Origin: Candidatus Enterousia sp. | GTDB lineage: Bacteria; Pseudomonadota; Alphaproteobacteria; Rs-D84 | Direction of reading: 5' to 3' | NCBI GenBank assembly: GCA_045586565.1 | Contig: JAZNAO010000006.1 | Coordinates: forward strand, 1,457 to 65,456 | Length of the DNA stretch: 64,000 nt | Part shown: in pieces, positions 1 to 64,000 of the stretch | Numbering within the stretch: position 1 is the first letter of the stretch | Layout of the letters: every line of letters begins with the position of its first letter | Translations under genes and position numbers: made by a program | The notes under the pieces: model-generated | Database searches by the model: none | What the model was told of the DNA's origin: nothing | The model's input: the letters and a program-made list of their open reading frames with translations, nothing else

Positions 1-483
1 AATTCTACGGACAGTCGTGTGACAGATTCGCGCCCAGATATCGAAGACGCGATTATTCGCCGTCGTCGTGTTTGTGAACAATGCGGGGCGAAATTTACAA
101 CTGTGGAACGTATTCAAATGCGCGATTTAATGGTTCGGAAAAACAGTGGAAAACTGGAACCCTTTGATCGTGAAAAATTGCGTCGCAGTATTAAATTGGC
201 GTGTCGTAATCGTGATGTTGGTGATGAACAAATTGAACGATTGGTAACATCTATCAATCGTCGCCTGGAAACCGAGGCCGCAGATGATACAGTCACCAGT
301 TCACTGGTTGGTCAAATGGTGTCTGATTCTTTGTTAAATCTGGACCCGATTGCATTTGTGCGTTTTGTGTCCGTGTATCGCAAATTTTCACGCGTATCTG
401 ACTTTAAAAAGATAATTGATAAAATCCCAGAAGATGACGAAGGGGCGGTGGTATGCAGACTGCCGAAAACATCGCTGTTCTGA
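1..483 (+). CDS. nrdR: Transcriptional repressor NrdR. The 5' end is truncated by the window edge; the reading frame is open from position 1.
   Basis: Second zinc-ribbon CxxC (RRRRVCEQCGAKFTTVE) followed by an ATP-cone-like region. The first CxxC would lie upstream of the window. Stop codon at 481-483. Confidence 0.85.
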   Translation, partial: NSTDSRVTDSRPDIEDAIIRRRRVCEQCGAKFTTVERIQMRDLMVRKNSGKLEPFDREKLRRSIKLACRNRDVGDEQIERLVTSINRRLETEAADDTVTSSLVGQMVSDSLLNLDPIAFVRFVSVYRKFSRVSDFKKIIDKIPEDDEGAVVCRLPKTSLF

Positions 484-485
484 TA

Positions 486-2210
486 ATGAAAAAAATTTTT
501 ACATTTTTAATGGCTTTGATTTTGCCACTGGGTGCTGTGGCGGCAGATTTACCACAGATTTTATCTGATGTCGACGTCAGTTTATACGAACAGATTTTTG
601 TATTACAGGATAAAGAAAAAATTGATACCGCGATAAAGGTGCAAAATCAAATTGCAGACAAATTGCTGATGCACGAAGTTTTATATCAGCGGTATATTTC
701 AGATACATATCGAACACGTGGCAAAGAAATCGCAGATTGGATGGAAAAATATTATTATATGCCAGGTGCATCGCGTATGGAAAAATTGGCAAAAATAAAA
801 AAAGCAAGCGTACGCAAAGCGCGCGTTCCTGCAATGATTTCAGGGTCTGAATCAATAGAGACCGCGCAATCTGAAACGTGGACCGCAAAAAAATATAGTG
901 GCAATGCTGCAAAGAAAATTGATGAATTTAAACGTGCAATTCGCAGTGGTTCAACCAAAGTTGCGCGTCAAATCCTGGAAGACAAATCGTTTAAAAAGAG
1001 TTTGACGGAATCTGACTATGGACGTTTGGCGGGACGTTTATCATATATTTATTATACAAATGGTGAAATGGAGTTGGCAAAAAAGTGGGGATTTGTGGCG
1101 TCTGATGCAGATTCTGAATACGGATTGTGGGCAATGGGATTGCTGTATTTCAAAGAAGAAAATTATATCGAAGCACAAAAATATTTTAGTCGTATCTTAG
1201 ATTTGCCGCAAATCAACAATGCCAGAAAGACCGAGGCCGCATTTTGGGCCGGACGTGCCGCAGATTTCAAAGGTGATATTAAAAATGCACATCGGTATTG
1301 GCAAATTGCTGCCACATACCCGATGGCGTTTTACGGTGCGTTGTCGGCAACAATGTTGGGCCAGCAACCAAAGTATGAATTCTTTGAAAATGATGTAACC
1401 GATGATGATATTACAGAACTGGCAAATACAGAATATGGTAAAATTGCGTTGGCATTATTACAGGTCGGACGCAAAGACAGGGCCGAAGAATATCTGAAAT
1501 ATTTAATTACGTCAAAGGCATCTGACAGAATATTACACGCGGTAAATTCTGTGGCATCGGCATATGGATTGCCCCGTGTATCTGTGCAATCGGCGTCTGT
1601 TATCAAAGACCGTGGCATTTTGGAAATTGATGACGATATTATTTATTCTGCACAATACCCACTGCCTGATTGGGAACCAATGGGTGGATGGTCAATTGAC
1701 CGTGCGCTGTTATTGGCAATCACAAAACAGGAAAGCAATTTTCGTGTGTCTGCAAAATCAGGGGCAGGGGCCAATGGTGTTATGCAATTGATGCCCAGCA
1801 CCGCCAAACGTGTTGCACGCGCAAATAAATTGGATATATCCCAAATGGATATGTCAAACCCAGAACACAATATGTTCTTGGGTCAGCAATATATTGTCGA
1901 TCTGTTGTCGCATCCAAATGTTGAAAACAGCATAATTAAAATGTTGGCGGCATATAATGCAGGTATGGGAACAATGGTAAAGTTTGAAAAATCTTTTTAT
2001 ACATATGACCCATTATTATATATCGAAAGTTTTCCGGCATATGAAACACGCAGTTATATAAAGCGCGTAATGTCAAACCTGTGGCTGTATCGTGCACGAT
2101 TGAATCAGCCGCTATCTTCGATGAAAGAATTAGCAAATGGAAACTGGCCATTATATAACAGCGAAGATGAGTATGTGCAACAGCAAATCGCACAACGTAT
2201 GATGATATAA
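486..2210 (+). CDS. slt: Soluble lytic murein transglycosylase (Slt family), secreted.
   Basis: Signal peptide MKKIFTFLMALILPLGAVAA from the ATG at 486. SLT catalytic motif ...ITKQESNFRVSAKSGAGANGVMQLMPSTA... with superhelical repeats upstream. The ORF-track start at 453 overlaps nrdR and is less likely. Confidence 0.85.
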   Translation: MKKIFTFLMALILPLGAVAADLPQILSDVDVSLYEQIFVLQDKEKIDTAIKVQNQIADKLLMHEVLYQRYISDTYRTRGKEIADWMEKYYYMPGASRMEKLAKIKKASVRKARVPAMISGSESIETAQSETWTAKKYSGNAAKKIDEFKRAIRSGSTKVARQILEDKSFKKSLTESDYGRLAGRLSYIYYTNGEMELAKKWGFVASDADSEYGLWAMGLLYFKEENYIEAQKYFSRILDLPQINNARKTEAAFWAGRAADFKGDIKNAHRYWQIAATYPMAFYGALSATMLGQQPKYEFFENDVTDDDITELANTEYGKIALALLQVGRKDRAEEYLKYLITSKASDRILHAVNSVASAYGLPRVSVQSASVIKDRGILEIDDDIIYSAQYPLPDWEPMGGWSIDRALLLAITKQESNFRVSAKSGAGANGVMQLMPSTAKRVARANKLDISQMDMSNPEHNMFLGQQYIVDLLSHPNVENSIIKMLAAYNAGMGTMVKFEKSFYTYDPLLYIESFPAYETRSYIKRVMSNLWLYRARLNQPLSSMKELANGNWPLYNSEDEYVQQQIAQRMMI

Positions 2211-2224
2211 AATCATATAATTAT

Positions 2225-3106
2225 TTATTGTTCTTCGCCGAAATCCATATCGCGTAATTTTTCGGCCCTGGGCGCAATCTTCGCAACAGATGTCTGCAAC
2301 AGTTCGATATCATTTTGTGCCTGGGCAAAGTGTCGTGAAACGTTCCCCGCACGGTCAGACAGACGCGACAAATCCGTCAACAACATATCCAATTCATGTT
2401 TAATTTTTGCCGCCACGCGTTTGATTTTTATATCAGATAACACTGCGCGAATTGTATTCAGTGTTGCCCACAGTGTCGATGGCGACACAATAAACACCTT
2501 TTTGCGTGCTGCATATTCAATTGTATTTGGAAATTCACGATGCAACATTTCAAATATCGATTCTGATGCAATAAACATCATTGCGGATTCGGCAGTACGT
2601 CCGGCGATAATGTACTTTTCGCCGATTGCATCAATATGCTTGCGCACGTCCAATTCGAATTGTTTGCGTGCCATGCCGTCATTAGTATCCATCATCATCC
2701 GGTTATAACTTTCCAATGGAAATTTACTGTCGATAATCATATCGCCCGGCGGATAGGGCAGGCGGATAATACAGTCCGGTCGTACACCTGATTCCATCAC
2801 GCTTTGAAATGCATATGTTTCTGGTGGCATAATGTCGCGCACCAAATCTTCCAGTTGGCGTTCGCCAAATGTGCCGCGCGCCTGTTTATTGCCCATTAAA
2901 ATGTTTTTAAAGTTCGCAATATCAGAACTGATATTTTTCAATTCAATTGCGTTCTGGCTTAACGCGCCCAGGCGTTCTGCCAACCGTTCGCGCAGTCGCG
3001 CATTGTCTTCGCGCAGGGCCGATATATCAATCGTTGGCCGGCGCATTAAAATCGCAACCAATAAAACAATAATTATTCCCAATAACACAAAAATATAAGT
3101 TGTCAT
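2225..3106 (-). CDS. rmuC: DNA recombination protein RmuC.
   Basis: N-terminal transmembrane segment, coiled-coil, and the conserved C-terminal block DCIIRLPYPPGDMIIDSKFPLESY. Confidence 0.8.
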   Translation of the reverse strand: MTTYIFVLLGIIIVLLVAILMRRPTIDISALREDNARLRERLAERLGALSQNAIELKNISSDIANFKNILMGNKQARGTFGERQLEDLVRDIMPPETYAFQSVMESGVRPDCIIRLPYPPGDMIIDSKFPLESYNRMMMDTNDGMARKQFELDVRKHIDAIGEKYIIAGRTAESAMMFIASESIFEMLHREFPNTIEYAARKKVFIVSPSTLWATLNTIRAVLSDIKIKRVAAKIKHELDMLLTDLSRLSDRAGNVSRHFAQAQNDIELLQTSVAKIAPRAEKLRDMDFGEEQ

Positions 3107-3148
3107 TTCCTAATCCTTTGCTATGATTTATTATAAAGGTAAATAAAT

Positions 3149-3652
3149 ATGTTGCAAATGAAACTTTGTGGTGACTTGATTTTACGCACACAATGTGCGC
3201 CGGTGGTCAATATCACCCCTGACTTATTAAAAACCATGGACGAAATGGTTGAAATTATGCGCGAACAAAATGGTGTTGGCCTGGCCGCGCCCCAGATTGG
3301 CGCATTATCTCGTTTTCTGGTGATGATGGACCCTGATACAGAAACCGTATACAAAATGATAAATCCGAAAATTTTGTCTTATGGGGATAAAAACTGCACA
3401 ATGGAAGAAGGCTGTCTGTCTGTATTGGGTAATGACGGTTTGCCGGTATTTTCAAATGTATCCCGCCCAGAATCCGTGGTTGTATCGTGGACAGATGAAA
3501 ATGGTGAAAACAAAACCGCACAAATGTCGGGTCTGCCGGGGCGGATTGTTCAACATGAAACAGATCATCTGGACGGGAAATTATTTATCGATTACCTGTC
3601 GCCGATTAAACGCGAAATGTTGATGAGAAAGGTTAAAAAGTTTAAAAAATGA
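3149..3652 (+). CDS. def: Peptide deformylase.
   Basis: Motifs GVGLAAPQIG, EGCLS and HETDHLDG. Confidence 0.9.
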   Translation: MLQMKLCGDLILRTQCAPVVNITPDLLKTMDEMVEIMREQNGVGLAAPQIGALSRFLVMMDPDTETVYKMINPKILSYGDKNCTMEEGCLSVLGNDGLPVFSNVSRPESVVVSWTDENGENKTAQMSGLPGRIVQHETDHLDGKLFIDYLSPIKREMLMRKVKKFKK

Positions 3653-4455
3653 AATTGGTTTTAATGGGCACGAATTCTTTTGTTGTGCCAATCTTTGATG
3701 CGATAAAAAATGCAGGCCATGAAATTGTGGCTGTGTTTACGCGCGCGCCAAAGCCCATGGGGCGCAAGCAAATCTTGACACCGTCGCCTGTGCATGTTTG
3801 GGCAAATGAAAACGGATTGACTGTTCACACAAATATTAATGAATATAATTATGCGCCTGATATGGTCGTTGTGATTTCGTACGGTGTGATTTTGCGTGAT
3901 AATGTCCTAAATTCTGCCCCATGCATAAATATTCACCCCAGCATGTTACCAAAATACCGTGGCCCATCACCAATTCGCACAGCCTTGTATAATGGCGATA
4001 CAACGTCGGCGGTATGTTTAATGCAGGTAACACCCGAACTGGACGCAGGTGATATTTACATGTGTCGTGAATTCGACATTGATATTGACGACACAAACGA
4101 AACGGTGGAAAACAAAGTTTCCGAAATTGGTGCCAAAATGATGGTTGATTATTTGGCTAAATCGGACTATTATCCTGCCACGCCACAGTGTGGCGATGTG
4201 ACATTTACCCGAAAATGGACGGGCGATGATGAAATCATAGACTGGTCGCGTGGCGATATGGCGATACACAATCAGATACGCGCACTGGGGTCTGGTCGCA
4301 CCAAGATTAACGGGATAGATGTAAAGATATTAAGAACAAGAATTTGCAACGGCAAACTGGAAATACTGTCAATTCAGCCGGCAGGTAAAAAGCCAATGGA
4401 TTGGAAAAGCTTTGTTAATGGTTTGCGCGGCGCAGATATAGTATTAGGGAAGTAA
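3649..4455 (+). CDS. fmt: Methionyl-tRNA formyltransferase (short form).
   Basis: Formyltransferase motif HPSMLPKYRGPSPI. Translationally coupled to def by an ATGA overlap. Confidence 0.8.
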   Translation: MKLVLMGTNSFVVPIFDAIKNAGHEIVAVFTRAPKPMGRKQILTPSPVHVWANENGLTVHTNINEYNYAPDMVVVISYGVILRDNVLNSAPCINIHPSMLPKYRGPSPIRTALYNGDTTSAVCLMQVTPELDAGDIYMCREFDIDIDDTNETVENKVSEIGAKMMVDYLAKSDYYPATPQCGDVTFTRKWTGDDEIIDWSRGDMAIHNQIRALGSGRTKINGIDVKILRTRICNGKLEILSIQPAGKKPMDWKSFVNGLRGADIVLGK

Positions 4456-4461
4456 AGGAAA

Positions 4462-4644
4462 ATGAGTACAAATAATACACAAGATGATTGTTGCCAGGTA
4501 TGTGAAAAATGTGCAAAATCCAATCAAACATTTTTCTGTTTAGATAGACATTGGTTTTGGCGTGCACTGATGGGGGAAGAACGCGTTCCACAGAATGGAT
4601 GGTGCAATCACTTTAAAAGGTTGGCAAATCAGCACAGCAGATAA
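4462..4644 (+). CDS. Candidate small Cys-rich protein (60 aa).
   Basis: AGGA ribosome-binding site 5 nt upstream of the ATG, directly after the fmt stop. Six Cys residues in CCxxC/CxxC arrangement. Function unknown. Confidence 0.3.
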   Translation: MSTNNTQDDCCQVCEKCAKSNQTFFCLDRHWFWRALMGEERVPQNGWCNHFKRLANQHSR

Positions 4645-4871
4645 AGGTATAATATGGCAGAACGGTTTTGTAAATATAAACAAAAAGACGTCACATACAA
4701 CGAATATAACAAGAATTGTCTTTGTGTTCCCACAGATACTGTGTTGGCGCGCTCAGATGCGCGCATGCATATTGTATCGCTTTCGACGCATCTTTTGCAA
4801 AAGATAAGGCCAAACAATGTCGTGCATGCCTGCGTAAAACCCGCGAAGAAACACAAAAACAAAGATAATAT

Positions 4872-5603
4872 ATGACACGATATAAAGTAATCTTGGAATA
4901 TGATGGCACAGGCCTGATTGGGTGGCAAGAAAACCGCCATGGGCCGTCTGTGCAATCAATTATGAAAGATGCCATTGAATGTTTTTGTGGTGCGCGCGTT
5001 GATGTTGTGGCGGCGGGACGCACAGATGCCGGTGTGCATGCGGTTGCGATGACGGCGCACTTTGACATTGATGGTGAACATGATGCCGAAACCGTTATGC
5101 GGGCATTAAATTTTTATTTGGTAAATAAACCTGTGGCGGTGTTGGATTGTGAAATTGTGCCTGATGAATTTCATGCGCGATTTGATTGTGTCGCGCGCCA
5201 TTATAAATATGTTGTTTTAAATCGTGGGCCGTCACCGGTACTGCAACAAAATCGTGTTTATTGGGTGCCAAAGAAATTAGATGTTGATGCAATGCGTGCA
5301 GCCGCAGAAAAATTAATCGGCAATCATGATTTTACCAGTTTTCGTGCATCTGAATGCCAGGCGAAATCCCCAATTAAAACATTGGACAGAATAGAAATAA
5401 CCCAAAACGGCGACGAAATTATTTTTGAATTTTCTGCGCGTTCGTTCTTGCATCATATGGTGCGTAATATTGTTGGTACACTGATTGAAATTGGTCATGG
5501 TAAACCATATGATATTGATGAAGTGTTGGCGGCAAAGAATCGTGCGGCGGCGGGCCCAACGGCGCCGGCGTCTGGATTATATTTTATGCGCGCAGAATAT
5601 TAA
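4872..5603 (+). CDS. truA: tRNA pseudouridine(38-40) synthase TruA.
   Basis: GAGRTDAGVHA catalytic Asp motif; expected length of 243 aa. Confidence 0.9.
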   Translation: MTRYKVILEYDGTGLIGWQENRHGPSVQSIMKDAIECFCGARVDVVAAGRTDAGVHAVAMTAHFDIDGEHDAETVMRALNFYLVNKPVAVLDCEIVPDEFHARFDCVARHYKYVVLNRGPSPVLQQNRVYWVPKKLDVDAMRAAAEKLIGNHDFTSFRASECQAKSPIKTLDRIEITQNGDEIIFEFSARSFLHHMVRNIVGTLIEIGHGKPYDIDEVLAAKNRAAAGPTAPASGLYFMRAEY

Positions 5604-7546
5604 TGCCATGGCCGATTGGCGGGTGTGTATTTTATACGACCATTTGGGTACATTATAAATCCACCACGCAATATTTTGTGTGCACATTTTTCTGAATCTA
5701 TATTCCAATAAGACACAATATAATCCACACTTTCATCATTGCATAATTTTTGCAGATTATTCATCAGTGGTACGAACTTTTGGATATAAACAATATTGTT
5801 ATATCTGTATACACCGTTGTCGTGTTTGCGACGTGGGTTTGGTGTGTCGATTGCTTCGTTATTTAATTTCTTCCACGTGTTAAACGCAAAGAAATGATTT
5901 GATGCACGTGATTTATTAAATTCCAGTTTCCCATTGTCATCGATAAATCCAACCAGTTCATTATCATGCGTTGTATAAAATATCGGCTTTGGTGTTGTCG
6001 AAACATAAATTGCCCCAGACATGCAAAACACAATACACAAGATAATATTTAATCTGATTTTGTATGGTGTGATTACAATCAAACTAATCAGTCCCAATAT
6101 AAAACACATTATTGCAGCATTTGAAATATGTGGTACGTCAATTACAGACATTGGCAATTGTGCAATCCAATTTGCAATCTGAAATGCCATGTCATAAATT
6201 TGGTGCGCCCAGTTTAATGGGAATAAAATCCCAAACACAGATAACAATGCGCCGATTATAACCAGTGGCATAATTGTCACTGAAAATATAGGCAATAAAA
6301 TTAAATTACCCAGTATGCTGTATGTCGGAATTGTACCAAAATGCATGGCAACAAATGGGGCGGTAAATATCCCGGCCCACACAGATGTTAAAACAGATGC
6401 ATATGTAATCTTTAATATTTTGTTATGTGGCATTTTCGGTTTAACGACGTCATACATCCATACCAATCCAAATACCGCGGCAAAAGATAATTGAAATCCA
6501 GCCTGCATTACATAGTGCGGATTTATCAAAAACATTAATATAAAGACCATTGCAATATTACGCATTGAAATTGCACTGCGTCCGAAAATAAATGCCATAA
6601 ATACCAGTGTTGTCATACAAAACGCGCGAAATGTCGCCGTGTCTGCCCCAGATAAACACATATAAAATAATAATCCCGCCCACGCGCATATTAACGCCGG
6701 GGATTTTGCCGGTATCCGTCGTGTGATGTATGGAATACTGCGGAATATGAAAAAGAACACAACAAATAACCATCCGCCCAGTAATGTCATATGAAATCCA
6801 CTGATTGACCAAATGTGTCCGACACCGGCAGATGTCCAAATTACATCATCCTTTTCTGGAACCATGTTTTTATATCCCAACACCAAACTGTCGACCAAGA
6901 AAGATTCTGATTTGTGGTGAATAAATTCGCGCAGATTTACACTGTTTGCATGATTGATAATTTTCAAATCTGTGACATAACCCGTCGCAGTCAGGTTATT
7001 AAAATATGCATGTCGTGCCCAATCAAATGTTTCTGGCGCAGGCGCCGGTGACATACCGAACAGTCCAACCGTTGCAGATATATTGTCACCGACATTTGGC
7101 ACAATAATATCATCGCCAATTTTAACACGCACGCGTGCCATCCCATTGCCTGCGCGAATATCTGATGCACGTACCGATAAATACAAACGTTTGCCGTCTG
7201 GGGTATAGTCAATTGATTCAACAATCGCATTTATATTATGGTCGTGTAAATCATATTTTAGTTTTGGTGTGTCGACTAAATGTGTATATATGAACGCATA
7301 ACAAAAACCAAAACAGAGCAGGGCAATCCCGCGAATAATATTTGGAATTTTATTCCAGAATATAATTGTAATTAACCCCAGTGTAATTATCGGCAATCCA
7401 ATGATGTATGGTTCGGCCGGCATAGTAAAATATAACGCGGCGCCAAACGCCATTAAAAATGGCACGAACCAAAACAAGTTTTCAGATTGATATTTCCACC
7501 AATTTTTCATATCCAAATTATAGGAATTTATTCTGTTGCCCTGCAA
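5600..7546 (-). CDS. comEC: Competence channel protein ComEC/Rec2 family.
   Basis: 648-aa polytopic membrane protein with DUF4131-like N-terminus and the ComEC competence domain. No C-terminal metallo-beta-lactamase domain is apparent. Confidence 0.7.
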   Translation of the reverse strand: MQGNRINSYNLDMKNWWKYQSENLFWFVPFLMAFGAALYFTMPAEPYIIGLPIITLGLITIIFWNKIPNIIRGIALLCFGFCYAFIYTHLVDTPKLKYDLHDHNINAIVESIDYTPDGKRLYLSVRASDIRAGNGMARVRVKIGDDIIVPNVGDNISATVGLFGMSPAPAPETFDWARHAYFNNLTATGYVTDLKIINHANSVNLREFIHHKSESFLVDSLVLGYKNMVPEKDDVIWTSAGVGHIWSISGFHMTLLGGWLFVVFFFIFRSIPYITRRIPAKSPALICAWAGLLFYMCLSGADTATFRAFCMTTLVFMAFIFGRSAISMRNIAMVFILMFLINPHYVMQAGFQLSFAAVFGLVWMYDVVKPKMPHNKILKITYASVLTSVWAGIFTAPFVAMHFGTIPTYSILGNLILLPIFSVTIMPLVIIGALLSVFGILFPLNWAHQIYDMAFQIANWIAQLPMSVIDVPHISNAAIMCFILGLISLIVITPYKIRLNIILCIVFCMSGAIYVSTTPKPIFYTTHDNELVGFIDDNGKLEFNKSRASNHFFAFNTWKKLNNEAIDTPNPRRKHDNGVYRYNNIVYIQKFVPLMNNLQKLCNDESVDYIVSYWNIDSEKCAHKILRGGFIMYPNGRIKYTPANRPWH

Positions 7547-7588
7547 TGATATTTTTTGTATGATAGAATTCCATAAGGAGGCTCTCTT

Positions 7589-9160
7589 ATGGCAAGATAT
7601 ATATTTATTACTGGTGGGGTTGTATCAAGTTTAGGCAAGGGCGTCGCAGCGGCAGGTTGCGGCGCCCTTCTTCAATCGCGTGGATATACGGTGCATGCGC
7701 GAAAATTTGACCCGTATTTGAATATTGATCCTGGGACAATGTCACCATTTCAGCACGGTGAAGTTTACGTGACAAATGACGGTTATGAAACAGATTTAGA
7801 TTTAGGATATTATGAACGTTTCTTGGGTGCAAAATTATCCAGAAACGATTCTGTATCTGGGGGGCGAATATATTGGGATGTATTAAATGCCGAACGTCGT
7901 GGGGACTATCTGGGTGGTACAGTGCAAATGATTCCGCACGTTTCAAATAAAATAAAAGAATACATTGCTGCACCAACTGATACAGATTTTGTGGTGTGCG
8001 AAATTGGTGGCACCGTAGGCGATATCGAAGGTAAGATTTTCTTAGAATCAATACGTCAATTCGCAAATGATGTTGGTCGCAAAAATGTTATGTTTGTTCA
8101 TTTAACATTGGCGCCATATTTGGAAAAATCAGGTGAATTAAAAACCAAGCCAACCCAGATGTCTGTTCGACAATTACTGGAAAACGGAATCCAGGCAGAT
8201 ATGCTGATTGTGCGAACGCCACGAATGTTGACGGCCGATGAGCGCGATAAAATCGGAATGTTTTGTAATCTGCCATCCAAAAGTGTCATCAGTGGAATTG
8301 ACGTTGATAATATCTATAAAATACCATTGGCATACGAATCCCAACACGTCTTTGACATTATTGCCAATCATTTTGATTTACCACATGCGCGGGGTGACAT
8401 GACGCGATTTGAACGTATTGAACGATATCTGGATGCAGATTTGCCGACGGTCAACATTGGTATTGTGGGCAAATACTTTAATGTCCCAGACGCGTATAAA
8501 TCATTAAACGAGGCCTTGTTTCATTCTGGTATACAAAATAATGTGCACATAAATTTATGTAAACTGGATGCGGAAAAATTCACCCCAGACGATTGTCGCA
8601 ACATGCATGGAATATTAGTTCCCGGGGGATTTGGTGTTCGTGGCACAGATGGTAAAATTGCCGCTGCAAAATACGCACGTGAAAACAAAATTCCATATAT
8701 GGGGATATGTCTGGGGATGCAGGTTGCAGTTATTGAATTTGCGCGCAATGTATTGGGTATTGATAATGCAAATTCGTCAGAATTTAGTTCTGATTGCACC
8801 CCGGTGATTGGGATTATGTCAGAACACAATGCAGAAAATATGGGTGGCACATTGCGATTGGGCGCATACCCATGCAATATAACACCAAACACATTGGCGC
8901 ACCAGATATATAATACAACACAAATATCCGAACGGCATCGCCACAGATACGAAATGGACATATCTTTAGAGAAACGCTTTGCCGATGCTGGTATGATAAT
9001 ATCTGGGCGCAGTCCCGATGGAACATTGCCGGAAATGATTGAGCTTTGCAATCATCCCTTCTTTATTGCGGGTCAATTTCACCCAGAATTTCAATCGTCG
9101 CCATACACGGGCCATCCGATGTTTAATGCATTTGTATCTGCGGCAAAAAAACAAATATAA
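7589..9160 (+). CDS. pyrG: CTP synthase.
   Basis: N-terminal synthetase domain (GGVVSSLGKG) and class I glutamine amidotransferase motif GICLGMQ. Confidence 0.95.
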   Translation: MARYIFITGGVVSSLGKGVAAAGCGALLQSRGYTVHARKFDPYLNIDPGTMSPFQHGEVYVTNDGYETDLDLGYYERFLGAKLSRNDSVSGGRIYWDVLNAERRGDYLGGTVQMIPHVSNKIKEYIAAPTDTDFVVCEIGGTVGDIEGKIFLESIRQFANDVGRKNVMFVHLTLAPYLEKSGELKTKPTQMSVRQLLENGIQADMLIVRTPRMLTADERDKIGMFCNLPSKSVISGIDVDNIYKIPLAYESQHVFDIIANHFDLPHARGDMTRFERIERYLDADLPTVNIGIVGKYFNVPDAYKSLNEALFHSGIQNNVHINLCKLDAEKFTPDDCRNMHGILVPGGFGVRGTDGKIAAAKYARENKIPYMGICLGMQVAVIEFARNVLGIDNANSSEFSSDCTPVIGIMSEHNAENMGGTLRLGAYPCNITPNTLAHQIYNTTQISERHRHRYEMDISLEKRFADAGMIISGRSPDGTLPEMIELCNHPFFIAGQFHPEFQSSPYTGHPMFNAFVSAAKKQI

Positions 9161-9184
9161 AATCCCCCGTCTGGGGGATTTTCT
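9161..9184. terminator. Bidirectional intrinsic terminator between convergent pyrG and skp-like.
   Basis: Hairpin ATCCCCCGTCTGGGGGAT followed by a T tract. Confidence 0.7.
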
Positions 9185-9849
9185 TAGAAACCTTGTGGTT
9201 TGTCCATTTTGACCTTGGATACTTTTTTATCCAATGCCTGGATTACTTCGTTTGTAATGTCCAGATTTTCTGTGTTTGCACCTGTGCGCGCCATACGACC
9301 GTCGATTACCAATGACAGTTGTTTTTTATCAATGATACCTTCGATAACCGGGTCCAGATGTTTTACCTGAATATCATTCAATGCCTTTTGGAAAGACATT
9401 TCAACACTCTGTGCACGTTCGGTCAATTCGCGTTGCAGATTTGTCACTTTGTTTTGATAGTCAACAACGCGACGTTGTAATGCTTCACGTGACAGAACGT
9501 CTTGTGATTTTTCGATTTCTTCCTTTTCTTCTTCCAGTTCTTTCTGCTTTTTTGTCAATTCATCACGCAGTTTACTTTCATATGATTCTTTCTGTGCGCG
9601 TAAATCAGCCAACGCCACAGCATCATTTTGAATTGCGTCCATACGTATAACCGCGATACGCAGGTTTGCCGCGCTTGCGGCATCTGTGGTTACGACTTCC
9701 ATTGCATCGGCAACAGATGCGCCCGTATCAGAATTTAATGCCGATACCCCCCATACACCCAATGCCGCGACTGCGATAACAACCGCCGCCACAATGCCAG
9801 TTTTTTTATAGTTTTTTACAACCTGATTTTCATTTGATTTTTTTACCAT
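9184..9849 (-). CDS. OmpH/Skp-like periplasmic chaperone.
   Basis: N-terminal membrane or signal segment, long E/K-rich coiled-coil, and a C-terminus (DITNEVIQALDKK) resembling Skp. Confidence 0.6.
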   Translation of the reverse strand: MVKKSNENQVVKNYKKTGIVAAVVIAVAALGVWGVSALNSDTGASVADAMEVVTTDAASAANLRIAVIRMDAIQNDAVALADLRAQKESYESKLRDELTKKQKELEEEKEEIEKSQDVLSREALQRRVVDYQNKVTNLQRELTERAQSVEMSFQKALNDIQVKHLDPVIEGIIDKKQLSLVIDGRMARTGANTENLDITNEVIQALDKKVSKVKMDKPQGF

Positions 9850-9916
9850 TTTTCCGTCCTTTATGTTTTGTTATACGTATACTATAACAACAAAAAAATA
9901 AAATGAAAAGGGAAAG

Positions 9917-10600
9917 TTATCTGGCGGGACTAAGCCTGATTTCAACCCGTCGATTGGTCAAACGACCGATGTCATCTTGTGCGGCGATGGGGCGTGCCGC
10001 GCCACGACCAACGATAAACATACGTGCCGTACTGATATCGTGTTGTGCCATATATACGCCAACGCGTTTCGCCATATCAATCGATAGCGCATATGCCGCA
10101 TTTGTGTCACGCATTGCATCTGTATATCCTGCGATTTCAATAAAAGTTGCGTCATATTGTTTTAATATTTTTGTAATAATTTTCAATGTATCATCACCTG
10201 TTGATGAAATATCGGCAATATCTAATTCCATAATCGCATCCCGTACCAGTATAACAACCACATCCGTTCCGGCACGTTGCACAGAAATCCCCGGCTTGCG
10301 CAGGGCGTCATACAATGCGTATTCCAGGCTTTTCATATATTGTGTTGCAATGATATTGTCGTTTGTTGTTTTGTCACCATATGATAATGTGTCGTCTGCA
10401 TCAACTGCGTCACCCACCAATTTGCCGCCTGCGCCCAGATATACAGGTCGCTTTGCGACGCGTGACATTTCGGTCATATCCGTCCAACTGGCGCCATTTA
10501 AATATTGTGACCATGTTTGTCTGTCTGGGCTGGTATACGGCATACACCCATTTAGTATGCTAAATAAAGATAATATAAAAATAAATTTTAATTTATTCAT
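9917..10600 (-). CDS. OmpA-family (Pal-like) peptidoglycan-associated lipoprotein.
   Basis: Lipobox ...ILNGC. C-terminal OmpA_C-like domain (GYTDAMRDTNAAYALSIDMAKRV ... NRRVEIRL). Its start codon directly abuts the stop of the upstream pilin gene. Confidence 0.7.
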   Translation of the reverse strand: MNKLKFIFILSLFSILNGCMPYTSPDRQTWSQYLNGASWTDMTEMSRVAKRPVYLGAGGKLVGDAVDADDTLSYGDKTTNDNIIATQYMKSLEYALYDALRKPGISVQRAGTDVVVILVRDAIMELDIADISSTGDDTLKIITKILKQYDATFIEIAGYTDAMRDTNAAYALSIDMAKRVGVYMAQHDISTARMFIVGRGAARPIAAQDDIGRLTNRRVEIRLSPAR

Positions 10601-11059
10601 TTATTCAACAATAAACGATATTTGGTTTGTATCAGATTCAAAACAGTTTTCTGCATATCCTGTTTCAAAGCCGTTTACCAGCATTTTTGTTGCCCACTGT
10701 GGTTTCATGGTTGAAAAATAATCACATTCACCTGTTGTTAAATCAACCAAGTTGATGGAAAATGTCGCGCCATCTGTACTGGATGTTATGGACCATCCTT
10801 CGCCACCAATTGGGGCGCGATCTGATTGTAATGCGCCCGCCTTGATAAGATAGTCCACAGACACACCTGTATAATCATCGCGCATTTCCAATAACAATTT
10901 TGTGTTTGCTGCGATTTGTTCCAATTCTGCATTTGCGATTGTTCGCTTTTGATTTTCGCGCATTATGCGAAACATTCCAAATGCCGCCACTGTCATCAGA
11001 CCAGTAATCGCCATAACACCGATAACTTCAATCAAAGACCGTCCAGATTGTTGTTTCAT
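10601..11059 (-). CDS. Type IV prepilin-like protein (pilin or pseudopilin).
   Basis: Class III leader MKQQSG|RSLIEVIGVMAITGLMTVAAF with Glu at +5. The start ATG overlaps the dnaX stop in a TAATG junction. Confidence 0.75.
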   Translation of the reverse strand: MKQQSGRSLIEVIGVMAITGLMTVAAFGMFRIMRENQKRTIANAELEQIAANTKLLLEMRDDYTGVSVDYLIKAGALQSDRAPIGGEGWSITSSTDGATFSINLVDLTTGECDYFSTMKPQWATKMLVNGFETGYAENCFESDTNQISFIVE

Positions 11060-12627
11060 TATTTTACTCCTACGATTTCTGCGTTTTCAAACAGGCTCAT
11101 TGCGCTGGCGACCAATGGGTCTGCAACCAATTCTTCTTGTTTTTGTTCAGACATTGTATGTGTATGAACATTTTCACTGGCGCGAACCATCTCCCATGCA
11201 TGTCCTGTCTTGTCCATCAGCCATGTGGCCAATTTATGCACAAAATCCCCGTCACCTTTGCGGTCAAAGTATGTGATTTTACCATCGGTAAATTCAGACA
11301 CTTCGATATTACTGCTATAATAAGAATATAATAAAATTTCCTTGGATTTTTGTAATTCTTCCCCCAGTTGTGTTGCAGACGTAATTGTTACAAATGTTGT
11401 TTGTGGTATACACGGTTGTGTTTCTGACGGTTTAGACATACGGTCTGCCAAAATATTTTTTACGTCACGCACACGATTTGCAGATTCTTGCTGTTTAATC
11501 AATTCTGGGATTGATGGCATATCTGCAATATGCATCATACGAATAATCAGCATATCAAAACATTGTTTTTGATTGCCCGCAGCCTGCATTTCTGGGACGG
11601 CGGCAACCATAACCTGCCATATACGCGACAATGTGTTCACAGATACGCGTGAATTTATCATATGAATCTGGTCGCGTTGGTCGGTGGTGTATGGTGAATT
11701 TACAGCATCGCCTGCGTGTAATGCCGGATGCATACGCGTTGCCCAGTGTGTCCATTCCATCATGTCCGTCAACAACATCATTAAATCGGCGCCGTTATTA
11801 TAAATCTCGTCTACCTTGTTTAATGCGGCTGCTGTGTCACCAGATAACAAAGTCTTCATCAAATCAACCACAACACCACGGTCGGCACGTTTAAGCATAT
11901 CTAATACAGCTACTTCATCAACGTGTCCCCCGGTTTGGGCAATTGCCTGGTCCAGCAAAGATAAACCATCGCGCACAGAACCATCTGCCGCGCGTGCCAA
12001 TAATTCGTTTGCGCCATCAGTCAGTTCAACATTTTCCTGGTCTGCAATCCATGCAAAATGTTTTTTTAATGTTTCGACCGGCACACGCACCAAATCAAAA
12101 CGTTGGCAACGAGATAAAATCGTCACGGGAACTTTTCGGATTTCTGTGGTTGCCAAAATGAATATTACATGTGCGGGTGGTTCTTCTAATGTTTTCAACA
12201 GTGCGTTAAACGCAGATGTCGACAGCATATGAACTTCGTCAATAATATAAACTTTATATCGTCCGTTTGTTGGTCTGTATTGTGCCGCATCCAGAATGTC
12301 ACGCATATTATCCACACCTGTATGTGATGCAGCGTCGATTTCCATAACGTCAATATGTTGTCCGGCGGCAATTGCGCGACAGTTTTCGCATGTTCCACAT
12401 GGTGTTGCGGTTGCCCGGTCTGATGATTGGCAATTCAATGCCTTGGCCAAGATACGCGCTGTGCTTGTTTTTCCAGTTCCGCGAATTCCTGTGAAAATAT
12501 ATGCGTGCGCAATACGTGACGTGTTGATTGCAGTGGTCAATGTTTTTACCAAAACATCCTGGCCAATCAGTGTTTTAAAATCTTGACTGCGATATTTACG
12601 TGCCAAAACGGTATAATTGTTTTCCAT
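11059..12627 (-). CDS. dnaX: DNA polymerase III subunit gamma/tau.
   Basis: AAA+ Walker A GIRGTGKTS, zinc-binding Cys cluster CQSSDRATATPCGTCENC, clamp-loader box. Confidence 0.95.
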   Translation of the reverse strand: MENNYTVLARKYRSQDFKTLIGQDVLVKTLTTAINTSRIAHAYIFTGIRGTGKTSTARILAKALNCQSSDRATATPCGTCENCRAIAAGQHIDVMEIDAASHTGVDNMRDILDAAQYRPTNGRYKVYIIDEVHMLSTSAFNALLKTLEEPPAHVIFILATTEIRKVPVTILSRCQRFDLVRVPVETLKKHFAWIADQENVELTDGANELLARAADGSVRDGLSLLDQAIAQTGGHVDEVAVLDMLKRADRGVVVDLMKTLLSGDTAAALNKVDEIYNNGADLMMLLTDMMEWTHWATRMHPALHAGDAVNSPYTTDQRDQIHMINSRVSVNTLSRIWQVMVAAVPEMQAAGNQKQCFDMLIIRMMHIADMPSIPELIKQQESANRVRDVKNILADRMSKPSETQPCIPQTTFVTITSATQLGEELQKSKEILLYSYYSSNIEVSEFTDGKITYFDRKGDGDFVHKLATWLMDKTGHAWEMVRASENVHTHTMSEQKQEELVADPLVASAMSLFENAEIVGVK

Positions 12628-12709
12628 ACTGAAACTTCCTTTGGGTTTAGCATAGCAAACCAGTGTAAAATTTCAACAAATAAAACGCGCCAATGGCGCG
12701 CTTATAATA

Positions 12710-13018
12710 TTATTTTAGGTTTGTAATAAAATCTGGCAATTCGCTGTCTTCATCATCAGGATTTTCTGGTGCGTCTCCGGCGGATTCTGGTGCTGGTTCT
12801 GCAACTGTCTTATCCTTTGGGTCGCGTGTTGAATCTATTTTACCCTGTTCTGCATTGACAATACGACCATAGTGTTCTGCCGCCTGTAATAAACGTTCGC
12901 GTTCAATTTCATCAGATGTTTGACGCGCTTGGTCTATATATTGTTTTCTTTTCTGACGCCATTTATGACAGCGTTGAATCATCTGTCCGACATTGGATTG
13001 ATTTTTTTTATTTTGCAT
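12710..13018 (-). CDS. Hypothetical small acidic protein (102 aa).
   Basis: ORF only; no recognisable motif. Confidence 0.3.
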   Translation of the reverse strand: MQNKKNQSNVGQMIQRCHKWRQKRKQYIDQARQTSDEIERERLLQAAEHYGRIVNAEQGKIDSTRDPKDKTVAEPAPESAGDAPENPDDEDSELPDFITNLK

Positions 13019-13121
13019 ATTTTTTTCTTTTTAATCAGGAAATAATCTTTTATAACGAATCCGAATAAACATCGTCTTCGTCACAGTTAACGTTTCAAAT
13101 ATTAAAGTATCTTAAAACCGA

Positions 13122-13150
13122 TTGCAATAATTTTTTTATGTTGCTACACT
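13122..13150 (+). promoter_or_regulatory. Candidate sigma70 promoter for the pilin-like cluster.
   Basis: TTGCAA, 17-nt spacer, TACACT. The downstream AGGAGGGGG ribosome-binding site lies 6 nt before the TTG start at 13174. Confidence 0.45.
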
Positions 13151-13173
13151 GAACGTGTAGGAGGGGGCACGTC

Positions 13174-14532
13174 TTGCAACAACAACGCGGTAATTTTTTA
13201 ATGCAGGCTCTGTTGGCATTGGGGGTAATTTTTGCATTTATGCCATTTATTACACGCCAATTGGCGGGGCGCGATACCGATGCGCGTATGTATTCTTCAA
13301 CGCGCCAGGTTGATATTGCGCAAAGTGCCGCCCAGATTTTTATTCGTGAAAATGCGAATAATTTACCATATGAAACAACGGTTATATCGGGAAATGATTT
13401 TGCTGATTTATTGGAACCGTATGGCCTGCCATTGGGTTTTGTGCCACGCACGGCCCTGGGCCAGAATATTGCGTTGGTAATCAATAAAACGCCAGTATCT
13501 GTATCTGCGTATCTGGAATTGTCTGGTGGTAATTTATCCGCGTTGGATATTGCAGAGTTGGCGCGTCGTATTGGATTTTATGCGATGGTCACAGATGATG
13601 GTGTAAATGTTGGTATTGAATTGTCGGATGTTTATTCTGATATTGTGCGTCGTAATGAACCGAATTTGGAAAACAGTGGTTTTTTAACCGATTTAGATAT
13701 GGGTGGTTTCGTATTTAATAATGCCGGCAATTTATTCGCTGTGCGTGGCACATTTGATAGTGCTCAATTTAACAGTATGACTGTAAATGGACTGGAATCG
13801 GGGCGCAAGGCAAAAAATACAATTGGCACCATGATTGCAGACAAGGCTGTGTTTCAAAACAAGTCTGGCGAATCAGCGCTAACTTTGACACGTGGGACAT
13901 TGTATGCAAATACTGTAAATGGTCGCACGTTATCTTTGTTTGGTGATACGGGAAATCTGGCTGTGAATGATGCGTCGGCATATGAGTTGGCGATGACTGC
14001 GGGTCGAACGTCTTTTTCGGGGCCTGAAAAATGGAATGTTCGCGGGAATTTGGTATCAGATCACATCAATTTTAGTGTTGAACGATTAGATGTGTCGTCG
14101 TATATCAGTGCAACACGCGGTCAAGATGTATTTATTGATTATGATACATTGGATTACAGCACTAAATCTGGAATCGAAGTCGGAACAATATACACATCAA
14201 ATATCACTGTGCGTGATCAGACGTCCAGTGCATTAAACGATGGTATGTCTGGGGCGGTTATTTTAGATGTGCGCCCAGGCGGCACAACACTGTTGCCGGA
14301 TGCGTTGGTTGGTGATATCAACAACGACGAATTTGCAATTATATCTGATGTGTTATCAGATGACGATGCAACGATTGCGTGTAAAAAAATAATAGATGAT
14401 TTCGAAGGTGTGTATAACAAGCAGTCTTTATCGCAATATTTAATATGTCAATATGTATATTGGCAACGTCTGGAAAAGCGCATCAATATCAAACAATGTT
14501 TAATGGCGGGTGGCAGTGACTGTGTTAAATAA
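13174..14532 (+). CDS. Large prepilin-leader protein 1 (452 aa). Gln at +5 instead of Glu, as in GspK/PilX.
   Basis: TTG start gives MQQQRG|NFLMQALLALGVIFAF. Choosing the downstream ATG would remove the prepilin leader. Confidence 0.55.
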   Translation: MQQQRGNFLMQALLALGVIFAFMPFITRQLAGRDTDARMYSSTRQVDIAQSAAQIFIRENANNLPYETTVISGNDFADLLEPYGLPLGFVPRTALGQNIALVINKTPVSVSAYLELSGGNLSALDIAELARRIGFYAMVTDDGVNVGIELSDVYSDIVRRNEPNLENSGFLTDLDMGGFVFNNAGNLFAVRGTFDSAQFNSMTVNGLESGRKAKNTIGTMIADKAVFQNKSGESALTLTRGTLYANTVNGRTLSLFGDTGNLAVNDASAYELAMTAGRTSFSGPEKWNVRGNLVSDHINFSVERLDVSSYISATRGQDVFIDYDTLDYSTKSGIEVGTIYTSNITVRDQTSSALNDGMSGAVILDVRPGGTTLLPDALVGDINNDEFAIISDVLSDDDATIACKKIIDDFEGVYNKQSLSQYLICQYVYWQRLEKRINIKQCLMAGGSDCVK

Positions 14533-15751
14533 CAAGATATTTTCAGATAATTGTCATGGTGCCAGTGTTCTGGAAGTGTTGCTGGCAATGGCGATTGTTG
14601 CCATGGCGACACCTTTTGTATATCGGCAAATTGCCCAAACAAATCATACGATTCATGATATTGCAATTGCGCGCAAGATTATGTCGACGCGTGAATCCGC
14701 ACTAAACTTTATCAGAATAAATCAAGATAAATGGCCTGATAATGCCCAGATTAAATTAGATGATTCTGAATTGGATATTATATCAACAGATGCAGCAGCG
14801 GGCTTTATTGATAAATATTCTGTAAACGGCGCAGTTATAACAGATGTATATTTGGCATTTGTTACAGCAGATACAGGATTGCGGACAAATCAAATTGCCC
14901 GTCATATTGGTTCTGATGCGGCGGTGGTCAGCGATGATGGTGTTGCGTATGGTAATACTTGGGCGGTTGCAGCGCCTGATTTTATTCCTGGTGATTTAAT
15001 ATATCGTATATCGCGTGACATTGCGGGCACAGATACATCAATATATCTGCATCGTGGAACATCTGGTGATGATGGTTTAAATATTATGCAACGTGATTTA
15101 GATATGTCGAATCATCACGTTTATAATGTTGCGACTTTGAATGGAAAATCTGTTCGTGCACGAAATGCAAATACTGTGTTTGTCGACACAACAGATGTTG
15201 TTACCAACAGTGTATATTTTTCATCGGGTGCGAATTTAGAGAATGATTCATCTGTATTTGGTAATGTTCGTGTAACTGGTGATATATCTGGGTTTCGTAA
15301 TATTTATGCAGATAATTTAAACGGTCGTGGATATACGACCACAGGGCGCATTGTAACAGACCGCGCCACGATTATAGATACTATAAATGTTGCGAATGAC
15401 TTTGTGTTAAAATCTGATTCTACACGCACGGTCAGCGCATTTACAGGTATTTCGGCCAGTTCTGTTTTGACACCATACATATCTGCCGAAGAGATGATAT
15501 TTTATGATAATTTTGGATTGACTGTATCTGGTGAATTGCTGATGTCAACCTCAACACCATTAAAGTTGGGCAGTTGGTCATTCCCATCAACAAAGCCGCC
15601 TGTGTTTAAGTCTTTTAATGTGTCACGGGCAACACGTCCGTCAATGCCGTCGCGTAATGAATTTGATGCAGTAACCCGTCGTGGGTGGCAGTCAACAGAT
15701 ACACTAACCCCACCGGTCTTTCAACAAACATATATATCAACGATAAATTAA
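14510..15751 (+). CDS. Large prepilin-leader protein 2 (413 aa).
   Basis: GTG start; leader ...DNCHG|ASVLEVLLAMAIVAMA with Glu at +5. Overlaps the upstream gene by 23 nt. Confidence 0.55.
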   Translation: MAVTVLNNKIFSDNCHGASVLEVLLAMAIVAMATPFVYRQIAQTNHTIHDIAIARKIMSTRESALNFIRINQDKWPDNAQIKLDDSELDIISTDAAAGFIDKYSVNGAVITDVYLAFVTADTGLRTNQIARHIGSDAAVVSDDGVAYGNTWAVAAPDFIPGDLIYRISRDIAGTDTSIYLHRGTSGDDGLNIMQRDLDMSNHHVYNVATLNGKSVRARNANTVFVDTTDVVTNSVYFSSGANLENDSSVFGNVRVTGDISGFRNIYADNLNGRGYTTTGRIVTDRATIIDTINVANDFVLKSDSTRTVSAFTGISASSVLTPYISAEEMIFYDNFGLTVSGELLMSTSTPLKLGSWSFPSTKPPVFKSFNVSRATRPSMPSRNEFDAVTRRGWQSTDTLTPPVFQQTYISTIN

Positions 15752-15752
15752 A

Positions 15753-17069
15753 ATGACAAAACGATACGGAATTTTTTCAAAATACAATCAATCGCGTGGC
15801 GGCATGTTGATTGAATTACTGCTTAGTGTGGCATTGGCATCTGTGATAATACCATTCATTTTCCAGTATCAACAGAACGCGGTAACGCGTGCGCAAAATA
15901 TTGCGATTACAGAACAAATGTCGGATATTCAATCTGCATTGGAAAGATATATAATTGCCAATCGCGAAGATTTATTAAAAACTGTGGGTCGCACTATTAC
16001 GCGCATATCTATGTCTGATTTGGTGCCATATGGTGTCCCAGATTCTGTATTGACCGCCGGCGATGAATTGTTTCAACTGCGCATCTTAAAATCGTCAGAT
16101 TATGGTGACCAGTCTACATTACAGGGAATCGTTGTGCGAAACTCAGAAGATATATCCCCATTGCGAACACGTGAAATTGTGAATCTGTCTGGGGGCAGTA
16201 TGGGTTTTATTGATGACACTCATGCGTATGGTACATTTGGTACATGGCATACAGATACAGTTGACATGGGCATTGATATGGATAACGCGATTATTGAAAC
16301 GACACCTGTGAATCGTGACAACGCGTTGTATTTGTGGCGCATACCATCTGATGATGCGTCAGACTCGCGCATGATGACGGCGTTAAACCTGGGTGGGCAT
16401 GATATATTAAATTCATCGTTTGTAAATGCGAATCATATTGAATTTTCAGAAATGTTGTCTGCACCTGCGATTGCGACGGGCGATATTATCTTTCAAAACA
16501 GAACAACGATAGATTGGCCATTGGATGCATCCAACGCCAGTGTCGCGGGTATGTTATCTTCGGATGCCAAGAATATGGAAATAACCAATTCTTTGACGAT
16601 TGGTGACGTTGCAAAATTATCATCGTTGACGGCATCAAATTTATGGGTTGGCAATTTAACGTTGGGTGGTTTATCTTTGCACGGTGATGTAGAAGTCGCG
16701 ACCTTGGCCATAAATCAGACACTGGATATGACTGCCGGTCGTATCGAAGCAATGTTTGTATCTGTTGGTTTTGCAGGTTCTATGACGCCGCGTCTGGTTG
16801 TTTACGACAGAATCGAAGATTCAACGAATTCTGGATACTATTGGGATTTGAAATCAGAAATGGCAAGCTTTGCGGACGCAACGTTGGTTGAATTAAATCG
16901 TATGGCAACCTTGGCGTCATATTACGAAGGTGATGCGTCGACTGAATCTGGCCAGATTTTTGGTGCGGTATCTGCGAATAAAAATGCGACTGTATCTGAT
17001 TACATGAACGCGATAAATGAAATTCAAACGCGTGTTCGTGCCAAATATCGTCAGTTGAATTTGCAATAA
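15753..17069 (+). CDS. Large prepilin-leader protein 3 (438 aa).
   Basis: MTKRYGIFSKYNQSRGG|MLIELLLSVALASVII (Glu near +5). Starts 2 nt after the upstream stop. Confidence 0.6.
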   Translation: MTKRYGIFSKYNQSRGGMLIELLLSVALASVIIPFIFQYQQNAVTRAQNIAITEQMSDIQSALERYIIANREDLLKTVGRTITRISMSDLVPYGVPDSVLTAGDELFQLRILKSSDYGDQSTLQGIVVRNSEDISPLRTREIVNLSGGSMGFIDDTHAYGTFGTWHTDTVDMGIDMDNAIIETTPVNRDNALYLWRIPSDDASDSRMMTALNLGGHDILNSSFVNANHIEFSEMLSAPAIATGDIIFQNRTTIDWPLDASNASVAGMLSSDAKNMEITNSLTIGDVAKLSSLTASNLWVGNLTLGGLSLHGDVEVATLAINQTLDMTAGRIEAMFVSVGFAGSMTPRLVVYDRIEDSTNSGYYWDLKSEMASFADATLVELNRMATLASYYEGDASTESGQIFGAVSANKNATVSDYMNAINEIQTRVRAKYRQLNLQ

Positions 17070-17089
17070 AATGTGGTATAAGTAATAAC

Positions 17090-17617
17090 ATGAAAATAAA
17101 ATGTGAATTTTGTAAAACAGAATATAATATAGACAGACCGCCATTGACGCCGGTTAAATGTGCGTTGTGTGGGTATACGTGGCGCGTTGCGGCACCGGCG
17201 CGCAAGAACGTATGGTTGATGTTTTTTGCGTCTGTCTGTGCATTATTGTCTGCGATAATTTTTTCTATTGCGGTTATTGCTCATCACCAGGCTATTCATG
17301 CGAACCGTGGTCCATTGATTGCATCTGTGTCTGGGGTTGAAACCGCGACTGATGATACTGGTGTTTCGCATGTAATTGTCAGTGGTTCTGTGACAAATGT
17401 ATCGGATGCGATATATGGTGTGCCTGACTTGATAATTGTTGCGACGGACGATAATGGGAATGTTTTATCGCGCCAGAAATTTATGCCATCGGCCACATTA
17501 CTTGATTCTGGGGCGGTTGTGAATTTTAAACACACACTGGCGCCATTGCCGTCTGGCGTGACTAAGATATCCGCACATTTGGGCGAAATGGAAATACCAT
17601 CGGGGGAAGAACAATGA
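17090..17617 (+). CDS. Zinc-ribbon plus transmembrane protein (DUF3426-like).
   Basis: N-terminal CEFCKTEYN...CALCGYTW zinc ribbon, a transmembrane segment, then a periplasmic domain. Confidence 0.5.
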   Translation: MKIKCEFCKTEYNIDRPPLTPVKCALCGYTWRVAAPARKNVWLMFFASVCALLSAIIFSIAVIAHHQAIHANRGPLIASVSGVETATDDTGVSHVIVSGSVTNVSDAIYGVPDLIIVATDDNGNVLSRQKFMPSATLLDSGAVVNFKHTLAPLPSGVTKISAHLGEMEIPSGEEQ

Positions 17618-18072
17618 AAAAATTTATATTTGCATTGATTGGTTTGGCTTTATCTGCACCGTCATTTGCGGCAGACACGCCTGCGCCCGCGCGCATCAGT
17701 ATTTTTTCCACCAGCACTGATTGGCAGGCAGTTACTGGTCTGCGTCTGAACGAATATAATGGCACGTTTATTCCAGACAAGAAATTGGTTGGTCGTGGTC
17801 TGGTTTTGTATTACCTGGATGGGTTTCCGTGTTATGGGTTGGGGTATGGTGTTCGCGCGTGGGTTGGCCCAGACTTTAATCATGAACATTTGCATATTGC
17901 GTGTGTTGCGGCACCCACAGAAATTAAGTTTGCATACCGCAACGCCACCCGTGATGCAGACCAGGCGACAACCACAGGAATTTTGACATGTCCGGTTGAA
18001 GGCGACGGTCGTGAATTGACAATCCGTTTGTCTGATTGTACGGTTGGCCCTGATTGGGATGAATACAGATAA
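17614..18072 (+). CDS. Hypothetical secreted protein.
   Basis: Signal peptide MKKFIFALIGLALSAPSFAA. ATGA overlap with the upstream gene. Confidence 0.45.
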   Translation: MKKFIFALIGLALSAPSFAADTPAPARISIFSTSTDWQAVTGLRLNEYNGTFIPDKKLVGRGLVLYYLDGFPCYGLGYGVRAWVGPDFNHEHLHIACVAAPTEIKFAYRNATRDADQATTTGILTCPVEGDGRELTIRLSDCTVGPDWDEYR

Positions 18073-18083
18073 GGGTTTTATGC

Positions 18084-19043
18084 ATGGCGGACACACGTAC
18101 ATTTACTGTCTTAGATACTGATGAACTGACACGCGTTGATAAATATTTATCATCACAAATGCCTGAATTTTCACGCAGCGAGATTCAGCGTTTCACTGTC
18201 ACGCGTGGTGATGGTGCGCCTGTAAAGTTTTCCGAAAAAGTTCGTGTTGGGGATTGTTTTACTGTTGAAATTCCAGCGCCCCAGACAGACGTTGCAACAG
18301 ATAACATATCGTCAGACTTTGATCTGGACATATTGTTCGAAGACGATGATATAATCGTTATAAACAAACCGCGTGGTGTGGTTATGTACCCGTCTGCGGG
18401 CAACAAGACCGGAACATTGGTTCAAAATATCTTGGCGCACACGCATTTATCTGCGCTGGGCGGGGCAACGCGCCCGGGTGTGGTTCATCGTCTGGATAAA
18501 GATACCAGTGGCGTGATGGTCTTTGCGAAATCAGACGCGGCATTTCGTGGCTTGGTAAAAATATTTTCCGCGCATGATTTGACACGTAAATACATTGCCT
18601 TTACATGGAACATCCCAAATTGGGAGGTTGCCGACATCACCGGCAATATCGCGCGTTCATCACGTAATCGCCAAAAGATGACAATGGTAAAATCGGGCGG
18701 AAAATCATCTCATACCGAAGTGGCGGTTGTAAACGCGTGGCCACGTGCGAACGTGTCGCAAATGCGTTGCACACTGTTTACCGGCCGAACACACCAGATA
18801 CGCGTTCACCTGTCATCGCATGGTTTCCCGGTGTTATGTGACCCGTTGTACGGTCGTGGCGCGTCACGTCTGGGGACGGTGCGCGATGCGGATTTGTTGG
18901 ATTTTCTGCGTTCTCATGACGGTCAAATGTTGCACGCCGAAGTGCTGGAATTTACTCATCCCATAACTGGCGCGGCGATGCGTTTTAAATCCCGCCTGCC
19001 TGATGATATGATGGAATTAAAATATATCCTGGAAAATATATAA
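18084..19043 (+). CDS. rluD: RluA-family 23S rRNA pseudouridine synthase (RluD-like).
   Basis: S4-like N-terminus and the catalytic motif HRLDKDTSGVMV. Confidence 0.8.
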   Translation: MADTRTFTVLDTDELTRVDKYLSSQMPEFSRSEIQRFTVTRGDGAPVKFSEKVRVGDCFTVEIPAPQTDVATDNISSDFDLDILFEDDDIIVINKPRGVVMYPSAGNKTGTLVQNILAHTHLSALGGATRPGVVHRLDKDTSGVMVFAKSDAAFRGLVKIFSAHDLTRKYIAFTWNIPNWEVADITGNIARSSRNRQKMTMVKSGGKSSHTEVAVVNAWPRANVSQMRCTLFTGRTHQIRVHLSSHGFPVLCDPLYGRGASRLGTVRDADLLDFLRSHDGQMLHAEVLEFTHPITGAAMRFKSRLPDDMMELKYILENI

Positions 19044-19117
19044 CATTTTCCCCATTTTTCCCTTTTCAAAGTGCTTTGTTTGTGTTAAAATAAAGTAACT
19101 AATAATGGAGTAAGGGG

Positions 19118-22100
19118 ATGTCATTTCTCAAAAATACAGTAAGTTTATTGGCGGTTTTCTGCGTTGTTCCGGCGGCTTTTGGTGCCACGGCGCGCCCCAG
19201 TGTTTTAAACACTGCGACGGCGGTTTCGGCAACTGGTGCGGTTCGTCGTGTGGCGATGCCAACGATGACATCGTATATCACTGGCTCGGCGGGTGGTGTT
19301 ACAAACAACAATAATGGCAACTCTGGTTCCAGCAACTTATTAGACAGCATTGAATGCATCGATGCATACACCGAATGTATCAAATCCGAAGATGTGTGCG
19401 GCGAAGATTTGTCAGAATGCACAACAAACGTATTGTTCCATGGCAAAATGCCCCAGTGTGTAAGCACCCTGGCCCAATGTGAACCGGATGGGGTTGATGC
19501 ATTATTTGGCACAAAGAATGTAACCGATTTGTCGTTCTATGATTCAAATAATTCTGCGGAATATGATGCCGAAGATGGTGAGGTTATTCGTTACACATAC
19601 CCAACAGACGGCAGTGTTCTGGGGCAAATGATTATATCTGCGGCGATTGAAAATCAGTATGATACACAAACATGCGTGAAACGTTATATGTCATGCTTGA
19701 ATAAAGACAGTGTTTGTGGTGCAGACTTTGAATTATGTACCGACGAACGTGAATTTAAAAAGCAGGCATTGTTCTGTGATTCAACCCTGGCCCGTTGCCA
19801 GGCAGACGGTGTTCGCGAATTATTCGGGGTTTCAAAATGGTCGCCACATAAAATGGGTGCGGATGGCAAAATCGAAGGTTCTTCCCGTGTTGGTGTGGCA
19901 ATCAAAGACGGTGCAGATTTGGCGGCGTTGAACGCGGTTTCTACCTGTTACAAGGTTGTTGAACAGTGTTTCTTGGGCGCATGTTCGGCCAATCCGTTGC
20001 GTTGTTTGGCGGGGTCGAATTTATCGACATTGACGGCGGCAAATGATATTGCGGCGGACGGTATCACAATCACATTGTCAAATGACAGTGCGCCATCAAC
20101 CCCAACAGACGTAAATCGTTATCTGCGCACATCGTGCCAGGATACAATTGGTGCAAATAAATTCTGTCACATGACATTCTTGGGCAAAAATCCAAGTAAG
20201 AAAGACTTGGCGGATGTAGATGTCCAATCAGAAGTCTTTGACGATGCAATCAGCGAACGTAAAAAATACGTTGAATCAAAAATCCAAGATTTGATGACAC
20301 AGTTCGATAAACGTGCCAAGGATAAATGTGTTGAAACAATTCGTTCATGCGCAATGCGTTCCTGTGGCGAAGGTGTCGGTTCTGTATGTTATTCATCTGT
20401 ATATGGCGCGAATGGCGGAAATACAATTGCGGGTCCGGCCACACGTCCAGATATCAAAACGGCATGTGAATCTGTTGTAAATACCGATGTGAATTGCCAA
20501 TATGCATATTCAACTGTTATAGATAATGGTGTGTATTCATACAATTACATCCAAAATTCTGTATTTGATACATTATTCCCAGAATATGCTGCCGACAAAA
20601 CAAACAATGATCCAATCGGTGTAATCGGGTCGTTAAATTCGTCCCTGTCGACCAGTTATAATGCCGCTGCTCTGGCGCAAATGAAGAAGCAATGTCAATC
20701 TGTCGCGACCAGCTGTGTTAAATCAATGTGTGGCACGGATTACCAGAATTGCTATCGCAATCGAACAGATATCTTGTCTGATTTGACCAATACGGATAAT
20801 GCAAAGTTTGATACGTCAATGAACAAGGTTGGTGGTGTTCTGGATTATACAATTGTATTGGGATTGTGCATGAACACGGTTAAAAACGCCGATGTATGTG
20901 ATGAACACCTGAAAATCCAAAAGGCCAAATTAGATTTGGAAAAGACAACGGAAAATGTATGGGGAACACAATCGTCTGTCCGTGATGGCTGGATTGATGC
21001 TGGTGGTGCCAAGAAGTTTGAAGAAGGGATGGTTCATTCCAAAGACGAAAATGGTGCCGATTTATGCACAAATGCTGCAGGGGACCAAGGTGTTTGCTAT
21101 GACGTTGATGCCAATGGTGATGTTTTTAATAAACCTGTGATGATATCTGCAGACCTGTATAAAACGAACCAGGCCACAACATCATTATTCCGTGAATTGT
21201 TGGTTGATTTAGAATACGAAGCCCAGGCGAAGTATAACGCCAAATTGACGAAACAACAGAATATGTGTCTGGCGGCAAATTCTGGTGGTGTTGTTGGCGC
21301 TGGCGATATGGGTTCAACATTCATGTGGGCAAAATTGAAAAGGGGCAAGGTTCCGGCCGATTATTCAATGAATGGTTTAACCAGTGACCAAATTGTCCCA
21401 AGTAATGAATTGTATGGTTCATTCTGCCGTGTGCGTGTGACACTGCAATCCACAGACCCAACCGTATCTGAATGGTTAAACAGTACCGAAGGTCAGAAAT
21501 ATGCAACGCGTTATTTTGCGGCGGGTGATGCATTTACATGCGGTTCATGGATACCTGTTGGCGATGAAGGAACATGCCATGACGATACCGCCGCGGGCAT
21601 CAGAAGATGCAAAGGTGGCTCAGGATTACGTGGCCTGGCGCAAAAGGTTGGCGAAGCCACATATACATACGACAAACAGAAATCCGACACAATTCTGCAA
21701 ACAATGTTGCCAGTGGTTGGATTGCTGGGTGGTGGTATTGGTGGTGCATATCTGGGCGCCGGCATCGAAGACGGTTCTGTATTCGGCGGTCTGACGGGTA
21801 AAAAGAGCACAAAATCAGACAGCAAGACAGCAAAGACTGCAAACGATAGATGTTCGAATGCCATCGATATGGCCAAAACAAAATTAGCGGAAGCAAATCC
21901 TAGCCTGGAAAGTGTAAGAAGTTTAGCCAAAACAGCGGCTGATGAATTAGAAGACATGGACAAGGTTGTGTACAAAAACCTGGAGTATTGGCCAGATGGT
22001 ATGACAACTACTGTTACTGAAACTATTTCTAAAGGAGAAGGGGAGCAAACTAAATATTATTGTGGCGGGACAGAAGTCAATACGAAAGTACCAGCACGGT

Positions 22101-22432
22101 GCGTTGGTGATAAGTTATTGGCCGATGCAAGAACAGAAATCACACCCATTTTGAATAGACTAGAAGGTTATTGTGAATCTGCGGTCGAAGACGAAGATGC
22201 CAATGCTAAAAAGAAAAAGGGTGCCGCCGCCGCGGGGGCTGTGACAACCGGTGTGATCAGCAGTGTTCTGACATGGGGCGTCACACGCAGCATCATTGAT
22301 GCACAACGCACCAAAGAACAACAGGCCGCAATTGATGAATTCATGGATTCATTGGGTTCAAAAATCAATTGTGTTGTCGGTGGGGATTCCATTGCGGTAT
22401 ATGGCGACACATTGGTCACCAGTATGGAATAA
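19118..22432 (+). CDS. Giant secreted Cys-rich repeat protein (1104 aa) with a C-terminal Gly-rich hydrophobic anchor.
   Basis: Signal peptide. Tandem ~50-aa Cys modules (C-x6-C-x6-CG-x4-EC ... C-x5-C-E/Q-xDGV-x-LFG, seen twice near the N-terminus). Further C-x6-C-x3-CG modules. C-terminal GGGIGGAYLGAGIEDG and AAAAGAVTTGVISSVLTWGV segments. Confidence 0.65.
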   Translation: MSFLKNTVSLLAVFCVVPAAFGATARPSVLNTATAVSATGAVRRVAMPTMTSYITGSAGGVTNNNNGNSGSSNLLDSIECIDAYTECIKSEDVCGEDLSECTTNVLFHGKMPQCVSTLAQCEPDGVDALFGTKNVTDLSFYDSNNSAEYDAEDGEVIRYTYPTDGSVLGQMIISAAIENQYDTQTCVKRYMSCLNKDSVCGADFELCTDEREFKKQALFCDSTLARCQADGVRELFGVSKWSPHKMGADGKIEGSSRVGVAIKDGADLAALNAVSTCYKVVEQCFLGACSANPLRCLAGSNLSTLTAANDIAADGITITLSNDSAPSTPTDVNRYLRTSCQDTIGANKFCHMTFLGKNPSKKDLADVDVQSEVFDDAISERKKYVESKIQDLMTQFDKRAKDKCVETIRSCAMRSCGEGVGSVCYSSVYGANGGNTIAGPATRPDIKTACESVVNTDVNCQYAYSTVIDNGVYSYNYIQNSVFDTLFPEYAADKTNNDPIGVIGSLNSSLSTSYNAAALAQMKKQCQSVATSCVKSMCGTDYQNCYRNRTDILSDLTNTDNAKFDTSMNKVGGVLDYTIVLGLCMNTVKNADVCDEHLKIQKAKLDLEKTTENVWGTQSSVRDGWIDAGGAKKFEEGMVHSKDENGADLCTNAAGDQGVCYDVDANGDVFNKPVMISADLYKTNQATTSLFRELLVDLEYEAQAKYNAKLTKQQNMCLAANSGGVVGAGDMGSTFMWAKLKRGKVPADYSMNGLTSDQIVPSNELYGSFCRVRVTLQSTDPTVSEWLNSTEGQKYATRYFAAGDAFTCGSWIPVGDEGTCHDDTAAGIRRCKGGSGLRGLAQKVGEATYTYDKQKSDTILQTMLPVVGLLGGGIGGAYLGAGIEDGSVFGGLTGKKSTKSDSKTAKTANDRCSNAIDMAKTKLAEANPSLESVRSLAKTAADELEDMDKVVYKNLEYWPDGMTTTVTETISKGEGEQTKYYCGGTEVNTKVPARCVGDKLLADARTEITPILNRLEGYCESAVEDEDANAKKKKGAAAAGAVTTGVISSVLTWGVTRSIIDAQRTKEQQAAIDEFMDSLGSKINCVVGGDSIAVYGDTLVTSME

Positions 22433-22460
22433 TTAAAAAAAGTTTTGCATAAACCTCCTA

Positions 22461-22488
22461 AAATCCCCCACCCGGGGGGATTTTTTAT
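22461..22488 (+). terminator. Intrinsic terminator after the giant Cys-rich gene.
   Basis: AAATCCCCCACCCGGGGGGATTTTTT. Confidence 0.75.
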
Positions 22489-22569
22489 CGCAGTAGCCGT
22501 CGCGGAATAATCTCCTTTGCTGGCGAAGGGGTGTCAGGCAGTGAAGGGGTAGTGGGAATTTAACAATAC

Positions 22570-22635
22570 CGCGATAAATAAAAGTTTAGTCTTGCATAAC
22601 ATTTTACAAGAATCTGTGATTCTTGTCATTGCGCG
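22570..22635 (-). repeat. Repeat element copy A (~65 bp).
   Basis: CGCGATAAATAAAAGTTTAG ... TTTTACAAGAATCtgtgGATTCTTGTCAT TGCGCG. Nearly identical to copy E in reverse complement. Confidence 0.7.
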
Positions 22636-22710
22636 CGCAGCGTGGCAATCCAGTTATATGCGCGTAAAACGCGCACAATATTATGATACAATTTACTGGA
22701 TCGTCACGGT

Positions 22711-22797
22711 CGTTTCACATCCGCGCGATGACAATTTTTGTGAACAAAAATTGTAAACAATGCATGCGCCGAACTTCTATTTATCTGTATAATTTAC
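22711..22797 (+). repeat. Repeat element copy B.
   Basis: CGTTTCAC..CGCGCGATGACAATTTTTGtgaacCAAAAATTGTAAAC...GCAT...CTATTTATC. Same architecture as the other copies but a different, still complementary, stem sequence. Confidence 0.6.
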
Positions 22798-23471
22798 TTT
22801 AAAATTTCAGACATGAATTTTTCGTGGTTTTCTAAATCAGCCGTCGGCACATCAAACTTGCGATATGGAAAGTCCCCACCAACCTTTGGGTGTGCCAACA
22901 TGGCGGCATGCTGCTTTGCGATAATTTCACTGACATCTGGGGCCGGTGCAGTGTTTTCCAGTTCCAAATAAACCTTGGCCAGAATTTCCGAGTCAATCAA
23001 TGCCCCGTGCGCATCTGCACGCGCCGTCAGTGATATCCCATACCATTTTGCCAACGCATCCAATGTATAACTTTTGGGCCCAAACACACGGTTACGCGCA
23101 ATCACCAGTGAATCCAGCATCTGTTCACGTGGAATTGGTGGCATTTTCAGCATTTCTAATTCGTGATTTATAAACGGAAAGTCAAAGTCCATCCCATTGT
23201 GTGCGACAATCGGGCTGTCACCGATAAAGGCCATGAAACGTGGCGCAACCTCTGACATTTTTGGTTTGTCTTCCAGAAATGCGTTTGAAATCTTGTGAAC
23301 CATATATGTATCTGGTGGAATAATTTTGCCTTCGGGATTGATATATTCATGAAAAGAATTATCGGTTATTTTACCGTCAACGATTTCCACTGCACCAATT
23401 TCAATGCATCGGTCGCCGCGCATATAGTCAAACCCAGTTGTTTCAATGTCAAAGCAAATAACGCGTTTCAT
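22794..23471 (-). CDS. dnaQ: DNA polymerase III epsilon subunit (3'-5' exonuclease).
   Basis: Exo I motif FDIETTG plus Exo II and III motifs; 225 aa. Confidence 0.9.
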   Translation of the reverse strand: MKRVICFDIETTGFDYMRGDRCIEIGAVEIVDGKITDNSFHEYINPEGKIIPPDTYMVHKISNAFLEDKPKMSEVAPRFMAFIGDSPIVAHNGMDFDFPFINHELEMLKMPPIPREQMLDSLVIARNRVFGPKSYTLDALAKWYGISLTARADAHGALIDSEILAKVYLELENTAPAPDVSEIIAKQHAAMLAHPKVGGDFPYRKFDVPTADLENHEKFMSEILK

Positions 23472-23521
23472 ATCTTTTTCAATCCCTTGATAATAATTGT
23501 CGGCCGTATTATAATAGAACC

Positions 23522-25591
23522 GTGAATTTAATGCCAGAAAATCTTAACAACGAACAAAAGAAAGCCGTTGAAACGACGTCTGGCCCATTGTTGGTGCTGT
23601 CAGGTGCAGGAACCGGTAAAACACGCGTGCTGACCACACGTATTGCATACATATTAAATTGTGGTCTGGCCCAACCGTGGCAGGTTTTGGCCCTGACCTT
23701 TACGAACAAGGCTGCAAACGAAATGAAAAATCGTCTGGCCGATTTGTCGGATGGTGCGTGGTATTCTGGTGACATTTGGTGTGGTACGTTTCATTCGATA
23801 TGCCTGAGAATTTTGCGCAGTAATGCCGAACGTGCGGGATTACGCCGTGACTTTATAATCTTTGGCGAAGACGACCAGAAATCAGTTATCAAATCATTGT
23901 TGTCGTCATCAACCAAGACACCTGGCGATTATGTTGAAGAATTTTCTGCGATAAAAGACAAAGGCCTGATTGCGTTAAAAAATACCGATAAATTATTCAA
24001 TGCATATAACGCGGAATTGACACGATTAAACGCGGTGGACTTTGGTGATATTATTTTAAAAGTCTTGGAATTATTTGATAAAAATCCAGACATATTGTCG
24101 CGCTATCAAAATCAGTTTAAATATATCTTGGTTGATGAATTCCAAGATACTAATAATGCCCAGATGGAATTTCTGTGCATGTTGACACGCGGTATTGATG
24201 TGCCAAATATTTGTTGCGTTGGTGATGATGATCAATCAATTTATTCATGGCGCGGTGCAGAAATAAAACACATATTAAATTTTGAAAAAACATTCCCAGA
24301 CGCGCAAATAATCCGCCTGGAAACTAATTATCGCAGTACGGCAAATATTCTGGGCGTGGCAAATTCTTTAATCCGACATAATGCAGGGCGCCTTGGCAAA
24401 GATTTGCGCGCCACAGATACAGGACCGGGCGAACCTGTATATGTTTTAACATTGCCGGGCGATCGGGATGAGGCGCGCATTATCGCCGATGCAATATTGC
24501 GCGATGATACAAACGATTTTACAAAATATGCATTACTTATCCGTGCCGGCAGTCTATCGCGTATATTCGAAGAAGAATTTGCAGCACGTGGTATTCCATA
24601 CAAACTAATCGGTGCGACAAAATTCTATGACCGTATGGAAATACGTGATGCGATTGCATATTTGCGCCTGTTGGTATATCCGTTTGATGATATATCTTTC
24701 CTGCGTGTGATTGCAAAGCCACGTCGTGGATTCGGGGACAAGGCAATTGAAAAATTGCGTGCATCTGGCACGAATTTAATGACGGGATTACGTAATGCTG
24801 CGCTGGCGCCTAAGTTGCGCGCGGCGGCGGATGAATTTTTATCTGCATTTGATTTTGATTGGGCGGCGATGCCACCACGTGATGCGGCGCAAAAATTGTT
24901 AAATGATTCTGGCTATATGAAAATGTGGGCAGATTCCAAAGATGTCGATGCCCCCGACAGAATTGCAAATATTCGCGAACTGTTGACGGCGGTAATTTCC
25001 AAATATGACACCATCCCAGAATTCTTGGAACAGGCCGCATTAATGATGACCGATGATAATGATTCCACCGACAATCCGCAAAATAATAACACGGTCAGTA
25101 TTATGACTATACACGCGGCCAAGGGGCTGGAATTTGATACGGTGTTTTTGCCTGCCTGGGAAGAAGGTATTTTTCCAAATGACAAGGCAATAAACGAAGG
25201 CGCCATCGAAGAAGAACGTCGCCTGGCATACGTGGCAATAACGCGTGCACGCCGTCGTTGTATTATATCAAATGCCATGTCGCGTATGGTGTTTGGTTCG
25301 CGTCAGTATAATTGCCCCAGTCGTTTTATCACGGAAATGGATAATAAGTTTTTAGATTTCCAGGGTGGTGCCCCGCGAACATATTCGCCATACACACATA
25401 TATCACGTTCGTATGACCCCGCGCCAAAACCGCGCCCAACAAAATCCGCCACAATGGTTGGCAAATTGGTCACGCACAATGAAATGGGGTCTGGTGTTGT
25501 CATCGAAGACAGTGGCACAATTTTAACAGTCGCATTTAAATCGCGTGGCATAAAAAAAGTCGCCCGTGATTTTGTGAAAACAATTGGATAA
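23522..25591 (+). CDS. uvrD: ATP-dependent DNA helicase of the UvrD/PcrA/Rep family.
   Basis: Walker A LSGAGTGKT; UvrD helicase motifs throughout 689 aa. Could equally be labelled pcrA. Confidence 0.9.
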   Translation: MNLMPENLNNEQKKAVETTSGPLLVLSGAGTGKTRVLTTRIAYILNCGLAQPWQVLALTFTNKAANEMKNRLADLSDGAWYSGDIWCGTFHSICLRILRSNAERAGLRRDFIIFGEDDQKSVIKSLLSSSTKTPGDYVEEFSAIKDKGLIALKNTDKLFNAYNAELTRLNAVDFGDIILKVLELFDKNPDILSRYQNQFKYILVDEFQDTNNAQMEFLCMLTRGIDVPNICCVGDDDQSIYSWRGAEIKHILNFEKTFPDAQIIRLETNYRSTANILGVANSLIRHNAGRLGKDLRATDTGPGEPVYVLTLPGDRDEARIIADAILRDDTNDFTKYALLIRAGSLSRIFEEEFAARGIPYKLIGATKFYDRMEIRDAIAYLRLLVYPFDDISFLRVIAKPRRGFGDKAIEKLRASGTNLMTGLRNAALAPKLRAAADEFLSAFDFDWAAMPPRDAAQKLLNDSGYMKMWADSKDVDAPDRIANIRELLTAVISKYDTIPEFLEQAALMMTDDNDSTDNPQNNNTVSIMTIHAAKGLEFDTVFLPAWEEGIFPNDKAINEGAIEEERRLAYVAITRARRRCIISNAMSRMVFGSRQYNCPSRFITEMDNKFLDFQGGAPRTYSPYTHISRSYDPAPKPRPTKSATMVGKLVTHNEMGSGVVIEDSGTILTVAFKSRGIKKVARDFVKTIG

Positions 25592-25595
25592 AAAA

Positions 25596-25620
25596 ACGGC
25601 ATGACGCCGTTTTTTTATTT
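25596..25620. terminator. Bidirectional terminator between uvrD and the convergent membrane-protein operon.
   Basis: AACGGCATGACGCCGTT followed by a T tract. Confidence 0.6.
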
Positions 25621-26910
25621 GCGTGATTCTTTGATAATTTTATACCATTCTTTGACAGACTTTTTTGCATCGCCCCATAATCTGGTCACGTCTGATTTTA
25701 ATGATGTGCCCATTGAAGAATCTATTGCGCCACCTATGTCTGTTGCAATTTGTGATGCATGACTGGCCAGATACCATGTCAACGCCATCACAAACATAGA
25801 TGTCCATATATTTGGATTATCAAATTCTGGCACCAACCCAGGATTTGTTAAATCCATAACGCCCGATAATAATGCTGTGCAAATTGCAATAACAATTGAC
25901 AATGTGACAAAGTGCAGGGCTGCATTGATAAAACGCATAATTTGTGCCTGTAAAGATTCTGTGGAAAATAACTTTACAAAACCATTATAAATATCACCAA
26001 CAATTCCCTTGTATGATGTTTGGCCCACGCACTCTGCAATTGCAGTAAAAGGCAACATTATAATCCCCAAGAATAAATCTGCAATTACACCAAATGCAAC
26101 AAATGCAAATTTCCATGCCAGATATATAAACCCACCAATCATTGCGCCACCACACAGGAATGAAAACATACTGCGTCCGATACCGTATGCCATCCATTTC
26201 CATCCAACCGCCACCGCCGTATAACAAAATCCGGATAATCGTGTTGGAATACACATAATGTTTGCTGCGGCTTCTGGGGGCAATAAATTAGATTCAGATA
26301 TATGTTCTGTGGCATACATATGAATCGCTGTGCATGTGTCTGGGATTTGTGCGCCTGCAACACTGGCTACTGCATTTAAAATTAAATCAGATATCAGTGA
26401 TGCAACGCTTAAAATTGGACTCATCACCATCATAAATGTTTCTGCCGGTCCGACATTTAACACCACCACCCACATTGCGGTTATTGCGCCTTTTTTCAGC
26501 ATTGATTTTATTGTGTCTTTAGTGTCGGCTTTGCCGGTGATTATATTATATGCCTCTAACCCCATCCAGAATGCATACATCAATATGATAAATATGATTG
26601 TAAACCGAACCAATGACGAATCCAGTATATGCCCGATATGTGAAAACGCATTCATAAATGCCAGACCGATTTTCGCTTCTATTGGGACAAACCCCACATC
26701 AAAATTTTGTATTGTATTTCCGTGAAATTTTTCAAAATCCCCAGACAGTTGCCCTATAAACAATTCTCGGTTTGCTTCCGTGGTCCATACCCCATTATCA
26801 CCGATATCTGGTAACGGTACATTTGTTTCGCCAAATGCCGGCACCGCCATAACCGTTGCGATTGCAACAAGTGCTAAATACCTACAAAGATGTTTAAATA
26901 CCTTTATCAT
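25615..26910 (-). CDS. VirB6/TrbL-like polytopic membrane protein, paralog 4 of the operon.
   Basis: Signal peptide and at least five transmembrane segments. Shared C...GW.M block with the neighbouring paralogs. ATGA overlap with the upstream gene. Confidence 0.45.
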   Translation of the reverse strand: MIKVFKHLCRYLALVAIATVMAVPAFGETNVPLPDIGDNGVWTTEANRELFIGQLSGDFEKFHGNTIQNFDVGFVPIEAKIGLAFMNAFSHIGHILDSSLVRFTIIFIILMYAFWMGLEAYNIITGKADTKDTIKSMLKKGAITAMWVVVLNVGPAETFMMVMSPILSVASLISDLILNAVASVAGAQIPDTCTAIHMYATEHISESNLLPPEAAANIMCIPTRLSGFCYTAVAVGWKWMAYGIGRSMFSFLCGGAMIGGFIYLAWKFAFVAFGVIADLFLGIIMLPFTAIAECVGQTSYKGIVGDIYNGFVKLFSTESLQAQIMRFINAALHFVTLSIVIAICTALLSGVMDLTNPGLVPEFDNPNIWTSMFVMALTWYLASHASQIATDIGGAIDSSMGTSLKSDVTRLWGDAKKSVKEWYKIIKESRK

Positions 26911-28352
26911 TTATTTGTCACCACATCTGCAATTGTATCTGTAATTTTTAATGGCGCACGCCCAGTTGTTTTTATCAAATCACCTGTCCATTTACCAAAA
27001 TCAAACAATTCTGGACTGTCTTTGCCCAACATCTTGTCAATCTTTGGGCTGATTGCATAAAAGTACAAGAAGAACAAACATGCCATCATCAACAAGAAAT
27101 CCCATCCATCATCCATAAAATTAAATGCGTTTGGATACTTTCTTTCAACTTCTGCCTTGCGTGCGGTAAAGCAATTTTTAAATTTATCTTTGTCCATTTC
27201 GCCATCTACCAAAGCAACCTGTTCACATGTTGTAAACACATTCATTACAGATAATGTTTGTGCGTCTGGATTTTCGGCATGCATACCCATCATTGGTGGT
27301 AATATTGCCGTATATCCATCATTTGGTCCTGGGAAAAACGCATCTGCGGTGTATGATACCGTCGCGTATATCACCAATGTTTTCAATGTAATGGCGATAA
27401 TTCTTACTGCTGATGTAACCAGCATATTTATTGCATTCCCCAATAACCCATTTGCCTTGGCCCAGACGCCTTCGAACGCATATGATGCCAATAACAGTGG
27501 CAAAAATATAACCAAGAATACCAGTTTAAATACCACAGATAATATTTGAAAAAACAAATCAAAACCAATCAGCAAGAACATCAATACCAATGCCAATCCT
27601 GCGACCCACGTAAACGCACCGCCACCCATACCCATCCAAGAATAATTCATCAGTGAAAATCCGCCTGCGGCACCTGCCAGCATTACACTGTTTATATTTC
27701 CAACAACGCACATAAATGGTTGCAGTATTGGATTTAAAATATCATTTTCGTTTTCAGAATATTTATCATTTCTCAAATTGCATTGTGCAGAATCACTGAT
27801 ACCTGTGGCGGCCATTGATAATTCTGCCCCAAGATACATAACTGGTGTAATTGTTAGTTGTGATACTGTCTTTAAAGCGCCTGTGCCGCCCATCCCCAGC
27901 ATTCCCATTACTGCACCAACAATCAGCACACGTGCACCCTGTTTCCAGATTTTGTCGACCAGCGCATTTATTTCCAATTTCTTTTCTGTGTCGTCTAACT
28001 TCATGGCTTCTTTTGCAGAATTTAACATATGCTGAACAATACTGATGACAATAAACAACCCAAATCCCAACACCATCAATATCCAAATATTGTTTACCAT
28101 TAAATTCCAGAATTTGTCGGCTGCATTCCCGATGACTGTGAACAAATCAGAAATATATCTGCACATAAAACATCCGTTGACGTTTGAAATATTCCCGTCA
28201 GTTGCCCCCACGGCCGTTAAAAAGTTATCCAAACTGGTATACGTAATGGATGTACCGCCCAAAGATGACGACAAATACCATATCCCCAGCCCTAATGCGG
28301 CGATGATAAAGAATGCTTTGATGGCCATAACAATCAATTTTGCCTTTAACAT
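26907..28352 (-). CDS. VirB6/TrbL-like polytopic membrane protein, paralog 3.
   Basis: N-terminal GCFMCRYISDLF motif homologous to SCWSCPIFDRLF and SCWTCQMFSDIM in the other paralogs. Multiple transmembrane segments. Confidence 0.45.
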   Translation of the reverse strand: MLKAKLIVMAIKAFFIIAALGLGIWYLSSSLGGTSITYTSLDNFLTAVGATDGNISNVNGCFMCRYISDLFTVIGNAADKFWNLMVNNIWILMVLGFGLFIVISIVQHMLNSAKEAMKLDDTEKKLEINALVDKIWKQGARVLIVGAVMGMLGMGGTGALKTVSQLTITPVMYLGAELSMAATGISDSAQCNLRNDKYSENENDILNPILQPFMCVVGNINSVMLAGAAGGFSLMNYSWMGMGGGAFTWVAGLALVLMFLLIGFDLFFQILSVVFKLVFLVIFLPLLLASYAFEGVWAKANGLLGNAINMLVTSAVRIIAITLKTLVIYATVSYTADAFFPGPNDGYTAILPPMMGMHAENPDAQTLSVMNVFTTCEQVALVDGEMDKDKFKNCFTARKAEVERKYPNAFNFMDDGWDFLLMMACLFFLYFYAISPKIDKMLGKDSPELFDFGKWTGDLIKTTGRAPLKITDTIADVVTNK

Positions 28353-29542
28353 TACTTACCTTCCTTGTCGTCGTCTTTTTTTAGCACTATTTTTGCGGTA
28401 TTTGTAACCGCGCCCACCGCATTCTTGGTCAGCCCCATAATTGCATCTGCGACCTGTTCGCCATATTCTGTTTTTTCTGCGACACCAAATGCGTCCAGTA
28501 TCATTTTTGTAATCGCTTTGGATTGGTCGTAAATATAATTTAAAACGTAAATTAAAATACTGCAACTCATCAACGTCATGGATTCCAAATTTTCTGTATT
28601 CAAATCTGCGTTGTATAATTCACCTGTTGTAATTGCATTCATCAAATCGTTTACAGATACATCCGATGCACTAAAGAACTTGGCGATTACAACCATAATA
28701 ATCGTATACGTTATAACGATTGATCCCAAAGACACAATCGAATTTACCAAATTCTTTATTTGATTTATCCCGACCCCAGATCCCAATTTTTTTATCCATT
28801 CTGGTACATGTTCTGCGCCAGTGAACGCCATTGTCATCAATGATAGTGGGAAAAAGAATGCAAAGAACGCCATTGCAACAATTGCGTCTGCAAATCTGCA
28901 ACAATATCGGAAAAATAATTTTATAAATCCCCATGACAGATAAAATCCAATAAAGAACAACATGATATGCTTTAACAAACTGCCAATTCCGGTCAAAGCC
29001 TTCCATGAAAAAGCGTTATCTACGACCGCAATCCCCAGTTTTATATATGATTGGAATTGTGTGATTGTCGTCTGCATCAACAATAATATTTTATTACGCA
29101 GTTCTGGCCTAAAAAAACTATCATCTGTCATTTCTTTTGGGGTATATGGAACTTTTTCTTCGACCTGAACTGTATCCAGTTGGATTATGTTTTGTGTATA
29201 AACCGTTGTAACAGATGCAATGGGTTCGAATATTAGTGTAGATACCATTCGTGGTAATGTGACACCCGCCCCCAGCAGTCCGACAACAACAATCGAATTT
29301 AAAAATACTTTTTGTATGGATTTCTTAAAGAATAGGTCGTCCATCCCTTTTTGCATATTTTTCATCCATGCATTTGACACATACAATGCAAATAATGCAA
29401 TCAACAACATCAGACATAATTTTGCAAAATTATCATATATATACGCGGCTGCCAAAGACACAATCTGAAACAGACGGTCAAATATTGGACAACTCCAACA
29501 TTGGATTGAATTGTCTATCAAAGATGATGTCCATTCGTTCAT
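28352..29542 (-). CDS. VirB6/TrbL-like polytopic membrane protein, paralog 2.
   Basis: SCWSCPIFDRLFQIV and LPRMVSTLIFEPI blocks shared with the divergent paralog. Multiple transmembrane segments. Confidence 0.45.
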   Translation of the reverse strand: MNEWTSSLIDNSIQCWSCPIFDRLFQIVSLAAAYIYDNFAKLCLMLLIALFALYVSNAWMKNMQKGMDDLFFKKSIQKVFLNSIVVVGLLGAGVTLPRMVSTLIFEPIASVTTVYTQNIIQLDTVQVEEKVPYTPKEMTDDSFFRPELRNKILLLMQTTITQFQSYIKLGIAVVDNAFSWKALTGIGSLLKHIMLFFIGFYLSWGFIKLFFRYCCRFADAIVAMAFFAFFFPLSLMTMAFTGAEHVPEWIKKLGSGVGINQIKNLVNSIVSLGSIVITYTIIMVVIAKFFSASDVSVNDLMNAITTGELYNADLNTENLESMTLMSCSILIYVLNYIYDQSKAITKMILDAFGVAEKTEYGEQVADAIMGLTKNAVGAVTNTAKIVLKKDDDKEGK

Positions 29543-30801
29543 TTCTTTTTAAACCATCCCAATGCGCTATTAAATGCGCTGGTTGTTTGTTTGATACCTT
29601 TCCACATTGTTGTGGCGTCACCATTGACCTGTCTATACAGTTTATCCATACCGCCACCGATATAATTTTCCAGTTGCTTTTGTGTCATCTGATAGATTTT
29701 ATACATCAAAAAGAATGTCAATATTGCCGACATCCATGTGACAGAATGTGTTCCAAATCCAATTGCATTTACAACTTCTGGTGTGGGCAGATTGCTGTAT
29801 GCGCTGCCCCCGGCGGCAGAAACAAATACCGAAGAATTCCATCGGAACAGTGCTTTGATTACCGCCAAATTGATGCACAGTATAAACGCACATGCAATCA
29901 TAGTGATAATCAATTGTTGTAACGCCTTGGTAATACCGCTGAATGCGGGCCAAACATCGAACCATTTATCACTGGACTTGGTCACGTATGTCAGCACATA
30001 GAACGGATATAAAATCAGTTGTACACCGAAATTAAATATTCCCTGTATAATCAGCATTGCCATAAACAGGTTACTGCCGATAAATGTGATTATTAGAATA
30101 ATCCCGGTCAATACATTCATTAAATCTTCGCCACCATGTGGAATCAATGTCAACAGCCCGCGCAATCCACGTGTCAAGAAATCAAATCCGCGTTTTATAA
30201 TCTGGTTGTTTGCGTGTGATAAATCAGATATTGGTTGCACTAAAAATTCGCATGATTCCGGATTCAACCACGCTTTTTCTGTAATGCTGGTTGGGCAATC
30301 TATTTTTTGTGCGTTGGTTCCTGTTTCGTTGATTGTCTGTGTTATTTCATGAGTATATACCGACCCCAGTTTTAAAAAAGGATTTACCAACCACTGCGTC
30401 AAGAACATCGGTGACAGTTGTAATAAAAATACAATTGCGATAAATGCGCGAAATCCAGGTTTTAGAACTTTTGTTGCGATGTCCATTGGACCGGCTTTGC
30501 CATCAGCGATTTCACCGCCCCCCGATATGTTAAAGAACGCCAGCACTTCTTTCGGGGCAAACATTTTTAACAGTCCGATTACAATAGTTATAACGAAAAA
30601 TAATATAACCAATCCTTGAATAATTCCGTTGCCCACAAAAAATTCATATCCGCCCGTGGCAACCATCATCAGCGCATCCAATATCATCGGCACAAAAGGT
30701 GCCAAATTTAATGCGTCAACAATATCTGCATGTGCGGCCCCTGGTGCGCAGAAAACCGCGACAAAACATAAGGCTGATAATATTTTTTTTAGTATATTCA
30801 T
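29539..30801 (-). CDS. VirB6/TrbL-like polytopic membrane protein, paralog 1 (first gene of the operon).
   Basis: Signal peptide MNILKKILSALCFVAVFCAPGAAHA, at least six transmembrane segments. ATGA overlap with the downstream gene. Confidence 0.4.
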   Translation of the reverse strand: MNILKKILSALCFVAVFCAPGAAHADIVDALNLAPFVPMILDALMMVATGGYEFFVGNGIIQGLVILFFVITIVIGLLKMFAPKEVLAFFNISGGGEIADGKAGPMDIATKVLKPGFRAFIAIVFLLQLSPMFLTQWLVNPFLKLGSVYTHEITQTINETGTNAQKIDCPTSITEKAWLNPESCEFLVQPISDLSHANNQIIKRGFDFLTRGLRGLLTLIPHGGEDLMNVLTGIILIITFIGSNLFMAMLIIQGIFNFGVQLILYPFYVLTYVTKSSDKWFDVWPAFSGITKALQQLIITMIACAFILCINLAVIKALFRWNSSVFVSAAGGSAYSNLPTPEVVNAIGFGTHSVTWMSAILTFFLMYKIYQMTQKQLENYIGGGMDKLYRQVNGDATTMWKGIKQTTSAFNSALGWFKKK

Positions 30802-30868
30802 TCTCTCTTTTTATTTTTATCTTTTCAATTATATCACATTTAATGCAAAATATGGTATACTTAAAAAC

Positions 30869-32159
30869 AATGAATTGGTTAAAAAAATTTTGGATAATGT
30901 TTTTGTCCTTTCTGCCGATTGGGGCAGGGGCGGTTGCGCCATTTGTGATAAAGGGGTTGATTGGTGCGACGGCGGTTGCTGGATTTTCCATATATCGCAA
31001 TATGTCGCCTGTAAATATGGCAGACGCATTGGAATTTTTTTCATCGTGTTGGACGTGTCAGATGTTTTCAGACATTATGGCAACAATGTCGAATATATTG
31101 CCCCCTATATATGACGGTTTGGGTGGCGCGATAATTCCGTTTGCGATAATTCTGACGGCGGTATGGTTTGCGTGGCAGATTGTCAGTGATCATATGAATG
31201 CCAAAACGCCAGAAGCATGGTCTTTTACAACAAAATTTAGCACGCATTTAATAAAATTGACAGCGGTGTGTGCACTGCTGGCGGCGCCAATTCCGCGCAT
31301 GGTGACCCAAATTGCGATTGAACCGATATTTAATGTTGGTTTATCACTAAATCGATTGGTGGCGCATGACGATAGTTTTGATTCGTGTGTTGTGTCGACT
31401 GCCTTGGTTGATCCAACATCAGACAGTGCAGATGCGGCCAATTCTGGGGTGTTTTCGCCAAAGTTACGTCATAATTTAACATGTGAATTGGCGGGTGTGC
31501 ATCAAATGACAGGTCTGGGGATGACCGTTGGGTGGACAATGTTAAATATGTCATTCGATTCGGAATATATGCATAAAATTATGTGGGCTATCCCGATTTT
31601 TCCGAACGTGATACTGTTTGTTGCGGGCGCATTGATTGTGGGGTTATTTTTCTTGGCTTTGCTGCCGATACCATTGTATTTCTTAGAAATATTCATAAAG
31701 CTATCATTGGATATGGTGATGTTACCACTGATGTTGTTGGGTTGGTTGTTTGATGGATGGGCAATATCCCTCAAAGGGGCAGGTAAAACGATTCGTTCTA
31801 TTATTGATGACGTGATAAATGGGACGCTGGGGTTGGCGGTGACGGGTGTATTTGTATCATTTGCGATAATGTTTTTGAATGCGATATTCGGTGATTGGAA
31901 TGGTGCATCTGTTTTATCGACTGCATTGACCCAAAATGATTCGAAAATTTTGATAGACGCCTTGATGATGCGCAATGACAGTTTGGTTACTATAATTCTG
32001 ATGGGATTGTTTATGGCTGCGTTTATGACAATGATTCCTGCCCTGGCGAAGTCTTTGTTTAGCATAACTATATCCACAGAATTCTATGATTCGGCAAAAA
32101 AGAACCTTGATACACTGTGGAAAGGCTTGAAAAACGTATACGCACAAATAAAAAAATAA
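30869..32159 (+). CDS. VirB6/TrbL-like polytopic membrane protein, divergent paralog 5.
   Basis: Start chosen at MNWLKKFWIMFLSF (ATG at 30869) rather than the ORF-track start at 30699, which overlaps the divergent gene. SCWTCQMFSD and IPRMVTQIAIEPI blocks. Confidence 0.45.
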
Positions 32160-32226
32160 AAATCAAGTGCTTTATTTAACATAGCCCCCTTTTTTGTGTG
32201 TTCCGAATCTGATATAATTCATAGCA

Positions 32227-32736
32227 ATGACAAAGTTTCCGATTCTTTATTGGTCACGCAGAACCGCTGGGGACAGCGAATATCAGTTGGCGCGCAAGGT
32301 TATAAATAATGCCACGGGTGTTATGCCGGACGTGTTGACTGATGATATTGATATTGCGGCGATATTGGCGCAAAATCCAAATGCGACGATTTACTATCCT
32401 GTGTTTTGCGGTTCAACAGGTTGGTGGGGTGAATTATTGGGGTGTGATGCGGTTGTCGTTGATAAAATGATAATATCCCCCGAATGTCAATTGATGGTTA
32501 TCGAATCGCAAAAAAATGCCAAACCGCGTGGCACGAATCAGTTATTGGCGGCTGAAATTTACCCGACCAGTGGTTTTTTCAAGAAAATGAATTCTGGGAT
32601 TGCGACGGTTGCAGATATGTTGGCGACGGACGCCGGGACAATATTGGCATTATTCTCTGGCAAGAATCAGAATCAGTTTATAAATGTATTGGAATCGACG
32701 GGCAATTCATATCTGGGATGCATTGGTCGATATTAA
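32227..32736 (+). CDS. Hypothetical protein (169 aa).
   Basis: ORF only. Confidence 0.35.
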   Translation: MTKFPILYWSRRTAGDSEYQLARKVINNATGVMPDVLTDDIDIAAILAQNPNATIYYPVFCGSTGWWGELLGCDAVVVDKMIISPECQLMVIESQKNAKPRGTNQLLAAEIYPTSGFFKKMNSGIATVADMLATDAGTILALFSGKNQNQFINVLESTGNSYLGCIGRY

Positions 32737-32811
32737 AATGCTATTATTGCTTGATTTCTGTAAAAATACTTGTATAATTTGCGGGCTAAAATTTAAACAA
32801 AGGTAAACATC

Positions 32812-33024
32812 ATGAAACAAGGAATTCATCCTGAATATCACGAAATCAACGTCACCAGAACAGATGGCAAGACGGTAAAAATGTATTCTTCTGTTAAAAA
32901 AGACTTGGTTTTGTCTACTGATAATTTGAACCATTCTGCCTGGACAGGTCAGCGTTCTAATGCCGGTGACAAGGGTCAACGCGCTGCTGATTTCAAGGCG
33001 AAATTTGCAGGATTCAAATTTTAA
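32812..33024 (+). CDS. rpmE: 50S ribosomal protein L31.
   Basis: MKQGIHPEYHEINVTRTDGK...; 70 aa. Confidence 0.9.
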   Translation: MKQGIHPEYHEINVTRTDGKTVKMYSSVKKDLVLSTDNLNHSAWTGQRSNAGDKGQRAADFKAKFAGFKF

Positions 33025-33054
33025 TCTGAACTACGTCTGGATGGGGGCGACGAT

Positions 33055-33759
33055 ATGGAATTGCTGATTAAAGGTTCGACCGAATTAAACAAAATGTTTA
33101 TGGCGTTGCAACGTACTGCGTCTGGTCTGCGCCGTGATTTTGGAGAGGTGGAAAACCTGCAACAATCGTTGCGTGGCGCACGTGATTTTGTGCAAAAGGC
33201 ATCTGCCCGTATCGAAGAAAGTATTTTAAACGACCTGTTGTTGGTTCGTCCATCGGCGGGTTTGTTGACACCAAACGTATCGCGTGCGGGTGATGGACGT
33301 GACGAATTTGTTTTGTCATTGTCTGGTGCGTCTAATTTTGTTCGTGGCAATCCGCATTTTGCAATATCATTGGCATTGCGTTCAAATGACGAAACAAAGA
33401 TTGCGTTGGTATATTCCCCAATTGACGAAAGATTGTACTATGCAGAATCCGAACGTGGTGCATATATATTCTCGGCGTATCATTCTGCCCGAATTAAGGT
33501 GTCTAATTTGTCAGACCCGGCGGATGTAACGGTTGGTTACAATACATCTGATAATCGTGAAACGATTGGTGATGTTCGTCGTACGGGATGTCCGGCATTG
33601 GATTTGGCATGGGTTGCGGCGGGTAAATTAGATGCATATGTATCAGACCCACTGGATTTTGCAGAAATTGCGGCGGGCGACCTGATTGTCCGCGAAGCAG
33701 GCGGCCGAATTGAAATGATGACTGACCTGGTTGCAACGAACGGTCATATTGAAATTTAA
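33055..33759 (+). CDS. Inositol monophosphatase-family protein with a degenerate active site (SuhB-like, probably non-catalytic).
   Basis: The WDxAAG motif (LDLAWVAAGKLDAY) is present. The metal-binding DPIDGT motif is replaced by SLSGAS in the otherwise alignable block DEFVLSLSGASNFVRGNPHFAISLAL. Confidence 0.6.
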   Translation: MELLIKGSTELNKMFMALQRTASGLRRDFGEVENLQQSLRGARDFVQKASARIEESILNDLLLVRPSAGLLTPNVSRAGDGRDEFVLSLSGASNFVRGNPHFAISLALRSNDETKIALVYSPIDERLYYAESERGAYIFSAYHSARIKVSNLSDPADVTVGYNTSDNRETIGDVRRTGCPALDLAWVAAGKLDAYVSDPLDFAEIAAGDLIVREAGGRIEMMTDLVATNGHIEI

Positions 33760-33760
33760 A

Positions 33761-33788
33761 ATCCCCCATTTGGGGGATTTTTTTGAGT
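33761..33788 (+). terminator. Intrinsic terminator.
   Basis: AAATCCCCCATTTGGGGGATTTTTTT. Confidence 0.75.
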
Positions 33789-33798
33789 TCAAGTTTCT

Positions 33799-33862
33799 TA
33801 GATAAATAAAAGTTTATCGAAGTATTTTTTACAATTTTCTGACAAGAAAATTGTCATTCCTG
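33799..33862 (-). repeat. Repeat element copy C.
   Basis: GATAAATAAAAGTTTA...TTTTACAATTTTCtgacaaGAAAATTGTCATT. Confidence 0.6.
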
Positions 33863-33995
33863 CTCCGGGCCCCGCAAAAATTGTAAATTTTTGTGGGTGG
33901 GCATAGGCAGGAACAGGGTTTATAAAATTTACATACTCTCTGGAATACGTAATTGGTGCGCGTTGCGCACGGTTAAGAGACCCTATTACCGCCTG

Positions 33996-34060
33996 CGCGG
34001 TAATGACAAGAATTAAAAATTCTTGTAAAATGTTATGCAGATTTAAACTTTTATTTAAGT
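33996..34060 (+). repeat. Repeat element copy D.
   Basis: CGCGGTAATGACAAGAATTaaaAATTCTTGTAAAATG...GCAG...AAACTTTTATTTA. The promoter of the Cys-rich gene follows immediately. Confidence 0.65.
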
Positions 34061-34061
34061 A

Positions 34062-34090
34062 TTGATTCAACTTTTCAAAAATGATAAAAT
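34062..34090 (+). promoter_or_regulatory. Sigma70-type promoter of leader L1.
   Basis: TTGATT, 17-nt spacer, TAAAAT. The -10 box sits inside the conserved TGATAAAAT block. Confidence 0.65.
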
Positions 34091-34358
34091 ACATTTGTCG
34101 GTGGGATTTTTCACCGATGGGGTGTGGAAACCCGTTATCTAAGCGTCTATGCACGATTGCATAACGCGCCAATGGCGTGTTTTTTGTGCAGTGTATGGAT
34201 GAAAATTTTTTTCTCCTGATCTTATGTGGTCAGGAGGGCTGCGAATATATTGAATAAGCACACAATTCTTAGATATTGTTTCCAACCTCCTGGCCACCTA
34301 TCTTTTATGGTGGTTTTTGTTTAATTTGCGTATGCAGAACGAAAGGGAGGAAAGTAAT
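34091..34358 (+). promoter_or_regulatory. Conserved structured 5' leader L1 (candidate riboswitch or attenuator).
   Basis: P1 TCGGTG/CACCGA, P2 GGGT/ACCC, hairpin CTCCTGA/TCAGGAG (34213-34237), antiterminator GTGGTCAGGAGG pairing with CCTCCTGGCCAC, terminator CCACC-9nt-GGTGG followed by TTTTT (34294-34318), ribosome-binding site GAAAGGGAGG. Confidence 0.6.
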
Positions 34359-35102
34359 ATGCAAAAATTTTTAAAACTAACCGGCGTATCAGTTTTGGCA
34401 ATCGTTGCCGCAACGGGCGCCAATGCCGCGGGATACACCTGTGAAGAATTGATTGAATACACAGCATGTAATGATGGGTGGTATTTAAACGATGGTGATT
34501 GTATAGAAAGCACAACATGTCCATCGGGCAGTTATTTACGTCCGTTTTGTTCAGTGAGCGATTGTGGTGTGAGTTATGATTCTGAGACCGAAGAATATAC
34601 TTGTTGTGATGGTGATTATGTTGCAAACCTGGAATGCATACAATGCCCATCTGTTGGTCTGACTGACAAAGACGGCAAAGTGGTGTCGGTTAAATCACAG
34701 CCTGGCTCAATGGGTGTTGGTTCGTGCTATATTGACCCGAATGCATATTTCAAGGATAGCACGGGGACATATCATTATAAGTCCAATTGTTCTGTGCGTT
34801 TCTGGGAAACATCCCCAGACACAGAAGAAGAATGTACCAGTCTTGGTTTTGAATGGGTATATACAAGTGGTGAATCAGATTCTTATTATGTTTGTGCGTT
34901 GAACATGCGGATTAGTGAACAGTTGGGTTTAATAAAGACAGAAGAAGAATGTAACGCGGCAGCTGAAAAAATATATGGCTTGGTATGGAAAGATGAAGGA
35001 GATTATTATTATTCCAGATGCGAAACCATAAACTACGAAGAGAGTTACTTTATTTTTAGGGATGAATGGTATGTTTTTGGTGATCCTATTTCTCACTCCT
35101 AA
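34359..35102 (+). CDS. Secreted Cys-rich repeat protein, paralog 1 (248 aa).
   Basis: Signal peptide MQKFLKLTGVSVLAIVAATGANA. AGYTCEELIEYTACNDGWYLNDGDCI is near-identical to paralog 3. CxxCP..GLTDKDG module; 20 Cys. Confidence 0.8.
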   Translation: MQKFLKLTGVSVLAIVAATGANAAGYTCEELIEYTACNDGWYLNDGDCIESTTCPSGSYLRPFCSVSDCGVSYDSETEEYTCCDGDYVANLECIQCPSVGLTDKDGKVVSVKSQPGSMGVGSCYIDPNAYFKDSTGTYHYKSNCSVRFWETSPDTEEECTSLGFEWVYTSGESDSYYVCALNMRISEQLGLIKTEEECNAAAEKIYGLVWKDEGDYYYSRCETINYEESYFIFRDEWYVFGDPISHS

Positions 35103-35107
35103 AATAA

Positions 35108-35134
35108 AAAATCCCGCAATCGCGGGATTTTTTA
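35108..35134. terminator. Bidirectional terminator between the Cys-rich gene and convergent fabZ.
   Basis: ATCCCGCAATCGCGGGAT followed by TTTTT. Confidence 0.7.
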
Positions 35135-35569
35135 AACTGCCTTTTGTAATACTGCGGTAAAGGTTGATTCTGCGACCTTTTTACCACCCACAAATGCAAT
35201 TCCGTGGAATTTATACAATTTCATCTTGGTCATCAATAATTCAACATGCAATTCCAACTTATCGCCCGGGTGCACCATATGTGAAAACTTAATCTTTTCC
35301 ATTGTGGTAAAATACCCCAATGTATCTTTGCGTTCCGCCTCTGACAGACGCGCAAACGCAACATAGCATGCGGTCTGGGCCAACGCTTCGATTTGCAATA
35401 CGCCCGGCATAATCGGATTGCCAGGAAAATGGCCCGTGCACCAGAATTCGTCATCGCGGACATATTTTACACCAACCGCACTGGTGTCATTATATTCACG
35501 AATTTCGTCCACCAACCGCATGTCCCCGCGATGTGGTATAACTTTTTCGATTTCTTTTGCATCAATCAT
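35132..35569 (-). CDS. fabZ: 3-hydroxyacyl-ACP dehydratase FabZ.
   Basis: Hot-dog fold with HFPGNPIMPGVL motif; 145 aa. Confidence 0.9.
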   Translation of the reverse strand: MIDAKEIEKVIPHRGDMRLVDEIREYNDTSAVGVKYVRDDEFWCTGHFPGNPIMPGVLQIEALAQTACYVAFARLSEAERKDTLGYFTTMEKIKFSHMVHPGDKLELHVELLMTKMKLYKFHGIAFVGGKKVAESTFTAVLQKAV

Positions 35570-35742
35570 TCGATATTCCTTTCCTATTATTTTTGTTTAG
35601 ACAACATCCAACTTTCAATTATAATTTTTGTCTGTGGTTTTAACAATTGATTATCAGTTTGCATTTTTTGCAAAATGCGTTTTGGTGGATAAATATAAAT
35701 AATATTTTTATTTCTATTGTCTATCATTTTTGTGTGAATTGC

Positions 35743-36786
35743 TTATTTCTTGGCGTTTTTACGCAACCATGCATAGTGACGCATAAATTCGGTTCCCGGA
35801 CCCGCCGGATATCCCATATGTGATTCGCCGTCTGGGATATTGCGGAAAACACCACTGTTCGCACCAACAGATGCGTCGTTTCCAATCTTAACACCGTTTG
35901 CGACACCAACATGCCCACCCAATAACGCGCGGTCACCAACAACCACACCACCCGCCAGGCCAACGCCACTGGCCAAGAAACATTCTTTACCAATAACAAC
36001 CCCGTGTGCAATCTGGCACAGGTTATCAATTTTTGTTCCGTCGCCAATTGTTGTGTCTGTCATTGCGCCACGATCAATACATGTGTTTGCGCCGACCGAT
36101 ACGCGTTCGCCAATAACAACGCGCCCAACATGTGGGATAAATATATTTTTACCATTTTGGCGTGTGTATCCAAAACCGTCTTTGCCAATAACTGCATTTG
36201 CATTTATCACAGAATCTGCGCCAATTGTGGCGTTTTCAATATGCGCGCCACTGTGCACGATTGTATTGCGCCCCAAAACAACATTGCGTCCGATAAATGC
36301 GCCTGGATAAATCTTGACCCCGGGTTCAATCGCCGCGCCACGTTCAATTGTTGCAAATTGCCCGACATAATTTGTGCGTTTTTTGCGGAAAAATACACCA
36401 CGGTCCAGGTGTGCGTTCTTGCTGATACCAAAGCGTGGTTTTTCGCGATAAATTTCACCCAAAATTTTAACGATATTTCCGCGTGGGCTGTCTGTAATCA
36501 ACAGTGTGGCACCCTTTGGCGCATGTTTTGCCATTTCTGGCTGTACCAAAATCACGGTTGCGCGTGTTTTCTGTAAAACTTCAATTGGTAATATTTTGAA
36601 CGCATTGCTGTTTTGTTCTGTGGAATAGAACGCCAATTGCCCCGCACGCGCATCGGCAATCGGCGCCACCCCGCGCACAGGTTCGCTTGCATTACCGCGT
36701 AATTCCAGACCAAATTTGGTCGCCAAAGCCCCGGCTGTGGTTTTGTTTGCCGCCGGTGAAAACAAAGATCTTAATATTTTCATCAT
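35743..36786 (-). CDS. lpxD: UDP-3-O-acylglucosamine N-acyltransferase LpxD.
   Basis: Left-handed beta-helix hexapeptide repeats with an LpxD-type N-terminal domain. Start placed at MMKILRS; the ORF-track start at 36825 adds 13 unlikely residues. Confidence 0.9.
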
Positions 36787-36967
36787 AGTGAACCGATTAT
36801 AGATAAAAAAAATTCTATATTCCACAATTTTATGACATGTATTTTTTTCTTGTAATTTTGCGATTCGTATATATAATAAAAGACGTTCTTAAATAAAATT
36901 TTAAGGGCGGGGTTGAAAAACCCCGCTCTTTCAGTAAGACATACAATAAATGCAAAGGAGTATATAA

Positions 36968-38506
36968 ATGTCTTTCGTATCGATGCCTCGTCAAGACTTG
37001 TTGTTGGCTATTGATTCTTTGGCCACAGAAAAGATGATTGATCGTGAAATTGTTATTGAATCATTAGAGGCGGCAATCGCTAAAATTGCAAAGCACAAAT
37101 ATGGCGAAGAGTTTAATATCACTGCTGAAATTGATCGCAAAAATGGTGCAATTTATGTAAAACGTTTGTTTGATGTAATTGAATCGCCTGAATCTGTTGG
37201 TGAAGAATATGATGCAAACACAATGTTGACTGTGGCCCAGGCAAAAAAATACTCACAAAATCCATCTGTGGGCGATGTTGTCGAAGATTCTTTGCCAGAA
37301 CCAGAATTTGGTCGTATGGCATTCCAAACGGCAAAGCAAATTATGACTGCGCGCGTTCGTGATGCAGAAAAAGGTCGTCAATATGAAGAATTCAAAGATA
37401 ATATCGGTGATATCATCAGCGGTGTTGTTAAACGCATCGAATTTGGTAATGTTTTTGTTGATATCAATGGCAAGGCCGAAGGTTATATCAAAAGCACAGA
37501 ATTGATTCCTGGTGAACGCTTGGCGGTTGGCGATCGTGTTCGTGCATTGATTATGGATGTTGCACGTTCTAATACAGGTCCCCAGATTTTCTTGACGCGC
37601 ACACATCCAATGTTTATGGAAAAATTGTTTGTCCAAGAAGTGCCTGAAATTTACGAAGGTATCATTAAAATTAAATCTGTATCACGTGCGCCGGGGTCCC
37701 ACGCAAAGATTGCGGTTGAAACCAGCGACCCATCAATTGATGCGGTTGGTATGACTGTTGGTATAAAGGGAACACGTATTCAACCTGTTATCAACGAATG
37801 CCACGGTGAAAAGATTGACGTTATATTGTATTCCGAAGACCCTGCTGTATTTATCGTAAATGCGATGCAGCCTGCCAAGGTCGCTAAAATCATCGTTGAC
37901 GAAGATACACGCAGTGCGGCTGTTGTTGTAAATGAAGATCAACAGTCTTTGGCAATTGGTCGTCGTGGTCAGAATGTTCGTCTGGCGTCTCAATTGACGG
38001 GATGGAATATTGATGTTATGAACGAAACCGAAGAACAAGAACGTCGTGCCAAAGAATTCAAAGAAAAGACAGAACTGTTTATCGGTGGTCTGGACGTTGA
38101 TGAAATGATTGCGCAATTATTGATTACCGAAGGTTTCCGCACAATCGAAGAAATCGCATTTGTTGATATTTCTGAATTGGAAGAAATCGAAGGCTTTAAC
38201 CCAGAATTGGCGGCAGAATTACAGAAACGCGCCAAAGATTATCTGAACAAAATCGAACAAGATTATATTGATAATGGTCATGCGCTGGGTATGTCTGATG
38301 ATTTGTTGAAATTTGACTTTATCAAGCGTCCAACAATCATGAAACTGGGCCAGGCCGGCATCAAATCATTGGAAGATTTGGCAGATTTGGCCACAGATGA
38401 ATTGATTGAAATCTTGGGCGAAGATACAATGTCTAATCGTTTGGCAGGGCGTGTTATTATGAAGGCACGTGAAATCGCATACGATATTAAACAGGACGAC
38501 GAATAA
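36968..38506 (+). CDS. nusA: Transcription termination/antitermination factor NusA.
   Basis: N-terminal domain, S1 domain, two KH domains and C-terminal acidic repeats. Confidence 0.95.
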   Translation: MSFVSMPRQDLLLAIDSLATEKMIDREIVIESLEAAIAKIAKHKYGEEFNITAEIDRKNGAIYVKRLFDVIESPESVGEEYDANTMLTVAQAKKYSQNPSVGDVVEDSLPEPEFGRMAFQTAKQIMTARVRDAEKGRQYEEFKDNIGDIISGVVKRIEFGNVFVDINGKAEGYIKSTELIPGERLAVGDRVRALIMDVARSNTGPQIFLTRTHPMFMEKLFVQEVPEIYEGIIKIKSVSRAPGSHAKIAVETSDPSIDAVGMTVGIKGTRIQPVINECHGEKIDVILYSEDPAVFIVNAMQPAKVAKIIVDEDTRSAAVVVNEDQQSLAIGRRGQNVRLASQLTGWNIDVMNETEEQERRAKEFKEKTELFIGGLDVDEMIAQLLITEGFRTIEEIAFVDISELEEIEGFNPELAAELQKRAKDYLNKIEQDYIDNGHALGMSDDLLKFDFIKRPTIMKLGQAGIKSLEDLADLATDELIEILGEDTMSNRLAGRVIMKAREIAYDIKQDDE

Positions 38507-38581
38507 AATGTTATCAGTGCAAGGTTCATAATTTGAACTTTGCACTTTGAACTTTTAACATTATGAACGGAGTGAATTTAT

Positions 38582-40990
38582 ATGGCAACATTAACACTTG
38601 GAAAATCTGTAACAACTGACGCGGTCCGCAGCAAGAAAGGCGACGCGGTGTTCGTTGAACGCCGTCGTCGTGTTGTTGCACCAAACAGCAAGGAATTACG
38701 CGATGAACCTGTTGTGCCATCTGCACCCAAAAATGCTGCAGATGAAAAATTGCGTGCTGTTTTGGCGGCGGCCAAGGCGCGTGAAGAAGAACGCAAAGCA
38801 CGCGAAGCCGAAGAGGCAGCTGCGGCTGCTGCGCGTGCCGCAGAAATTGAACGTGAAAACCGCGAATATGAACAGGTTAAATCACAATTGGCGGCCCGCG
38901 AAAACGCAGGTGCTAATGTGAACGATGTTGCCGAAGAACCTGTGGCGCAACGCAACACAAAACATTCTGCCACGCCAAAGGTGTTTGTGAACAATGCTGT
39001 CGCAGGACAGGGGCGTAAAAATCGCAATAATGACGATGAAGATACGCACCATAATAAATTCAACAATTCAAAAAAAGATTTTAAAAAGTCTGGTAAAATT
39101 CATTTGCATGATATTGTTATGGGCGATGGTGATGATGACGATGAAATTGGGATTCGTGGTGCAAATCGTCGCCGTTCCGAAGCGTCTTTAAAACGTTTTC
39201 GTGAAAAAGCACGTGCAATATTTTCTGCCCCACAAAAGGTTGAACATGTTGTCACATTGGGTGATACGATTACGGTCAAAGACCTGGCGGCGGCAATGGC
39301 AGAAAAGGTTGGTAATGTTATCAAGAAACTGATGGAAATGGGAATGATGGTGTCTGTGAATCAGTCTATTGATGCGGATACTGCTGAACTTATCGCGGGT
39401 GAATTTGGTGCGACCGTTAAACGTGTTGATGTCAAACCATATGCAGACCAACTTGAACGCGAACCGAATCCAGAAAATCTGACACCACGTGCGCCAGTTG
39501 TGACGGTTGTGGGACACGTTGATCACGGCAAGACATCATTGCTGGACGCGTTCCGTAATGCTAATGTTGCGGCCGGCGAAGCAGGGGGTATTACCCAACA
39601 CGTATCATCGTATGAGGTTAAAACAAAATCTGGCGCAATGATTACGTTCTTGGATACACCGGGTCACGAAACATTTACAGCAATGCGCGCACGTGGTGCC
39701 CAGATGGCAGATATTGTTGTTTTGGTTGTTGCGGCAAACGATTCCATTATGCCACAAACAATCGAAGCAATAAATCACATCCGTGCGGCGAACGTTCCGT
39801 TTATAGTTGCAATCAACAAAATCGATTTACCCGAAGCAAATGCGTTGCGCGTAAAAACAGACCTGTTGCAACAAGAAGTTCAGGTTGAAGAAATGGGTGG
39901 TGATGTTCAATGTGTTGAAATTTCTGCAACCAAAAAAATCGGTTTGGATAAACTGGAAGAAGCGATTTTATTGCAGGCCGAAATGATGGAATTAAAAGCA
40001 GATGCACAAATGCCTGCGGTTGCATATGTGGTCGAAGCCAAACAAGAAAAAGGTTTGGGGGCGGTTGCAACTGTTTTAATGCGCCAAGGTACATTGAAAA
40101 TTGGTGATGTGTTTGTGGTTGGTGAAACATTTGGTCGTGTTCGCGGATTGATAAATTCGTCTGGTGAACGCGTGAAATCTGTGCGCCCTGGTCAGCCTGC
40201 GGTTGTTTTGGGATTGAATACCGTGCCAGGGGCTGGGGATGAATTGCGTGTCATGGAAACCGAAGCGCAAACACGTGAAGTGGCGGCATATCGTGCCCAG
40301 AAAACTAAAGACAAGGCAAACGCTGTTAAACGTTCGTCTTTGGAAGAATTATTCGCCAAACGTGACGAAACGAAAAAATTGATTTTGCCAATAATCTTGC
40401 GTGCAGATGTTCAAGGTTCTGTCGAAGCAATTACAGATATGGTCAAAGAAATAAATACTGATAAGGTCGGTGTAGAAGTTCTGTCGTCTGGTGTTGGTCA
40501 AATTACCGAAGGTGATATACGTTTGGCAACGGCATCTGGGGCTGTAATTATTGCGTTTAACGTCCGTGCAGATTCTGTTGTGCGTGATATGGCACGCAGT
40601 AATGGTGTTGATATTCGCTATCACAGTGTTGTATATCGTATCACAGATGAAATCAAAGAAATACTGTCTGGCAAATTGGCGCCTGAAAAACATGAAACGT
40701 TTATTGGGTATGCCGATGTTATCGCGTTGTTTACTGTGGGCAAGGGTATACGTGTTGCCGGATGTCGCATGACCGAAGGTGTAATCAAGAAAGATGCGTT
40801 CGTACGTTTGTTGCGTAATAATGTCGTTATATATGACGGCAAAATCGGACAACTGCGTCGTGAAAAGAACGAAGTCAAAGAAGTGTCTGGTGGCGTTGAA
40901 TTCGGTATGTCTTTTGACAAGTATAATGACTTGAAAGAAGGCGACCGCGTTGAATGTTACGAGGTTGAAGAAGTTCGTGCACAAATATAG
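38582..40990 (+). CDS. infB: Translation initiation factor IF-2.
   Basis: GTPase motifs [14 protein letters not shown] and NKID. Lys/Ala/Glu-rich N-terminal region. Confidence 0.95.
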
Positions 40991-41005
40991 CCCAAGGATA
41001 AATAA

Positions 41006-41602
41006 ATGTTAAAAAAAACCACAGTCGTTTTGTTCGATTTTGATGGCACATTATCATGTCGCGATTCAAATGTTGCATTTGCAAAATATTGTTTCCGCCA
41101 CAGTATTCGTCCATGGTTTTTTCTGCCGCTGATGGGTGTATGCGCGATATCGCGTTTGTTTGTGCCTGATGGTATTTGGTGGCGTGAAAACATTCGTCGT
41201 TTTTTGACACCGCAAATGGTTAAAAAATTTGCGCCTGGATTTATCAAACAGCATAAATTGGAACGATTTGGGTGGGCCAAAGAACGTGTGCAATCTGAAC
41301 GTGATGCTGGTCACAAGGTTTTAATGGTTTCGGCCAGTCCTGATTACCTGTTGCGTCCATTGGTTCGCGATATGAAATTCGATGCGGTATTTTGTTCTGA
41401 AATGGACAAGCAGAAACCATGGAAATACGAATTTTTATGCTGGGGTAAAAACAAGGTTTTGATTATGGACGAATGGGCCAAAGAAAATAAAATTATTCCA
41501 CATGTAATTCGTGCATATTCGGACAGCAAATCAGATTTACCAATGATGGAAATCGCCGAAGAACAGGTCTGGATTGATCCGAAAACAGGTATGCGAAAAT
41601 AA
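41006..41602 (+). CDS. HAD-superfamily (subfamily IB-like) hydrolase.
   Basis: Motif I FDFDGTLS; motif IV YSDSKSDLPMM. Confidence 0.6.
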   Translation: MLKKTTVVLFDFDGTLSCRDSNVAFAKYCFRHSIRPWFFLPLMGVCAISRLFVPDGIWWRENIRRFLTPQMVKKFAPGFIKQHKLERFGWAKERVQSERDAGHKVLMVSASPDYLLRPLVRDMKFDAVFCSEMDKQKPWKYEFLCWGKNKVLIMDEWAKENKIIPHVIRAYSDSKSDLPMMEIAEEQVWIDPKTGMRK

Positions 41603-41642
41603 ACCCAGTGTTTTAATTATTTGTTCGTGTTAAAGTGTTTCT

Positions 41643-41900
41643 ATGGCATTGATAGAAACACTTTTTGATTTATTGGTGGCATCTGCGGGTGCGATTGTCG
41701 GTGTGTTGTTTGGATTGTTCCTGGAACGTAAACGGCGTCGCCAAATGGCAAATCAATTGATTGTCAGTCGTCAAACATTGGATAAAGTAAAATTGGAAAA
41801 CGAACGATTATTGGAAACAATACGCGAAAAAGAAAATCTGATTTTACAAATGGAAATGCAAATTCTGGGACGGCGTTCGCGCGCACGAAAAAAGAAATAA
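41643..41900 (+). CDS. Small membrane-anchored coiled-coil protein (LapA-like), hypothetical.
   Basis: One N-terminal transmembrane segment followed by a basic coiled-coil; 85 aa. Confidence 0.35.
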   Translation: MALIETLFDLLVASAGAIVGVLFGLFLERKRRRQMANQLIVSRQTLDKVKLENERLLETIREKENLILQMEMQILGRRSRARKKK

Positions 41901-41929
41901 TTGCAAATATATATTTTTTGTCTTAAAAT

Positions 41930-43984
41930 TTGCGTATTATGAAATTAAAGAAATTTTTTCGATTTTTATTGAATTTTTTCTTTTGGGCGTTTGTTGTTGG
42001 AATCGCGTCTTTGGCGGTATTGATTTTAATATATGGAAATGATTTGCCTGATTATAAAAAATTGGCAACGTATGCGCCACCGGTTGCGACACGTCTGTAT
42101 GCGTCTGATGGCTCATTGTTGATTGAATATGCCGAAGAACGTCGTGTGTTTATTGATTATGCAGATATGCCGTCTCAGTTGGTCAATGCGTTTATTGCGG
42201 CCGAAGATCAAAATTTCTGGACACATCCTGGCATTGATATCCAGGGTATTTCACGTGCGTTGGTAAACAATGCGATGCGTATGGTGGGGTATGATACGAC
42301 TTTATCTGGTGCATCCACAATAACACAACAGGTGGCAAAAAATTTCTTTTTAACATCAGAACGCACGATATCGCGCAAAATTAAAGAAGCGATTTTGGCA
42401 TTGCGTCTGGAACGCACATTTTCCAAAGAACATATTTTAACATTGTATATGAATCAGATATTCTTGGGTGCACGTGCATATGGTGTTGGTTCTGCGGCAT
42501 TGATGTATTTTAATAAACCTGTATCTGAATTGACGTTGGCAGAATGTGCGTTTTTGGCATCTTTGCCCAAGGCACCAAATAATCGCACCCGTGCGGTTGA
42601 ACGTCGTAATTATGTTCTGCGACGTATGGTCGAAGAAGGTTTTATTACACAATCTGATGCAGATGTGGCCGCGTCCGAAGAATTAAATATCAACAGTGGT
42701 TTTACCGCCCAGATGGCCGAAGAATTCCAATACTTTGCCGAAGATGTTCGCCGTCAATTGTTGGGGACATTGGGACGTGAAACACTGTATAATCAGGGTT
42801 TGTATATAAAAACAACAATTGTTCCTGAATTGCAAATTGCGGCCTCTAATGCGCTGAACAAAGAATTGGATGCGTATAACACCGGTCGTAATGAAGATGA
42901 TAAATTACAAGGTGCGATAATTGCCATGAATCCACATACGGGTCGTATTGTGGCAATGGCGGGCGGTCGTTCTTTTAACGACAGTTCGTTTAACCGCGCC
43001 ACCCAGGCATATCGTCAAATTGGTTCAACAATAAAACCGTTTGTATACTTGGCGGCGTTGGAACGTGGATATACGCCACAAACAATGATTTTGGATGCAC
43101 CAATTGTTGGCTGGCGCGAAGATGACACGTTGTGGAAGCCTGAAAATTATGACAAGAAATTCTTGGGCGATGTGCCGTTGCGTTTGTCGTTGGAAACATC
43201 ACGTAATGTTCCGACGGTTCGTCTGGTGGAACAGATTGGTACCCAAAACGCGATTGAGGTGGCCCAGCGTTTCGGTGTATATCCCGCCGATATGAAGAAT
43301 ATGAATTTATCAATGGCATTGGGTTCTGGTGAAACAACATTGGAAAAATTAGTTTTGGGGTATTCGGCATTTATCAATGGCGGTCGTGCGATAAAATCCA
43401 AATTGGTTGACTATATCGAAGACAGATATGGACGTGTTATTGATGGCGCGTCACTGGATTTGGTTGAATGGACTGACGATTTAACGCCACCTGAAATGGT
43501 TGTTGAATCTGAACCATTATCTGATGCGCACAGTTTGTATCAAATGGTGTCTATTTTACAGGGTGCAGTTGAACGTGGCACCGGGAAACAAGCGCGTGTA
43601 TCTGGACATACAATTGCGGGCAAGACAGGTACCACAAATGATGTCAAAGATGTTTGGTTTATCGGTTTTTCCAAAGATTTAATTGCGGGTGTATACCTGG
43701 GGTTTGACACACCAAAGCCTTTGGGGCGTGGTGCGGGTTCGCATATGGCTGCGCGCGTTTTTGCAGATTTTATGCGTGTTGCGTTGGCTGATGCCAAGAA
43801 TCAGCCTTTTTCGGTTCCAGATGGCCTGACATTTATGCGTGTCAATCGGCGCAGTGGGGCATCTGCCACCGCGGACCCGGATGGGACAATTATCTTAGAG
43901 GCATTCAAGCCTGGTCAATCACCAAATCCTGCACCAAAACAAAAAACGGCTGTCAAAGGACCTGTGGTTGGCGGTGTGTTTTAA
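41930..43984 (+). CDS. mrcA: Penicillin-binding protein 1A (bifunctional transglycosylase/transpeptidase).
   Basis: Transglycosylase motif EDQNFWTHPGID. Transpeptidase motifs STIKPF, SRN and KTGT. Confidence 0.95.
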   Translation: MRIMKLKKFFRFLLNFFFWAFVVGIASLAVLILIYGNDLPDYKKLATYAPPVATRLYASDGSLLIEYAEERRVFIDYADMPSQLVNAFIAAEDQNFWTHPGIDIQGISRALVNNAMRMVGYDTTLSGASTITQQVAKNFFLTSERTISRKIKEAILALRLERTFSKEHILTLYMNQIFLGARAYGVGSAALMYFNKPVSELTLAECAFLASLPKAPNNRTRAVERRNYVLRRMVEEGFITQSDADVAASEELNINSGFTAQMAEEFQYFAEDVRRQLLGTLGRETLYNQGLYIKTTIVPELQIAASNALNKELDAYNTGRNEDDKLQGAIIAMNPHTGRIVAMAGGRSFNDSSFNRATQAYRQIGSTIKPFVYLAALERGYTPQTMILDAPIVGWREDDTLWKPENYDKKFLGDVPLRLSLETSRNVPTVRLVEQIGTQNAIEVAQRFGVYPADMKNMNLSMALGSGETTLEKLVLGYSAFINGGRAIKSKLVDYIEDRYGRVIDGASLDLVEWTDDLTPPEMVVESEPLSDAHSLYQMVSILQGAVERGTGKQARVSGHTIAGKTGTTNDVKDVWFIGFSKDLIAGVYLGFDTPKPLGRGAGSHMAARVFADFMRVALADAKNQPFSVPDGLTFMRVNRRSGASATADPDGTIILEAFKPGQSPNPAPKQKTAVKGPVVGGVF

Positions 43985-44052
43985 TTCGTATAATACCATT
44001 TGTTTATTCAAAGTTTTGTGATAGAATGTTTGCATAAGGAAAGGATTTTATT

Positions 44053-45141
44053 ATGCTGACGGATTATTTTTTTAATTATGGATTGTCATTTTTTGCCAGT
44101 GGTTGGACTCAGTTTGCTGGTGGTTTCTTTGTTGCATTTTTAACACTTTTGTTGCTGGGCAAACCGTTTATCGGTGCGATGCATGTGTTACAGAAAAAAG
44201 GACAACCAATCAGTGAAAATGTTCCAAATGCCCATCGTAAAAAGGCGGGGACCCCAACAATGGGGGGGCTGTTGATTATTTTTGCAATTGTTTTGGGCAG
44301 TATTTTATTTATGCCATTGTCAAATCCAACAGGTTGGATTGCGTTGGCGGCACTGATAATGTTCGGCGCATTGGGTTTTGTTGATGATTATAAAAAGGTT
44401 GTATCTCAATCCAAAAAGGCAGCAAACGGTCTGTCGCCATTTACGCGTTTGTTTGTCGAAGGTATATTTGTCGTTATCTTGGCGTATTTGATAAATCAAA
44501 CAATGCCACCATATATTCCGGAATATTCGTTGGCAATTGGCGCAGGTATAATTTTGCCGTTGGGGTTATTATATTATATTTTTGCATATTTTGTAATTTG
44601 TGGCAGTGCCAATGCCACCAACATCACAGATGGTTTGGATGGTATGTTGGCAAAGTTATATATGCCTGTATTGGTTGTTTTGGTTGTGGCGCTATATGGT
44701 GCAACGCGTATTGGATTTATGGATACGGTAATGTTCTTGCCGATGGCCAGTGGTCTGTATGCAGTTCTGGGGGCGGCATTTGGCGCAGTGTTGGGTTTTC
44801 TGTGGTATAATGCTAAGCCTGCATCGATATTTATGGGGGACGTTGGTTCATTGGCGTTGGGCGGATTTATGGGAACGGTTGCAATGTTGTTAAAGTCTGA
44901 AATTATTATGGGGATTGCTGCCGGTATGATGGTTTTGATTTTACTGTCATCATTTATCCAGACAATGTATTTCAAGATCACGCGCAAATTGACTGGTACC
45001 GGTCGCCGTGTGTTCTTGCGCGCACCATTGCATCATCATTTTGAAGAATTAGGGTGGGCCGAAACAAAAATCGTAGAGCGCTTTTTCGTATTGTCTATTC
45101 TGTTTTCTGGATTGGCACTGGTATTATTAAAATTTGCATAA
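44053..45141 (+). CDS. mraY: Phospho-N-acetylmuramoyl-pentapeptide transferase MraY.
   Basis: Polytopic membrane protein with NATNITDGLDG and MGDVGSLALG motifs. Confidence 0.95.
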   Translation: MLTDYFFNYGLSFFASGWTQFAGGFFVAFLTLLLLGKPFIGAMHVLQKKGQPISENVPNAHRKKAGTPTMGGLLIIFAIVLGSILFMPLSNPTGWIALAALIMFGALGFVDDYKKVVSQSKKAANGLSPFTRLFVEGIFVVILAYLINQTMPPYIPEYSLAIGAGIILPLGLLYYIFAYFVICGSANATNITDGLDGMLAKLYMPVLVVLVVALYGATRIGFMDTVMFLPMASGLYAVLGAAFGAVLGFLWYNAKPASIFMGDVGSLALGGFMGTVAMLLKSEIIMGIAAGMMVLILLSSFIQTMYFKITRKLTGTGRRVFLRAPLHHHFEELGWAETKIVERFFVLSILFSGLALVLLKFA

Positions 45142-46315
45142 ATATAGTTGTATCGCAATGAAGTTTGTAGACCGCACAGAAGAAAGTACTTTGACCAGTT
45201 GGTATTTTGAAACAGATCGTCGTCTGTTGTGGTGTGTGCTGACAATGATTTTGTTGTCGGTCGTGTTTGTTATATCGGCCGGTTCAATCAAGGCCGAACA
45301 TATGGGCGAAGCATGGTATTATTTTCTGGTCAAGGCGATACCATTTTACACACTGGGTATAATAACATTATTGATAACCAGTTTTTTAAATAAAAAGCAG
45401 GTGTTATGGTTGGCGGGTGCAAATTTGGCGTTTGGGTTGGGGTTATTGCCACTAACGGTTGTTGCGCCACATGTTATAAATAACTCTGCGCGATTTGTGT
45501 CGCTGGGCGGATTTAATATTATGCCGTCGGACATTATGAAGCCTGGCTTTATTATTATGACCGCGTATTTTTTATCGCGTATGAAAGATCGATATGGCGC
45601 GAATATATTCTTTAACAAAGACGCGTGGCGATTTGACACGTGGCTAAGTTGGGTGTATTACCTGGCATTATTTTTATTGGTCTTGTTCGTGATATTTAAT
45701 CATCCAGACTTTGGAACATCTATTTTATATTTGGCGGTATTTTCTGCGATGATATTTATTGCAGGACTACCACTGGTTTTAATCCCAGTATTGGGCGGAT
45801 TGGGACTGTTTATGTTGGTTGTTGCGTTCTTTACGCTGGGGCACGTCCATCGTCGTATAATTGCGTTCTTTACAGGTTCTGGTGACACGTACCAGGTTGA
45901 TAATTCTGTTGATTCAATTCGTCATGGTGGGCTGTTGGGGTCTGGTGATGACGCGTTTGTAAAACAATACCTGCCTGACGTTCATACAGACTTTATCTTT
46001 GCGGCCATCGCCGAAGATTTAGGTGCGATAATGGCGTGTGGTTTATTGGTATTACTGTTTTATGTTTTTCGTCGTTTAATAAAGAATGCAACCAATGCGC
46101 GTGATTTGTTTGTATTATATGCCACAGGTGGCACGGCGGCATTATTCGGCACCCAGATATGTTTTAACATGTTGACAACATTAAATCTGTTTGCGCCCAA
46201 AGGTATGACATTGCCATTTATATCATACGGTGGCAGTTCGCTGTTGGCATATTGTCTGCTGTTTGGGATGATATTGGCTCTAATTCGTGAAGATAAATGG
46301 AAATCAAAGGAATGA
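45134..46315 (+). CDS. ftsW: Peptidoglycan glycosyltransferase FtsW (SEDS family).
   Basis: SEDS-family membrane protein placed between mraY and murG. Overlaps the mraY stop. Confidence 0.8.
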   Translation: MHKYSCIAMKFVDRTEESTLTSWYFETDRRLLWCVLTMILLSVVFVISAGSIKAEHMGEAWYYFLVKAIPFYTLGIITLLITSFLNKKQVLWLAGANLAFGLGLLPLTVVAPHVINNSARFVSLGGFNIMPSDIMKPGFIIMTAYFLSRMKDRYGANIFFNKDAWRFDTWLSWVYYLALFLLVLFVIFNHPDFGTSILYLAVFSAMIFIAGLPLVLIPVLGGLGLFMLVVAFFTLGHVHRRIIAFFTGSGDTYQVDNSVDSIRHGGLLGSGDDAFVKQYLPDVHTDFIFAAIAEDLGAIMACGLLVLLFYVFRRLIKNATNARDLFVLYATGGTAALFGTQICFNMLTTLNLFAPKGMTLPFISYGGSSLLAYCLLFGMILALIREDKWKSKE

Positions 46316-46319
46316 TGCT

Positions 46320-47363
46320 ATGAAAATATGGATTGCAACGGGTGGTACAGGCGGACATGTATTTCCGGCCCTTAGTGTCGCTGAGTGCTTGGTTGCGCGT
46401 GGGCATCGTGTGACAATTTCGTGTGATGGTCGTGTGCATGAAATGGTGCGTCATGATATGCCACGTGGGGCGCATATATCGCATGTATGGGCGTCAGGTG
46501 TTGGTGCAAAAAGTCGTTTAAAACAAATGTGGGCATTGTTTAAAATTGGCGTTTCTGCAGTTACTTTAACCTTGCGTTTTATGGTGTTCCGTCCAGATCG
46601 TGTTGTGGCATTTGGCGGATATGCATCTGTTGCGCCAGTGTTTGCAGCGCATGTTTGGCGTGTTCCAACATTTCTGCATGAACAGAACGCGGCAATTGGT
46701 CGTGCGAATAAGTTTACAATGCGTTGGGTAAAAACATTGATGACCAGTTTTCCGTCTGTATCTGGCATTCCGCAAAATGGTGTTCGTGTTGTTTATACAG
46801 GATTACCGGTGCGTCATGATTTTTTAAGTGCGACCGGTGCGCCGCTGCCAAACGCATCACGTCTGTTGGTGACGGGTGGTTCTTTGGGGGCGCAAATACT
46901 GGACGATATTGTTCCGGGTGCTGTCGCTGCAATGAAAAATAAAAAGATTTTTGTGACGCATCAAACGCGTCCAGAAAATGTTGCGCGATTGCAAAAATTC
47001 TATGCGGACAATAAAATCCGTGCAAATGTATTGTCGTTTATTCATGATATGGCGGGCGCGATTGTTGGTGCTGATTTGGTAATTGGGCGCAGTGGCGCCA
47101 GCACAGTTGTTGAATTGCAAACAATTGGTCGTCCGGCAATATTGGTTCCGTTGGGAATCAATCCTGACCAGGCGGCAAACGCGGCATCTTTTGCAAAGTC
47201 TGGGGGTGGTTTTGCGATAGAGCAATCTAAATTTACATTGCGTTGGTTGACATCAACGTTGTGTGATTTGTTTGATAATCCATCGCGTTTGAACAAGATG
47301 GCGCAAAAAGCATTGGTGCCAAATAATGCGGTTGATTTAATTTGTGACGAAGTAACAAAATAA
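46320..47363 (+). CDS. murG: UDP-GlcNAc:lipid I N-acetylglucosaminyltransferase MurG.
   Basis: N-terminal TGGTGGHVFPA motif. Start at MKIWIATGG (46320). Confidence 0.9.
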   Translation: MKIWIATGGTGGHVFPALSVAECLVARGHRVTISCDGRVHEMVRHDMPRGAHISHVWASGVGAKSRLKQMWALFKIGVSAVTLTLRFMVFRPDRVVAFGGYASVAPVFAAHVWRVPTFLHEQNAAIGRANKFTMRWVKTLMTSFPSVSGIPQNGVRVVYTGLPVRHDFLSATGAPLPNASRLLVTGGSLGAQILDDIVPGAVAAMKNKKIFVTHQTRPENVARLQKFYADNKIRANVLSFIHDMAGAIVGADLVIGRSGASTVVELQTIGRPAILVPLGINPDQAANAASFAKSGGGFAIEQSKFTLRWLTSTLCDLFDNPSRLNKMAQKALVPNNAVDLICDEVTK

Positions 47364-47364
47364 A

Positions 47365-47397
47365 AAAAAATTCCGGTGTTGCCGGAATTTTTTATTT
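47365..47397 (+). terminator. Intrinsic terminator after murG.
   Basis: TTCCGGTGTTGCCGGAA followed by a T tract. Confidence 0.7.
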
Positions 47398-47452
47398 TCT
47401 GCTTGCGTGCGATTCGTCATTTGTTCTATGATGCAAATGGAAGGAAAGGAAA

Positions 47453-48733
47453 ATGCGTCATATTACAATCAGTATATTGTCTGCACTGGTTACTGTGCCT
47501 GCGTTTGCAGCGGCGGGGTTGCCAGTGGTAAACATTGCGTCTGGCGGTGTTTCTGCGCGCAGTGCGTTTGGCGAATCGGTTCCTGTGGAACGCGGTGTTT
47601 CTGTTGCGCCTGTGGTGCAAAATATTGCAACGCGTCCTGTTGTTGCGCGTGTTTCGACAATAAAACCTGTGGCGCCATCTGTTGATACTGGTGATACAAT
47701 TATTTCGTCAAACGATGTCTTGATGCCTCGTCGCCCCAGTGCTGATTTGTGGGCCAAGAATGATGTGGCGTTACGTATGCCAACACCTGATGAATTTTCC
47801 GTTATTCGGACTGATACAGTTTTACCAGAGGAGAGACTGGACCAACAATCATCACAACAATTTGCAATCAGTTCGCCGTCACCTGATGTTGTATCACGTG
47901 AATCGGTCGCGATGTCTGAAATTGATAATCAGATTGTGCGCTTGGCGCAATTGCAGCAACGTGCCGATGACAGTGTCCGTAATGTTTCGCCGCGTGTAAT
48001 TGCGGCACCGATTGCGGAAATGAAAACCGTCGCACCAACCGCAATCGCATCAAATGAATCTGCAAATGTATCGTCACCTGTATCGTTACGTCGTATGGTT
48101 GTTCCGATGGAAACGCCAGATGTTGTGGTGCGCAGTGTTGAAAAAAATATTTCGCCACGTATTGCATCTGTCCGTGACGATATGACAAAAATGACCCCGG
48201 CCCAGTTGCGCCAGGCGTTCAGAAAAACTTTTTTGTCAGAAAACAAGCATTTGTCCACATATTCTGTTGACGATCGATTTGATGTGGCCAGTGATATGTC
48301 GTCGTCTATCGAAGGCTTTACTGCGCGTCGTAATTTGTCTGAAACCGGTGGCATTCGCGCATTAGAAATCAAAATAAATTTCCGCAACGATGATTCTTCA
48401 TTGTCGCGTGATAATTATAATCTGTTATCAGAATACGCGGGTATTGTCATAAATGATCCAAAGCGTGCGATTCAGATTGCAATACCACAAGGTATGACTG
48501 TGGGAACGGATACGCGTAAATTGGCAGCGCGTCGTTTGGCAATTGTTGAACAAGTCTTGACAGATAACGGTGTATCAAAACAGCGTATTGTTCCTGTATT
48601 GTCATCGCGTAATGAACAGGGTTTTGTTCTGCGTATTATATCCAGTGATGAATACGAAACATTGACCCAGCAAAAACACGATATTTTCGGTGACACGGTT
48701 GGGAAAAAGACTTATAAAAGTATGTCGTGGTAG
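47453..48733 (+). CDS. Hypothetical secreted protein with a possible OmpA-like C-terminal domain.
   Basis: Signal peptide MRHITISILSALVTVPAFAAA. Ser/Val-rich middle region. C-terminal ...AARRLAIVEQVLTDNGVSKQRI resembles OmpA/MotB peptidoglycan-binding domains. Confidence 0.45.
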   Translation: MRHITISILSALVTVPAFAAAGLPVVNIASGGVSARSAFGESVPVERGVSVAPVVQNIATRPVVARVSTIKPVAPSVDTGDTIISSNDVLMPRRPSADLWAKNDVALRMPTPDEFSVIRTDTVLPEERLDQQSSQQFAISSPSPDVVSRESVAMSEIDNQIVRLAQLQQRADDSVRNVSPRVIAAPIAEMKTVAPTAIASNESANVSSPVSLRRMVVPMETPDVVVRSVEKNISPRIASVRDDMTKMTPAQLRQAFRKTFLSENKHLSTYSVDDRFDVASDMSSSIEGFTARRNLSETGGIRALEIKINFRNDDSSLSRDNYNLLSEYAGIVINDPKRAIQIAIPQGMTVGTDTRKLAARRLAIVEQVLTDNGVSKQRIVPVLSSRNEQGFVLRIISSDEYETLTQQKHDIFGDTVGKKTYKSMSW

Positions 48734-49449
48734 AATTAGTTCGTGTATTTATTGAATTTTTGTTTCCGCCGGCGTGTCCACTGTGTGATACGCCGGTATC
48801 AATTCATGGTGAATTATGCGGCGATTGTTGGTCTGCGATGAGTTGGATATCTGGTGCGCATTGTGCGTGTTGTGGTTATCCATTTCCATTGGAATTAGAT
48901 TTGCCGGATGGTGCCATGTGTCCGGTATGCGCATCTGGGAAAAATGAGTTGGATTGGATTCGTTCTGCGTGCGTATATGATGACGTTTCACGTTCGGCAA
49001 TGTTGCCGTTTAAACATGGTGGTCGTGTCGGTTATGCGCGATTTATGTCGCGTGCAATGATTTGGGCATTGCGCGATGTAAATGTTGATGCAGATATTGT
49101 TATGCCGGTGCCATTGGCGCGTGGTCGATTGTTTAAACGCGGTTATAACCAGGCAACATTATTGGCGCGCCCAATTGCGCGTGCGTTGGGTGTAAAAATG
49201 GATGTTGATTCTGTGCGTCGTAAATATCGCCCAGATATGGGGCATAAAAACGCACGTCAACGTGCAGAAAATATCCATGGTGTGTTTACTGTGGTAAATC
49301 CAGATGTGATACGTGGTCGGAAAATTTTGTTGGTTGATGATGTTATGACAACAGGTGCAACATTTGCAGAATTGCGTCGCGTTTTAATGCGTGCAGGTGC
49401 GACAGCGGTATACGGCGTGACATTTTGTCGCGTTGCACACGCGGTTTAG
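48727..49449 (+). CDS. comF: ComF-family phosphoribosyltransferase.
   Basis: N-terminal double CxxC zinc finger (CPLCD...CGDCW, CACCGY...CPVC). C-terminal PRTase motif VLLVDDVMTTGAT. Confidence 0.8.
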   Translation: MVELVRVFIEFLFPPACPLCDTPVSIHGELCGDCWSAMSWISGAHCACCGYPFPLELDLPDGAMCPVCASGKNELDWIRSACVYDDVSRSAMLPFKHGGRVGYARFMSRAMIWALRDVNVDADIVMPVPLARGRLFKRGYNQATLLARPIARALGVKMDVDSVRRKYRPDMGHKNARQRAENIHGVFTVVNPDVIRGRKILLVDDVMTTGATFAELRRVLMRAGATAVYGVTFCRVAHAV

Positions 49450-49889
49450 TTATATGTGTATTCTGATGTAAGTCTTACGATTCTGTTTTTTAACAATTGC
49501 ATTTCTTGTTGTATAACGCGTTTGGAACACGCATCAAAGATATTGATAATTTCCTGTTCGCGTGGCGTAAATATTCTGCGGTTTGCAGATACCGTCATAT
49601 GTGCAATATCTTCTTCATATGCGGTGTCTTCTTCATATATCATAATCGTATATAATACATCGGTGGATCCGTTTGGGGTTTCAAAGAAATCGCGCGCCAT
49701 TTCTATATATTTGTCGCCCACGATGCATATTTTGTATATAATTGCACCTTGTTCATGCAGTGTACTGATAACACTGCTGTCGATCAGCGAATGAATCATC
49801 GGTATTGCATCTTCGGATAATGGTAAAAAATCTTTGTCTATTGTCGCCATGTTGGTTTTAATGATAGATACAAAAAAAACAGTTGTCAA
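49446..49889 (-). CDS. Hypothetical protein (147 aa).
   Basis: ORF only. A LuxR-like C-terminus was considered but the alignment is poor. Confidence 0.3.
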   Translation of the reverse strand: MTTVFFVSIIKTNMATIDKDFLPLSEDAIPMIHSLIDSSVISTLHEQGAIIYKICIVGDKYIEMARDFFETPNGSTDVLYTIMIYEEDTAYEEDIAHMTVSANRRIFTPREQEIINIFDACSKRVIQQEMQLLKNRIVRLTSEYTYN

Positions 49890-50001
49890 GTTTTTGTTTT
49901 GTGACCAATATACATCGTGTTTTTGTCTGATTTTCTTGAATTCTGAATTTAATCTGATACGATAAATGTCAGGTTATTTTTTACAAAACAGGACAACAGA
50001 T

Positions 50002-52404
50002 ATGAATATAGAATTGGGTAAAAATATTGCACCGCGTGAAATAGAAACCAGAATCCAAGAATTTTGGGATAAAAATGATTTCTGGGCAAATGATGTCCAT
50101 TCGGATAAGACACCATTTTGCATTATGATGCCACCGCCAAATGTTACGGGTAATTTGCATATGGGGCATGCGTTGGATAATGTTTTAACAGATATTATGT
50201 GCCGTTACAAACGTATGTCTGGCTTTGACGTTTTATGGCAGCCTGGAACCGACCACGCATCAATTGCCACCCAATTGTTGGTTGAACGCGACTTGTCAAA
50301 GCGTGGTATAAATCCGCATGCATTATCATTACAGGAAAAACTGGATTATGCCTGGGCGTGGAAGGCGGACAAAGGTGGCCAGATTTTAAATCAGTTACAC
50401 ATTTTGGGTGTAACACCGGTATGGAAACGCGAAAGATTTACGATGGACGATGGCTTGTCCAATGCGGTGACAAAACTGTTTGTAAAAATGTATAACGAAG
50501 GTTTGATTTATCGTGAAAAGCGTCTTGTAAACTGGTGCCCAAAACAGCAAACATCTGTTTCTGACCTGGAAGTTGAAACCCGTGATGAGCACGGCAAGTT
50601 TTATTACTTTAATTACCAATTGGTTGATGGCGGTGTGGTTGAAATTGCGACAACCCGTCCGGAAACACTGTTTGGCGACCAGGCGATTGCGGTTCATCCA
50701 GAAAACGAGAAGTTAAATCATCTTATTGGGCGCAAGGCGATTATTCCATTGACTGATATTGAAATTCCAATTATCGGTGATGAACACGCGGACCCAGACA
50801 AGGGGACAGGTGCGGTTAAAATTACACCGGCGCATGACTTTGACGACTGGGAAGTTGGCGTTCGTCATAATTTGACACCGGTTTGTATTTTGACCCCAGA
50901 TGCGAAATTAAATGACAACCCGGTGGTTCCAGAAAAATACCGTGGCATGGACCGATATGCAGCACGTGCCGCAATTGTGGCTGATATTGATGCGGCGGGC
51001 CTGTTGGTAAAAATCGAAGACAAGGTTATCCCAACACCGTATTCTGAACGTGCCCAGGTTCCTGTAGAGCCATATTTAACAGACCAGTGGTTTGTTGATG
51101 CGGAAAAGTTGGCAATACCTGCGATAAAGGCAGTCGAAGATGGTAAAATCAAATTCTTGCCAGAACACAGATATAACCTGTTTATGGCGTGGATGAAAAA
51201 CATTCGTCCATGGACTATTTCGCGTCAGTTATGGTGGGGACATCATATCCCGGCGTGGTATGATGCGGATGGTAATGTTTATGTTGCCGAAACCGAAGAA
51301 GCGGCGATTGCGCAATCTGGTGGCAAAACATTGACCCGTGACCCAGATGTATTGGATACGTGGTTTTCGTCTGGTCTGTGGCCATTTTCAACATTGGGTT
51401 GGCCTGAACAGACATTGGAATTAGCAAAATATTATCCCACAGACTTACTATACACCGGCGCAGATATTATCTTTTTCTGGGTTGCGCGTATGATAATGAT
51501 GGGATTGTATGTGATGGGCGACGTTCCGTTCCGGACGGTAAATTTCCACGGTCTGGTTCGTGATTCAAAGGGGCAAAAGATGTCCAAGACCAAGGGAAAT
51601 GGCACAGACCCATTGACTGCGGTTGATAAATTTAGTTCGGACGCCTTGCGTTACTGGATTGCGACCGCGCCAATTGGTACCGATATTCGTTATTCTGATG
51701 ACGAAGTTAAACGTGGTTCAAAACTGCTGACTAAATTATGGAATGCGTCGAAATATGTGTTGATGAATTTATCAGATTTTGAACCAGAAACTGCGAAACA
51801 AATTCCTGTATCAGAACGCTTTATCGAAGACAGATGGGTATTATCTGAATTGAACAAAGCGATTGCAGAAACCAGAAAGCATTTGGATAAATACGATAAC
51901 TATAATTCACGTGCTGCAATTGATACGTTCTTTTGGGATATATTCTGCGACCAGTATCTGGAATTTATCAAAGACCGTTTTTGGGCGCCTGAAAAATACA
52001 GTGCGGAATCTAAATTATCTGCCCAGTGGACATTATATACGGTATTGCGTGCGATAATTGGTCTGTATGCGCCGTTTATCCCATTCCTGACCGAAGAATT
52101 ATGGCAGAAAATTTATAAACCATTCGAAGGTGGCGAAACATTGCATCTGACGTTATATCCGTCTGTTCAATCAGAATATGATACAGATGTTTCAACGATG
52201 GATGTTGCGCTGGAAATTTTGAAAAATATCCGTGGCCTGCGCACAGAACGTAAGGTTGGCAACGGTGCAAAACTGGAAACGTTGACGATTCCATCGGATA
52301 CGCCGGATGTTTTGCATGGCTTGATAAAATCTGCGGCACGTGCAAATGAAATCCTTTTGGGTGACGCATTGGATTTTGTTGTCGCCCAGAATGTTCAAGG
52401 ATAA
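50002..52404 (+). CDS. valS: Valine--tRNA ligase (short, ~800 aa, as found in reduced alphaproteobacterial genomes).
   Basis: HIGH-type motif PNVTGNLHMGHA and KMSKS-type motif KMSKTKGN. Start at MNIELGKN (50002). Confidence 0.85.
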   Translation: MNIELGKNIAPREIETRIQEFWDKNDFWANDVHSDKTPFCIMMPPPNVTGNLHMGHALDNVLTDIMCRYKRMSGFDVLWQPGTDHASIATQLLVERDLSKRGINPHALSLQEKLDYAWAWKADKGGQILNQLHILGVTPVWKRERFTMDDGLSNAVTKLFVKMYNEGLIYREKRLVNWCPKQQTSVSDLEVETRDEHGKFYYFNYQLVDGGVVEIATTRPETLFGDQAIAVHPENEKLNHLIGRKAIIPLTDIEIPIIGDEHADPDKGTGAVKITPAHDFDDWEVGVRHNLTPVCILTPDAKLNDNPVVPEKYRGMDRYAARAAIVADIDAAGLLVKIEDKVIPTPYSERAQVPVEPYLTDQWFVDAEKLAIPAIKAVEDGKIKFLPEHRYNLFMAWMKNIRPWTISRQLWWGHHIPAWYDADGNVYVAETEEAAIAQSGGKTLTRDPDVLDTWFSSGLWPFSTLGWPEQTLELAKYYPTDLLYTGADIIFFWVARMIMMGLYVMGDVPFRTVNFHGLVRDSKGQKMSKTKGNGTDPLTAVDKFSSDALRYWIATAPIGTDIRYSDDEVKRGSKLLTKLWNASKYVLMNLSDFEPETAKQIPVSERFIEDRWVLSELNKAIAETRKHLDKYDNYNSRAAIDTFFWDIFCDQYLEFIKDRFWAPEKYSAESKLSAQWTLYTVLRAIIGLYAPFIPFLTEELWQKIYKPFEGGETLHLTLYPSVQSEYDTDVSTMDVALEILKNIRGLRTERKVGNGAKLETLTIPSDTPDVLHGLIKSAARANEILLGDALDFVVAQNVQG

Positions 52405-52408
52405 AATC

Positions 52409-53137
52409 ATGGCTGATAAACTGATTGAAAAACGTGTCCTGCAGGCATATCAGTGTGACCGATTTGGTAACGTTCGTCCACTGATTTTGATGAATGAATT
52501 GCAATCTATTGCCGACCGTCATGCAGAAATTTTGGGGTGTGGTCGCACATATTGCCTGGCCAATAATGTTGGTTGGGTTGTGATGTATTACCTGGTCGAT
52601 ATTGTTGAATTACCACGCGAAGGCGAAGAACTGACATTTGCCACGTGGCCATCGTGCCAAGATGCCCTGCGTGCGACACGTGACTTTGAAATTCATGGGT
52701 CTGACGGTCGTTTAATGGTTCGTGCCACGTCCCAGTGGATATTGATTGATATGTCGCGTCGTCGGCCTGTGCCATTGGCAAACCATCTGTCGCCAGACGT
52801 TGTTGTGCCACACCGTGCATATGGTTGTGCATTTGAAAAGTTTCCGGACTTTGAAACGACCAAGACACATGTTATGAAATGTCGCTTTGATGACATTGAT
52901 GTGAATCAGCATATAAATAATGCGGTTTATGCGGTCTGGGCGACCGAAAGTGTCGGATATAAATATCGCACAGAACACAAATTGAAAAAGATAGATATTT
53001 GTTTTAAAAAGGAAGTGAGTCTGGACATCCCAGAAATTTGCATTGATGTTGCGATTGATGGTCTGGTGTCACGTCACAAGATTCGCAGTGGCGACACCGA
53101 ACACGCGGTTGTCATTTGTCATTGGGAACAAATATAA
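52409..53137 (+). CDS. Acyl-ACP thioesterase-like hot-dog protein.
   Basis: Length and organisation resemble acyl-ACP thioesterases (PF01643). AAGGA ribosome-binding site before ATG 52409, immediately after the valS stop. Confidence 0.5.
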   Translation: MADKLIEKRVLQAYQCDRFGNVRPLILMNELQSIADRHAEILGCGRTYCLANNVGWVVMYYLVDIVELPREGEELTFATWPSCQDALRATRDFEIHGSDGRLMVRATSQWILIDMSRRRPVPLANHLSPDVVVPHRAYGCAFEKFPDFETTKTHVMKCRFDDIDVNQHINNAVYAVWATESVGYKYRTEHKLKKIDICFKKEVSLDIPEICIDVAIDGLVSRHKIRSGDTEHAVVICHWEQI

Positions 53138-53163
53138 AATCCCCGCCACCCGGCGGTTTTTTC
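53138..53163 (+). terminator. Intrinsic terminator.
   Basis: CCGCCACCCGGCGG followed by TTTTTT. Confidence 0.7.
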
Positions 53164-53205
53164 AGCGACAAATAATAATGATACTATGGACTGGATTGCC
53201 ACGTT

Positions 53206-53282
53206 CGTTTCACTCCCTCGCGATGACAAGAATCACAGATTCTTGTAAAAATAGTTGTATAACTAAACTTTTATTTATCGCG
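53206..53282 (+). repeat. Repeat element copy E.
   Basis: CGTTTCAC..CGCGATGACAAGAATCacagGATTCTTGTAAAAATAG...AAACTTTTATTTATCGCG, with terminal CGCGAT/ATCGCG inverted repeats. The promoter of leader L2 follows directly. Confidence 0.7.
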
Positions 53283-53298
53283 GTATTCTATTTACCTG

Positions 53299-53327
53299 TT
53301 GACCTAAAATTTTAATATTGATAAAAT
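53299..53327 (+). promoter_or_regulatory. Sigma70-type promoter of leader L2.
   Basis: TTGACC, 17-nt spacer, TAAAAT. Confidence 0.7.
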
Positions 53328-53567
53328 CCTTTTGTCGGTGAGATTTTTCACCGATGGGGTGTAACGACCCGTGCGATAGCGTCTGTGCGATATTTGCGCC
53401 CAGATGAAATTACTCCTGATCTATTCGTGGTCAGGAGGGCTTGTGAATAATGCGTCCGCGCAAAATCAACAGCACAATTCTATCGATTGTCGTTAACCTC
53501 CTGACCACCTGACTTATAAAACGGTGGTTTTTATTTGATAAAACGCAAAGGAAAGGGAGAGTTTTAT
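53328..53567 (+). promoter_or_regulatory. Conserved structured 5' leader L2, the divergent copy.
   Basis: Same helix set as L1 and L3 with different loops. P1 TCGGTG/CACCGA, hairpin CTCCTGA-tctattcg-TGGTCAGGAG, perfect 12-bp antiterminator GTGGTCAGGAGG/CCTCCTGACCAC, terminator CCACC...GGTGG followed by TTTTT (53504-53534), ribosome-binding site GGAAAGGGAG. Confidence 0.6.
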
Positions 53568-55040
53568 ATGAAAAAGTTTTTTGGTTACACTGTATCAATA
53601 ATGGCAATTTTTGTGGCAAATAATGCATCCGCGGCAGACGGATATACATGTGAAACCAGTCGTGTGTTTACATCGTGTGGTGCAGGTTGGTATTTACAGG
53701 AATCTGTTGCGGGCTCTGGCGAAGGTACGTGTTATGAATGTCCAACCAACTTTAAGAGTGGGGCTGCTGGGATTGTTGGCAAAGATAACTGTGTGGGAAA
53801 TATTGCCGCGGGATATTATTATGACAAGGAAAATGAGACGCGAAAAACATGTCCACAAGGTGCGTCGTATTTTTGCCCAGGGGTATCGAATATTACATAT
53901 GGTAATGCCAGTCGTTCGACAACAACAACCCCGTGTTATGACCCGTCTAATCCAAATGCGATGACGGCAGGATTAAAGAATGTAATTGGTTATAGTAATA
54001 TAACGCGCCTAGAATTGGGTTCATATGGTATTCCAGAAGGTGTTCAGGTAATTACATGGAAACCTGTTGTGGTAAATAGTGGCGGGGCCAGTTCGTATGA
54101 ACATTGTGCCTTTGATTGGACTCAATCAACAAATAATTATAAAATACAGATAATCCCACAAAACAGCCTTACAGGGTCTGGGGTGGCCACTTTAAACATA
54201 ACATCATGCAGCAGTGGACAATTATCGTCGGTTCGAAATGTTAAATTTAATGAGATTGATATTACAACTGGTGGCAGTCCCTTGTTCTCAACAGGATGTG
54301 CCGGCTGTGGCGAAGGTAAGTATTTAAAGTCTGGTGCAACGGAGTGCAGTGCTTGTAACATTCATGATGCGTTGGGCTTGGATACCAGTGTGACAGCAAT
54401 ATGGCAATCTGGTCTGGCTGAAAGCACTGTGGGCTCTTGGGTTTGTCCGTATCGCTTTGAAACGCTTCCTGTTGAAAATGGTGTTGCCACGGGTATATCG
54501 TGCTCGATGACCGATGTCGCCAATGGTACATACAGTTGTCGCTTGTCCCTGGATATAGGACAACTAGGGTGCGATGCGGGTTATATATTGCAAAATGCGG
54601 ACATGACATCCGAAACATTGATTAACTGTGGTGGCCAGGATAATTCGTATGGACAGTCTGTAAATGCTGATACTGATCTTGCAATTGGGCTAGAAATTTT
54701 GACACCGTCAAACTTAAAATGCGTGCCGACACGTATGGGGTGCTATCAGCCAAACGGTCAGGATGAATTTGCAGAAATTACAAACGCTGCGGACTTGATT
54801 ACAGCATTGACTGGCAAGCCTTGTGGCGATGGTAATTATTGTGACAAATCTGCATCTGCGGAACAGACTGCGTGTCCTGCGGTTAAATTGTTCATGCGCG
54901 AAGATGGCAGTGCGGTCAACATGATGTCGGCCGATTATGCAGACGATGCGGCAGACTGTTATGTTCCAGCCAACCCAGATATCTTGTACAAGGACGGAAA
55001 TGGAAACCTGTTCTATCTGGAAAGCAAGTGTGGCTACTAA
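53568..55040 (+). CDS. Secreted Cys-rich repeat protein, paralog 2 (490 aa).
   Basis: Signal peptide MKKFFGYTVSIMAIFVANNASA, then DGYTCE... About 40 Cys in CxxC / C-x-C-P-x-G-x-Y patterns. Confidence 0.8.
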   Translation: MKKFFGYTVSIMAIFVANNASAADGYTCETSRVFTSCGAGWYLQESVAGSGEGTCYECPTNFKSGAAGIVGKDNCVGNIAAGYYYDKENETRKTCPQGASYFCPGVSNITYGNASRSTTTTPCYDPSNPNAMTAGLKNVIGYSNITRLELGSYGIPEGVQVITWKPVVVNSGGASSYEHCAFDWTQSTNNYKIQIIPQNSLTGSGVATLNITSCSSGQLSSVRNVKFNEIDITTGGSPLFSTGCAGCGEGKYLKSGATECSACNIHDALGLDTSVTAIWQSGLAESTVGSWVCPYRFETLPVENGVATGISCSMTDVANGTYSCRLSLDIGQLGCDAGYILQNADMTSETLINCGGQDNSYGQSVNADTDLAIGLEILTPSNLKCVPTRMGCYQPNGQDEFAEITNAADLITALTGKPCGDGNYCDKSASAEQTACPAVKLFMREDGSAVNMMSADYADDAADCYVPANPDILYKDGNGNLFYLESKCGY

Positions 55041-55041
55041 A

Positions 55042-55068
55042 AAATCCCCCTTTTGGGGGATTTTTTTG
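55042..55068 (+). terminator. Intrinsic terminator.
   Basis: AAAATCCCCCTTTTGGGGGATTTTTTT. Confidence 0.75.
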
Positions 55069-55127
55069 AGATACGAGATATGAGACATGTGACAGGAATA
55101 TTTATCAATGTGTCCTTATTTTATTTA

Positions 55128-55156
55128 TTGACGTAAATTCTTAAAACTGATAAAAT
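55128..55156 (+). promoter_or_regulatory. Sigma70-type promoter of leader L3.
   Basis: TTGACG, 17-nt spacer, TAAAAT. Confidence 0.7.
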
Positions 55157-55428
55157 TCTTTTGTCGATGGGATTTTTCATCGATGGGGTGTCAAGACCCG
55201 TTTCATTGGCGTTCATGCACGATTGCATAACACGCCATGTGGCGTATTTTTTATGCGATATGTGTATGGGTGATAAATTACTCCTGACCCGTGGTCAGGA
55301 GGGCTGTGAATATATTGAATAAGCACACAATTCCAATGATTGTCTTGAACCTCCTGGCCACCTTTTGTGAAAAACGGTGGTTTTTTGTTTATTTTGGCAA
55401 ACAAAACAAAGGAAAAGGAGAGTTTGTT
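55157..55428 (+). promoter_or_regulatory. Conserved structured 5' leader L3.
   Basis: Near-identical to L1. P1 carries a compensatory change (TCGATG/CATCGA versus TCGGTG/CACCGA). Terminator CCACC...GGTGG followed by TTTTTT (55349-55377); ribosome-binding site GGAAAAGGAG. Confidence 0.6.
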
Positions 55429-56376
55429 ATGAAAAAAATTTTATTGAGCGGTGCGTCAATCCTGGCAATTATCGCCACCACAAACGCAAATGCCGCCGGA
55501 TATACCTGTGAAGAATTGATTGAATATACATCGTGTAATACGGGATATTATCTAAATGATGGTGATTGTATCCCGGGCAATACATGCCCTGCCGGGAATT
55601 ATTTACAAGGTGTATGTCCAGATGGGTATGAGTATTCTGACACTTGGAGCGTTGAGAATGGTGCAATTGTTTGGGTTAACAATATTACACAAGCAGAGTG
55701 TGAAAATGAAGGAGACTACTGCACTTGGTACGGCGCAGGGTGCCTTATTACAGATGCGGATCCATTTATGGTGGACGATGGATTTATTTCGGCGACAGGA
55801 TATGAATGCACTGCGTGCGCGGCTGGTTCATATCAACCATCTGCGGGTCAATATGAATGTATAACATGTCCGGCGGGGGCATATTGCGGAACGACCGGAT
55901 TGTCCGCTGTATCTGGCCAGTGTGCCAAGGGGACTTATTCGCATGGTGGTGCTGTATCATGTGCCGCATGTCCGGCGACGGGACTGACCGATAAAGATGG
56001 TGCGGTTGTTGTTGCAACAACGCCGACGGCTGGTGCAACGACGATCTCGTCGTGTGTAATTGATGATACGGTTTATTTCAGGGATACCAAAGGTGTATAT
56101 CGTTACAAACAGGATTGTGTATTGCTTGGTGATATAACAGGCACTAACGCTGCAGAGTGTGAATGGGTGGCAGAAATAACCGGTGAAGATTGGAATATGT
56201 TTAATGATGCTTGTAGTTTTAATACCGAAGGAACAACGATTTTGGCACCAGCGACAGAATCTGAATGCCTTGATTTAGGTGGTGATTGGGACACTTATTT
56301 TGAAGAAGGAAAATGCCATTGTGATGGTTGGGTGTGGTATATTAAAGAAGGAAAATTGATGTGTGGGACAGTATAA
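55429..56376 (+). CDS. Secreted Cys-rich repeat protein, paralog 3 (315 aa).
   Basis: Signal peptide MKKILLSGASILAIIATTNANA. AGYTCEELIEYTSCNTGYYLNDGDCI. Ephrin-receptor/furin-like repeats such as YECTACAAGSYQPSAGQYECITCPAGAYC. CxxCPATGLTDKDG module. Confidence 0.8.
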   Translation: MKKILLSGASILAIIATTNANAAGYTCEELIEYTSCNTGYYLNDGDCIPGNTCPAGNYLQGVCPDGYEYSDTWSVENGAIVWVNNITQAECENEGDYCTWYGAGCLITDADPFMVDDGFISATGYECTACAAGSYQPSAGQYECITCPAGAYCGTTGLSAVSGQCAKGTYSHGGAVSCAACPATGLTDKDGAVVVATTPTAGATTISSCVIDDTVYFRDTKGVYRYKQDCVLLGDITGTNAAECEWVAEITGEDWNMFNDACSFNTEGTTILAPATESECLDLGGDWDTYFEEGKCHCDGWVWYIKEGKLMCGTV

Positions 56377-56380
56377 AAAA

Positions 56381-56402
56381 ACCGCCGATTGGCGGTTTTT
56401 TA
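56381..56402 (+). terminator. Intrinsic terminator.
   Basis: ACCGCCGATTGGCGGT followed by TTTTTT. Confidence 0.7.
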
Positions 56403-57114
56403 ATTTACTGCGCTGACTGCGATGCGTTTGCGTCCCGCGGCGCGACGACGATTCAAAACATCGCGACCACCCGCAGTTGCCATGCGCGCACGGAAACCAT
56501 GTGTGCGAACACGACGTGTTTTCGATGGTTGATATGTACGTTTTGTTGCCATGACTTTTATCCCTTGTTTTTTCTTTTTCTTGTTTTTCGCTTCCAGTTT
56601 GCCCGAGCAGCATCATACGCACCCTGGAAAAAATCCGTTTGTGCCCCTATTTAATCATACGTTTTATAAAAACGCAACCTTTTTATTTAGATTTTATTAA
56701 ACCTAACTTTTTCATACCTTCCTGCATCAGGTAAAATATGAATATCAACTGTAATAATTTATAAAATGGTAAAAACATTTTATTTGCCCTTGTTATTTTG
56801 TCTTTTGTTGTGCGTTACGTACGGCGCGTTCAATAACGGCGGTCATGTCAATCATGCGTGCCAGTGCCCATGTTTGGGTTTTTCTGATGGCGTGTTCGAT
56901 TGGTTTATCCTTGGATTCGTGTTCCATTTCACATGCCATATGTAATGCGTCAATCAATCCGTCTTTAAAAGTGCTCATTTTTTTTGCCTTGTTTTAGTGT
57001 CCTATATCCTATCACTGGGGTGGGGTTTGTCAATCAATTTTTTTGCTTTATTTCTTGACCGAAAGCCTAAAAATCTGCTATGTTTGATATGTTATAAACA
57101 TAGGGAAAGGTTAT

Positions 57115-59847
57115 ATGTCAGAAAATATCAATGAAGTAAATGAAATTCGCGTTCCACAGTCATCGTTGGAACACGAAATGCGTACCAGTTTCTTGGACTA
57201 TGCGATGTCGGTTATTGTTGATCGTGCGTTGCCCGATGTTCGCGACGGGTGCAAACCTGTACACCGCAGAATTCTGTACGTTATGAACGATGTTGCGCCT
57301 GCGACCAAACCAACGGTTAAATCGGCGCGTATTGTCGGTGATGTTATGGGTAAATACCACCCACACGGGGACAGCTCTATTTACGAAGCCATGGTTCGTA
57401 TGGGCCAAGATTTTTCTATGGGTGAAATGTTGGTCCAGGGCCAGGGTAACTTTGGTTCGCGCGACGGGGACAAGGCGGCCGCCATGCGTTATACAGAAGC
57501 ACGCCTGTCGAAACTGGGTGCGTCTTTGATGGACGATATGGACAAAGATACGGTTGATTGGCAACCGAACTTTGACGGTTCGCTACAAGAACCTGTTGTA
57601 TTGCCAACTAAATTCCCAAATTTCTTGGTAAACGGTGGTTCTGGGATTGCGGTTGGTATGGCAACAAATGTTCCAACATATAACCTGGGCGAAGTTTGCA
57701 ATGGTATCTTGGCGGTGTTGGATAATCGTGATTTGTCGGATGATGAATTGTTTACAATCATCCCCGGGCCTGATTTCCCAACTGGCGCGATGATTATGGG
57801 ACATGCCGGTGCGTACAAGGCACACACAACCGGCCGTGGTTCAATTATCGTTCGTGCAAAGACGCATATCGAAGATTTTCGTGATCACCAGGCAATTATT
57901 GTTGATGAAATTCCATATCAGGTCAACAAGGCCCAGATGATTATTAAAATCGCCGAATTGATTAAAGATAAACGTATCGAAGGTATTTCTGAAATCCGCG
58001 ACGAATCATCCAAAGAAGGCCTGCGTATCGTTATTGAATTAAAGCGCGACGCAATTGCGGATGTTGTCTTGAATCATCTGTTCCAGTATACAGAAATGCA
58101 GACAAATTTCCCTGTAAACATGATGGCGTTGAACCGTGGTCGTCCAATGCTGTTTAATGTTCGTGGGGTGCTGGACGCGTTTATTGAATTCCGTGCCGAA
58201 GTTATTCGTCGTCGCACAATATTTGATTTGAACAAGGCGCGCAATCGTGCACATACATTGTTGGGATTGTCTGTGGCGGTTGGAAATCTGGACGAAGTTA
58301 TTGAATTGATTAAATCCAGTCCAAATCCAGAAGCCGCCCGCGAAGCCTTGATTTCACGTGGTTGGCGCGCATCTGATATTGAATCCTATATTCAATTGAT
58401 TGACGATCCAAATACAGAATACAAAGATGGCATGTTCTATATGTCCGAAGACCAGGCCCGTGCAATCTTGGAATTGCAATTGCATCGTTTGACCGGTCTG
58501 GAACGCGATAAAATCCATGACGATTTGACGGCGTTGGGTGCGACAATCAAAGACCTGCTGGAAATCTTGGGCAGTCACGAACGCATTATCCAAATTATTC
58601 GTGAAGAAACAATTTCTGTTCGCGACAATTGGGCATCCCCACGTCGTACAGAAATTTCTGATGCAGAAATCGATATCGATATCGAAGATTTGATTGCACG
58701 TGAAGATATGGTGGTGACTGTCACTAATACAGGATATATCAAACGTGTTGCATTGGATACATACCGTGCCCAAAAACGCGGTGGCAAAGGCCGCAATGCC
58801 ATGGCAACCAAAGAAGACGACTATGTGGTTCAGGTGTTTGTTGCAAATACCCATACACCGTTGTTGTTCTTTAGTTCCAAGGGCCTGTGCTATAAATTAA
58901 AAACATACAAATTACCCGAAGCGGCCGCCGCGGCCAAGGGACGTCCATTGGTAAATCTGTTGCCATTGGCCCAGGGCGAAACAATAACCGCAATCTTGCC
59001 GGTACCCGAAGAAGACGTTGCACGTGTTGCAGAATCTGGGGTTGAACATTTCTTGATGTTTGCAACGGCATCTGGAACGGTACGTCGCAATCGTATGTCT
59101 GATTTTGATTCTATCCGTGCAAACGGGAAAATCGCAATGAAATTGGATGACGGCGACAGTTTGATTTCTGTTTTGCCATGTAATGAAAACCAAGACGTGT
59201 TCTTGGCGACATATCGTGGTCGCGCAATTCGATTCCCTGTGCCAGAAATCCGTGTGTTTGCCGGCCGTAATTCAACTGGCGTGCGTGGTATCACATTGGG
59301 CAAGGATGACAGAATCATCGGTATGGCAATGTTAAACCGTGGTGAATCTGATTCTGCGGTGCGTGCGGCTTATATCAAGCAGTCACGCGCGGCACGTCGC
59401 GCCGAAACAGGCATCGAAGAAGAAGCAGATGCGGATGAAGAAGTAACAACACTGGTTCTGGACGATGCAAAAATGGCCCAAATGGCGGCCCGCGAAGAAT
59501 TCATTTTAACAATTTCTGAAAATGGATTTGGTAAACGCACCAGTTCGTATGAATATCGTCTGACCCATCGTGGTGGTGGTGGATTTACAAACATTAAACT
59601 GGGTGGTAAAAATACAGCGGTTGCGGGTTCTTTCCCTGTGACAAACGACCAAGATATTATCATGGTGACAGACGGTGGAAAAATTATTCGTACACCGGTC
59701 GCAGATGTTCGTATCGCAGGACGTTCAACCGCAGGTGTTACATTGTTCCGCACTGCAGAAAATGAAAAGGTTGTGTCTGCAATTTCTATCGAAGGCGCGT
59801 CTGACGAAGAAGAAATTGTCGCAGAATCAGAAAACGTCGCAGAATAA
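57115..59847 (+). CDS. gyrA: DNA gyrase subunit A.
   Basis: Catalytic Tyr region ...[10 protein letters not shown]...; QRDR-like [16 protein letters not shown]; C-terminal beta-pinwheel repeats. 910 aa. Confidence 0.95.
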
Positions 59848-59862
59848 TAACGGGGTGCCGGC

Positions 59863-60240
59863 ATGGAAAACAATGAATACTTTGCATCGATAAATGAAGT
59901 ATCCAAGCGGTTAAACGTGCCGGCGCATACCTTGCGATATTGGGAAAAACAATTCCCGGTTGCGATTCGACCAACAACAGGTTCGGGTGGGCGTCGATAC
60001 TATCGCACAGATACGGTTGAAAAACTAATCGTTATCAAAGACTTATTATACACGCATGGTTTGACGATTGCGGGGGTAAAGAAATTGTTGCGTGATGGTA
60101 ATTTGCCAACAAATGCAGATGAATTGTTGGCATCTAATTCATCGGTTACGGTTGTGCCATCGCCACGTCCATCGGCTGATGTGTCTGAGATTGACAATGC
60201 AATAAGGTTATTGGAAAACGCGCGTGATTTATTGAAATAA
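59863..60240 (+). CDS. MerR-family transcriptional regulator.
   Basis: N-terminal HTH (INEVSKRLNVPAHTLRYWEKQF) and C-terminal coiled-coil; 125 aa. Begins 16 nt after the gyrA stop. Confidence 0.6.
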   Translation: MENNEYFASINEVSKRLNVPAHTLRYWEKQFPVAIRPTTGSGGRRYYRTDTVEKLIVIKDLLYTHGLTIAGVKKLLRDGNLPTNADELLASNSSVTVVPSPRPSADVSEIDNAIRLLENARDLLK

Positions 60241-60262
60241 AACGCCACCAATTGGCGGCATT

Positions 60263-60868
60263 TTACTTTTGTTTTATGTTACGAAGCATGCGCCAATCCA
60301 TACATAATTTATTCCAATTAGATTTGATTCGTTGAATTTTTGGAACACGGATTATAGAATCTAATTTGTTGCAATCGTGTTTCACGTTGTCAAAATGTAT
60401 TTGTGCATGTTGTGCGCATCTGTCAGCTCTTATCATATCTGGGTGATTGTTTACATATTGACGGCGTAATGAATCTTCGCGCAGTGCCATTGCATCATGC
60501 AATTTATCACGTTGGTTGCATATTTCATAGTATTGTTCTGGGGAATATTTATCGCCATTTTTTATCTTTGAATCCAGCGTTATCGCCTGATTCAACATTT
60601 CTAAATATTCTTTATCTGTATACAGGTTTGTTGCGCCATAACTAAAATCATTTAGTTCTGTATACACAACTGATTGATGTTCTTGGGCGTCTTGCAATGC
60701 ATGTTTTGCGGATTCTAAATCTTTGTGATTATATAATCCCATGGTATCGTATCGTGCAATCATGCTGGCCAACAATGCCAGTGTTGCAATTGCATAAACT
60801 GCCACCGTTCCGCCTGTGATATACAATAAATCTTTCTTTGTAATCAGCGGGTTATCAGTTTTGTTCAT
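60263..60868 (-). CDS. Hypothetical single-pass membrane protein.
   Basis: One transmembrane segment (LLYITGGTVAVYAIATLALLASMI), then a polar, helical domain. Confidence 0.4.
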   Translation of the reverse strand: MNKTDNPLITKKDLLYITGGTVAVYAIATLALLASMIARYDTMGLYNHKDLESAKHALQDAQEHQSVVYTELNDFSYGATNLYTDKEYLEMLNQAITLDSKIKNGDKYSPEQYYEICNQRDKLHDAMALREDSLRRQYVNNHPDMIRADRCAQHAQIHFDNVKHDCNKLDSIIRVPKIQRIKSNWNKLCMDWRMLRNIKQK

Positions 60869-60883
60869 TTTCTTCTCTCCTTA

Positions 60884-61501
60884 TTATCTAATGTGCTGCA
60901 TAATGTGAATATGTTTCATATTCAACAACGAATCAATCTGTCTCTGGTATTGTTGAATTGTGTCGATTATATCGCCACGCACATCGGAAACAGTTTTGTT
61001 TTTGTTATTATTTATGTTTTGTATTTGTTGTTGTAAATTTTTGATTCGTTTTGTGTTTAGTTTAAATTGTTTATGTGCGCGTCGTACTGCGGGCACGTTT
61101 GCATATTCGTTGAACACGGTTTCATTTTTGCGTGCAACACAAAATGTTGAACTTTTTGTTGCGGCATCATATGCCTGTGATATCAATTTTTCATTTAAGT
61201 TTTCTAAACTGTCTATCTTTGTGTGTGTTACAGATTTGTGCGTATACAGCGGATTTAGTTCCCAGATTTTTTCATCGCTTTGATTTAAAATATGGCGCAA
61301 ACTGTCCACAGATTTGTGTGCATTTTGAATTTGAGAATCAATATTTGTTGTATTGATTGCCTGTATTGATTTCTTTAATGGTACAGGTTGCTTGTTTTGC
61401 TCCCCTGAAATTTTTGCCAGAAATATACATGCAGTTATCACCACAGCACATATTGTCCCAGGAAGCATGTTTTTTAAAATTTGTTTTGCATTGTCGTCCA
61501 T
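60884..61501 (-). CDS. Hypothetical single-pass membrane coiled-coil protein.
   Basis: One transmembrane segment (LPGTICAVVITACIFLA), then a Q/N-rich coiled-coil. Confidence 0.4.
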   Translation of the reverse strand: MDDNAKQILKNMLPGTICAVVITACIFLAKISGEQNKQPVPLKKSIQAINTTNIDSQIQNAHKSVDSLRHILNQSDEKIWELNPLYTHKSVTHTKIDSLENLNEKLISQAYDAATKSSTFCVARKNETVFNEYANVPAVRRAHKQFKLNTKRIKNLQQQIQNINNNKNKTVSDVRGDIIDTIQQYQRQIDSLLNMKHIHIMQHIR

Positions 61502-61554
61502 AATATTACTCTTTTGTTATATGTACATTCTCTACTCGCTGCAAAACACAGAAC

Positions 61555-61629
61555 TGGCACTCCCAACGGGAATCGAACCCGTGTTACCAGAATGAGAATC
61601 TGATGTCCTAACCGCTAGACGATGGGAGC
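61555..61629 (-). tRNA. tRNA-Glu (anticodon read as CUC).
   Basis: The reverse complement, GCTCCCATCGTCTAGCGGTTAGGACATCAGATTCTCATTCTGGTAACACGGGTTCGATTCCCGTTGGGAGTGCCA, folds as a cloverleaf. Acceptor 7 bp, D arm GUCU/GGAC, anticodon stem UCAGA/UCUGG, loop UUCUCAU, T arm CGGGUUCGAUUCCCG, encoded CCA. Architecture matches bacterial tRNA-Glu. Confidence 0.8.
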
Positions 61630-61718
61630 GTTCCAACATTTATACCATAATTACCAATTATTGCAAATGAAAGTTTTCCTTGCGCCTGGCTTTTTAATTT
61701 TTTAGCATAACAATTGTC

Positions 61719-62465
61719 ATGGCAGGTTCACTACGTCGATTTTTTACAAATGTTATTTGCGGGTGTATAACAAACAAAGACGCGCGCAAGCGTGTGCGTG
61801 TTGTATTGAATTCTGATATGATATCCAATATTCGGTTTATGCGTAAAAATACCGGATTACCTATAAAAAAGATAAAAACATTTATCGGATACCAGGCGCG
61901 CAATTTACTGGTCAGCATAAACGATAAATATATTTTCAAATTTCCGTTGCGACGCAGTGATTCTGATGAACTGGCGTTGCGTGAATCTCGAATTGTATCT
62001 GCATTGGCGCCATTGTCACCGACATATGTTCCGCCGGTTGATATATTTACCCATCGTGGACGTATTGTTCGGCGTTATGAGTTTATTCAAGGAACACAAT
62101 TGCGTAAAATGCCACTGGATATGGCATTGGCAAATATTGATAAATTGGCGCCCCAGGTCGCGCGCTTTATGTTTGAAATTGGTCGTGCTGATCCGGCCGA
62201 AATTCGTGATTTAAAGCCATGTCCGCGTGCGCGTCCGAAATATATGCACGGTTGGTCCCAGGGCGATATCTGTGATAATTTTATTATTGATATGGATACG
62301 ATGAAAATAGTTGCCTTTATTGATTGGGAAGACTGTGCGTTTGGTGATTTTTCACGATTATTTAAGGCCGATAAACGTTCGCCGAACATAGAACTGATGA
62401 ACGCGGTCAAGGTTGAATATGATAAACTGTATAATGCTGCATATCCAAAACGTGGGGGAAAATAA
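61719..62465 (+). CDS. Small kinase-like protein (APH / Kdo-LPS kinase-like fold), paralog a.
   Basis: Brenner-type motif GWSQGDICDNFIID followed by IDWEDCAFGD. 248 aa; N-terminus shared with paralog b. Confidence 0.45.
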   Translation: MAGSLRRFFTNVICGCITNKDARKRVRVVLNSDMISNIRFMRKNTGLPIKKIKTFIGYQARNLLVSINDKYIFKFPLRRSDSDELALRESRIVSALAPLSPTYVPPVDIFTHRGRIVRRYEFIQGTQLRKMPLDMALANIDKLAPQVARFMFEIGRADPAEIRDLKPCPRARPKYMHGWSQGDICDNFIIDMDTMKIVAFIDWEDCAFGDFSRLFKADKRSPNIELMNAVKVEYDKLYNAAYPKRGGK

Positions 62466-62468
62466 AAA

Positions 62469-63212
62469 ATGAGTCTGCGACATACACTGGTAAATATCGT
62501 TTGTGGTTTTGTGCCAGGCAAAAAAGCGCGCACGCGTGTTCGTGTGTTTTTAATGTATCCTGTGGCATTTTCATATGTAAAATATGTAAAACAATGGGCG
62601 CGTGAAAATTGTGGTGGGGTGCAAAGTTTATCAATGGCGTTTGGTGTTGGATGTCGCAATCTGGTTGTTGTGTTAAATAAAGAACATGTATTTAAATTTT
62701 TATTGGTTAAACGTGAAAATCCGGCCCTGCGGGAAGAACGTGTTGTAAACGCGTTGCGCCGTGTGTCGCCATTGATATCGCCCAAAATGGAAGTTATAAA
62801 TTGGAACGGGGTTTTGGTGCGTCATTATGATTTTGTGCATGGAAAATTGTTGTGCGATTTTGCGCCGTCTGAAATTTATGCCCACCAAGAAAAAATCGCA
62901 AAACAATTGGCAGAATTTATGTATAAAATTGGTTGTGCCGATCCAGCCGAAATTCGTGATTTGAAACCAGACCCCAATGTGGCTCCAGGATATATGTACG
63001 GTTGGTTTCATAATGATATTGGTAATAACTGTATGTTGGACGATGATATGAATATTGTTGGATTTATCGATTGTGACAAGACGGCATTTTGTGATTTTCG
63101 TACCAGTTTAACATACGCCAATCATCATTGGGATAAACACGGATTTAAGGGGCTGATGGTTCACACATTGTATGAATATTCAAAATTGTACTTTGCACAT
63201 AATAAAAAATAA
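62469..63212 (+). CDS. Small kinase-like protein, paralog b.
   Basis: GWFHNDIGNNCMLD ... IDCDKTAFCD. The N-terminus VNIVCGFVPGKKARTRVRVFL parallels paralog a. Confidence 0.45.
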   Translation: MSLRHTLVNIVCGFVPGKKARTRVRVFLMYPVAFSYVKYVKQWARENCGGVQSLSMAFGVGCRNLVVVLNKEHVFKFLLVKRENPALREERVVNALRRVSPLISPKMEVINWNGVLVRHYDFVHGKLLCDFAPSEIYAHQEKIAKQLAEFMYKIGCADPAEIRDLKPDPNVAPGYMYGWFHNDIGNNCMLDDDMNIVGFIDCDKTAFCDFRTSLTYANHHWDKHGFKGLMVHTLYEYSKLYFAHNKK

Positions 63213-63235
63213 ACCGGTATTATACCGGTTTTTTA
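63211..63235. terminator. Bidirectional terminator.
   Basis: ACCGGTATTATACCGGT followed by TTTTTT. Confidence 0.65.
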
Positions 63236-63976
63236 CTTAACTTTTTGTGCCTGCCCCATCCATATTATTTTCTGTTTTGGGTTTTCAAAAATTGCAATTG
63301 GCATGTGGTACAGGTTATATCCAGTACCATTACAAAATTCTTTGGTTAATATGGCGTGTTTCGATGCTGCACGATGTAATTGGTTAATTTTACTTAGTAT
63401 TGCATTATTGCCCTGATGTCGCATTTGCCCATCTTGAAAGTCTTGCCCAGTGACGATTTGGTATATATTGGATATATCACAGTAATCAATTTCACCATTG
63501 TCATATTGTTTGAACCATTGGTATTCGGTGTGGTCCAAAACAGGAACTGCTTTTAAATTCATATCTGCCAATTGAAGCAAGAATTTTTGTGGGTTAATGT
63601 ATTCCAGATTGGCCCGCCGGCCATTAATAGAAATAACTTTTGTTTGCAGGTCATCTGTTTTGATATATTTTGGACGATTTGGGTTATAAAAAGTATTTAA
63701 TGTTTCCAGCGTGCAATCCGGAACTTCCAGAATTGCACTTTTGTCCGCGGGTTTATATGGTACGGATCGCAGATTAATCGTTAATGGGTGTGGTAACTCA
63801 AAATCCACCATGTCATAACTTTGAATTACATGTTGTGGTGTACACGTTGTGTATGTCAACTTATTACCACACTGTGTCAGGAATACACATTCCGCCCATC
63901 GATATTTGTTGCGTTCATATTGTCTTCTGTATGTAATATTCACAGGGACTGCCAACAACTTGTGATTTTGCAACAC
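63233..63976 (-). CDS. Hypothetical protein (247 aa).
   Basis: ORF only. Confidence 0.35.
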   Translation of the reverse strand: MLQNHKLLAVPVNITYRRQYERNKYRWAECVFLTQCGNKLTYTTCTPQHVIQSYDMVDFELPHPLTINLRSVPYKPADKSAILEVPDCTLETLNTFYNPNRPKYIKTDDLQTKVISINGRRANLEYINPQKFLLQLADMNLKAVPVLDHTEYQWFKQYDNGEIDYCDISNIYQIVTGQDFQDGQMRHQGNNAILSKINQLHRAASKHAILTKEFCNGTGYNLYHMPIAIFENPKQKIIWMGQAQKVK

Positions 63977-64000
63977 GGTATTATTTAAAGGAATTTTTAA

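Follow-up and report, generated by a model that had tools for sequence, protein, structure and literature searches.

Four genes of a Candidatus Enterousia-like gut alphaproteobacterium (order Rs-D84) probably encode the filament subunits of a dispersed, chromosomal type IVb-like pilus of the R64/IncI PilS-PilV kind, in which one small pilin is accompanied by three fixed paralogs of PilV, here called A, B, and C. The genes lie within the 64-kb stretch of DNA that was analyzed (the window), and all four open reading frames were located at the coordinates and on the strands proposed in a preliminary description of the sequence (Table 1). Relatives within Rs-D84 have genomes of ~0.9 Mb and a lifestyle that is predicted to be partner-dependent. 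Each protein was compared with its ortholog set from related species (small pilin, n = 75; A, n = 78; B, n = 80; C, n = 83), and synteny was compared across 83 related loci around the pilin genes.

Table 1. Pilin genes and their neighbors in the window (a slash in a leader follows Gly-1)
Feature	Position	Strand	Description
Lipoprotein with OmpA-type peptidoglycan-binding domain	9917..10600	-	Pfam OmpA, E = 3.8e-11
Small type IV pilin	10601..11059	-	152 aa; 6-aa leader, MKQQSG/RSLIEV
PilV-like paralog A	13174..14532	+	452 aa; TTG start; 6-aa leader, MQQQRG/NFLMQ
PilV-like paralog B	14510..15751	+	413 aa from GTG at 14510; leader ...DNCHG/ASVLEV
PilV-like paralog C	15753..17069	+	438 aa; ATG start; 16-aa leader, ...NQSRG/GMLIEL
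Zinc-ribbon membrane protein	17090..17617	+	One TM segment; FxLYD/DUF3426-like domain
152-aa protein	17614..18072	+	Signal-peptide-like N-terminal segment; 4-nt overlap with preceding gene

Pilin-class N-termini and conserved gene order

The N-termini of all four proteins are under strong selection. Gly-1 is invariant in every family (75/75 for the small pilin and likewise throughout the A, B, and C sets), and the residue at +5 is fixed, being Glu in B (80/80), in C (83/83), and in all but 3 of the 75 small pilin orthologs (72/75), and Gln in A (78/78). The prepilin motifs that had been read from the window for the small pilin and for A, B, and C are thus not due to chance. A six-frame scan of the window for the same signature (G-x4-[EQ] with 16 uncharged residues) returned the four pilin genes and one false match, which lies inside a multi-pass membrane protein.

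The leaders of A and B are retained with a TTG and a GTG start, respectively, as had been proposed, and both the leaders and these non-ATG starts are supported by the sequences compared here. A ribosome-binding site (GGAGGGGG) lies upstream of the TTG of A, the first in-frame ATG of B falls within the hydrophobic helix, and TTG or GTG is the sole choice upstream of Gly-1 in 58 of 78 A orthologs and 52 of 80 B orthologs. For B, an alternative GTG at 14516 would give a protein of 411 aa and matches the called start position in one relative (L001); the leader of B is ~15-17 aa long. The 23-nt overlap of A and B given in the preliminary description was found again (17 nt with the GTG at 14516), whereas the gap between B and C measures 1 nt rather than 2 nt.

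Curated prepilin models recognize these N-termini poorly. Against N_methyl (PF07963), TIGR02532, and Shufflon_N, the window copies of A, B, and C gave nothing at E ≤ 1, while the small pilin reached N_methyl at E = 0.0015 (18.5 bits versus a cut-off of 21.2) and PilS_N at E = 0.0047, each under its cut-off. HMM recognition, a check put forward in the preliminary description, accordingly fails for the three large proteins and falls short for the small one, but for A, B, and C it is outweighed by their profile homology to PilV (see below) together with the invariant Gly-1. The family profiles also find geopilin, TcpA, and PilA in the PDB, the alignments covering the leader and alpha-1 and having weak E-values; for the small pilin, most PDB matches are type IV pilins, again weakly scored (geopilin at E = 0.0036; TcpA at E = 0.03 across residues 8-119). 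Type IV pilins carry a short, basic leader with a terminal Gly, then Glu or, less often, a different residue at +5, and a stretch of ~20 hydrophobic residues making up the first half of a long alpha-1 helix; on these features, all four are genuine type IV pilin genes.

The small pilin has two invariant cysteines, C112 and C139, which is consistent with a disulfide-bonded D-region, and its +1 residue is unusual in being Arg (55 of 75 orthologs). Type IVb major pilins have leaders of ~13-30 aa and mature domains of ~180-200 aa; the small pilin differs from them in its 6-aa leader and mature part of 146 residues and is closer in size to type IVa pilins, and similarity to the annotated type IVb major pilin of a Serratia plasmid was undetectable. 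By analogy to PilS, it is presumed to be the major subunit. Its start codon overlaps the stop codon of dnaX, and its position is syntenic across 75 related loci. The gene for the OmpA-type lipoprotein begins one base past the pilin stop codon, and the pair is kept in 75 related loci; the lipoprotein could anchor the pilus in the envelope or have a Pal-like housekeeping role.

A, B, and C make up a separate operon that runs divergently from DUF4167-dnaX-pilin, and two further genes follow them with similar constancy. The zinc-ribbon gene lies directly 3' of C in 82 of the 83 related loci, its product matching Pfam Zn_ribbon_4 (E = 2.8e-5) and NCBIfam FxLYD_dom (E = 2.5e-4), both under the cut-offs. 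The 152-aa protein encoded after it, kept in that place in 82 of 83 loci, matched no Pfam or NCBIfam family. Both products may be putative accessory proteins. Mean identity is 59-63% for the pilin set compared with 80% for the neighboring dnaX and 75% for RluD, and such lower conservation is as expected of surface proteins. Since the pilin genes sit amid housekeeping genes in ~75 species, they are not part of a recently integrated element.

Relationship of A, B, and C to PilV and other large pilins

Profile comparison with hhalign ties each of the three large proteins to the PilV family, most strongly for C (probability 99.75%, E = 2.7e-27), followed by B (99.1%, E = 1.7e-18, 320 columns) and A (93.8%, E = 1.8e-7). 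The families also match one another, B with C at a probability of 99.5% (E = 4.8e-23) and A with C at 97.6% (E = 4.5e-12, 372 columns). By these profile alignments, the three proteins are paralogs of one another and distantly homologous to PilV. A search of a 1.84-billion-protein library with the C family profile yielded a bona fide Shufflon_N protein, P0347 (E = 7.5e-9), which itself matches Pfam Shufflon_N at E = 7.8e-34 and shares 30-33% identity with genes annotated as "pilus tip adhesin PilV" on conjugative plasmids. Shufflon_N proteins make up 10 of the 72 distant relatives of C (best E = 3.8e-74), and C orthologs score 26.9-27.0 bits on Shufflon_N (PF04917) against a gathering cut-off of 27.5.

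PilV of IncI/R64-type type IVb thin pili is a tip adhesin of ~430-470 aa, and the annotated Serratia PilV has 461 aa. Because A, B, and C belong with PilV, their size (413-452 aa) is normal for the family, and the earlier view of them as novel giant minor pilins does not hold. Besides size, A, B, and C are like PilV (R64, TP114; PF04917) in the prepilin leader, with Gly-1 common to all and Glu+5 in B and C, and in being homologous to it over the N-terminal ~230 residues. They also resemble the R64 kind in their partner genes (PilO2, PilP, a GspE-family ATPase, and a GspF-family platform), which are found here in relatives. In contrast, there are three fixed tandem paralogs instead of one gene with shufflon-switched C-termini; the genes are chromosomal, amid housekeeping genes and apart from the assembly genes; no relationship links the C-terminal regions to the PilV variable segments; paralog A carries Gln+5; and the window proteins remain under the Pfam cut-off. 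R64-type pilV stands at the end of the pilL-pilV operon, after the prepilin peptidase gene, a position that A-B-C does not occupy. The 3' end of such a pilV gene also lies within a shufflon, made up of several inverted sfx repeats and served by an Rci recombinase. A search of positions 9000-19200 for shufflon inverted repeats gave weak, chance-level repeats only, and no recombinase domain was detected by Pfam among the scanned window ORFs.

An AlphaFold model of C, of medium confidence (mean pLDDT 71.9, pTM 0.40), has a 57-residue N-terminal helix (13-69), an alpha/beta head extending to ~190, a beta-rich part (224-340), and then C-terminal helices. In this model, the C-terminal module of ~200 aa resembles a beta-solenoid and is adhesin-like; the solenoid was modeled for C, and its presence in A and B is suggested by their alignment to C past the head. 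A Foldseek search of the C model against the PDB gave no significant match, and no structure of PilV has been solved, so that a pilin fold is assigned to the head from its sequence homology and predicted secondary structure. In A, the four cysteines of the C-terminal region are invariant. Modular pilins and pilus beta-solenoid adhesins (S. sanguinis PilB and the Caldicellulosiruptor tapirins) are among the closest known systems.

Among type IVb minor pilins, CofB and TcpB occupy the pilus tip, where they prime assembly and mediate binding (PMC6048534, PMC5207764). Like CofB (ETEC CFA/III), TcpB (V. cholerae TCP), and LngB, the three proteins described here are large and bimodular, with a pilin domain and beta-rich C-terminal domains. 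By analogy, we propose a tip, priming, and binding role of the CofB and TcpB kind for the three proteins, and the tip-complex role that had been suggested for them is reasonable on the same grounds. CofB and TcpB are homotrimers of a single gene product (see references in PMC9045228), whereas three different paralogs would make a heterotrimer; neither a sequence nor a fold match of A, B, or C to CofB/TcpB was found.

GspK of type II secretion and PilX/PilK of type IVa systems are tip-capping subunits that lack Glu5. Paralog A is similar to these in its invariant non-acidic +5 residue and in being larger than the polymerizing subunit, but it is a paralog of PilV and has no GspK/T2SSK family match, and a cap position is predicted for it by analogy.

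Assembly genes in relatives and competing functions

As had been noted earlier, the window encodes no ATPase, platform, secretin, or prepilin peptidase. None was found by Pfam among all ORFs of at least 150 aa or by tblastn of a reference pil operon, and inspection of the intergenic gaps revealed no candidate for a small hydrophobic prepilin peptidase. The label "orphan" is true of the 64-kb window only, since relatives carry the assembly genes elsewhere, in the form of PilO2-PilP-ATPase-platform (L086, L087, and L089). A distance of ~130-150 kb separates the pilin genes (L008) from the assembly operon (L086) on contig JAZQCH010000001.1, and in three species (L022, L036, and L038) they are contiguous; the full layout, C-B-A / DUF4167-dnaX-pilin-OmpA-Skp-PilO2-PilP-ATPase-platform, is seen without interruption in L087. 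In these relatives, PilO2 (PF06864, E = 4.5e-6) and PilP (TIGR03021, E = 5e-8) score at or slightly under the cut-offs, while the ATPase matches GspE at 2.6e-63 and PilB at 2.9e-55 and the platform matches GspF at 5e-21; ATPase identity is 88-100% among the 120 clusters listed. The window, the 83 syntenic loci, and the surroundings of the assembly operon yielded neither an A24 prepilin peptidase nor a secretin, and a 321-329 aa protein encoded upstream of PilO2 in relatives shows no similarity to PilN, which, like TcpC and BfpB, is an outer-membrane secretin of type IVb systems.

A function in competence is one alternative, in which the filament would take up DNA and hand it to ComEC/ComF, with the large pilins binding DNA or priming assembly; this concerns function and is compatible with type IVb ancestry. 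The window does contain comEC (TIGR00360, 80 bits versus a cut-off of 36.5) and comF (TIGR00201, E = 6e-29), as was reported before. DNA uptake is usually carried out by type IV filaments (PMC6370729), and Rs-D84 genomes lack nucleotide biosynthesis (PMC12306168), so that DNA uptake would supply nucleotides to an organism unable to make them. However, comEC is 5 kb and comF 32 kb away from the pilin genes, in unrelated transcription units, and neither is present in the 83 syntenic loci. The pilins have no match to the ComG/ComP families (best ComGE, E = 0.12), no comEA was seen in the window, and the C-terminal module of C, as modeled, is like adhesin beta-solenoids and unlike known DNA-binding pilin modules. 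We therefore consider a DNA-uptake filament unlikely and find no specific support for the earlier competence interpretation.

A slightly less likely explanation is that the pilus serves in mating-pair formation or contact, holding a partner cell for the T4SS of the organism in DNA or effector transfer. In IncI plasmid transfer, thin pili with PilV as their adhesin minor pilin (PMC9045228) hold donor and recipient together for the T4SS, and PilV-type pili are known chiefly from conjugative elements (PMC9045228, PMC5297154). In line with this, 2,430 of 2,717 matching plasmids are predicted to be conjugative, and in relatives VirD4 is found beside the OmpA-pilin-dnaX block and VirB4 ~8 kb from the assembly operon. 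However, this proximity is loose and variable, and the T4SS genes of the relatives are of the VirB/D4 type (VirD4, VirB4), with no Dot/Icm-type genes seen there, whereas PilV of the reference IncI-type plasmid has Dot/Icm-type genes for company. No VirB6/TrbL model was matched by the five membrane paralogs that stand in tandem in the window, and the stable housekeeping setting of the pilin genes in ~75 species also argues against such a function.

It is less probable still that the genes encode a type II secretion-like pseudopilus, with A, B, and C as a GspI-J-K-like tip complex and no extracellular filament. The top NCBIfam matches of the ATPase and platform are indeed GspE and GspF, A lacks Glu5 as GspK does, and there are weak matches of B to GspI (E = 0.0075) and of the small pilin to GspH (E = 0.07). 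All Gsp matches nevertheless lie far under the equivalog cut-offs, PilO2, PilP, and PilV are type IVb-specific components, and GspC, D, L, and M were not seen; moreover, pseudopilins have nothing that corresponds to the 200-aa beta-solenoid predicted for C and, by alignment, for A and B. Least probable of all is that A, B, and C are pilin-derived proteins of the surface or periplasm, fixed in the inner membrane by an uncleaved N-terminal signal anchor, and not filament subunits: an A24 peptidase and a secretin were found in no sequence examined and curated prepilin HMMs do not recognize the three proteins, but the invariance of Gly-1 and the fixed +5 residue in ~80 species would be difficult to account for in the absence of cleavage and packing into a filament, the ATPase (itself highly conserved), platform, PilO2, and PilP are retained in genomes of ~0.9 Mb, and the assembly operon abuts the pilin genes in three species.

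A proposed three-paralog pilus tip

For the type IVb-like pilus that we favor, the following scheme is proposed. The 152-aa small pilin would be the polymerizing subunit, and A, B, and C would each consist of a prepilin leader, a hydrophobic alpha-1 helix, a PilV-type head, and a beta-solenoid module. A prepilin peptidase would cut all four proteins after the invariant Gly, and filament assembly would fall to a PilO2-PilP-ATPase-platform machine, presumably encoded beyond the window. A, B, and C would initiate this process and come to lie at the tip, where their solenoids would be displayed and bind a partner cell or surface. Paralog A, with Gln+5, would form the cap in the uppermost position, comparable to GspK in type II secretion; its non-acidic +5 residue and larger size suit a subunit at the very top, where no salt bridge to a further subunit is required. 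The three fixed PilV paralogs most likely stand in place of a shufflon and possibly form a heterotrimeric tip.

A more specific version of the type IVb-like pilus, which we regard as speculative and rather unlikely, is a pared-down type IVb filament with an ordered PilV heterotrimer at its tip, capped by A, with which gut bacteria that depend obligately on a partner would attach to partner cells and exploit them, together with their scattered VirB/D4-type secretion genes and ComEC. With no secretin or A24 enzyme detected in the vicinity of any of the loci, such a filament might use a non-canonical outer-membrane exit or peptidase. If this version is true, a hard-wired tip of three adhesins would replace the one-at-a-time variation of the shufflon.

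The prepilin-like gene set and its conservation

The four open reading frames of the preliminary description, a small pilin gene and three tandem genes for large prepilin-leader proteins (here A, B, and C), were borne out in position and strand, with the spacing between B and C corrected from 2 nt to 1 nt. When all six frames of the window were scanned for Gly-x4-Glu/Gln followed by 16 uncharged residues, these four genes emerged, along with one false match inside a polytopic membrane protein. The non-ATG starts proposed for A and B also hold. The sequence GGAGGGGG precedes the TTG of A by 7 nt. For B, the GTG codons at 14510 and 14516 are both candidate starts, and either keeps the leader; the second is the counterpart of the start called in L001 (L-numbers denote related loci in other species), and the first in-frame ATG lies within the hydrophobic helix. 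The overlap between A and B is accordingly 23 or 17 nt.

Features of the pilin region and other genes discussed here
Feature	Position	Strand	Product
Small pilin	10601-11059	-	152 aa, MKQQSG|RSLIEV
A	13174-14532	+	452 aa, TTG start, MQQQRG|NFLMQ
B	14510-15751	+	413 aa, GTG start, ...HG|ASVLEV
C	15753-17069	+	438 aa, ...NQSRG|GMLIEL
Zn-ribbon membrane protein and 152-aa protein	17090-18072		FxLYD/DUF3426-like domain (Zn-ribbon protein); signal-peptide-like N-terminus (152-aa protein)
Five tandem multi-pass membrane proteins	25615-32159		Apparent paralogs; 431, 481, 396, 420 aa (-); ~432-486 aa (+)
Cys-rich proteins	19118-22432, 34317-35102, 53535-55040, 55291-56376		Signal-peptide-like N-termini

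Searching one genome per GTDB species gave 80 loci, from Candidatus Enterousia or Alphaproteobacteria MAGs by record title and from animal and human guts. Gly-1 is invariant in the orthologs of all four families, and position +5 is Glu in the small pilin (72 of 75 orthologs), B (80/80), and C (83/83), and Gln in all 78 orthologs of A. Because TTG or GTG is the sole option upstream of Gly-1 in 58 of 78 A orthologs and 52 of 80 B orthologs, the non-ATG starts are a conserved feature. Gene calls that cut the leader of A, of which there is at least one public case, may help to hide such genes or leave them annotated as "hypothetical": the NCBI call of the A ortholog in L002 (7471-8802) uses an internal ATG and gives 443 aa with the leader lost, and the ENA call in L001 (7447-8802) keeps the leader and gives 451 aa. 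The order skp-OmpA-pilin-dnaX-DUF4167 on the minus strand and A-B-C-Zn-ribbon-p152-RluD on the plus strand is kept in about 75 loci. Within it, the pilin set evolves faster than its neighbors (mean identity to the window 59-63%, versus 80% for dnaX and 75% for RluD). In 82 of 83 related loci, C is directly followed by the genes for the Zn-ribbon and 152-aa proteins; their reading frames overlap or nearly abut, and their products may form one functional unit with A, B, and C.

The gene for the small pilin, the presumed major subunit, is wedged between dnaX (1-nt overlap, 11059) and a gene for an OmpA-domain lipoprotein (no spacer, 10600/10601). The only strong hairpins resembling terminators lie ahead of dnaX (12703-12683) and past the end of skp (9182-9159); therefore, the pilin may share a transcript with a replication gene, which would be odd for an abundant structural protein. 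Promoter and terminator scans performed no better than on shuffled sequence. The product, with a 6-aa leader and 146 mature residues, is of type IVa size and usually carries an unusual Arg at +1; C112 and C139 are invariant in the family. In the PDB, most hits of the family profile were type IV pilins, with weak E-values (geopilin, E=0.0036; TcpA, E=0.03 over residues 8-119), and it showed no resemblance to the annotated type IVb major pilin of a Serratia plasmid.

Relationship of A, B, and C to PilV

Curated libraries returned almost nothing for the window copies of A, B, and C. The three are mutually paralogous, both by BLASTP (24-31% identity over 85-234 aligned residues) and by hhalign (A-C, E=4.5e-12 over 372 columns; B-C, 4.8e-23; A-B, 1.4e-5). 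C orthologs scored 26.9-27.0 bits against Shufflon_N (PF04917), for which the cut-off is 27.5, and a C-ortholog profile found only 214 relatives among 1.84 billion representative proteins. Among 72 distant relatives that were scanned were 10 genuine Shufflon_N proteins (best E=3.8e-74). One of these ten, P0347, is matched by the C profile at E=7.5e-9 and by Shufflon_N at E=7.8e-34, and shares 30-33% identity with genes that carry the annotation [quoted passage not shown] on 2,717 plasmids. In IncI thin pili, PilV is the minor pilin that acts as adhesin (PMC9045228). In profile-profile alignments with PilV, C (probability 99.75%, E=2.7e-27), B (99.1%, E=1.7e-18), and A (93.8%, E=1.8e-7) all matched across the leader, alpha-1, and a constant head of about 230 residues, and a shared motif, YLxR...M...L(N/D)(L/M)xxxDIxN, closes the aligned region. 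The three proteins had been proposed as possible novel giant minor pilins; since the annotated Serratia PilV has 461 aa, 413-452 aa is ordinary for this family, and no new giant-pilin class is needed.

For C, AlphaFold gave an unusable model from a shallow alignment of close orthologs (mean pLDDT 34.7) and a usable one from a more diverse alignment (71.9). The latter has an N-terminal helix (13-69), followed by an alpha/beta head that reaches to about residue 190 (pLDDT 75-87); beyond it lie a beta-rich stretch (224-340) and helices at the C-terminal end. The beta-solenoid module resembles those of adhesins; the proteins named for comparison are bactofilin, the passengers of autotransporters, and domains of two-partner secretion. 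Foldseek gave no significant match, and a PDB sequence search found no solved PilV structure.

Most known members of the PilV family come from conjugative plasmids and islands, whereas the system here is chromosomal and vertically inherited. It has no shufflon, the only repeats found being at chance level; shufflon systems diversify by DNA inversion, whereas diversity here lies in three fixed paralogs.

Assembly genes in related loci and other features

The pilin genes had been read as an orphan set, which holds within the window, where no assembly machine was found, but not among its relatives. In L087, C-B-A and DUF4167-dnaX-pilin-OmpA-Skp-PilO2-PilP-ATPase-platform form a contiguous set; in L022, L036, and L038 (three species), PilO2-like, PilP-like, and ATPase genes lie less than 10 kb from the pilin genes; and a single 316 kb contig (JAZQCH010000001.1) carries both the pilin genes (L008) and the operon 138aa-329aa-PilO2-PilP-ATPase-platform (L086). 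These genes were recognized as PilO2 (PF06864, E=4.5e-6), PilP (TIGR03021, E=5e-8), ATPase (GspE, 2.6e-63; PilB, 2.9e-55), and platform (GspF, 5e-21), in the same order as PilO-PilP-ATPase-platform of the reference IncI-type operon. ATPase identity is 88-100% among the 120 clusters listed.

Neither an A24 prepilin peptidase nor a secretin was found in the window, the related loci, or the surroundings of the assembly operon. For the peptidase, tblastn with the annotated Serratia enzyme, a scan for GxGD[..][KR] across the window and every locus, inspection of unannotated gaps, and translation of the unknown ORFs flanking the operon were all negative. In the common arrangement, PilO2 is always preceded by genes for a lipoprotein of 138 aa and a protein of 311-329 aa with no family assignment (L085/L086/L089, ~6440-7970); both are absent from this position in L087, and neither product resembles PilM, PilN, or secretins. 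The 329-aa protein, considered as a possible secretin, has no PDB relative either.

Genes of VirB/D4-type T4SS also occur close to the pilus loci of relatives: VirD4 (PF02534, TrwB) directly adjoins OmpA-pilin-dnaX (L001/L002, 1910-4159), and in L089 (1-1873) about 8 kb separate VirB4 (CagE_TrbE_VirB) from the PilO2-PilP-ATPase-platform operon downstream of it. The five tandem membrane paralogs of the window recall the duplicated VirB6 genes of the Rickettsiales T4SS; when they were examined as VirB6/TrbL candidates, none matched a Pfam family, even with the threshold relaxed to E<=1. Among the Cys-rich proteins, one of 1104 aa recurs downstream of RluD in 63 related loci and another matches Ephrin_rec_like (E=1.5e-11); the group may represent additional surface or interaction proteins in this organism with its reduced genome.

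Proposed pilus and its possible roles

Most likely, the four genes belong to a type IVb-like pilus encoded at dispersed sites on the chromosome. The 152-aa pilin would polymerize, and the three PilV paralogs would prime assembly, occupy the tip, and present beta-solenoid modules (modeled for C alone and presumed for A and B) for binding. This proposal follows PilV (PMC9045228) and the tip-located, assembly-priming, binding subunits CofB and TcpB (PMC6048534, PMC5207764). The invariant Gln+5 suggests, by analogy with GspK, that A could form the top-most cap. Cleavage, tip location, a heterotrimer, and the binding target are each points that we infer.

Other roles can be considered. By analogy with IncI plasmids, a contact pilus serving a T4SS is plausible, although the linkage is loose. 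DNA uptake, the competence role raised in the preliminary description, is possible as an additional function; however, comEC and comF are unlinked to the pilin genes and no Com-type pilin signal was found. PilO2, PilP, and PilV argue against a T2SS pseudopilus, and the invariant motif and retained assembly genes argue against uncleaved membrane anchors.

Thus, the genes are of the pilin class, as first described, but they are not an orphan set, and they do not make up a new class of giant pilins: this is a PilV-type type IVb system in variant form, in a lineage previously without report of one. Enterousia (GTDB order Rs-D84) has genomes of 0.75-1.0 Mb that lack the TCA cycle, respiration, amino-acid and nucleotide synthesis, and standard transporters, and an obligate symbiotic or parasitic lifestyle has been proposed; the paper in question reports type IV pili for another lineage only (PMC12306168). 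The finding extends the PilV adhesin family beyond its mobile setting, and the pilin set with its assembly operon offers a testable candidate for partner attachment by these uncultured, metabolically dependent gut bacteria.

What the first reader, a model, noticed from the sequence alone, without database searches (positions are those of the whole stretch)
19118..22432. 1104-aa secreted protein built from novel tandem Cys-rich modules with a C-terminal Gly-rich anchor
The N-terminal region repeats a ~50-aa module twice with conserved spacing: CIDAYTECIKSEDVCGEDLSECT...CVSTLAQCEPDGVDALFG and CVKRYMSCLNKDSVCGADFELCT...CDSTLARCQADGVRELFG. Further C-x6-C-x3-CG-x5-C units follow (KCVETIRSCAMRSCGEGVGSVCY; QCQSVATSCVKSMCGTDYQNCY). 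The C-terminus has GGGIGGAYLGAGIEDG and a hydrophobic AAAAGAVTTGVISSVLTWGV stretch that could anchor the protein in a membrane. I cannot assign the module to a known family. Any link to the Cys-rich paralog loci rests on the shared repeat elements. The gene is flanked downstream by repeat-element copies A and B and by a leader-like fragment.
Basis: seen in the sequence. Interest (0 to 1): 0.65.

Follow-up and report, generated by a model that had tools for sequence, protein, structure and literature searches.

The report
Cysteine-rich envelope protein with swappable domain
This intact gene encodes a previously undescribed, disulfide-rich exported protein found only in tiny-genome gut Alphaproteobacteria (Candidatus Enterousia and relatives), and it carries a strain-specific domain, flanked by two glycine-zipper segments, that closely related strains exchange as a unit, which makes it a candidate for partner recognition or for evading phages or antibodies.

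Summary
Window 19118-22432 (+) is an intact 1104-aa ORF with a Sec signal peptide, its own promoter-like site, an RBS and a terminator. It has 43 Cys. Two ~60-aa modules are a true duplication (HHalign E 2e-17); three further C-x6-C-x4-CG-x5/6-C units are degenerate.

No Pfam, NCBIfam, PHROGs, PDB-sequence, PDB-fold or viral-fold match was found. The family is narrow: 266 clusters at 50% identity among 1.84 billion representatives, and 241 species genomes, all Ca. Enterousia / order Rs-D84 gut MAGs with <1 Mb genomes.

New findings:
- The "Gly-rich anchor" is two regular glycine zippers bracketing a folded, hypervariable domain (12% mean identity against 45-80% elsewhere).
- That domain is exchanged as a cassette between strains whose flanking DNA is 97-100% identical.
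- Cys counts are even in the cassette in 166 of 178 homologs. N-domain plus tail is even in 164 of 178. This implies disulfides throughout.
- The zippers are too weakly hydrophobic to act as inner-membrane stop-transfer helices.

Best reading (inferred): a polymorphic envelope receptor or adhesin whose cassette is displayed through a glycine-zipper hairpin. The proposed link to the Cys-rich paralog loci is not supported. Function remains untested.

The parts
19063..19091 (+). Promoter-like site (TTTTCA-17 nt-TAAAAT, with TG before the -10) in the 74-nt gap after rluD
   Evidence: consensus match only, function not shown
19107..19110 (+). Shine-Dalgarno-like GGAG, 7 nt before the ATG
   Evidence: sequence upstream of 19118
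19118..22432 (+). Complete CDS, 1104 aa plus stop codon
   Evidence: intact, full-length homologs, conserved termini
19118..19183 (+). Sec signal peptide (aa 1-22; K5, hydrophobic core, PAAFG|A; PAAxA|V in homologs). Not a lipobox; C15 is not conserved
   Evidence: read from the sequence, no dedicated predictor available
19184..19345 (+). Mature N-terminal disordered region (aa 23-76) with the conserved linear motifs TARPS (R26 invariant in 64 sequences) and RRxPT, then a low-complexity S/T/G/N linker
   Evidence: pLDDT < 50; motif found only in this family
19346..19534 (+). Cys module 1 (aa 77-139): helix - loop - helix with C80, C87, C94, C101, C114, C121
19664..19837 (+). Cys module 2 (aa 183-240): duplicate of module 1 (C186...C227). 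It is the only copy present in the distant relatives
   Evidence: E 2.3e-17
19928..20917 (+). Three degenerate helical Cys modules (aa 271-600), each C-x6-C-x4-C-x6/7-C plus a C-x9-C pair. Includes the most conserved stretch of the protein (521-600, 80% mean identity)
20918..21142 (+). Second variable patch, VR1 (aa 601-675): low-confidence loop plus a beta-hairpin with C650/C660. Swapped in some near-identical pairs
21143..21622 (+). Long helix plus beta-rich domain (aa 676-835; C717, C770, C808). Contains a 22-aa insertion (aa 813-834, with C820 and C831) found only in this protein and P0002
21623..21700 (+). Helix leading into zipper 1 (aa 836-861)
21701..21799 (+). Glycine zipper 1 (aa 862-894): charge-free 862-880 in all 64 sequences, G868-x3-G872-x3-G876-x3-G880, W863 at its start
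21800..22207 (+). Polymorphic cassette (aa 895-1030): helix hairpin, small beta-sheet and helix, with 4 Cys (C912, C982, C995, C1019) and Lys-rich collars at both ends
   Evidence: (pLDDT about 90)
22208..22285 (+). Glycine zipper 2 (aa 1031-1056): KKKK, then charge-free 1035-1056 with small-residue pairs every fourth position, ending in Y/W1053
22286..22432 (+). Conserved tail (aa 1057-1104): a helix and three short strands, a single invariant C1085, C-terminus ...TSME
22460..22489 (+). Rho-independent terminator hairpin (TCCCCC-ACCC-GGGGGG plus a T-run), symmetric enough to act on both strands

Best explanation
The gene encodes a core, lineage-specific cell-envelope protein of the Rs-D84 / Candidatus Enterousia clade.

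Shown:
- It is an intact, conserved gene with a Sec signal peptide.
- About 800 residues form a conserved, mostly alpha-helical scaffold in which Cys residues lie 7 apart on helices, followed by a beta-rich domain.
- Near the C-terminus, two conserved glycine zippers of 19-22 residues bracket a folded domain of 40-330 residues. That domain is hypervariable and is replaced as a whole cassette between strains that are otherwise about 99% identical.
- Cysteine numbers are even in the cassette, and even in N-domain plus tail.

Inferred:
- The whole polypeptide crosses the inner membrane and is oxidatively folded.
- The lone tail cysteine (C1085) pairs with the odd cysteine of the N-domain. The chain therefore forms a stalk (helix 836-861 plus zipper 1 going up, zipper 2 plus helix 1057-1082 coming down) with the cassette at its tip.
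- The two zippers sit in a membrane as a helical hairpin, most likely in the outer membrane and probably as an oligomer. The N-domain and tail stay in the periplasm and the cassette is exposed on the cell surface.
- There the cassette acts as a strain-specific recognition module (adhesin or receptor for a partner cell or host surface), or as the exposed target that phages or antibodies select against. This would explain the balanced cassette polymorphism.
For: Gene integrity and conservation.

Restricted distribution: 266 clusters in 1.84e9 representatives and 241 species genomes, all Enterousia / uncultured gut Alphaproteobacteria, including a closed 0.96-Mb chromosome. The gene sits among housekeeping genes in all lineages examined.

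Disulfide signature: cassette Cys count even in 166/178 although it ranges from 2 to 10. The N-domain is odd (35 in 111 sequences, 37 in 32), the tail has 1 Cys in 170, and the sum is even in 164/178. The lineage-specific 22-aa insertion adds exactly 2 Cys. Unrelated secreted Cys-rich proteins of the same genome have 16, 26 and 24 Cys.

Zippers are not translocon stop-transfer helices: dG_app median +4.6 and +3.3 kcal/mol, 0 of 64 at or below 1.0, against -3 to +1.8 for FtsW, MraY and ComEC helices of the same window. They are nevertheless charge-free for 19-22 residues, have perfect i+4 small-residue stripes, and carry aromatic and basic caps.

Cassette polymorphism: 12% mean identity against 45-80% elsewhere. 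Pairs with N-domains 96-99% identical have cassettes 17-39% identical and of different length. At the DNA level, L088 and L089 are 97-100% identical for 6.6 kb, 26-46% identical for about 650 nt, then 94-100% identical again. There are 37 cassette types among 117 sequences; two types co-exist within one N-domain lineage, and single types occur in up to 12 lineages. The cassette is confidently folded (pLDDT about 90).

Lifestyle: Rs-D84 is proposed to be an obligate partner-dependent symbiont or parasite relying on uncharacterised membrane proteins (PMC12306168).

Precedents from the literature: 2TM glycine-zipper helices that sit in the outer membrane as oligomers (SlyB, YfgH; bioRxiv 10.64898/2025.12.22.696046). 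Cys-rich outer-membrane proteins whose variable region sets partner specificity (TraN; PMC9246713).
Against: No localisation, expression or binding data exist.

AlphaFold2 gives pLDDT < 50 for both zippers and pTM of only 0.43, so the hairpin or stalk arrangement is not modelled. I could not read coordinates to check Cys-Cys distances.

Lys clusters lie on the cassette side of both zippers. Under the positive-inside rule this would favour a cytoplasmic cassette if the zippers were inner-membrane helices.

A second variable patch lies inside the supposedly periplasmic N-domain (VR1). A strictly 'only the cassette is exposed' model does not explain it.

Alpha-helical outer-membrane spans are rare, and no Gly-zipper family HMM matches.

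Codon analysis was possible for one pair only: omega 0.51 in the cassette against 0.16 in the N-domain. That is elevated but below 1.

I could not verify that the genome encodes DsbA/DsbB-type oxidoreductases.
Confidence: 0.4

Rival explanations
1. Inner-membrane protein with classical topology. The 830-aa N-domain is periplasmic, zipper 1 and zipper 2 are two inner-membrane helices, the cassette is a cytoplasmic loop and the tail returns to the periplasm. The protein would be a periplasmic scaffold or sensor anchored in the cytoplasmic membrane.
For: There are two charge-free segments of 19-22 residues with aromatic and basic caps. Lys clusters (GKK.., KKKK) lie on the cassette side of both, as the positive-inside rule predicts.
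Against: The cassette Cys count is even in 166/178 while varying from 2 to 10 and lacking CxxC motifs. This fits disulfides rather than a reducing cytoplasm or Zn sites. dG_app is +3 to +5 kcal/mol, and 0 of 64 family members reach the range of real TM helices from the same genome. A cytoplasmic loop that is swapped as discrete alleles between 99%-identical strains has no obvious rationale.
Confidence: 0.12
2. Secreted membrane-inserting toxin or effector. The glycine zippers are a pore-forming or membrane-damaging hairpin that inserts into a target (partner, competitor or host) membrane, and the polymorphic cassette is a receptor-binding or toxic module, as in alpha-pore-forming toxins or polymorphic toxins.
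For: Glycine zippers are typical of channel-forming and membrane-damaging proteins (my own knowledge of Kim et al. 2005 PNAS, cited as ref. 45 in the preprint read; a glycine-zipper T7SS toxin, PMC12955049, was listed but not read). The best, non-significant, profile hits in the PDB are the stalk/foot regions of YaxA and XaxA (E 0.1-0.24). A conserved body with a variable C-terminal region resembles the logic of polymorphic toxins.
Against: The hits are not significant, and Foldseek finds nothing. No conserved downstream immunity-like gene exists: the downstream neighbours are dnaQ, PBP1A, a 441-aa gene or MerR in different genomes. The cassette is followed by a conserved zipper and tail whose single Cys appears to pair with the N-domain. 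The gene is single-copy in the window and core, lies among housekeeping genes, and has no adjacent secretion system.
Confidence: 0.15
3. Pilus- or pseudopilus-associated adhesin, a functional analogue of PilY1/PilC. The protein works with the three large pilin-like proteins encoded upstream, either exported by them or presented on them.
For: Three proteins of 413-452 aa with prepilin-like N-termini (G|NFLMQ, G|ASVLE, G|GMLIE plus a hydrophobic helix) lie upstream on the same strand. The block pilin-like x3, Zn-ribbon, 152-aa secreted protein, rluD, this gene is kept in about 64 of 80 Enterousia loci. The size and the Sec signal are like those of PilY1 (my own knowledge).
Against: The linkage is absent in about 14 of 80 loci and in all three distant relatives examined, where the gene follows ftsQ-ftsA or mgsA. 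A housekeeping gene (rluD) intervenes, and the gene has its own promoter-like site and terminator. There is no PilY1, vWA or beta-propeller match. The pilin assignment itself is weak: only a GspI N-terminal hit at E 0.0075.
Confidence: 0.13
4. Purely periplasmic structural protein (an envelope scaffold or tether). The glycine-rich segments are flexible or oligomerisation elements, and the 'cassette' is simply a poorly constrained spacer.
For: The N-domain is long, helical, disulfide-stapled and has no enzyme-like motifs (0.5% His). AlphaFold2 does not model the zippers as confident helices. The genome is tiny and lacks many standard envelope components (PMC12306168).
Against: The cassette is confidently folded and keeps paired cysteines in every type. 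Variation occurs as discrete alleles with sharp breakpoints in a 97-100% identical background, and the same type recurs in many lineages. That is not what drift in a spacer produces.
Confidence: 0.15

Closest known systems
2TM glycine-zipper outer-membrane lipoproteins (SlyB, YfgH, OsmB, YiaD; Pfam 'glycine zipper 2TM' / Rick_17kDa_Anti)
   Same: Both have GxxxG-type stripes of small residues on weakly hydrophobic, charge-free helical segments that sit in a membrane, and two such segments per protein. SlyB oligomerises in the outer membrane (bioRxiv 10.64898/2025.12.22.696046).
   Different: No HMM or PDB-sequence match. This protein is not a lipoprotein. Its two zippers are separated by a folded domain of 40-330 aa instead of a tight turn. 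They are attached to an 800-aa Cys-rich body.
TraN, the mating-pair-stabilisation protein of F-like plasmids
   Same: Both are exported, Cys-rich envelope proteins (TraN has 22 conserved Cys, all plausibly disulfide-bonded). In both, a conserved core carries a variable region, which in TraN exists as discrete structural variants that determine which partner surface protein is bound (PMC9246713).
   Different: No sequence or fold similarity. TraN is mostly beta and its variable 'tip' is N-terminal. TraN is plasmid-borne and part of a T4SS operon, whereas this gene is chromosomal and core. Partner binding is not shown here.
Twin-CxnC helical hairpins (CHCH-type domains) and other disulfide-stapled helical modules
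   Same: Cys residues at a fixed spacing on two consecutive helices (here C-x6-C, i and i+7) are suited to stapling an antiparallel helix pair (my own knowledge; pattern).
   Different: The spacing is x6 rather than x9 or x3. Each module has an extra Cys pair in the connecting loop. The setting is the bacterial periplasm. No homology was detected, and disulfide connectivity was not determined.
PilY1/PilC-type pilus-associated adhesins
   Same: Both are about 1100-aa Sec-exported proteins encoded downstream of pilin-like genes (PilY1 properties from my own knowledge).
   Different: There is no vWA or beta-propeller domain and no family match. The synteny holds only within Enterousia.
YaxA/XaxA alpha-pore-forming toxin subunits
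   Same: Both have a long helical stalk ending in a hydrophobic, membrane-inserting helical hairpin. These are the best, sub-threshold, PDB profile hits to residues ~874-1022 (E 0.1-0.24).
   Different: The hits are not significant and there is no Foldseek support. The cysteine-rich body and the folded domain between the two hydrophobic segments have no counterpart.

Membership tests
Glycine zipper 2TM / Gly-zipper_Omp / Rick_17kDa_Anti (SlyB-like) | Match to the family HMM, or to the SlyB sequence in the PDB | tested here: not met
   No such Pfam hit at E <= 1 for the whole protein or at E <= 10 for residues 852-1104 alone. SlyB is absent from the profile-versus-PDB hits at E <= 10.
Glycine zipper 2TM / SlyB-like | Lipoprotein signal (lipobox with an invariant Cys at +1) | tested here: not met
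   The signal peptide ends PAAFG|A. C15 is preceded by V-F and is replaced by S or A in homologs.
Glycine zipper (motif level) | Repeated (G/A/S)xxxG stripe on a charge-free helical segment | tested here: met
   G868/G872/G876/G880, and small-residue pairs at 1036/37, 1040/41, 1044/45, 1048/49 and 1052. There are no charged residues in 862-880 or 1035-1056 in any of 64 sequences.
TraN (PF06986) | Family HMM match, and T4SS/tra operon context | tested here: not met
   No Pfam hit. The neighbours are rluD, dnaQ and uvrD.
PilY1/PilC pilus tip adhesin | C-terminal beta-propeller (Neisseria_PilC/PilY1 domain), with or without an N-terminal vWA domain | tested here: not met
   No Pfam hit. The AlphaFold2 model is helical with a small beta domain and no propeller.
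Type IV pilin / pseudopilin | Class III signal: G|(F/M)xxxE followed by a hydrophobic helix at the N-terminus | tested here: not met
   The N-terminus is a class I Sec signal. The motif is present in the three upstream proteins, not in this one.
Type V autotransporter / other self-exporting outer-membrane proteins | C-terminal beta-barrel translocator domain | tested here: not met
   No Pfam hit. The C-terminal 250 residues are predicted as helices plus three short strands.
Polymorphic toxin systems (CdiA, Rhs and similar) | Variable extreme C-terminal toxin domain, followed by a cognate immunity gene | tested here: not met
   The variable region is internal and is followed by a conserved zipper and tail. 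The downstream genes differ between genomes, with no conserved small ORF.
PE/PPE C-terminal domain (the name one source gives to homolog P0118) | Match to PE/PPE family models | tested here: not met
   No Pfam or NCBIfam hit for this protein. The source name probably reflects Gly/Ala-rich composition.
Programmed antigenic variation with silent cassettes (pilE/pilS type) | Silent donor copies of the variable region elsewhere in the genome | tested here: inconclusive
   There are no cassette-like sequences outside the gene in 1.7 Mb of DNA from the window plus 89 loci. However, only about +/-10 kb around the gene was available per genome.
Disulfide-bonded exported protein | Paired cysteines, and a periplasmic oxidoreductase system in the genome | tested here: inconclusive
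   The parity statistics strongly support pairing.

The most novel reading that the evidence does not exclude
An alpha-helical glycine-zipper hairpin spans the outer membrane, probably as an oligomer, and works as a modular 'socket'. It displays an exchangeable, disulfide-bonded recognition domain on the cell surface, while an 800-residue disulfide-stapled helical body stays in the periplasm. Closely related strains of these partner-dependent, <1 Mb-genome gut bacteria swap the displayed domain by homologous recombination within the conserved zipper-coding sequences, possibly through natural transformation, and so change partner or host specificity or escape phages and IgA. This would be a new mode of outer-membrane protein display and a new polymorphic recognition system.
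Probability: 0.25. Interest if true: 0.8.

Novelty: new variant of a known kind. Interest (0 to 1): 0.55.

Why it matters
Candidatus Enterousia and the wider Rs-D84 order are widespread in human, ruminant, rabbit and poultry guts. Their genomes are under 1 Mb, without respiration or standard transporters, and they are thought to depend on unknown partner cells (PMC12306168). How they attach to or exchange with partners is unknown.

This gene takes up about 0.35% of such a genome. It is conserved across the order and is the kind of 'hypothetical membrane protein' that paper invokes.

The recombining cassette provides three things:
- a concrete hypothesis for strain-level specificity;
- a natural strain-typing locus for metagenomics;
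- an experimentally tractable bait, since the cassette domains fold confidently and are small, for finding the partner, phage or antibody that drives the polymorphism.

Structurally, a folded domain inserted between two glycine zippers, and C-x6-C stapled helical modules, are architectures without a described counterpart.

Tried and rejected
1. Known-family assignment. Pfam on the whole protein and on four sub-regions at E <= 10, NCBIfam, PHROGs, phmmer and a profile against PDB sequences, and Foldseek against the PDB (two models) and BFVD. Nothing was significant. The sub-threshold hits (Ran-binding, T7SS_SACOL2603, TraC/VirB5, YaxA/XaxA, TCR CXC, flagellins, tape-measure proteins) reflect long helices or composition. 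PADLOC was not run.

3. Shared N-terminal sorting motif. The mature N-terminus ARPSVLN..AVSA resembles that of a 426-aa exported protein (47453-48733). An HMM of the motif region scored that family at only E 5.3 among 3383 ORFs. Rejected.

4. Independent occurrence of the C-terminal module. Short hits from the exhaustive search are fragments or chimeric gene calls, for example one with a RecA-like start. Rejected.

5. Homology with the Cys-rich paralogs, the pilin-like proteins or the 152-aa neighbour. Blastp E > 3. Rejected.

6. Functional operon with the pilin-like cluster. Synteny breaks in about 14 of 80 loci and in the distant relatives. Downgraded to a rival explanation.

7. VirB6/TrbL identity of the five tandem membrane proteins downstream. 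No Pfam support even at E <= 5.

8. Silent donor cassettes. None found in the available flanks.

9. Positive selection by dN/dS. Only one sufficiently close pair was available, with omega 0.51 against 0.16, which is not decisive.

10. Pseudogene. Rejected: the ORF is intact and conserved over its full length.

Full report
OBSERVATION. The window contains an uninterrupted ORF at 19118-22432 (+) of 1104 aa. It has 43 cysteines (3.9%) in a strikingly regular pattern. Two copies of C-x6-C-x6-C-x6-C-x12-C-x6-C lie at residues 80-121 and 186-227. Three copies of C-x6-C-x4-C-x6/7-C lie at 277-296, 404-424 and 526-545, each followed about 25-45 residues later by a C-x9-C pair (340/350, 450/460, 584/594). 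Then come C650-x9-C660, C717, C770, C808, a lineage-specific pair C820/C831, and C912, C982, C995, C1019 and C1085. The finding's quoted sequences are all present. Its 'x3' spacing should read x4.

Profile-profile comparison of sub-alignments shows that modules 1 and 2 are a true internal duplication (probability 98.9%, E 2.3e-17 over 66 residues). Modules 3-5 match them only weakly, although in register on the Cys motif (E 0.004-0.04).

The gene has a promoter-like site at 19063-19091, a GGAG 7 nt before the ATG, and a clean terminator hairpin at 22464-22479 followed by a T-run. There is no second copy in the window.

IS IT A REAL, CONSERVED GENE? Yes. A word-indexed search of 5.8 billion proteins returned at least 900 relatives. 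The best 120 are full-length (1030-1176 aa, 48-81% identity) and none carries a functional name. An exhaustive profile search of 1.84 billion cluster representatives found only 266 clusters, so the family is real but narrow.

In one genome per GTDB species, 241 loci encode it. The records are named Candidatus Enterousia, or uncultured Alphaproteobacteria or Rickettsiales, from human, ruminant, rabbit and chicken gut. One is a closed 958,618-bp chromosome. A distant tier at 24-30% identity, named 'Rickettsiales bacterium' MAGs, keeps the whole architecture but has only one copy of module 1/2.

All Cys from C80 to C808 are invariant among 25 homologs. C186 to C808 (apart from the 650/660 pair) and C1085 remain invariant across 64 sequences that include the distant tier.

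According to PMC12306168, Enterousia (order Rs-D84) has genomes of 0.75-1.0 Mb, with no TCA cycle, respiration, flagella or standard transporters. It is proposed to live as an obligate symbiont or parasite, using uncharacterised membrane proteins for cell-cell interaction.

The better AlphaFold2 model (64-sequence alignment; mean pLDDT 73, pTM 0.43) shows four regions:
- a disordered mature N-terminus (residues 23-72) that nevertheless holds the invariant R26 of a TARPS motif and a conserved RRxPT motif;
- a mostly helical region (77-720) in which the C-x6-C pairs lie on helices;
- a beta-rich domain (735-831);
- a C-terminal part described below.

ANATOMY OF THE C-TERMINAL PART. Column statistics over 64 sequences show that the two 'Gly-rich' stretches are regular glycine zippers. 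Residues 862-880 are free of charged residues in every sequence and carry G868/G872/G876/G880. Residues 1035-1056 are likewise charge-free and have small-residue pairs at 1036/37, 1040/41, 1044/45, 1048/49 and 1052.

W863 with K859, and Y/W1053 with K/R1057, cap the ends that face the N-domain and tail. Lys clusters (GKK.., KKKK) cap the ends that face the intervening domain. Helices 836-861 and 1057-1082 flank the zippers. The arrangement is therefore symmetrical: helix, zipper, domain, zipper, helix, conserved tail.

WHERE IS EACH SEGMENT? Two independent lines argue that the zippers are not ordinary inner-membrane helices with a cytoplasmic loop.

(i) Cysteine parity in 178 full-length homologs. 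The number of Cys between the zippers ranges from 2 to 10 but is even in 166. The N-domain count is typically odd (35 in 111 sequences, 37 in 32), the tail has exactly one Cys in 170, and the sum is even in 164. The 22-aa insertion unique to this protein and P0002 adds exactly two Cys. This is the signature of disulfide pairing in all three segments. It also suggests that the tail Cys (C1085) pairs with the odd N-domain Cys. Unrelated secreted Cys-rich proteins of the same window have 16, 26 and 24 Cys.

(ii) Translocon hydrophobicity (scale values recalled from Hessa et al. 2005). The best 19-residue windows of the zippers score +4.6 and +3.3 kcal/mol (family medians), with 0 of 64 at or below 1.0. 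Transmembrane helices of FtsW, MraY and ComEC from the same window score -3.1 to +1.8.

The simplest reading is that the entire polypeptide is exported across the inner membrane. The organism is a diderm, with Skp/OmpH and LpxD in the window. The zippers could then insert into the outer membrane, as the 2TM glycine-zipper lipoproteins SlyB and YfgH are reported to do as oligomers. They could instead mediate oligomerisation or insert into another cell's membrane.

THE DOMAIN BETWEEN THE ZIPPERS IS A RECOMBINING CASSETTE. Mean pairwise identity is 12% for residues 893-1030, against 45-80% for every other region. Its length ranges from about 40 to 330 residues.

Among 117 segmentable sequences there are pairs whose N-domains are 96-99% identical but whose zipper-cassette-zipper regions are 17-39% identical and differ in length, for example 336 versus 266 aa. 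Block-wise identity shows sharp edges. P0089 and P0099 are about 100% identical for the first ~850 and the last ~60 residues, and 0-28% identical in between.

At the DNA level their loci (L088, L089) are 97-100% identical across 6.6 kb, including four upstream genes. Identity drops to 26-46% for about 650 nt (codons ~867-1083) and returns to 94-100%.

Clustering gives 37 cassette types. Two types co-exist inside single N-domain lineages at >=95% identity (15+3 and 6+1), and single types occur in up to 12 lineages. No silent donor copies were found in 1.7 Mb of flanking DNA, so exchange between strains is the likely source. The genome encodes ComEC and a ComF-like protein.

The cassette of this protein is the most confidently modelled part of the structure (pLDDT about 90; helix hairpin, small sheet, helix). 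A second, smaller variable patch (about 575-675) is swapped in some pairs (P0020/P0086) but not in others. The single pair close enough for codon analysis gave omega 0.16 for the N-domain and 0.51 for the cassette. That is suggestive, not decisive.

GENOMIC CONTEXT. In about 64 of 80 Enterousia loci the gene follows a conserved block: dnaX(-), a small gene(-), three proteins of 413-452 aa with prepilin-like N-termini, a Zn-ribbon/FxLYD membrane protein, a 152-aa secreted protein, and rluD. In about 14 loci the block is absent; uvrD is directly upstream in several of these, and one locus carries an inversion. In distant relatives the gene follows ftsQ-ftsA or mgsA. Downstream genes vary.

The pilin linkage is therefore lineage-level synteny rather than a conserved operon. 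The gene behaves as a vertically inherited core gene, not as part of a mobile element.

The 'repeat elements' downstream are of two kinds. One is the terminator, which belongs to a family of five similar hairpins. The other is an ~85-nt copy, on the minus strand at 22565-22633, of the promoter region of the Cys-rich paralog genes at 34317 and 53535: ATGACA, then 17 nt containing the palindrome ACAAGAAT-N5-ATTCTTGT, then TAAAAT. Those proteins are unrelated to this one.

INTERPRETATION. Shown: this is an intact, conserved, clade-specific, Sec-targeted, cysteine-paired protein. It has a duplicated helical module and a glycine-zipper-bracketed domain that recombines as a cassette.

Inferred (confidence about 0.4): the zippers form a membrane-embedded hairpin, most likely in the outer membrane and oligomeric. 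The hairpin presents the cassette on the cell surface, while the N-domain and tail, disulfide-linked to each other, stay in the periplasm. The cassette is a strain-specific recognition module or the exposed target of phage or antibody selection.

The nearest functional analogy is TraN. It is a Cys-rich outer-membrane protein with a conserved core and discrete variable regions that set partner specificity (PMC9246713). There is no homology to TraN.

Rival explanations are an inner-membrane hairpin with a cytoplasmic loop, a secreted membrane-inserting toxin, a pilus-associated adhesin, and a purely periplasmic scaffold. They are listed separately with the evidence and the tests that would refute each.

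Points against the favoured model are the Lys clusters on the cassette side, the variable patch inside the N-domain, the low AlphaFold confidence for the zippers, and the complete absence of experimental data.

NOVELTY AND SCORE. No tool places the protein in a described family. The architecture (C-x6-C stapled helical modules, and a folded polymorphic domain inserted between two glycine zippers) has no described counterpart that I could find. The general kind, a polymorphic disulfide-rich envelope protein, is known, so I rate it a new variant of a known kind.

Interest is 0.55. The protein is a well-supported, previously unnoticed polymorphic locus in an enigmatic, widespread gut lineage, and it leads to clear experiments. 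Its function and location remain inferred.

Noticed in passing
window 13174-17069 (+): Three consecutive proteins of 452, 413 and 438 aa have prepilin-like N-termini (G|NFLMQ, G|ASVLE, G|GMLIE plus a hydrophobic helix) but no Pfam or NCBIfam family; the only hit is a weak GspI N-terminal match at E 0.0075. They are unusually large for pilins, and no assembly ATPase or secretin is nearby. With a Zn-ribbon/FxLYD protein (17090-17617) and a 152-aa secreted protein (17614-18072) they form a block conserved across Enterousia.
   Followed up: partly
window 25615-32159 (four genes on -, one on +): Five tandem polytopic membrane proteins of 396-486 aa are weakly paralogous to each other (blastp E 5e-5 to 8e-3) and have no Pfam or NCBIfam match. 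They recall the tandem VirB6-like paralogs of Rickettsiales, but TrbL/VirB6 models do not hit even at E <= 5.
   Followed up: partly
window 33980-35102, 53200-55040, 55060-56376 (+): Three secreted Cys-rich paralogs (mature start AAGYTCE; 16, 26 and 24 Cys) share a promoter containing an operator-like palindrome and a conserved 5' leader of about 300 nt with hairpin-like blocks. One paralog has an Ephrin_rec_like domain (E 1.5e-11). No Rfam family matches the leader.
   Followed up: partly
window 22565-22633 (-): An orphan copy of that paralog promoter (ATGACA-17-TAAAAT, the best promoter-like match in the region) points at the 3' end of the big gene and runs into the bidirectional terminator at 22460-22489. 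It could give a transcript of about 140 nt, or it could be a relic.
   Followed up: partly
window 9159-9188, 22460-22489, 33758-33787, 35108-35137, 55041-55070: A family of near-identical Rho-independent terminator hairpins (AAAATCCCCC-N4-GGGGGATTTTTT) is reused after several genes.
   Followed up: no
window 5600-7546 (-) and 48727-49449 (+): ComEC and a ComF-like protein (double zinc ribbon plus phosphoribosyltransferase) are retained in a genome of under 1 Mb. Natural transformation is a plausible route for the cassette exchange seen in the big gene.
   Followed up: no
window 47453-48733 (+): A 426-aa exported protein lies directly after mraY-ftsW-murG. It has Pro/Val-rich linkers and a C-terminus that looks OmpA-like by eye but is below Pfam thresholds. 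Its mature N-terminus resembles that of the big protein, but not significantly (HMM E 5.3).
   Followed up: yes
window 21554-21619 (+) (aa 813-834): A 22-aa insertion, predicted as a beta-hairpin with two extra cysteines (C820, C831), is present only in this protein and its closest relative P0002. It keeps the cysteine count even.
   Followed up: partly
L040 (CAVGNU010000002.1): A public record titled 'Bacteroides fragilis isolate ... cleanbin' carries a complete Enterousia-type locus (dnaX, the pilin-like block, rluD and the big gene). This is most likely a mis-binned or mislabelled contig.
   Followed up: no
L085 and L086 (distant relatives): In the 'Rickettsiales bacterium' relatives the gene lies directly after ftsQ and a 590-aa gene with FtsA and ribulose-phosphate 3-epimerase hits, which is an unusual fusion or gene call.
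   Followed up: no

Follow-up and report, generated by a model that had tools for sequence, protein, structure and literature searches.

Foldback intergenic modules with compensated hairpins mostly adjoin Cys-rich protein genes in Enterousia-like gut Alphaproteobacteria

Results

Five copies of an intergenic repeat lie in the window analysed here, the whole 64,000-nt stretch of a Candidatus Enterousia sp. contig, and all five adjoin genes for Cys-rich proteins, as an initial annotation made from the letters alone had described. Both a pattern scan and an nhmmer profile search recovered every copy at the positions given there. In the window scan, ATGACAA-N10-20-TTGTAAA matched five times against 0.04 expected, a number reached by none of 100 shuffles. 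The profile matched copies A (22565-22640, minus strand), B (22701-22792, plus), C (33795-33887, minus), D (33972-34060, plus) and E (53195-53286, plus), with E-values from 1e-13 to 3e-18, and it found no sixth copy within the window at E < 1e-3.

Each of the five repeats is one arm of a larger module, and the modules make up a family of composite, foldback (palindromic) DNA elements in intergenic regions. A full module measures 207-266 bp and reads tail, hp2, hp1, centre, hp1, hp2, tail, where hp1 is a GC hairpin, hp2 an AT hairpin and the centre often a GC hairpin, and where the conserved tails, TAAACTTTTATTTATC(NNN)GTAWT, face outward. In relatives, each arm comprises a GC-rich hairpin, an AT-rich hairpin and the conserved tail TAAACTTTTATTTATC. 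At 14 loci from relatives and in the window, the arms are nearly always (-,+) pairs with outward tails, and the gap between the inner arm ends is 18-45 bp in relatives and up to 84 bp in the C/D pair of the window. The repeat had been described as a 65-80 bp unit bounded by inverted CGCGAT termini, a description that missed both the bipartite foldback layout and the second, GC-rich hairpin. Instead, the inverted pairs A/B and C/D each form a bipartite element, 228 bp long in the first case and 266 bp in the second; E is half an element, truncated. CGCGAT is present in E only and is no family feature; its position corresponds in relatives to the 3' arm of the GC-rich hairpin. Between copies A and E, identity is 87% across 69 nt rather than more than 90% as previously proposed.

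The complete element A/B (22565-22792, tails outward) lies between the terminator of the gene for a 1104-aa Cys-rich protein and the dnaQ stop codon, with a centre at 22641-22700 between left arm A and right arm B. The AT-rich hp2 of arm A, ACAAGAATC-aca-GATTCTTGT, lies at 22606-22626 (minus strand) and that of arm B, ACAATTTTTG-tgaa-CAAAAATTGT, at 22731-22754 (plus), and a central GC hairpin, tgcgcg-taaaa-cgcgca, can be read at 22659-22675. The tail of arm A, at 22573-22588 (minus), is the boundary sequence TAAACTTTTATTTATC, and the tail of arm B, CGAACTTCTATTTATC (22770-22785, plus), directly follows the dnaQ stop codon, a placement that matches that of the single tail in L111 and L115-L118. 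Element C/D (33795-34060) lies between the suhB terminator and the promoter of a Cys-rich protein gene, and its arms flank a centre at 33888-33971 that contains the GC hairpin gtgcgc-gtt-gcgcac (33956-33970). Arm C carries hp2 as ACAATTTTCT-tgtc-AGAAAATTGT (33831-33854, minus) and its tail at 33801-33816 (minus). Arm D has the sole intact GC-rich hp1 in the window, ATTACCGC-ctgc-GCGGTAAT (33985-34004, plus), followed by hp2, ACAAGAATT-aaa-AATTCTTGT (34006-34026, plus), and the tail at 34044-34059 (plus). Half element E (53175-53286, plus) starts directly 3' of the terminator of a thioesterase gene and consists of a partial centre (53175-53194) and one arm with hp2 at 53226-53246 and the tail at 53264-53279. 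Part of the centre is thus kept in E, where 53175-53229 is 82% identical to 22680-22734.

Two of these arms adjoin sigma70-type promoters. TTGATT-N17-TAAAAT (34062-34090, plus) lies next to arm D, outside the repeat, and precedes a leader and the Cys-rich gene at 34317-35102; TTGACC-N17-TAAAAT, read from the sequence at 53299-53327 (plus), adjoins arm E and precedes a leader and the Cys-rich gene at 53535-55040. The element had been said to end exactly where the -35 box begins in both copies; instead, the tail stops 2 nt before the box in D, and 19 nt intervene in E. The tail is the most conserved part of the module (central AAACTTTTATTTA unchanged in 39 of 46 distinct tails), and bodies of other types lie between tails as well. 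Thirteen leader promoters of the Cys-rich gene family were examined, and each has the tail sequence CTTTTATTTATC at 7-9 nt upstream of its -35 box; the distance from arm end to leader motif is 57-61 nt in six of seven arm-bearing cases and 70 nt in E. The tail is part of a promoter module and is retained even where the element is absent, a point overlooked in the initial annotation. Of 19 elements, at least 13 adjoin a gene for a Cys-rich secreted protein.

The hp2 stems had been listed correctly, and folding predicts the hairpin in all five copies, equally well on both strands. Their maintenance by compensatory change extends beyond these copies, with at least eight distinct perfect stems across species. 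Overall, hp2 is paired in 97.4% of cells, six of its nine pairs change on both sides, and its loop varies from 3 to 10 nt. The covariation score was 0.529, compared with 0.185 ± 0.024 in shuffles, none of which reached 0.529 in 500 attempts, and with at most 0.216 when the partner was slid. Since the arms of a given element differ in their stems, it is the local hairpins that are conserved and not arm-to-arm pairing. Inside the helices we found one G-T pair among about 150 hp2 pair cells and two at one internal hp1 position; the others cluster at the outermost hp1 position, which is perhaps no real pair. This near-exclusive Watson-Crick pairing, together with strand-symmetric folding, fits DNA better than RNA. 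The spacing from ACAA to TTGT varies between 21 and 28 nt, which argues against a fixed double-stranded operator, in line with the earlier view that the element is not a fixed protein-binding sequence. The unpaired linkers (ATGACAA, TTGTAAA and the tail) are invariant, and the stems vary. Many elements have a 'weak' arm whose hp2 has decayed, and of the five window arms four have a decayed hp1, so neither hairpin is indispensable.

Only uncultured gut Alphaproteobacteria of one small-genome clade (Rs-D84/Enterousia-like) carry the family, at least seven of them. Its presence in many genomes and at unrelated loci shows that the window copies are not merely local products of one segmental duplication. 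Copies are few (1-4 loci per metagenome-assembled genome with the strict pattern), and MAG321 holds four copies, 94-98% identical, at four unrelated loci. Comparison of orthologous spacers, as had been suggested, revealed that elements are absent at the same loci in the closest relatives. C/D is missing from L079, L080, L081 and L096, in which SuhB is 97% identical and the gene order the same (suhB, leader, Cys-rich gene, fabZ, lpxD), and A/B is missing from relatives with 96-98% identical DnaQ. Other inserts replace elements between strains: L105 and L106 agree in leader and Cys-rich gene and encode identical DnaQ proteins, yet the two tails that they share enclose different bodies and a different -35/spacer sequence. 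L111 and L115-L118 retain one tail only. In the two species represented by L031 and L064, the flanks (leader and coding sequence) align in the same orientation at 76-87% identity, but the elements reach 96.6% only when one is reverse-complemented (78% otherwise); those of L001 and L034 are likewise inverted in place (96.4%). The inversion junctions lie inside the tails, and the breakpoints of flip, exchange and loss are in or next to them. Gene order in related species breaks exactly at element sites. Two elements, one downstream of the gene for the ~1100-aa Cys-rich protein and one downstream of the PLD gene, keep their synteny in several species, indicating that they can be old and stable. 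Independent mobility in the transposon sense, which had been considered, was not borne out: no target-site duplication was found at element sites and 'empty' sites keep one tail, which excludes a classical cut-or-copy transposon.

In agreement with the earlier impression of an undescribed element, there was no match in Rfam, even at E <= 10, and none was found in phages or plasmids. The scanned window ORFs longer than 100 aa contained no transposase or recombinase domain, and no such family was among the 25 listed for 74 neighbouring ORFs in relatives. Six neighbour families recur in at least two ORFs, none of them a transposase or recombinase, and 51 further families, each with a single match, stand outside the 25 listed.

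Discussion

Several known systems resemble these modules in part. The REP/BIME sequences of gamma-proteobacteria, and REPINs, which are REP doublets mobilised by the Y1 HUH transposase RAYT, are likewise short intergenic hairpin-forming palindromes just after terminators, arranged as inverted doublets, with variable yet complementary stems and a short conserved flank by the hairpin (here GTCAT/ATGAC at hp1 and ACAA/TTGT at the hp2 base); 'REP-like in concept' was a fair description. However, an arm here has two to three different hairpins and a 15-25 bp conserved tail, the whole unit reaches 207-266 bp, copies per genome are few and not hundreds, no GTAG-type tetranucleotide or RAYT gene is seen, and the element is tied to one gene family and to a promoter. 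Correia elements (CREE/NEMIS) of Neisseria, MITEs with promoter-bearing ends, are also non-coding, 100-300 bp long, bounded by terminal inverted repeats, found in both orientations and variably present between strains, and their ends abut or contribute to neighbouring promoters, often of surface-protein genes; the modules differ from them in low copy number, lack of sequence similarity, absence of target-site duplications and 'empty' sites that hold one terminal repeat. We know of no insertion sequence related to these elements. Rhizobium-specific intergenic mosaic elements (RIMEs) and the neisserial NIMEs, the latter concentrated around surface-protein genes and believed to favour recombination, are similar as mosaics of several palindromes in (alpha-)proteobacteria, but have no sequence relationship to the modules and a different module order, and the present family is limited to Rs-D84-like gut bacteria. 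As in integron attC sites, which are recognised as folded single strands, only the ends and the folding ability are conserved while length and stem sequence vary; unlike there, we see no RYYYAAC/GTTRRRY core sites and no integrase nearby, and the neighbouring genes have their own promoter and leader. Finally, the dif/pdif modules of Acinetobacter plasmids, described in two reports (PMC6449649, PMC13141974), are units bounded by inversely oriented XerC/D sites. The likeness lies in variable bodies between short conserved inverted sites, one boundary site serving different bodies, in modules shuffled, inverted or missing between close relatives, and in a boundary that is partly palindromic around an invariant asymmetric centre (..GATAAA-CTTTTA-TTTATC..). 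The elements here differ in being chromosomal, in a reduced genome, with bodies that are non-coding hairpin arrays or single surface-protein cassettes and a tail that resembles the dif consensus weakly (by eye about 6/9, 3/6 and 6/11).

Our leading interpretation, to which we give a probability of about 45%, is a non-autonomous, recombination-prone module acting at the DNA level, in kind like REPINs, MITEs or dif modules. A cis-regulatory role is a more doubtful proposition. Here, the arm would be the far-upstream region of Cys-rich gene promoters. Its tail, near -45 to -60, would serve as an A/T-rich, UP-like element, a regulator or nucleoid protein would bind its two hairpin-forming palindromes (roughly -65 to -125) in cruciform or bent form, and bipartite elements would be two such regions back to back. 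The regular placement of tails and arms at leader promoters and the prevalence of Cys-rich neighbours speak for this, as do the better conservation of the element than of the adjoining leader and coding sequence and the solo arms directly upstream of promoters, namely E and L018 961-1033, the latter with yet another compensated stem (AAATAC/GTATTT). Yet close relatives have promoter, leader and gene with no arm, as does the window at 55120, and A/B, L012 and L065 lie between convergent genes with a promoter on neither side. Moreover, promoters of the same kind are faced in L031 and L064 by opposite arms, which differ in their hairpins. Helical phase is not kept between hp2 and the -35 box, which are 32, 35, 41, 43 or 49 nt apart, and several promoter-facing arms have a decayed hp2.

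It is unlikely that the elements are neutral relics of inverted or segmental duplications and gene conversion among the paralogous Cys-rich upstream regions, with rearrangements occurring there simply because repeats are present. In that case hairpins would stay perfect by quasi-palindrome (template-switch) correction in replication, a templated process that could produce compensatory change without selection. Such an origin would suit the dispensable, patchy elements, the many decayed hairpins, the microhomologies at breakpoints (TTCTTGT where the arms are fused in L106 and a run of TTTT at the junction in L079), the conserved leaders and tails as homology anchors for gene conversion, and the lack of an enzyme in the scanned window ORFs and listed neighbour families. 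It accounts less well for 200+ bp modules persisting in strongly reduced genomes of about 90% coding density (PMC12306168), for elements that are 96-97% identical between species although the leader and coding sequence beside them match at 76-87%, for invariant unpaired linkers beside varying stems, the pattern expected under constraint, and for copies at loci unrelated to the gene family (L019, L040 6931, L073). The same linkers and covarying stems are a classical RNA pattern, and arms transcribed from the centre or by read-through could form multi-hairpin small RNAs or UTR elements with the stems as RNA helices; G-poor 7-nt repeats followed by an intrinsic terminator extend outward from many tails, and TGGGCA-N17-TATAAA can be read in the C/D centre. 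We nevertheless consider this highly improbable, given the negative Rfam search, the near lack of G-U pairs inside helices, the symmetric folding of both strands and unconserved loops. In addition, the arms lack a consistent promoter to transcribe them, the element works whichever way it faces its neighbours, and two arms would need divergent transcription from an 18-45 bp centre.

The preferred recombination module would probably act as DNA, neither as RNA nor as a fixed double-stranded operator. Between two inverted tails, the body can be flipped, swapped for another body, cut to one arm or lost, and the local hairpins, as cruciforms or single strands, would be the feature that is kept. These hairpins are presumably acted on by a structure-specific enzyme encoded elsewhere (HUH/RAYT-like or tyrosine-recombinase-like) or, alternatively, by the replication/repair machinery. 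Several observations weigh against this reading: the absence of target-site duplications, 'empty' sites with one tail, the low copy number, the lack of a transposase or recombinase in the scanned window ORFs and listed neighbour families, the syntenic elements that can be old and stable, the decayed hairpins, and compensatory change that templated correction could also produce. Likewise, the inverted tails account for flips, whereas simple site-specific recombination between them would explain neither insertion nor excision. Both roles raised initially, promoter-upstream function and recombination, are compatible with the findings, and the tail is also the -45 to -60 segment of the promoters of leader-bearing Cys-rich secreted-protein genes. 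Modules would lie beside these genes because the tail is part of their promoters, and by the same token they would reshuffle the upstream regions and chromosomal neighbourhoods of Cys-rich genes, with possible effects on expression or antigenic variation.

Anatomy of the arms and elements

The five repeat copies proposed in the initial annotation (arms A to E) were confirmed at their positions. Against an expectation of 0.04, the window has five matches to ATGACAA-N10-20-TTGTAAA, a count attained by none of 100 shuffles, and an nhmmer search with a profile derived from the arms recovered all five (E = 1e-13 to 3e-18). With this profile no sixth arm was found in the window below E = 1e-3, and switching off the nhmmer filters added none. 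A(-) and B(+), like C(-) and D(+), lie inverted to each other with outward-pointing conserved ends (tails), forming complete elements at 22565-22792 (A/B) and 33795-34060 (C/D). E is a half element (53195-53286), with homology to the element centre starting at 53175. A, C and E match the 16-nt tail TAAACTTTTATTTATC exactly; D differs from it at two positions and B at three. When each copy was folded as single-stranded DNA on both strands, a hairpin of 9-10 bp formed in all five; z-scores for whole arms ranged from -3.7 to -4.7 in C, D and E, and from -1.2 to -1.75 in A and B. Some details of the earlier description need correction: the CGCGAT/ATCGCG sequences taken for termini pair in E alone, the identity of A and E is 87% and not above 90%, and the element does not always end exactly at the -35 box, since the tail of E stops 19 nt short of it. 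An ORF across C/D (33798-34172, -) was discarded as coding sequence, being merely repeat DNA translated.

In relatives, an arm read from the inside begins with an inner motif (ACCTGGrTT or AGAGwCCCTAT); after it come a GC-rich hairpin (hp1), ATG, an AT-rich hairpin (hp2, the one spotted initially), AAA plus about 13 nt, and the tail. The hp1 hairpin spans 20-23 nt, with a stem of 7-9 bp and a TCAAG or CTGC loop, beside an invariant ATGAC (GTCAT on the other strand); among the window arms it is intact only in D and decayed in A, B, C and E. The tail reads AAACTTTTATTTATC followed by NNNGTAWT, and is built around an invariant central CTTTTA with partial dyad symmetry (AATAC..GATAAA / TTTATC..GTATT). 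The element centre frequently carries an additional GC hairpin.

Hairpins are upheld by compensatory change

Across species, hp2 takes at least eight distinct perfect stems on a constant ACA./.TGT base (GAATC/GATTC, GAATT/AATTC, TTTTTG/CAAAAA, TTTTCT/AGAAAA, AAACGT/ACGTTT, AAATG/CATTT, AAATC/GATTT and GAATTTTTT/AAAAAATTC), and a ninth, AAATAC/GTATTT, is present in a solo arm. Its loops measure 3-10 nt and are not conserved. Pairs were counted in 17 distinct arms with stems anchored at the hairpin ends and loops padded with N, because MAFFT set the 3' stem in the wrong place for arms with loops of unequal length. With the stem anchors chosen by us, and with "weak" arms of decayed hp2 mostly unalignable, 97.4% of the hp2 cells are paired and six of the nine pairs show two-sided changes. 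For hp1 the values are 79.4% and 5/8, the lower pairing being due to the inclusion of the decayed window copies. The covariation score was 0.529, compared with 0.185 +/- 0.024 in shuffles (0/500 attained the observed value) and with 0.216 at most when the partner was slid.

The two arms of a single element have differing stems, which indicates that local hairpins are kept and not arm-to-arm pairing. Helix-internal pairs are nearly all Watson-Crick, G-T occurring once in hp2 and twice at one internal position of hp1; the remaining G-T cases fall at the outermost position of hp1, where the bases may not truly pair. The distance between the constant flanks is variable, and this argues against a rigid dimeric binding site on double-stranded DNA. 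Maintenance by compensatory change implies that the structure matters to whatever propagates or processes the module.

Occurrence in related gut bacteria

When one genome per species was scanned with a degenerate pattern, the same element was found at 12 loci in MAGs of gut "Alphaproteobacteria bacterium", the rest of the 65 matches being chance, and a metagenome scan gave two further real loci (L067 and L073; L numbers denote sequences from related uncultured gut Alphaproteobacteria). The occurrence at loci of other genomes disposes of the possibility, raised at the outset, that the copies are only local. Arms in relatives are nearly always (-,+) pairs, 18-45 bp apart, in units of 207-229 bp (207-266 bp with the window included). 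Copy number is low, with 1-4 loci per MAG by the strict pattern and three in the 64 kb window. One genome, MAG321, has four copies at four unrelated loci that are 94-98% identical. A SuhB homologue under the name Candidatus Enterousia avicola is 86% identical to the SuhB of the window; the genus Enterousia belongs to the order Rs-D84. The Rs-D84/Enterousia-like bacteria, gut symbionts that have yet to be cultured, possess genomes smaller than about 1 Mb with a coding density of about 90% (PMC12306168). The organism of the window is close to MAGs labelled Alphaproteobacteria and probably belongs to this clade.

Other origins were considered and rejected. The element has no blastn match in phages or plasmids, six pattern matches in viral contigs are chance, and nhmmer finds no arm in those contigs. 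A tRNA- or tmRNA-derived origin was dismissed because neither is present at these sites.

Genomic context and the promoters of Cys-rich protein genes

One flank of the element is typically a terminator that ends the upstream gene, and a short 7-nt repeat array often comes next. The opposite flank is either the mirror image of this arrangement or a sigma70-type promoter followed by a conserved leader of 230-300 nt and a gene for a secreted Cys-rich protein. Such a gene adjoins at least 13 of the 19 elements. The tail is not exclusive to the element: CTTTTATTTATC or a near variant precedes the -35 box by 7-9 nt in all 13 leader promoters examined, including arm-less ones (L079 and its like, L040 at 1507, and the window at 55120). 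Between the arm end and the leader motif lie 57-61 nt in six cases; in E the gap is 70 nt.

In A (22603-22629, -) and D (34003-34031, +), hp2 and its flanks resemble a good sigma70-type promoter, ATGACA-N17-TAAAAT (10/12), with the palindrome as spacer; that of D faces the Cys-rich gene. As a general role of hp2 this was rejected, the spacing in most family members being at least 19-20 nt and too long. An outward promoter in the tail, driving the units of 7-nt repeats and terminator, was also rejected, as no acceptable -35/-10 pair was seen by eye.

The 7-nt tandem arrays are of three types (GAGAYAT, CCACTWA and CAAAGTK) and lie in the gap from a terminator to an element or promoter, or flanked by a pair of convergent terminators (window 55067-55088 and 33785-33798; L012 865-930; L001 3408-3450; L025 1100-1130; L119-L125 downstream of dnaQ). 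The number of units varies from 2 to 4 among strains encoding identical DnaQ protein. Bidirectional intrinsic terminators of the form AAAATCCCCC-N4-GGGGGATTTT make up the largest small-repeat family of the window (9153-9185, 22454-22486, 33752-33784, 35102-35134, 53130-53162 and 55035-55067).

The secreted Cys-rich proteins (genes at 19118-22432, 34317-35102, 53535-55040 and 55291-56376) have an N-terminal signal peptide and a AAGYTCEELIEYT motif, with Ephrin_rec_like repeats in one member. The family varies strongly in length and location among strains; the gene after dnaQ encodes 314 aa in L105 and is missing from L115, and the one after suhB encodes 322 aa in L079. Their leaders (window ~34097-34358, ~53334-53570 and ~55150-55430; L025 1420-1665) are conserved across species and contain a hairpin beside the start site, then GGGGTGTnnrACCCG, a terminator-like internal hairpin (34163-34187), and a CTCCTG..GGTCAGGAGG hairpin that has an alternative pairing partner, AACCTCCTGGCCACC, downstream, with a terminator after it. 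Leader segments 34226-34268 and 55291-55333 are 98% identical, and the leader core gave sub-threshold matches to Rfam sRNA-Xcc1 (32.2 and 27.6 bits; gathering score 53). Since a 20-codon ORF within the E leader (53450-53512) does not stay in frame in the D leader, the region looks like a putative attenuator-type RNA rather than a leader peptide.

Replacement, inversion and rearrangement at the tails

Orthologous spacers compared across relatives revealed presence/absence differences at both the C/D and A/B loci. Relatives without the element at the C/D locus encode a SuhB that is 97% identical and share the order rpmE, suhB, leader, Cys-rich gene, fabZ, lpxD; there the T-run of the terminator passes straight into ATTTATCTTTGCATTTGC... 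and then the promoter. The element is no clean insertion here, because the stretch from the terminator to the -10 box is different as well. The dnaQ (A/B) locus has three states among relatives. In L105 and L109 (DnaQ 98% identical), dnaQ and a terminator are followed by a convergent gene for a 314-aa Cys-rich protein with leader and promoter, beyond which lie an inverted tail, a GC-rich body of 135 bp and a forward tail. L106 and L107, whose DnaQ protein is identical and whose gene and leader are unchanged, have a different -35/spacer and a 110 bp mini-element, in which a D-type arm is joined to a C-type arm at TTCTTGT. L111 and L115-L118 have one tail only, directly after the dnaQ stop codon, which is the site of the tail of B in the window. 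In the comparison of L105 (11880-12200) with L106 (11880-12100), the -35/spacer resembles that of L079 in one and that of D in the other, and the body between the tails also differs. On sequence grounds, the L105/L106 difference amounts to a putative promoter swap bounded by leader and tail.

Inversion was seen between species. The flanks of L031 and L064 align in the same orientation, with 80% identity on the left (coding sequence 76%, leader 87%) and 79% on the right, and the element between them is 96.6% identical only as its reverse complement and 78% otherwise. L001 and L034 show the same inverted pattern (96.4%). The switch from flank-like to element-like identity falls within the tails. 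Another body type is found in L040 (1230-1365), which reads tail (reverse complement), TGGTTAG-type 7-nt repeats, hairpin, CCACTAA-type repeats, tail; a third tail and a leader promoter lie about 75 bp beyond.

Gene order also differs at these sites. Quite different genes follow suhB in relatives that are 94-95% identical, and in another relative lptF/lptD come after the thioesterase gene that adjoins E. In a related species (L129-L138, 3001-4405), dnaQ and suhB are convergent and 25 bp apart; in the window (22794-33759) they lie 10 kb apart, adjoining A/B and C/D, and the uvrD-dnaQ block is inverted relative to that species. In this comparison the elements sit at rearrangement breakpoints. 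In the window, L012 and L129-L138 the ~1100-aa Cys-rich gene has an element or its remnant behind it, and an element follows a PLD gene in three species; these syntenic copies indicate that some are old. Five consecutive genes for multi-pass membrane proteins in the window (25615-32159; 431, 481, 396, 420 and 486 aa), none with a Pfam match, are kept beside uvrD in L105-L110.

Search for an enzyme partner and comparison with known systems

No transposase or recombinase domain, including Y1_Tnp and integrase, was found in the scanned window ORFs longer than 100 aa, nor among the 25 families listed for 74 element-neighbouring ORFs in relatives, beside which 51 others have a single match each. 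In this list PLD, PlsX, histidine kinase and SMC-type domains recur. By eye, 16 junction pairs showed no consistent direct repeat that would represent a target-site duplication. In a single strain, L131 (1-900), a 90-aa ORF (277-549, +) with a GIY-YIG domain and no NCBIfam match lies in a cluster of hp1-like units (GC hairpin beside GTCAT/ATGAC), between a ~1120-aa Cys-rich gene and uvrD; either it is unrelated or its product is a candidate nuclease partner.

REP doublets and REPINs resemble the module in their hairpins with a conserved flank, inverted pairing and position after terminators. The REP palindrome of 20-40 nt with its GTAG/GTGG-type 5' tetranucleotide is analogous in layout to hp1 with ATGAC, but the sequence is another one. 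REP, BIME and REPIN sequences also reach tens to hundreds of copies per genome, in contrast to the few loci per MAG seen here, and their cognate RAYT gene (for a Y1 HUH transposase), which the repeats flank, is absent from the window ORFs and the families listed for the neighbouring ORFs. Terminal inverted repeats on a non-coding unit below 300 bp are shared with MITEs, and promoter adjacency with Correia-type MITEs; however, MITEs have flanking target-site duplications and empty sites free of element sequence, whereas here one tail-like sequence stays behind (L079, L096, L111, L115-L118 and window 55100-55130). The integron attC core (RYYYAAC...GTTRRRY) differs from the ATGACAA...TTGTAAA flanks, and the window encodes no integrase domain. 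As in the dif modules of Acinetobacter plasmids, variable bodies lie between inversely oriented short sites, and the inverted tails with their invariant centre match the 11-6-11 layout of dif; the tail itself only weakly matches what we take to be the proteobacterial dif consensus. Invertible promoter switches (fimS, Bacteroides type) likewise invert a segment, but here the tails do not enclose the -35/-10 boxes, and no adjacent recombinase gene was found in the window or among the families listed for the neighbouring ORFs. The module is neither an attC site nor a switch of the fimS type. It departs from REPINs in copy number and in RAYT, from MITEs in target-site duplication and clean empty sites, and probably from Xer modules in the dif consensus, and we therefore class it as a bacterial intergenic palindromic repeat module. 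The foldback module family is specific to Rs-D84-like gut bacteria.

Discussion

Our preferred reading, to which we give a probability of about 45%, is that the arms and elements represent a recombination-prone, non-autonomous foldback module at the level of DNA, delimited by conserved tails. These tails are its recurrent breakpoints and belong also to the promoter module of the Cys-rich genes, and the hairpin structure would serve whatever propagates or processes the module. A structured RNA is highly improbable: the differing arm stems, the Watson-Crick pairing and the unconserved loops favour a DNA-level structure, and searches of Rfam gave only a tRNA over the window at gathering score and nothing relevant over both elements and arms at E <= 10. 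A regulatory role of the promoter-facing arm would fit the fixed geometry between tail and promoter, yet we find it doubtful, since elements between convergent genes, arm swapping and dispensability would be left unexplained. It is unlikely that the copies are neutral relics whose palindromes are kept by templated correction; this would account for their patchiness, but neither for elements that are 96-97% identical within flanks of 76-87% nor for linkers that stay invariant in so streamlined a genome. The readings do not exclude one another: a module that recombines could modulate the adjacent promoter too.

The tails may even be targets of a dedicated site-specific recombination system that flips or exchanges hairpin modules, promoters and whole Cys-rich cassettes in Rs-D84/Enterousia-like symbionts, a candidate to which we give a low probability. 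If true, it would be a chromosomal shufflon or a dif-module-like source of surface variation in genomes under 1 Mb, and the recombinase would use the covarying hairpins as accessory structures. Should an enzyme partner exist, this would be a new structure-guided recombination system; otherwise, the family would be a useful illustration of palindromes persisting by way of replication-templated correction. It is in any case a clean natural example of DNA palindromes kept by compensatory change, and conserved non-coding modules of more than 200 bp are unexpected in such small, densely coding genomes. Because the modules mark where gene order, promoters and Cys-rich cassettes differ among strains and species, they provide a handle on how the surface-protein repertoire of these bacteria is rearranged.
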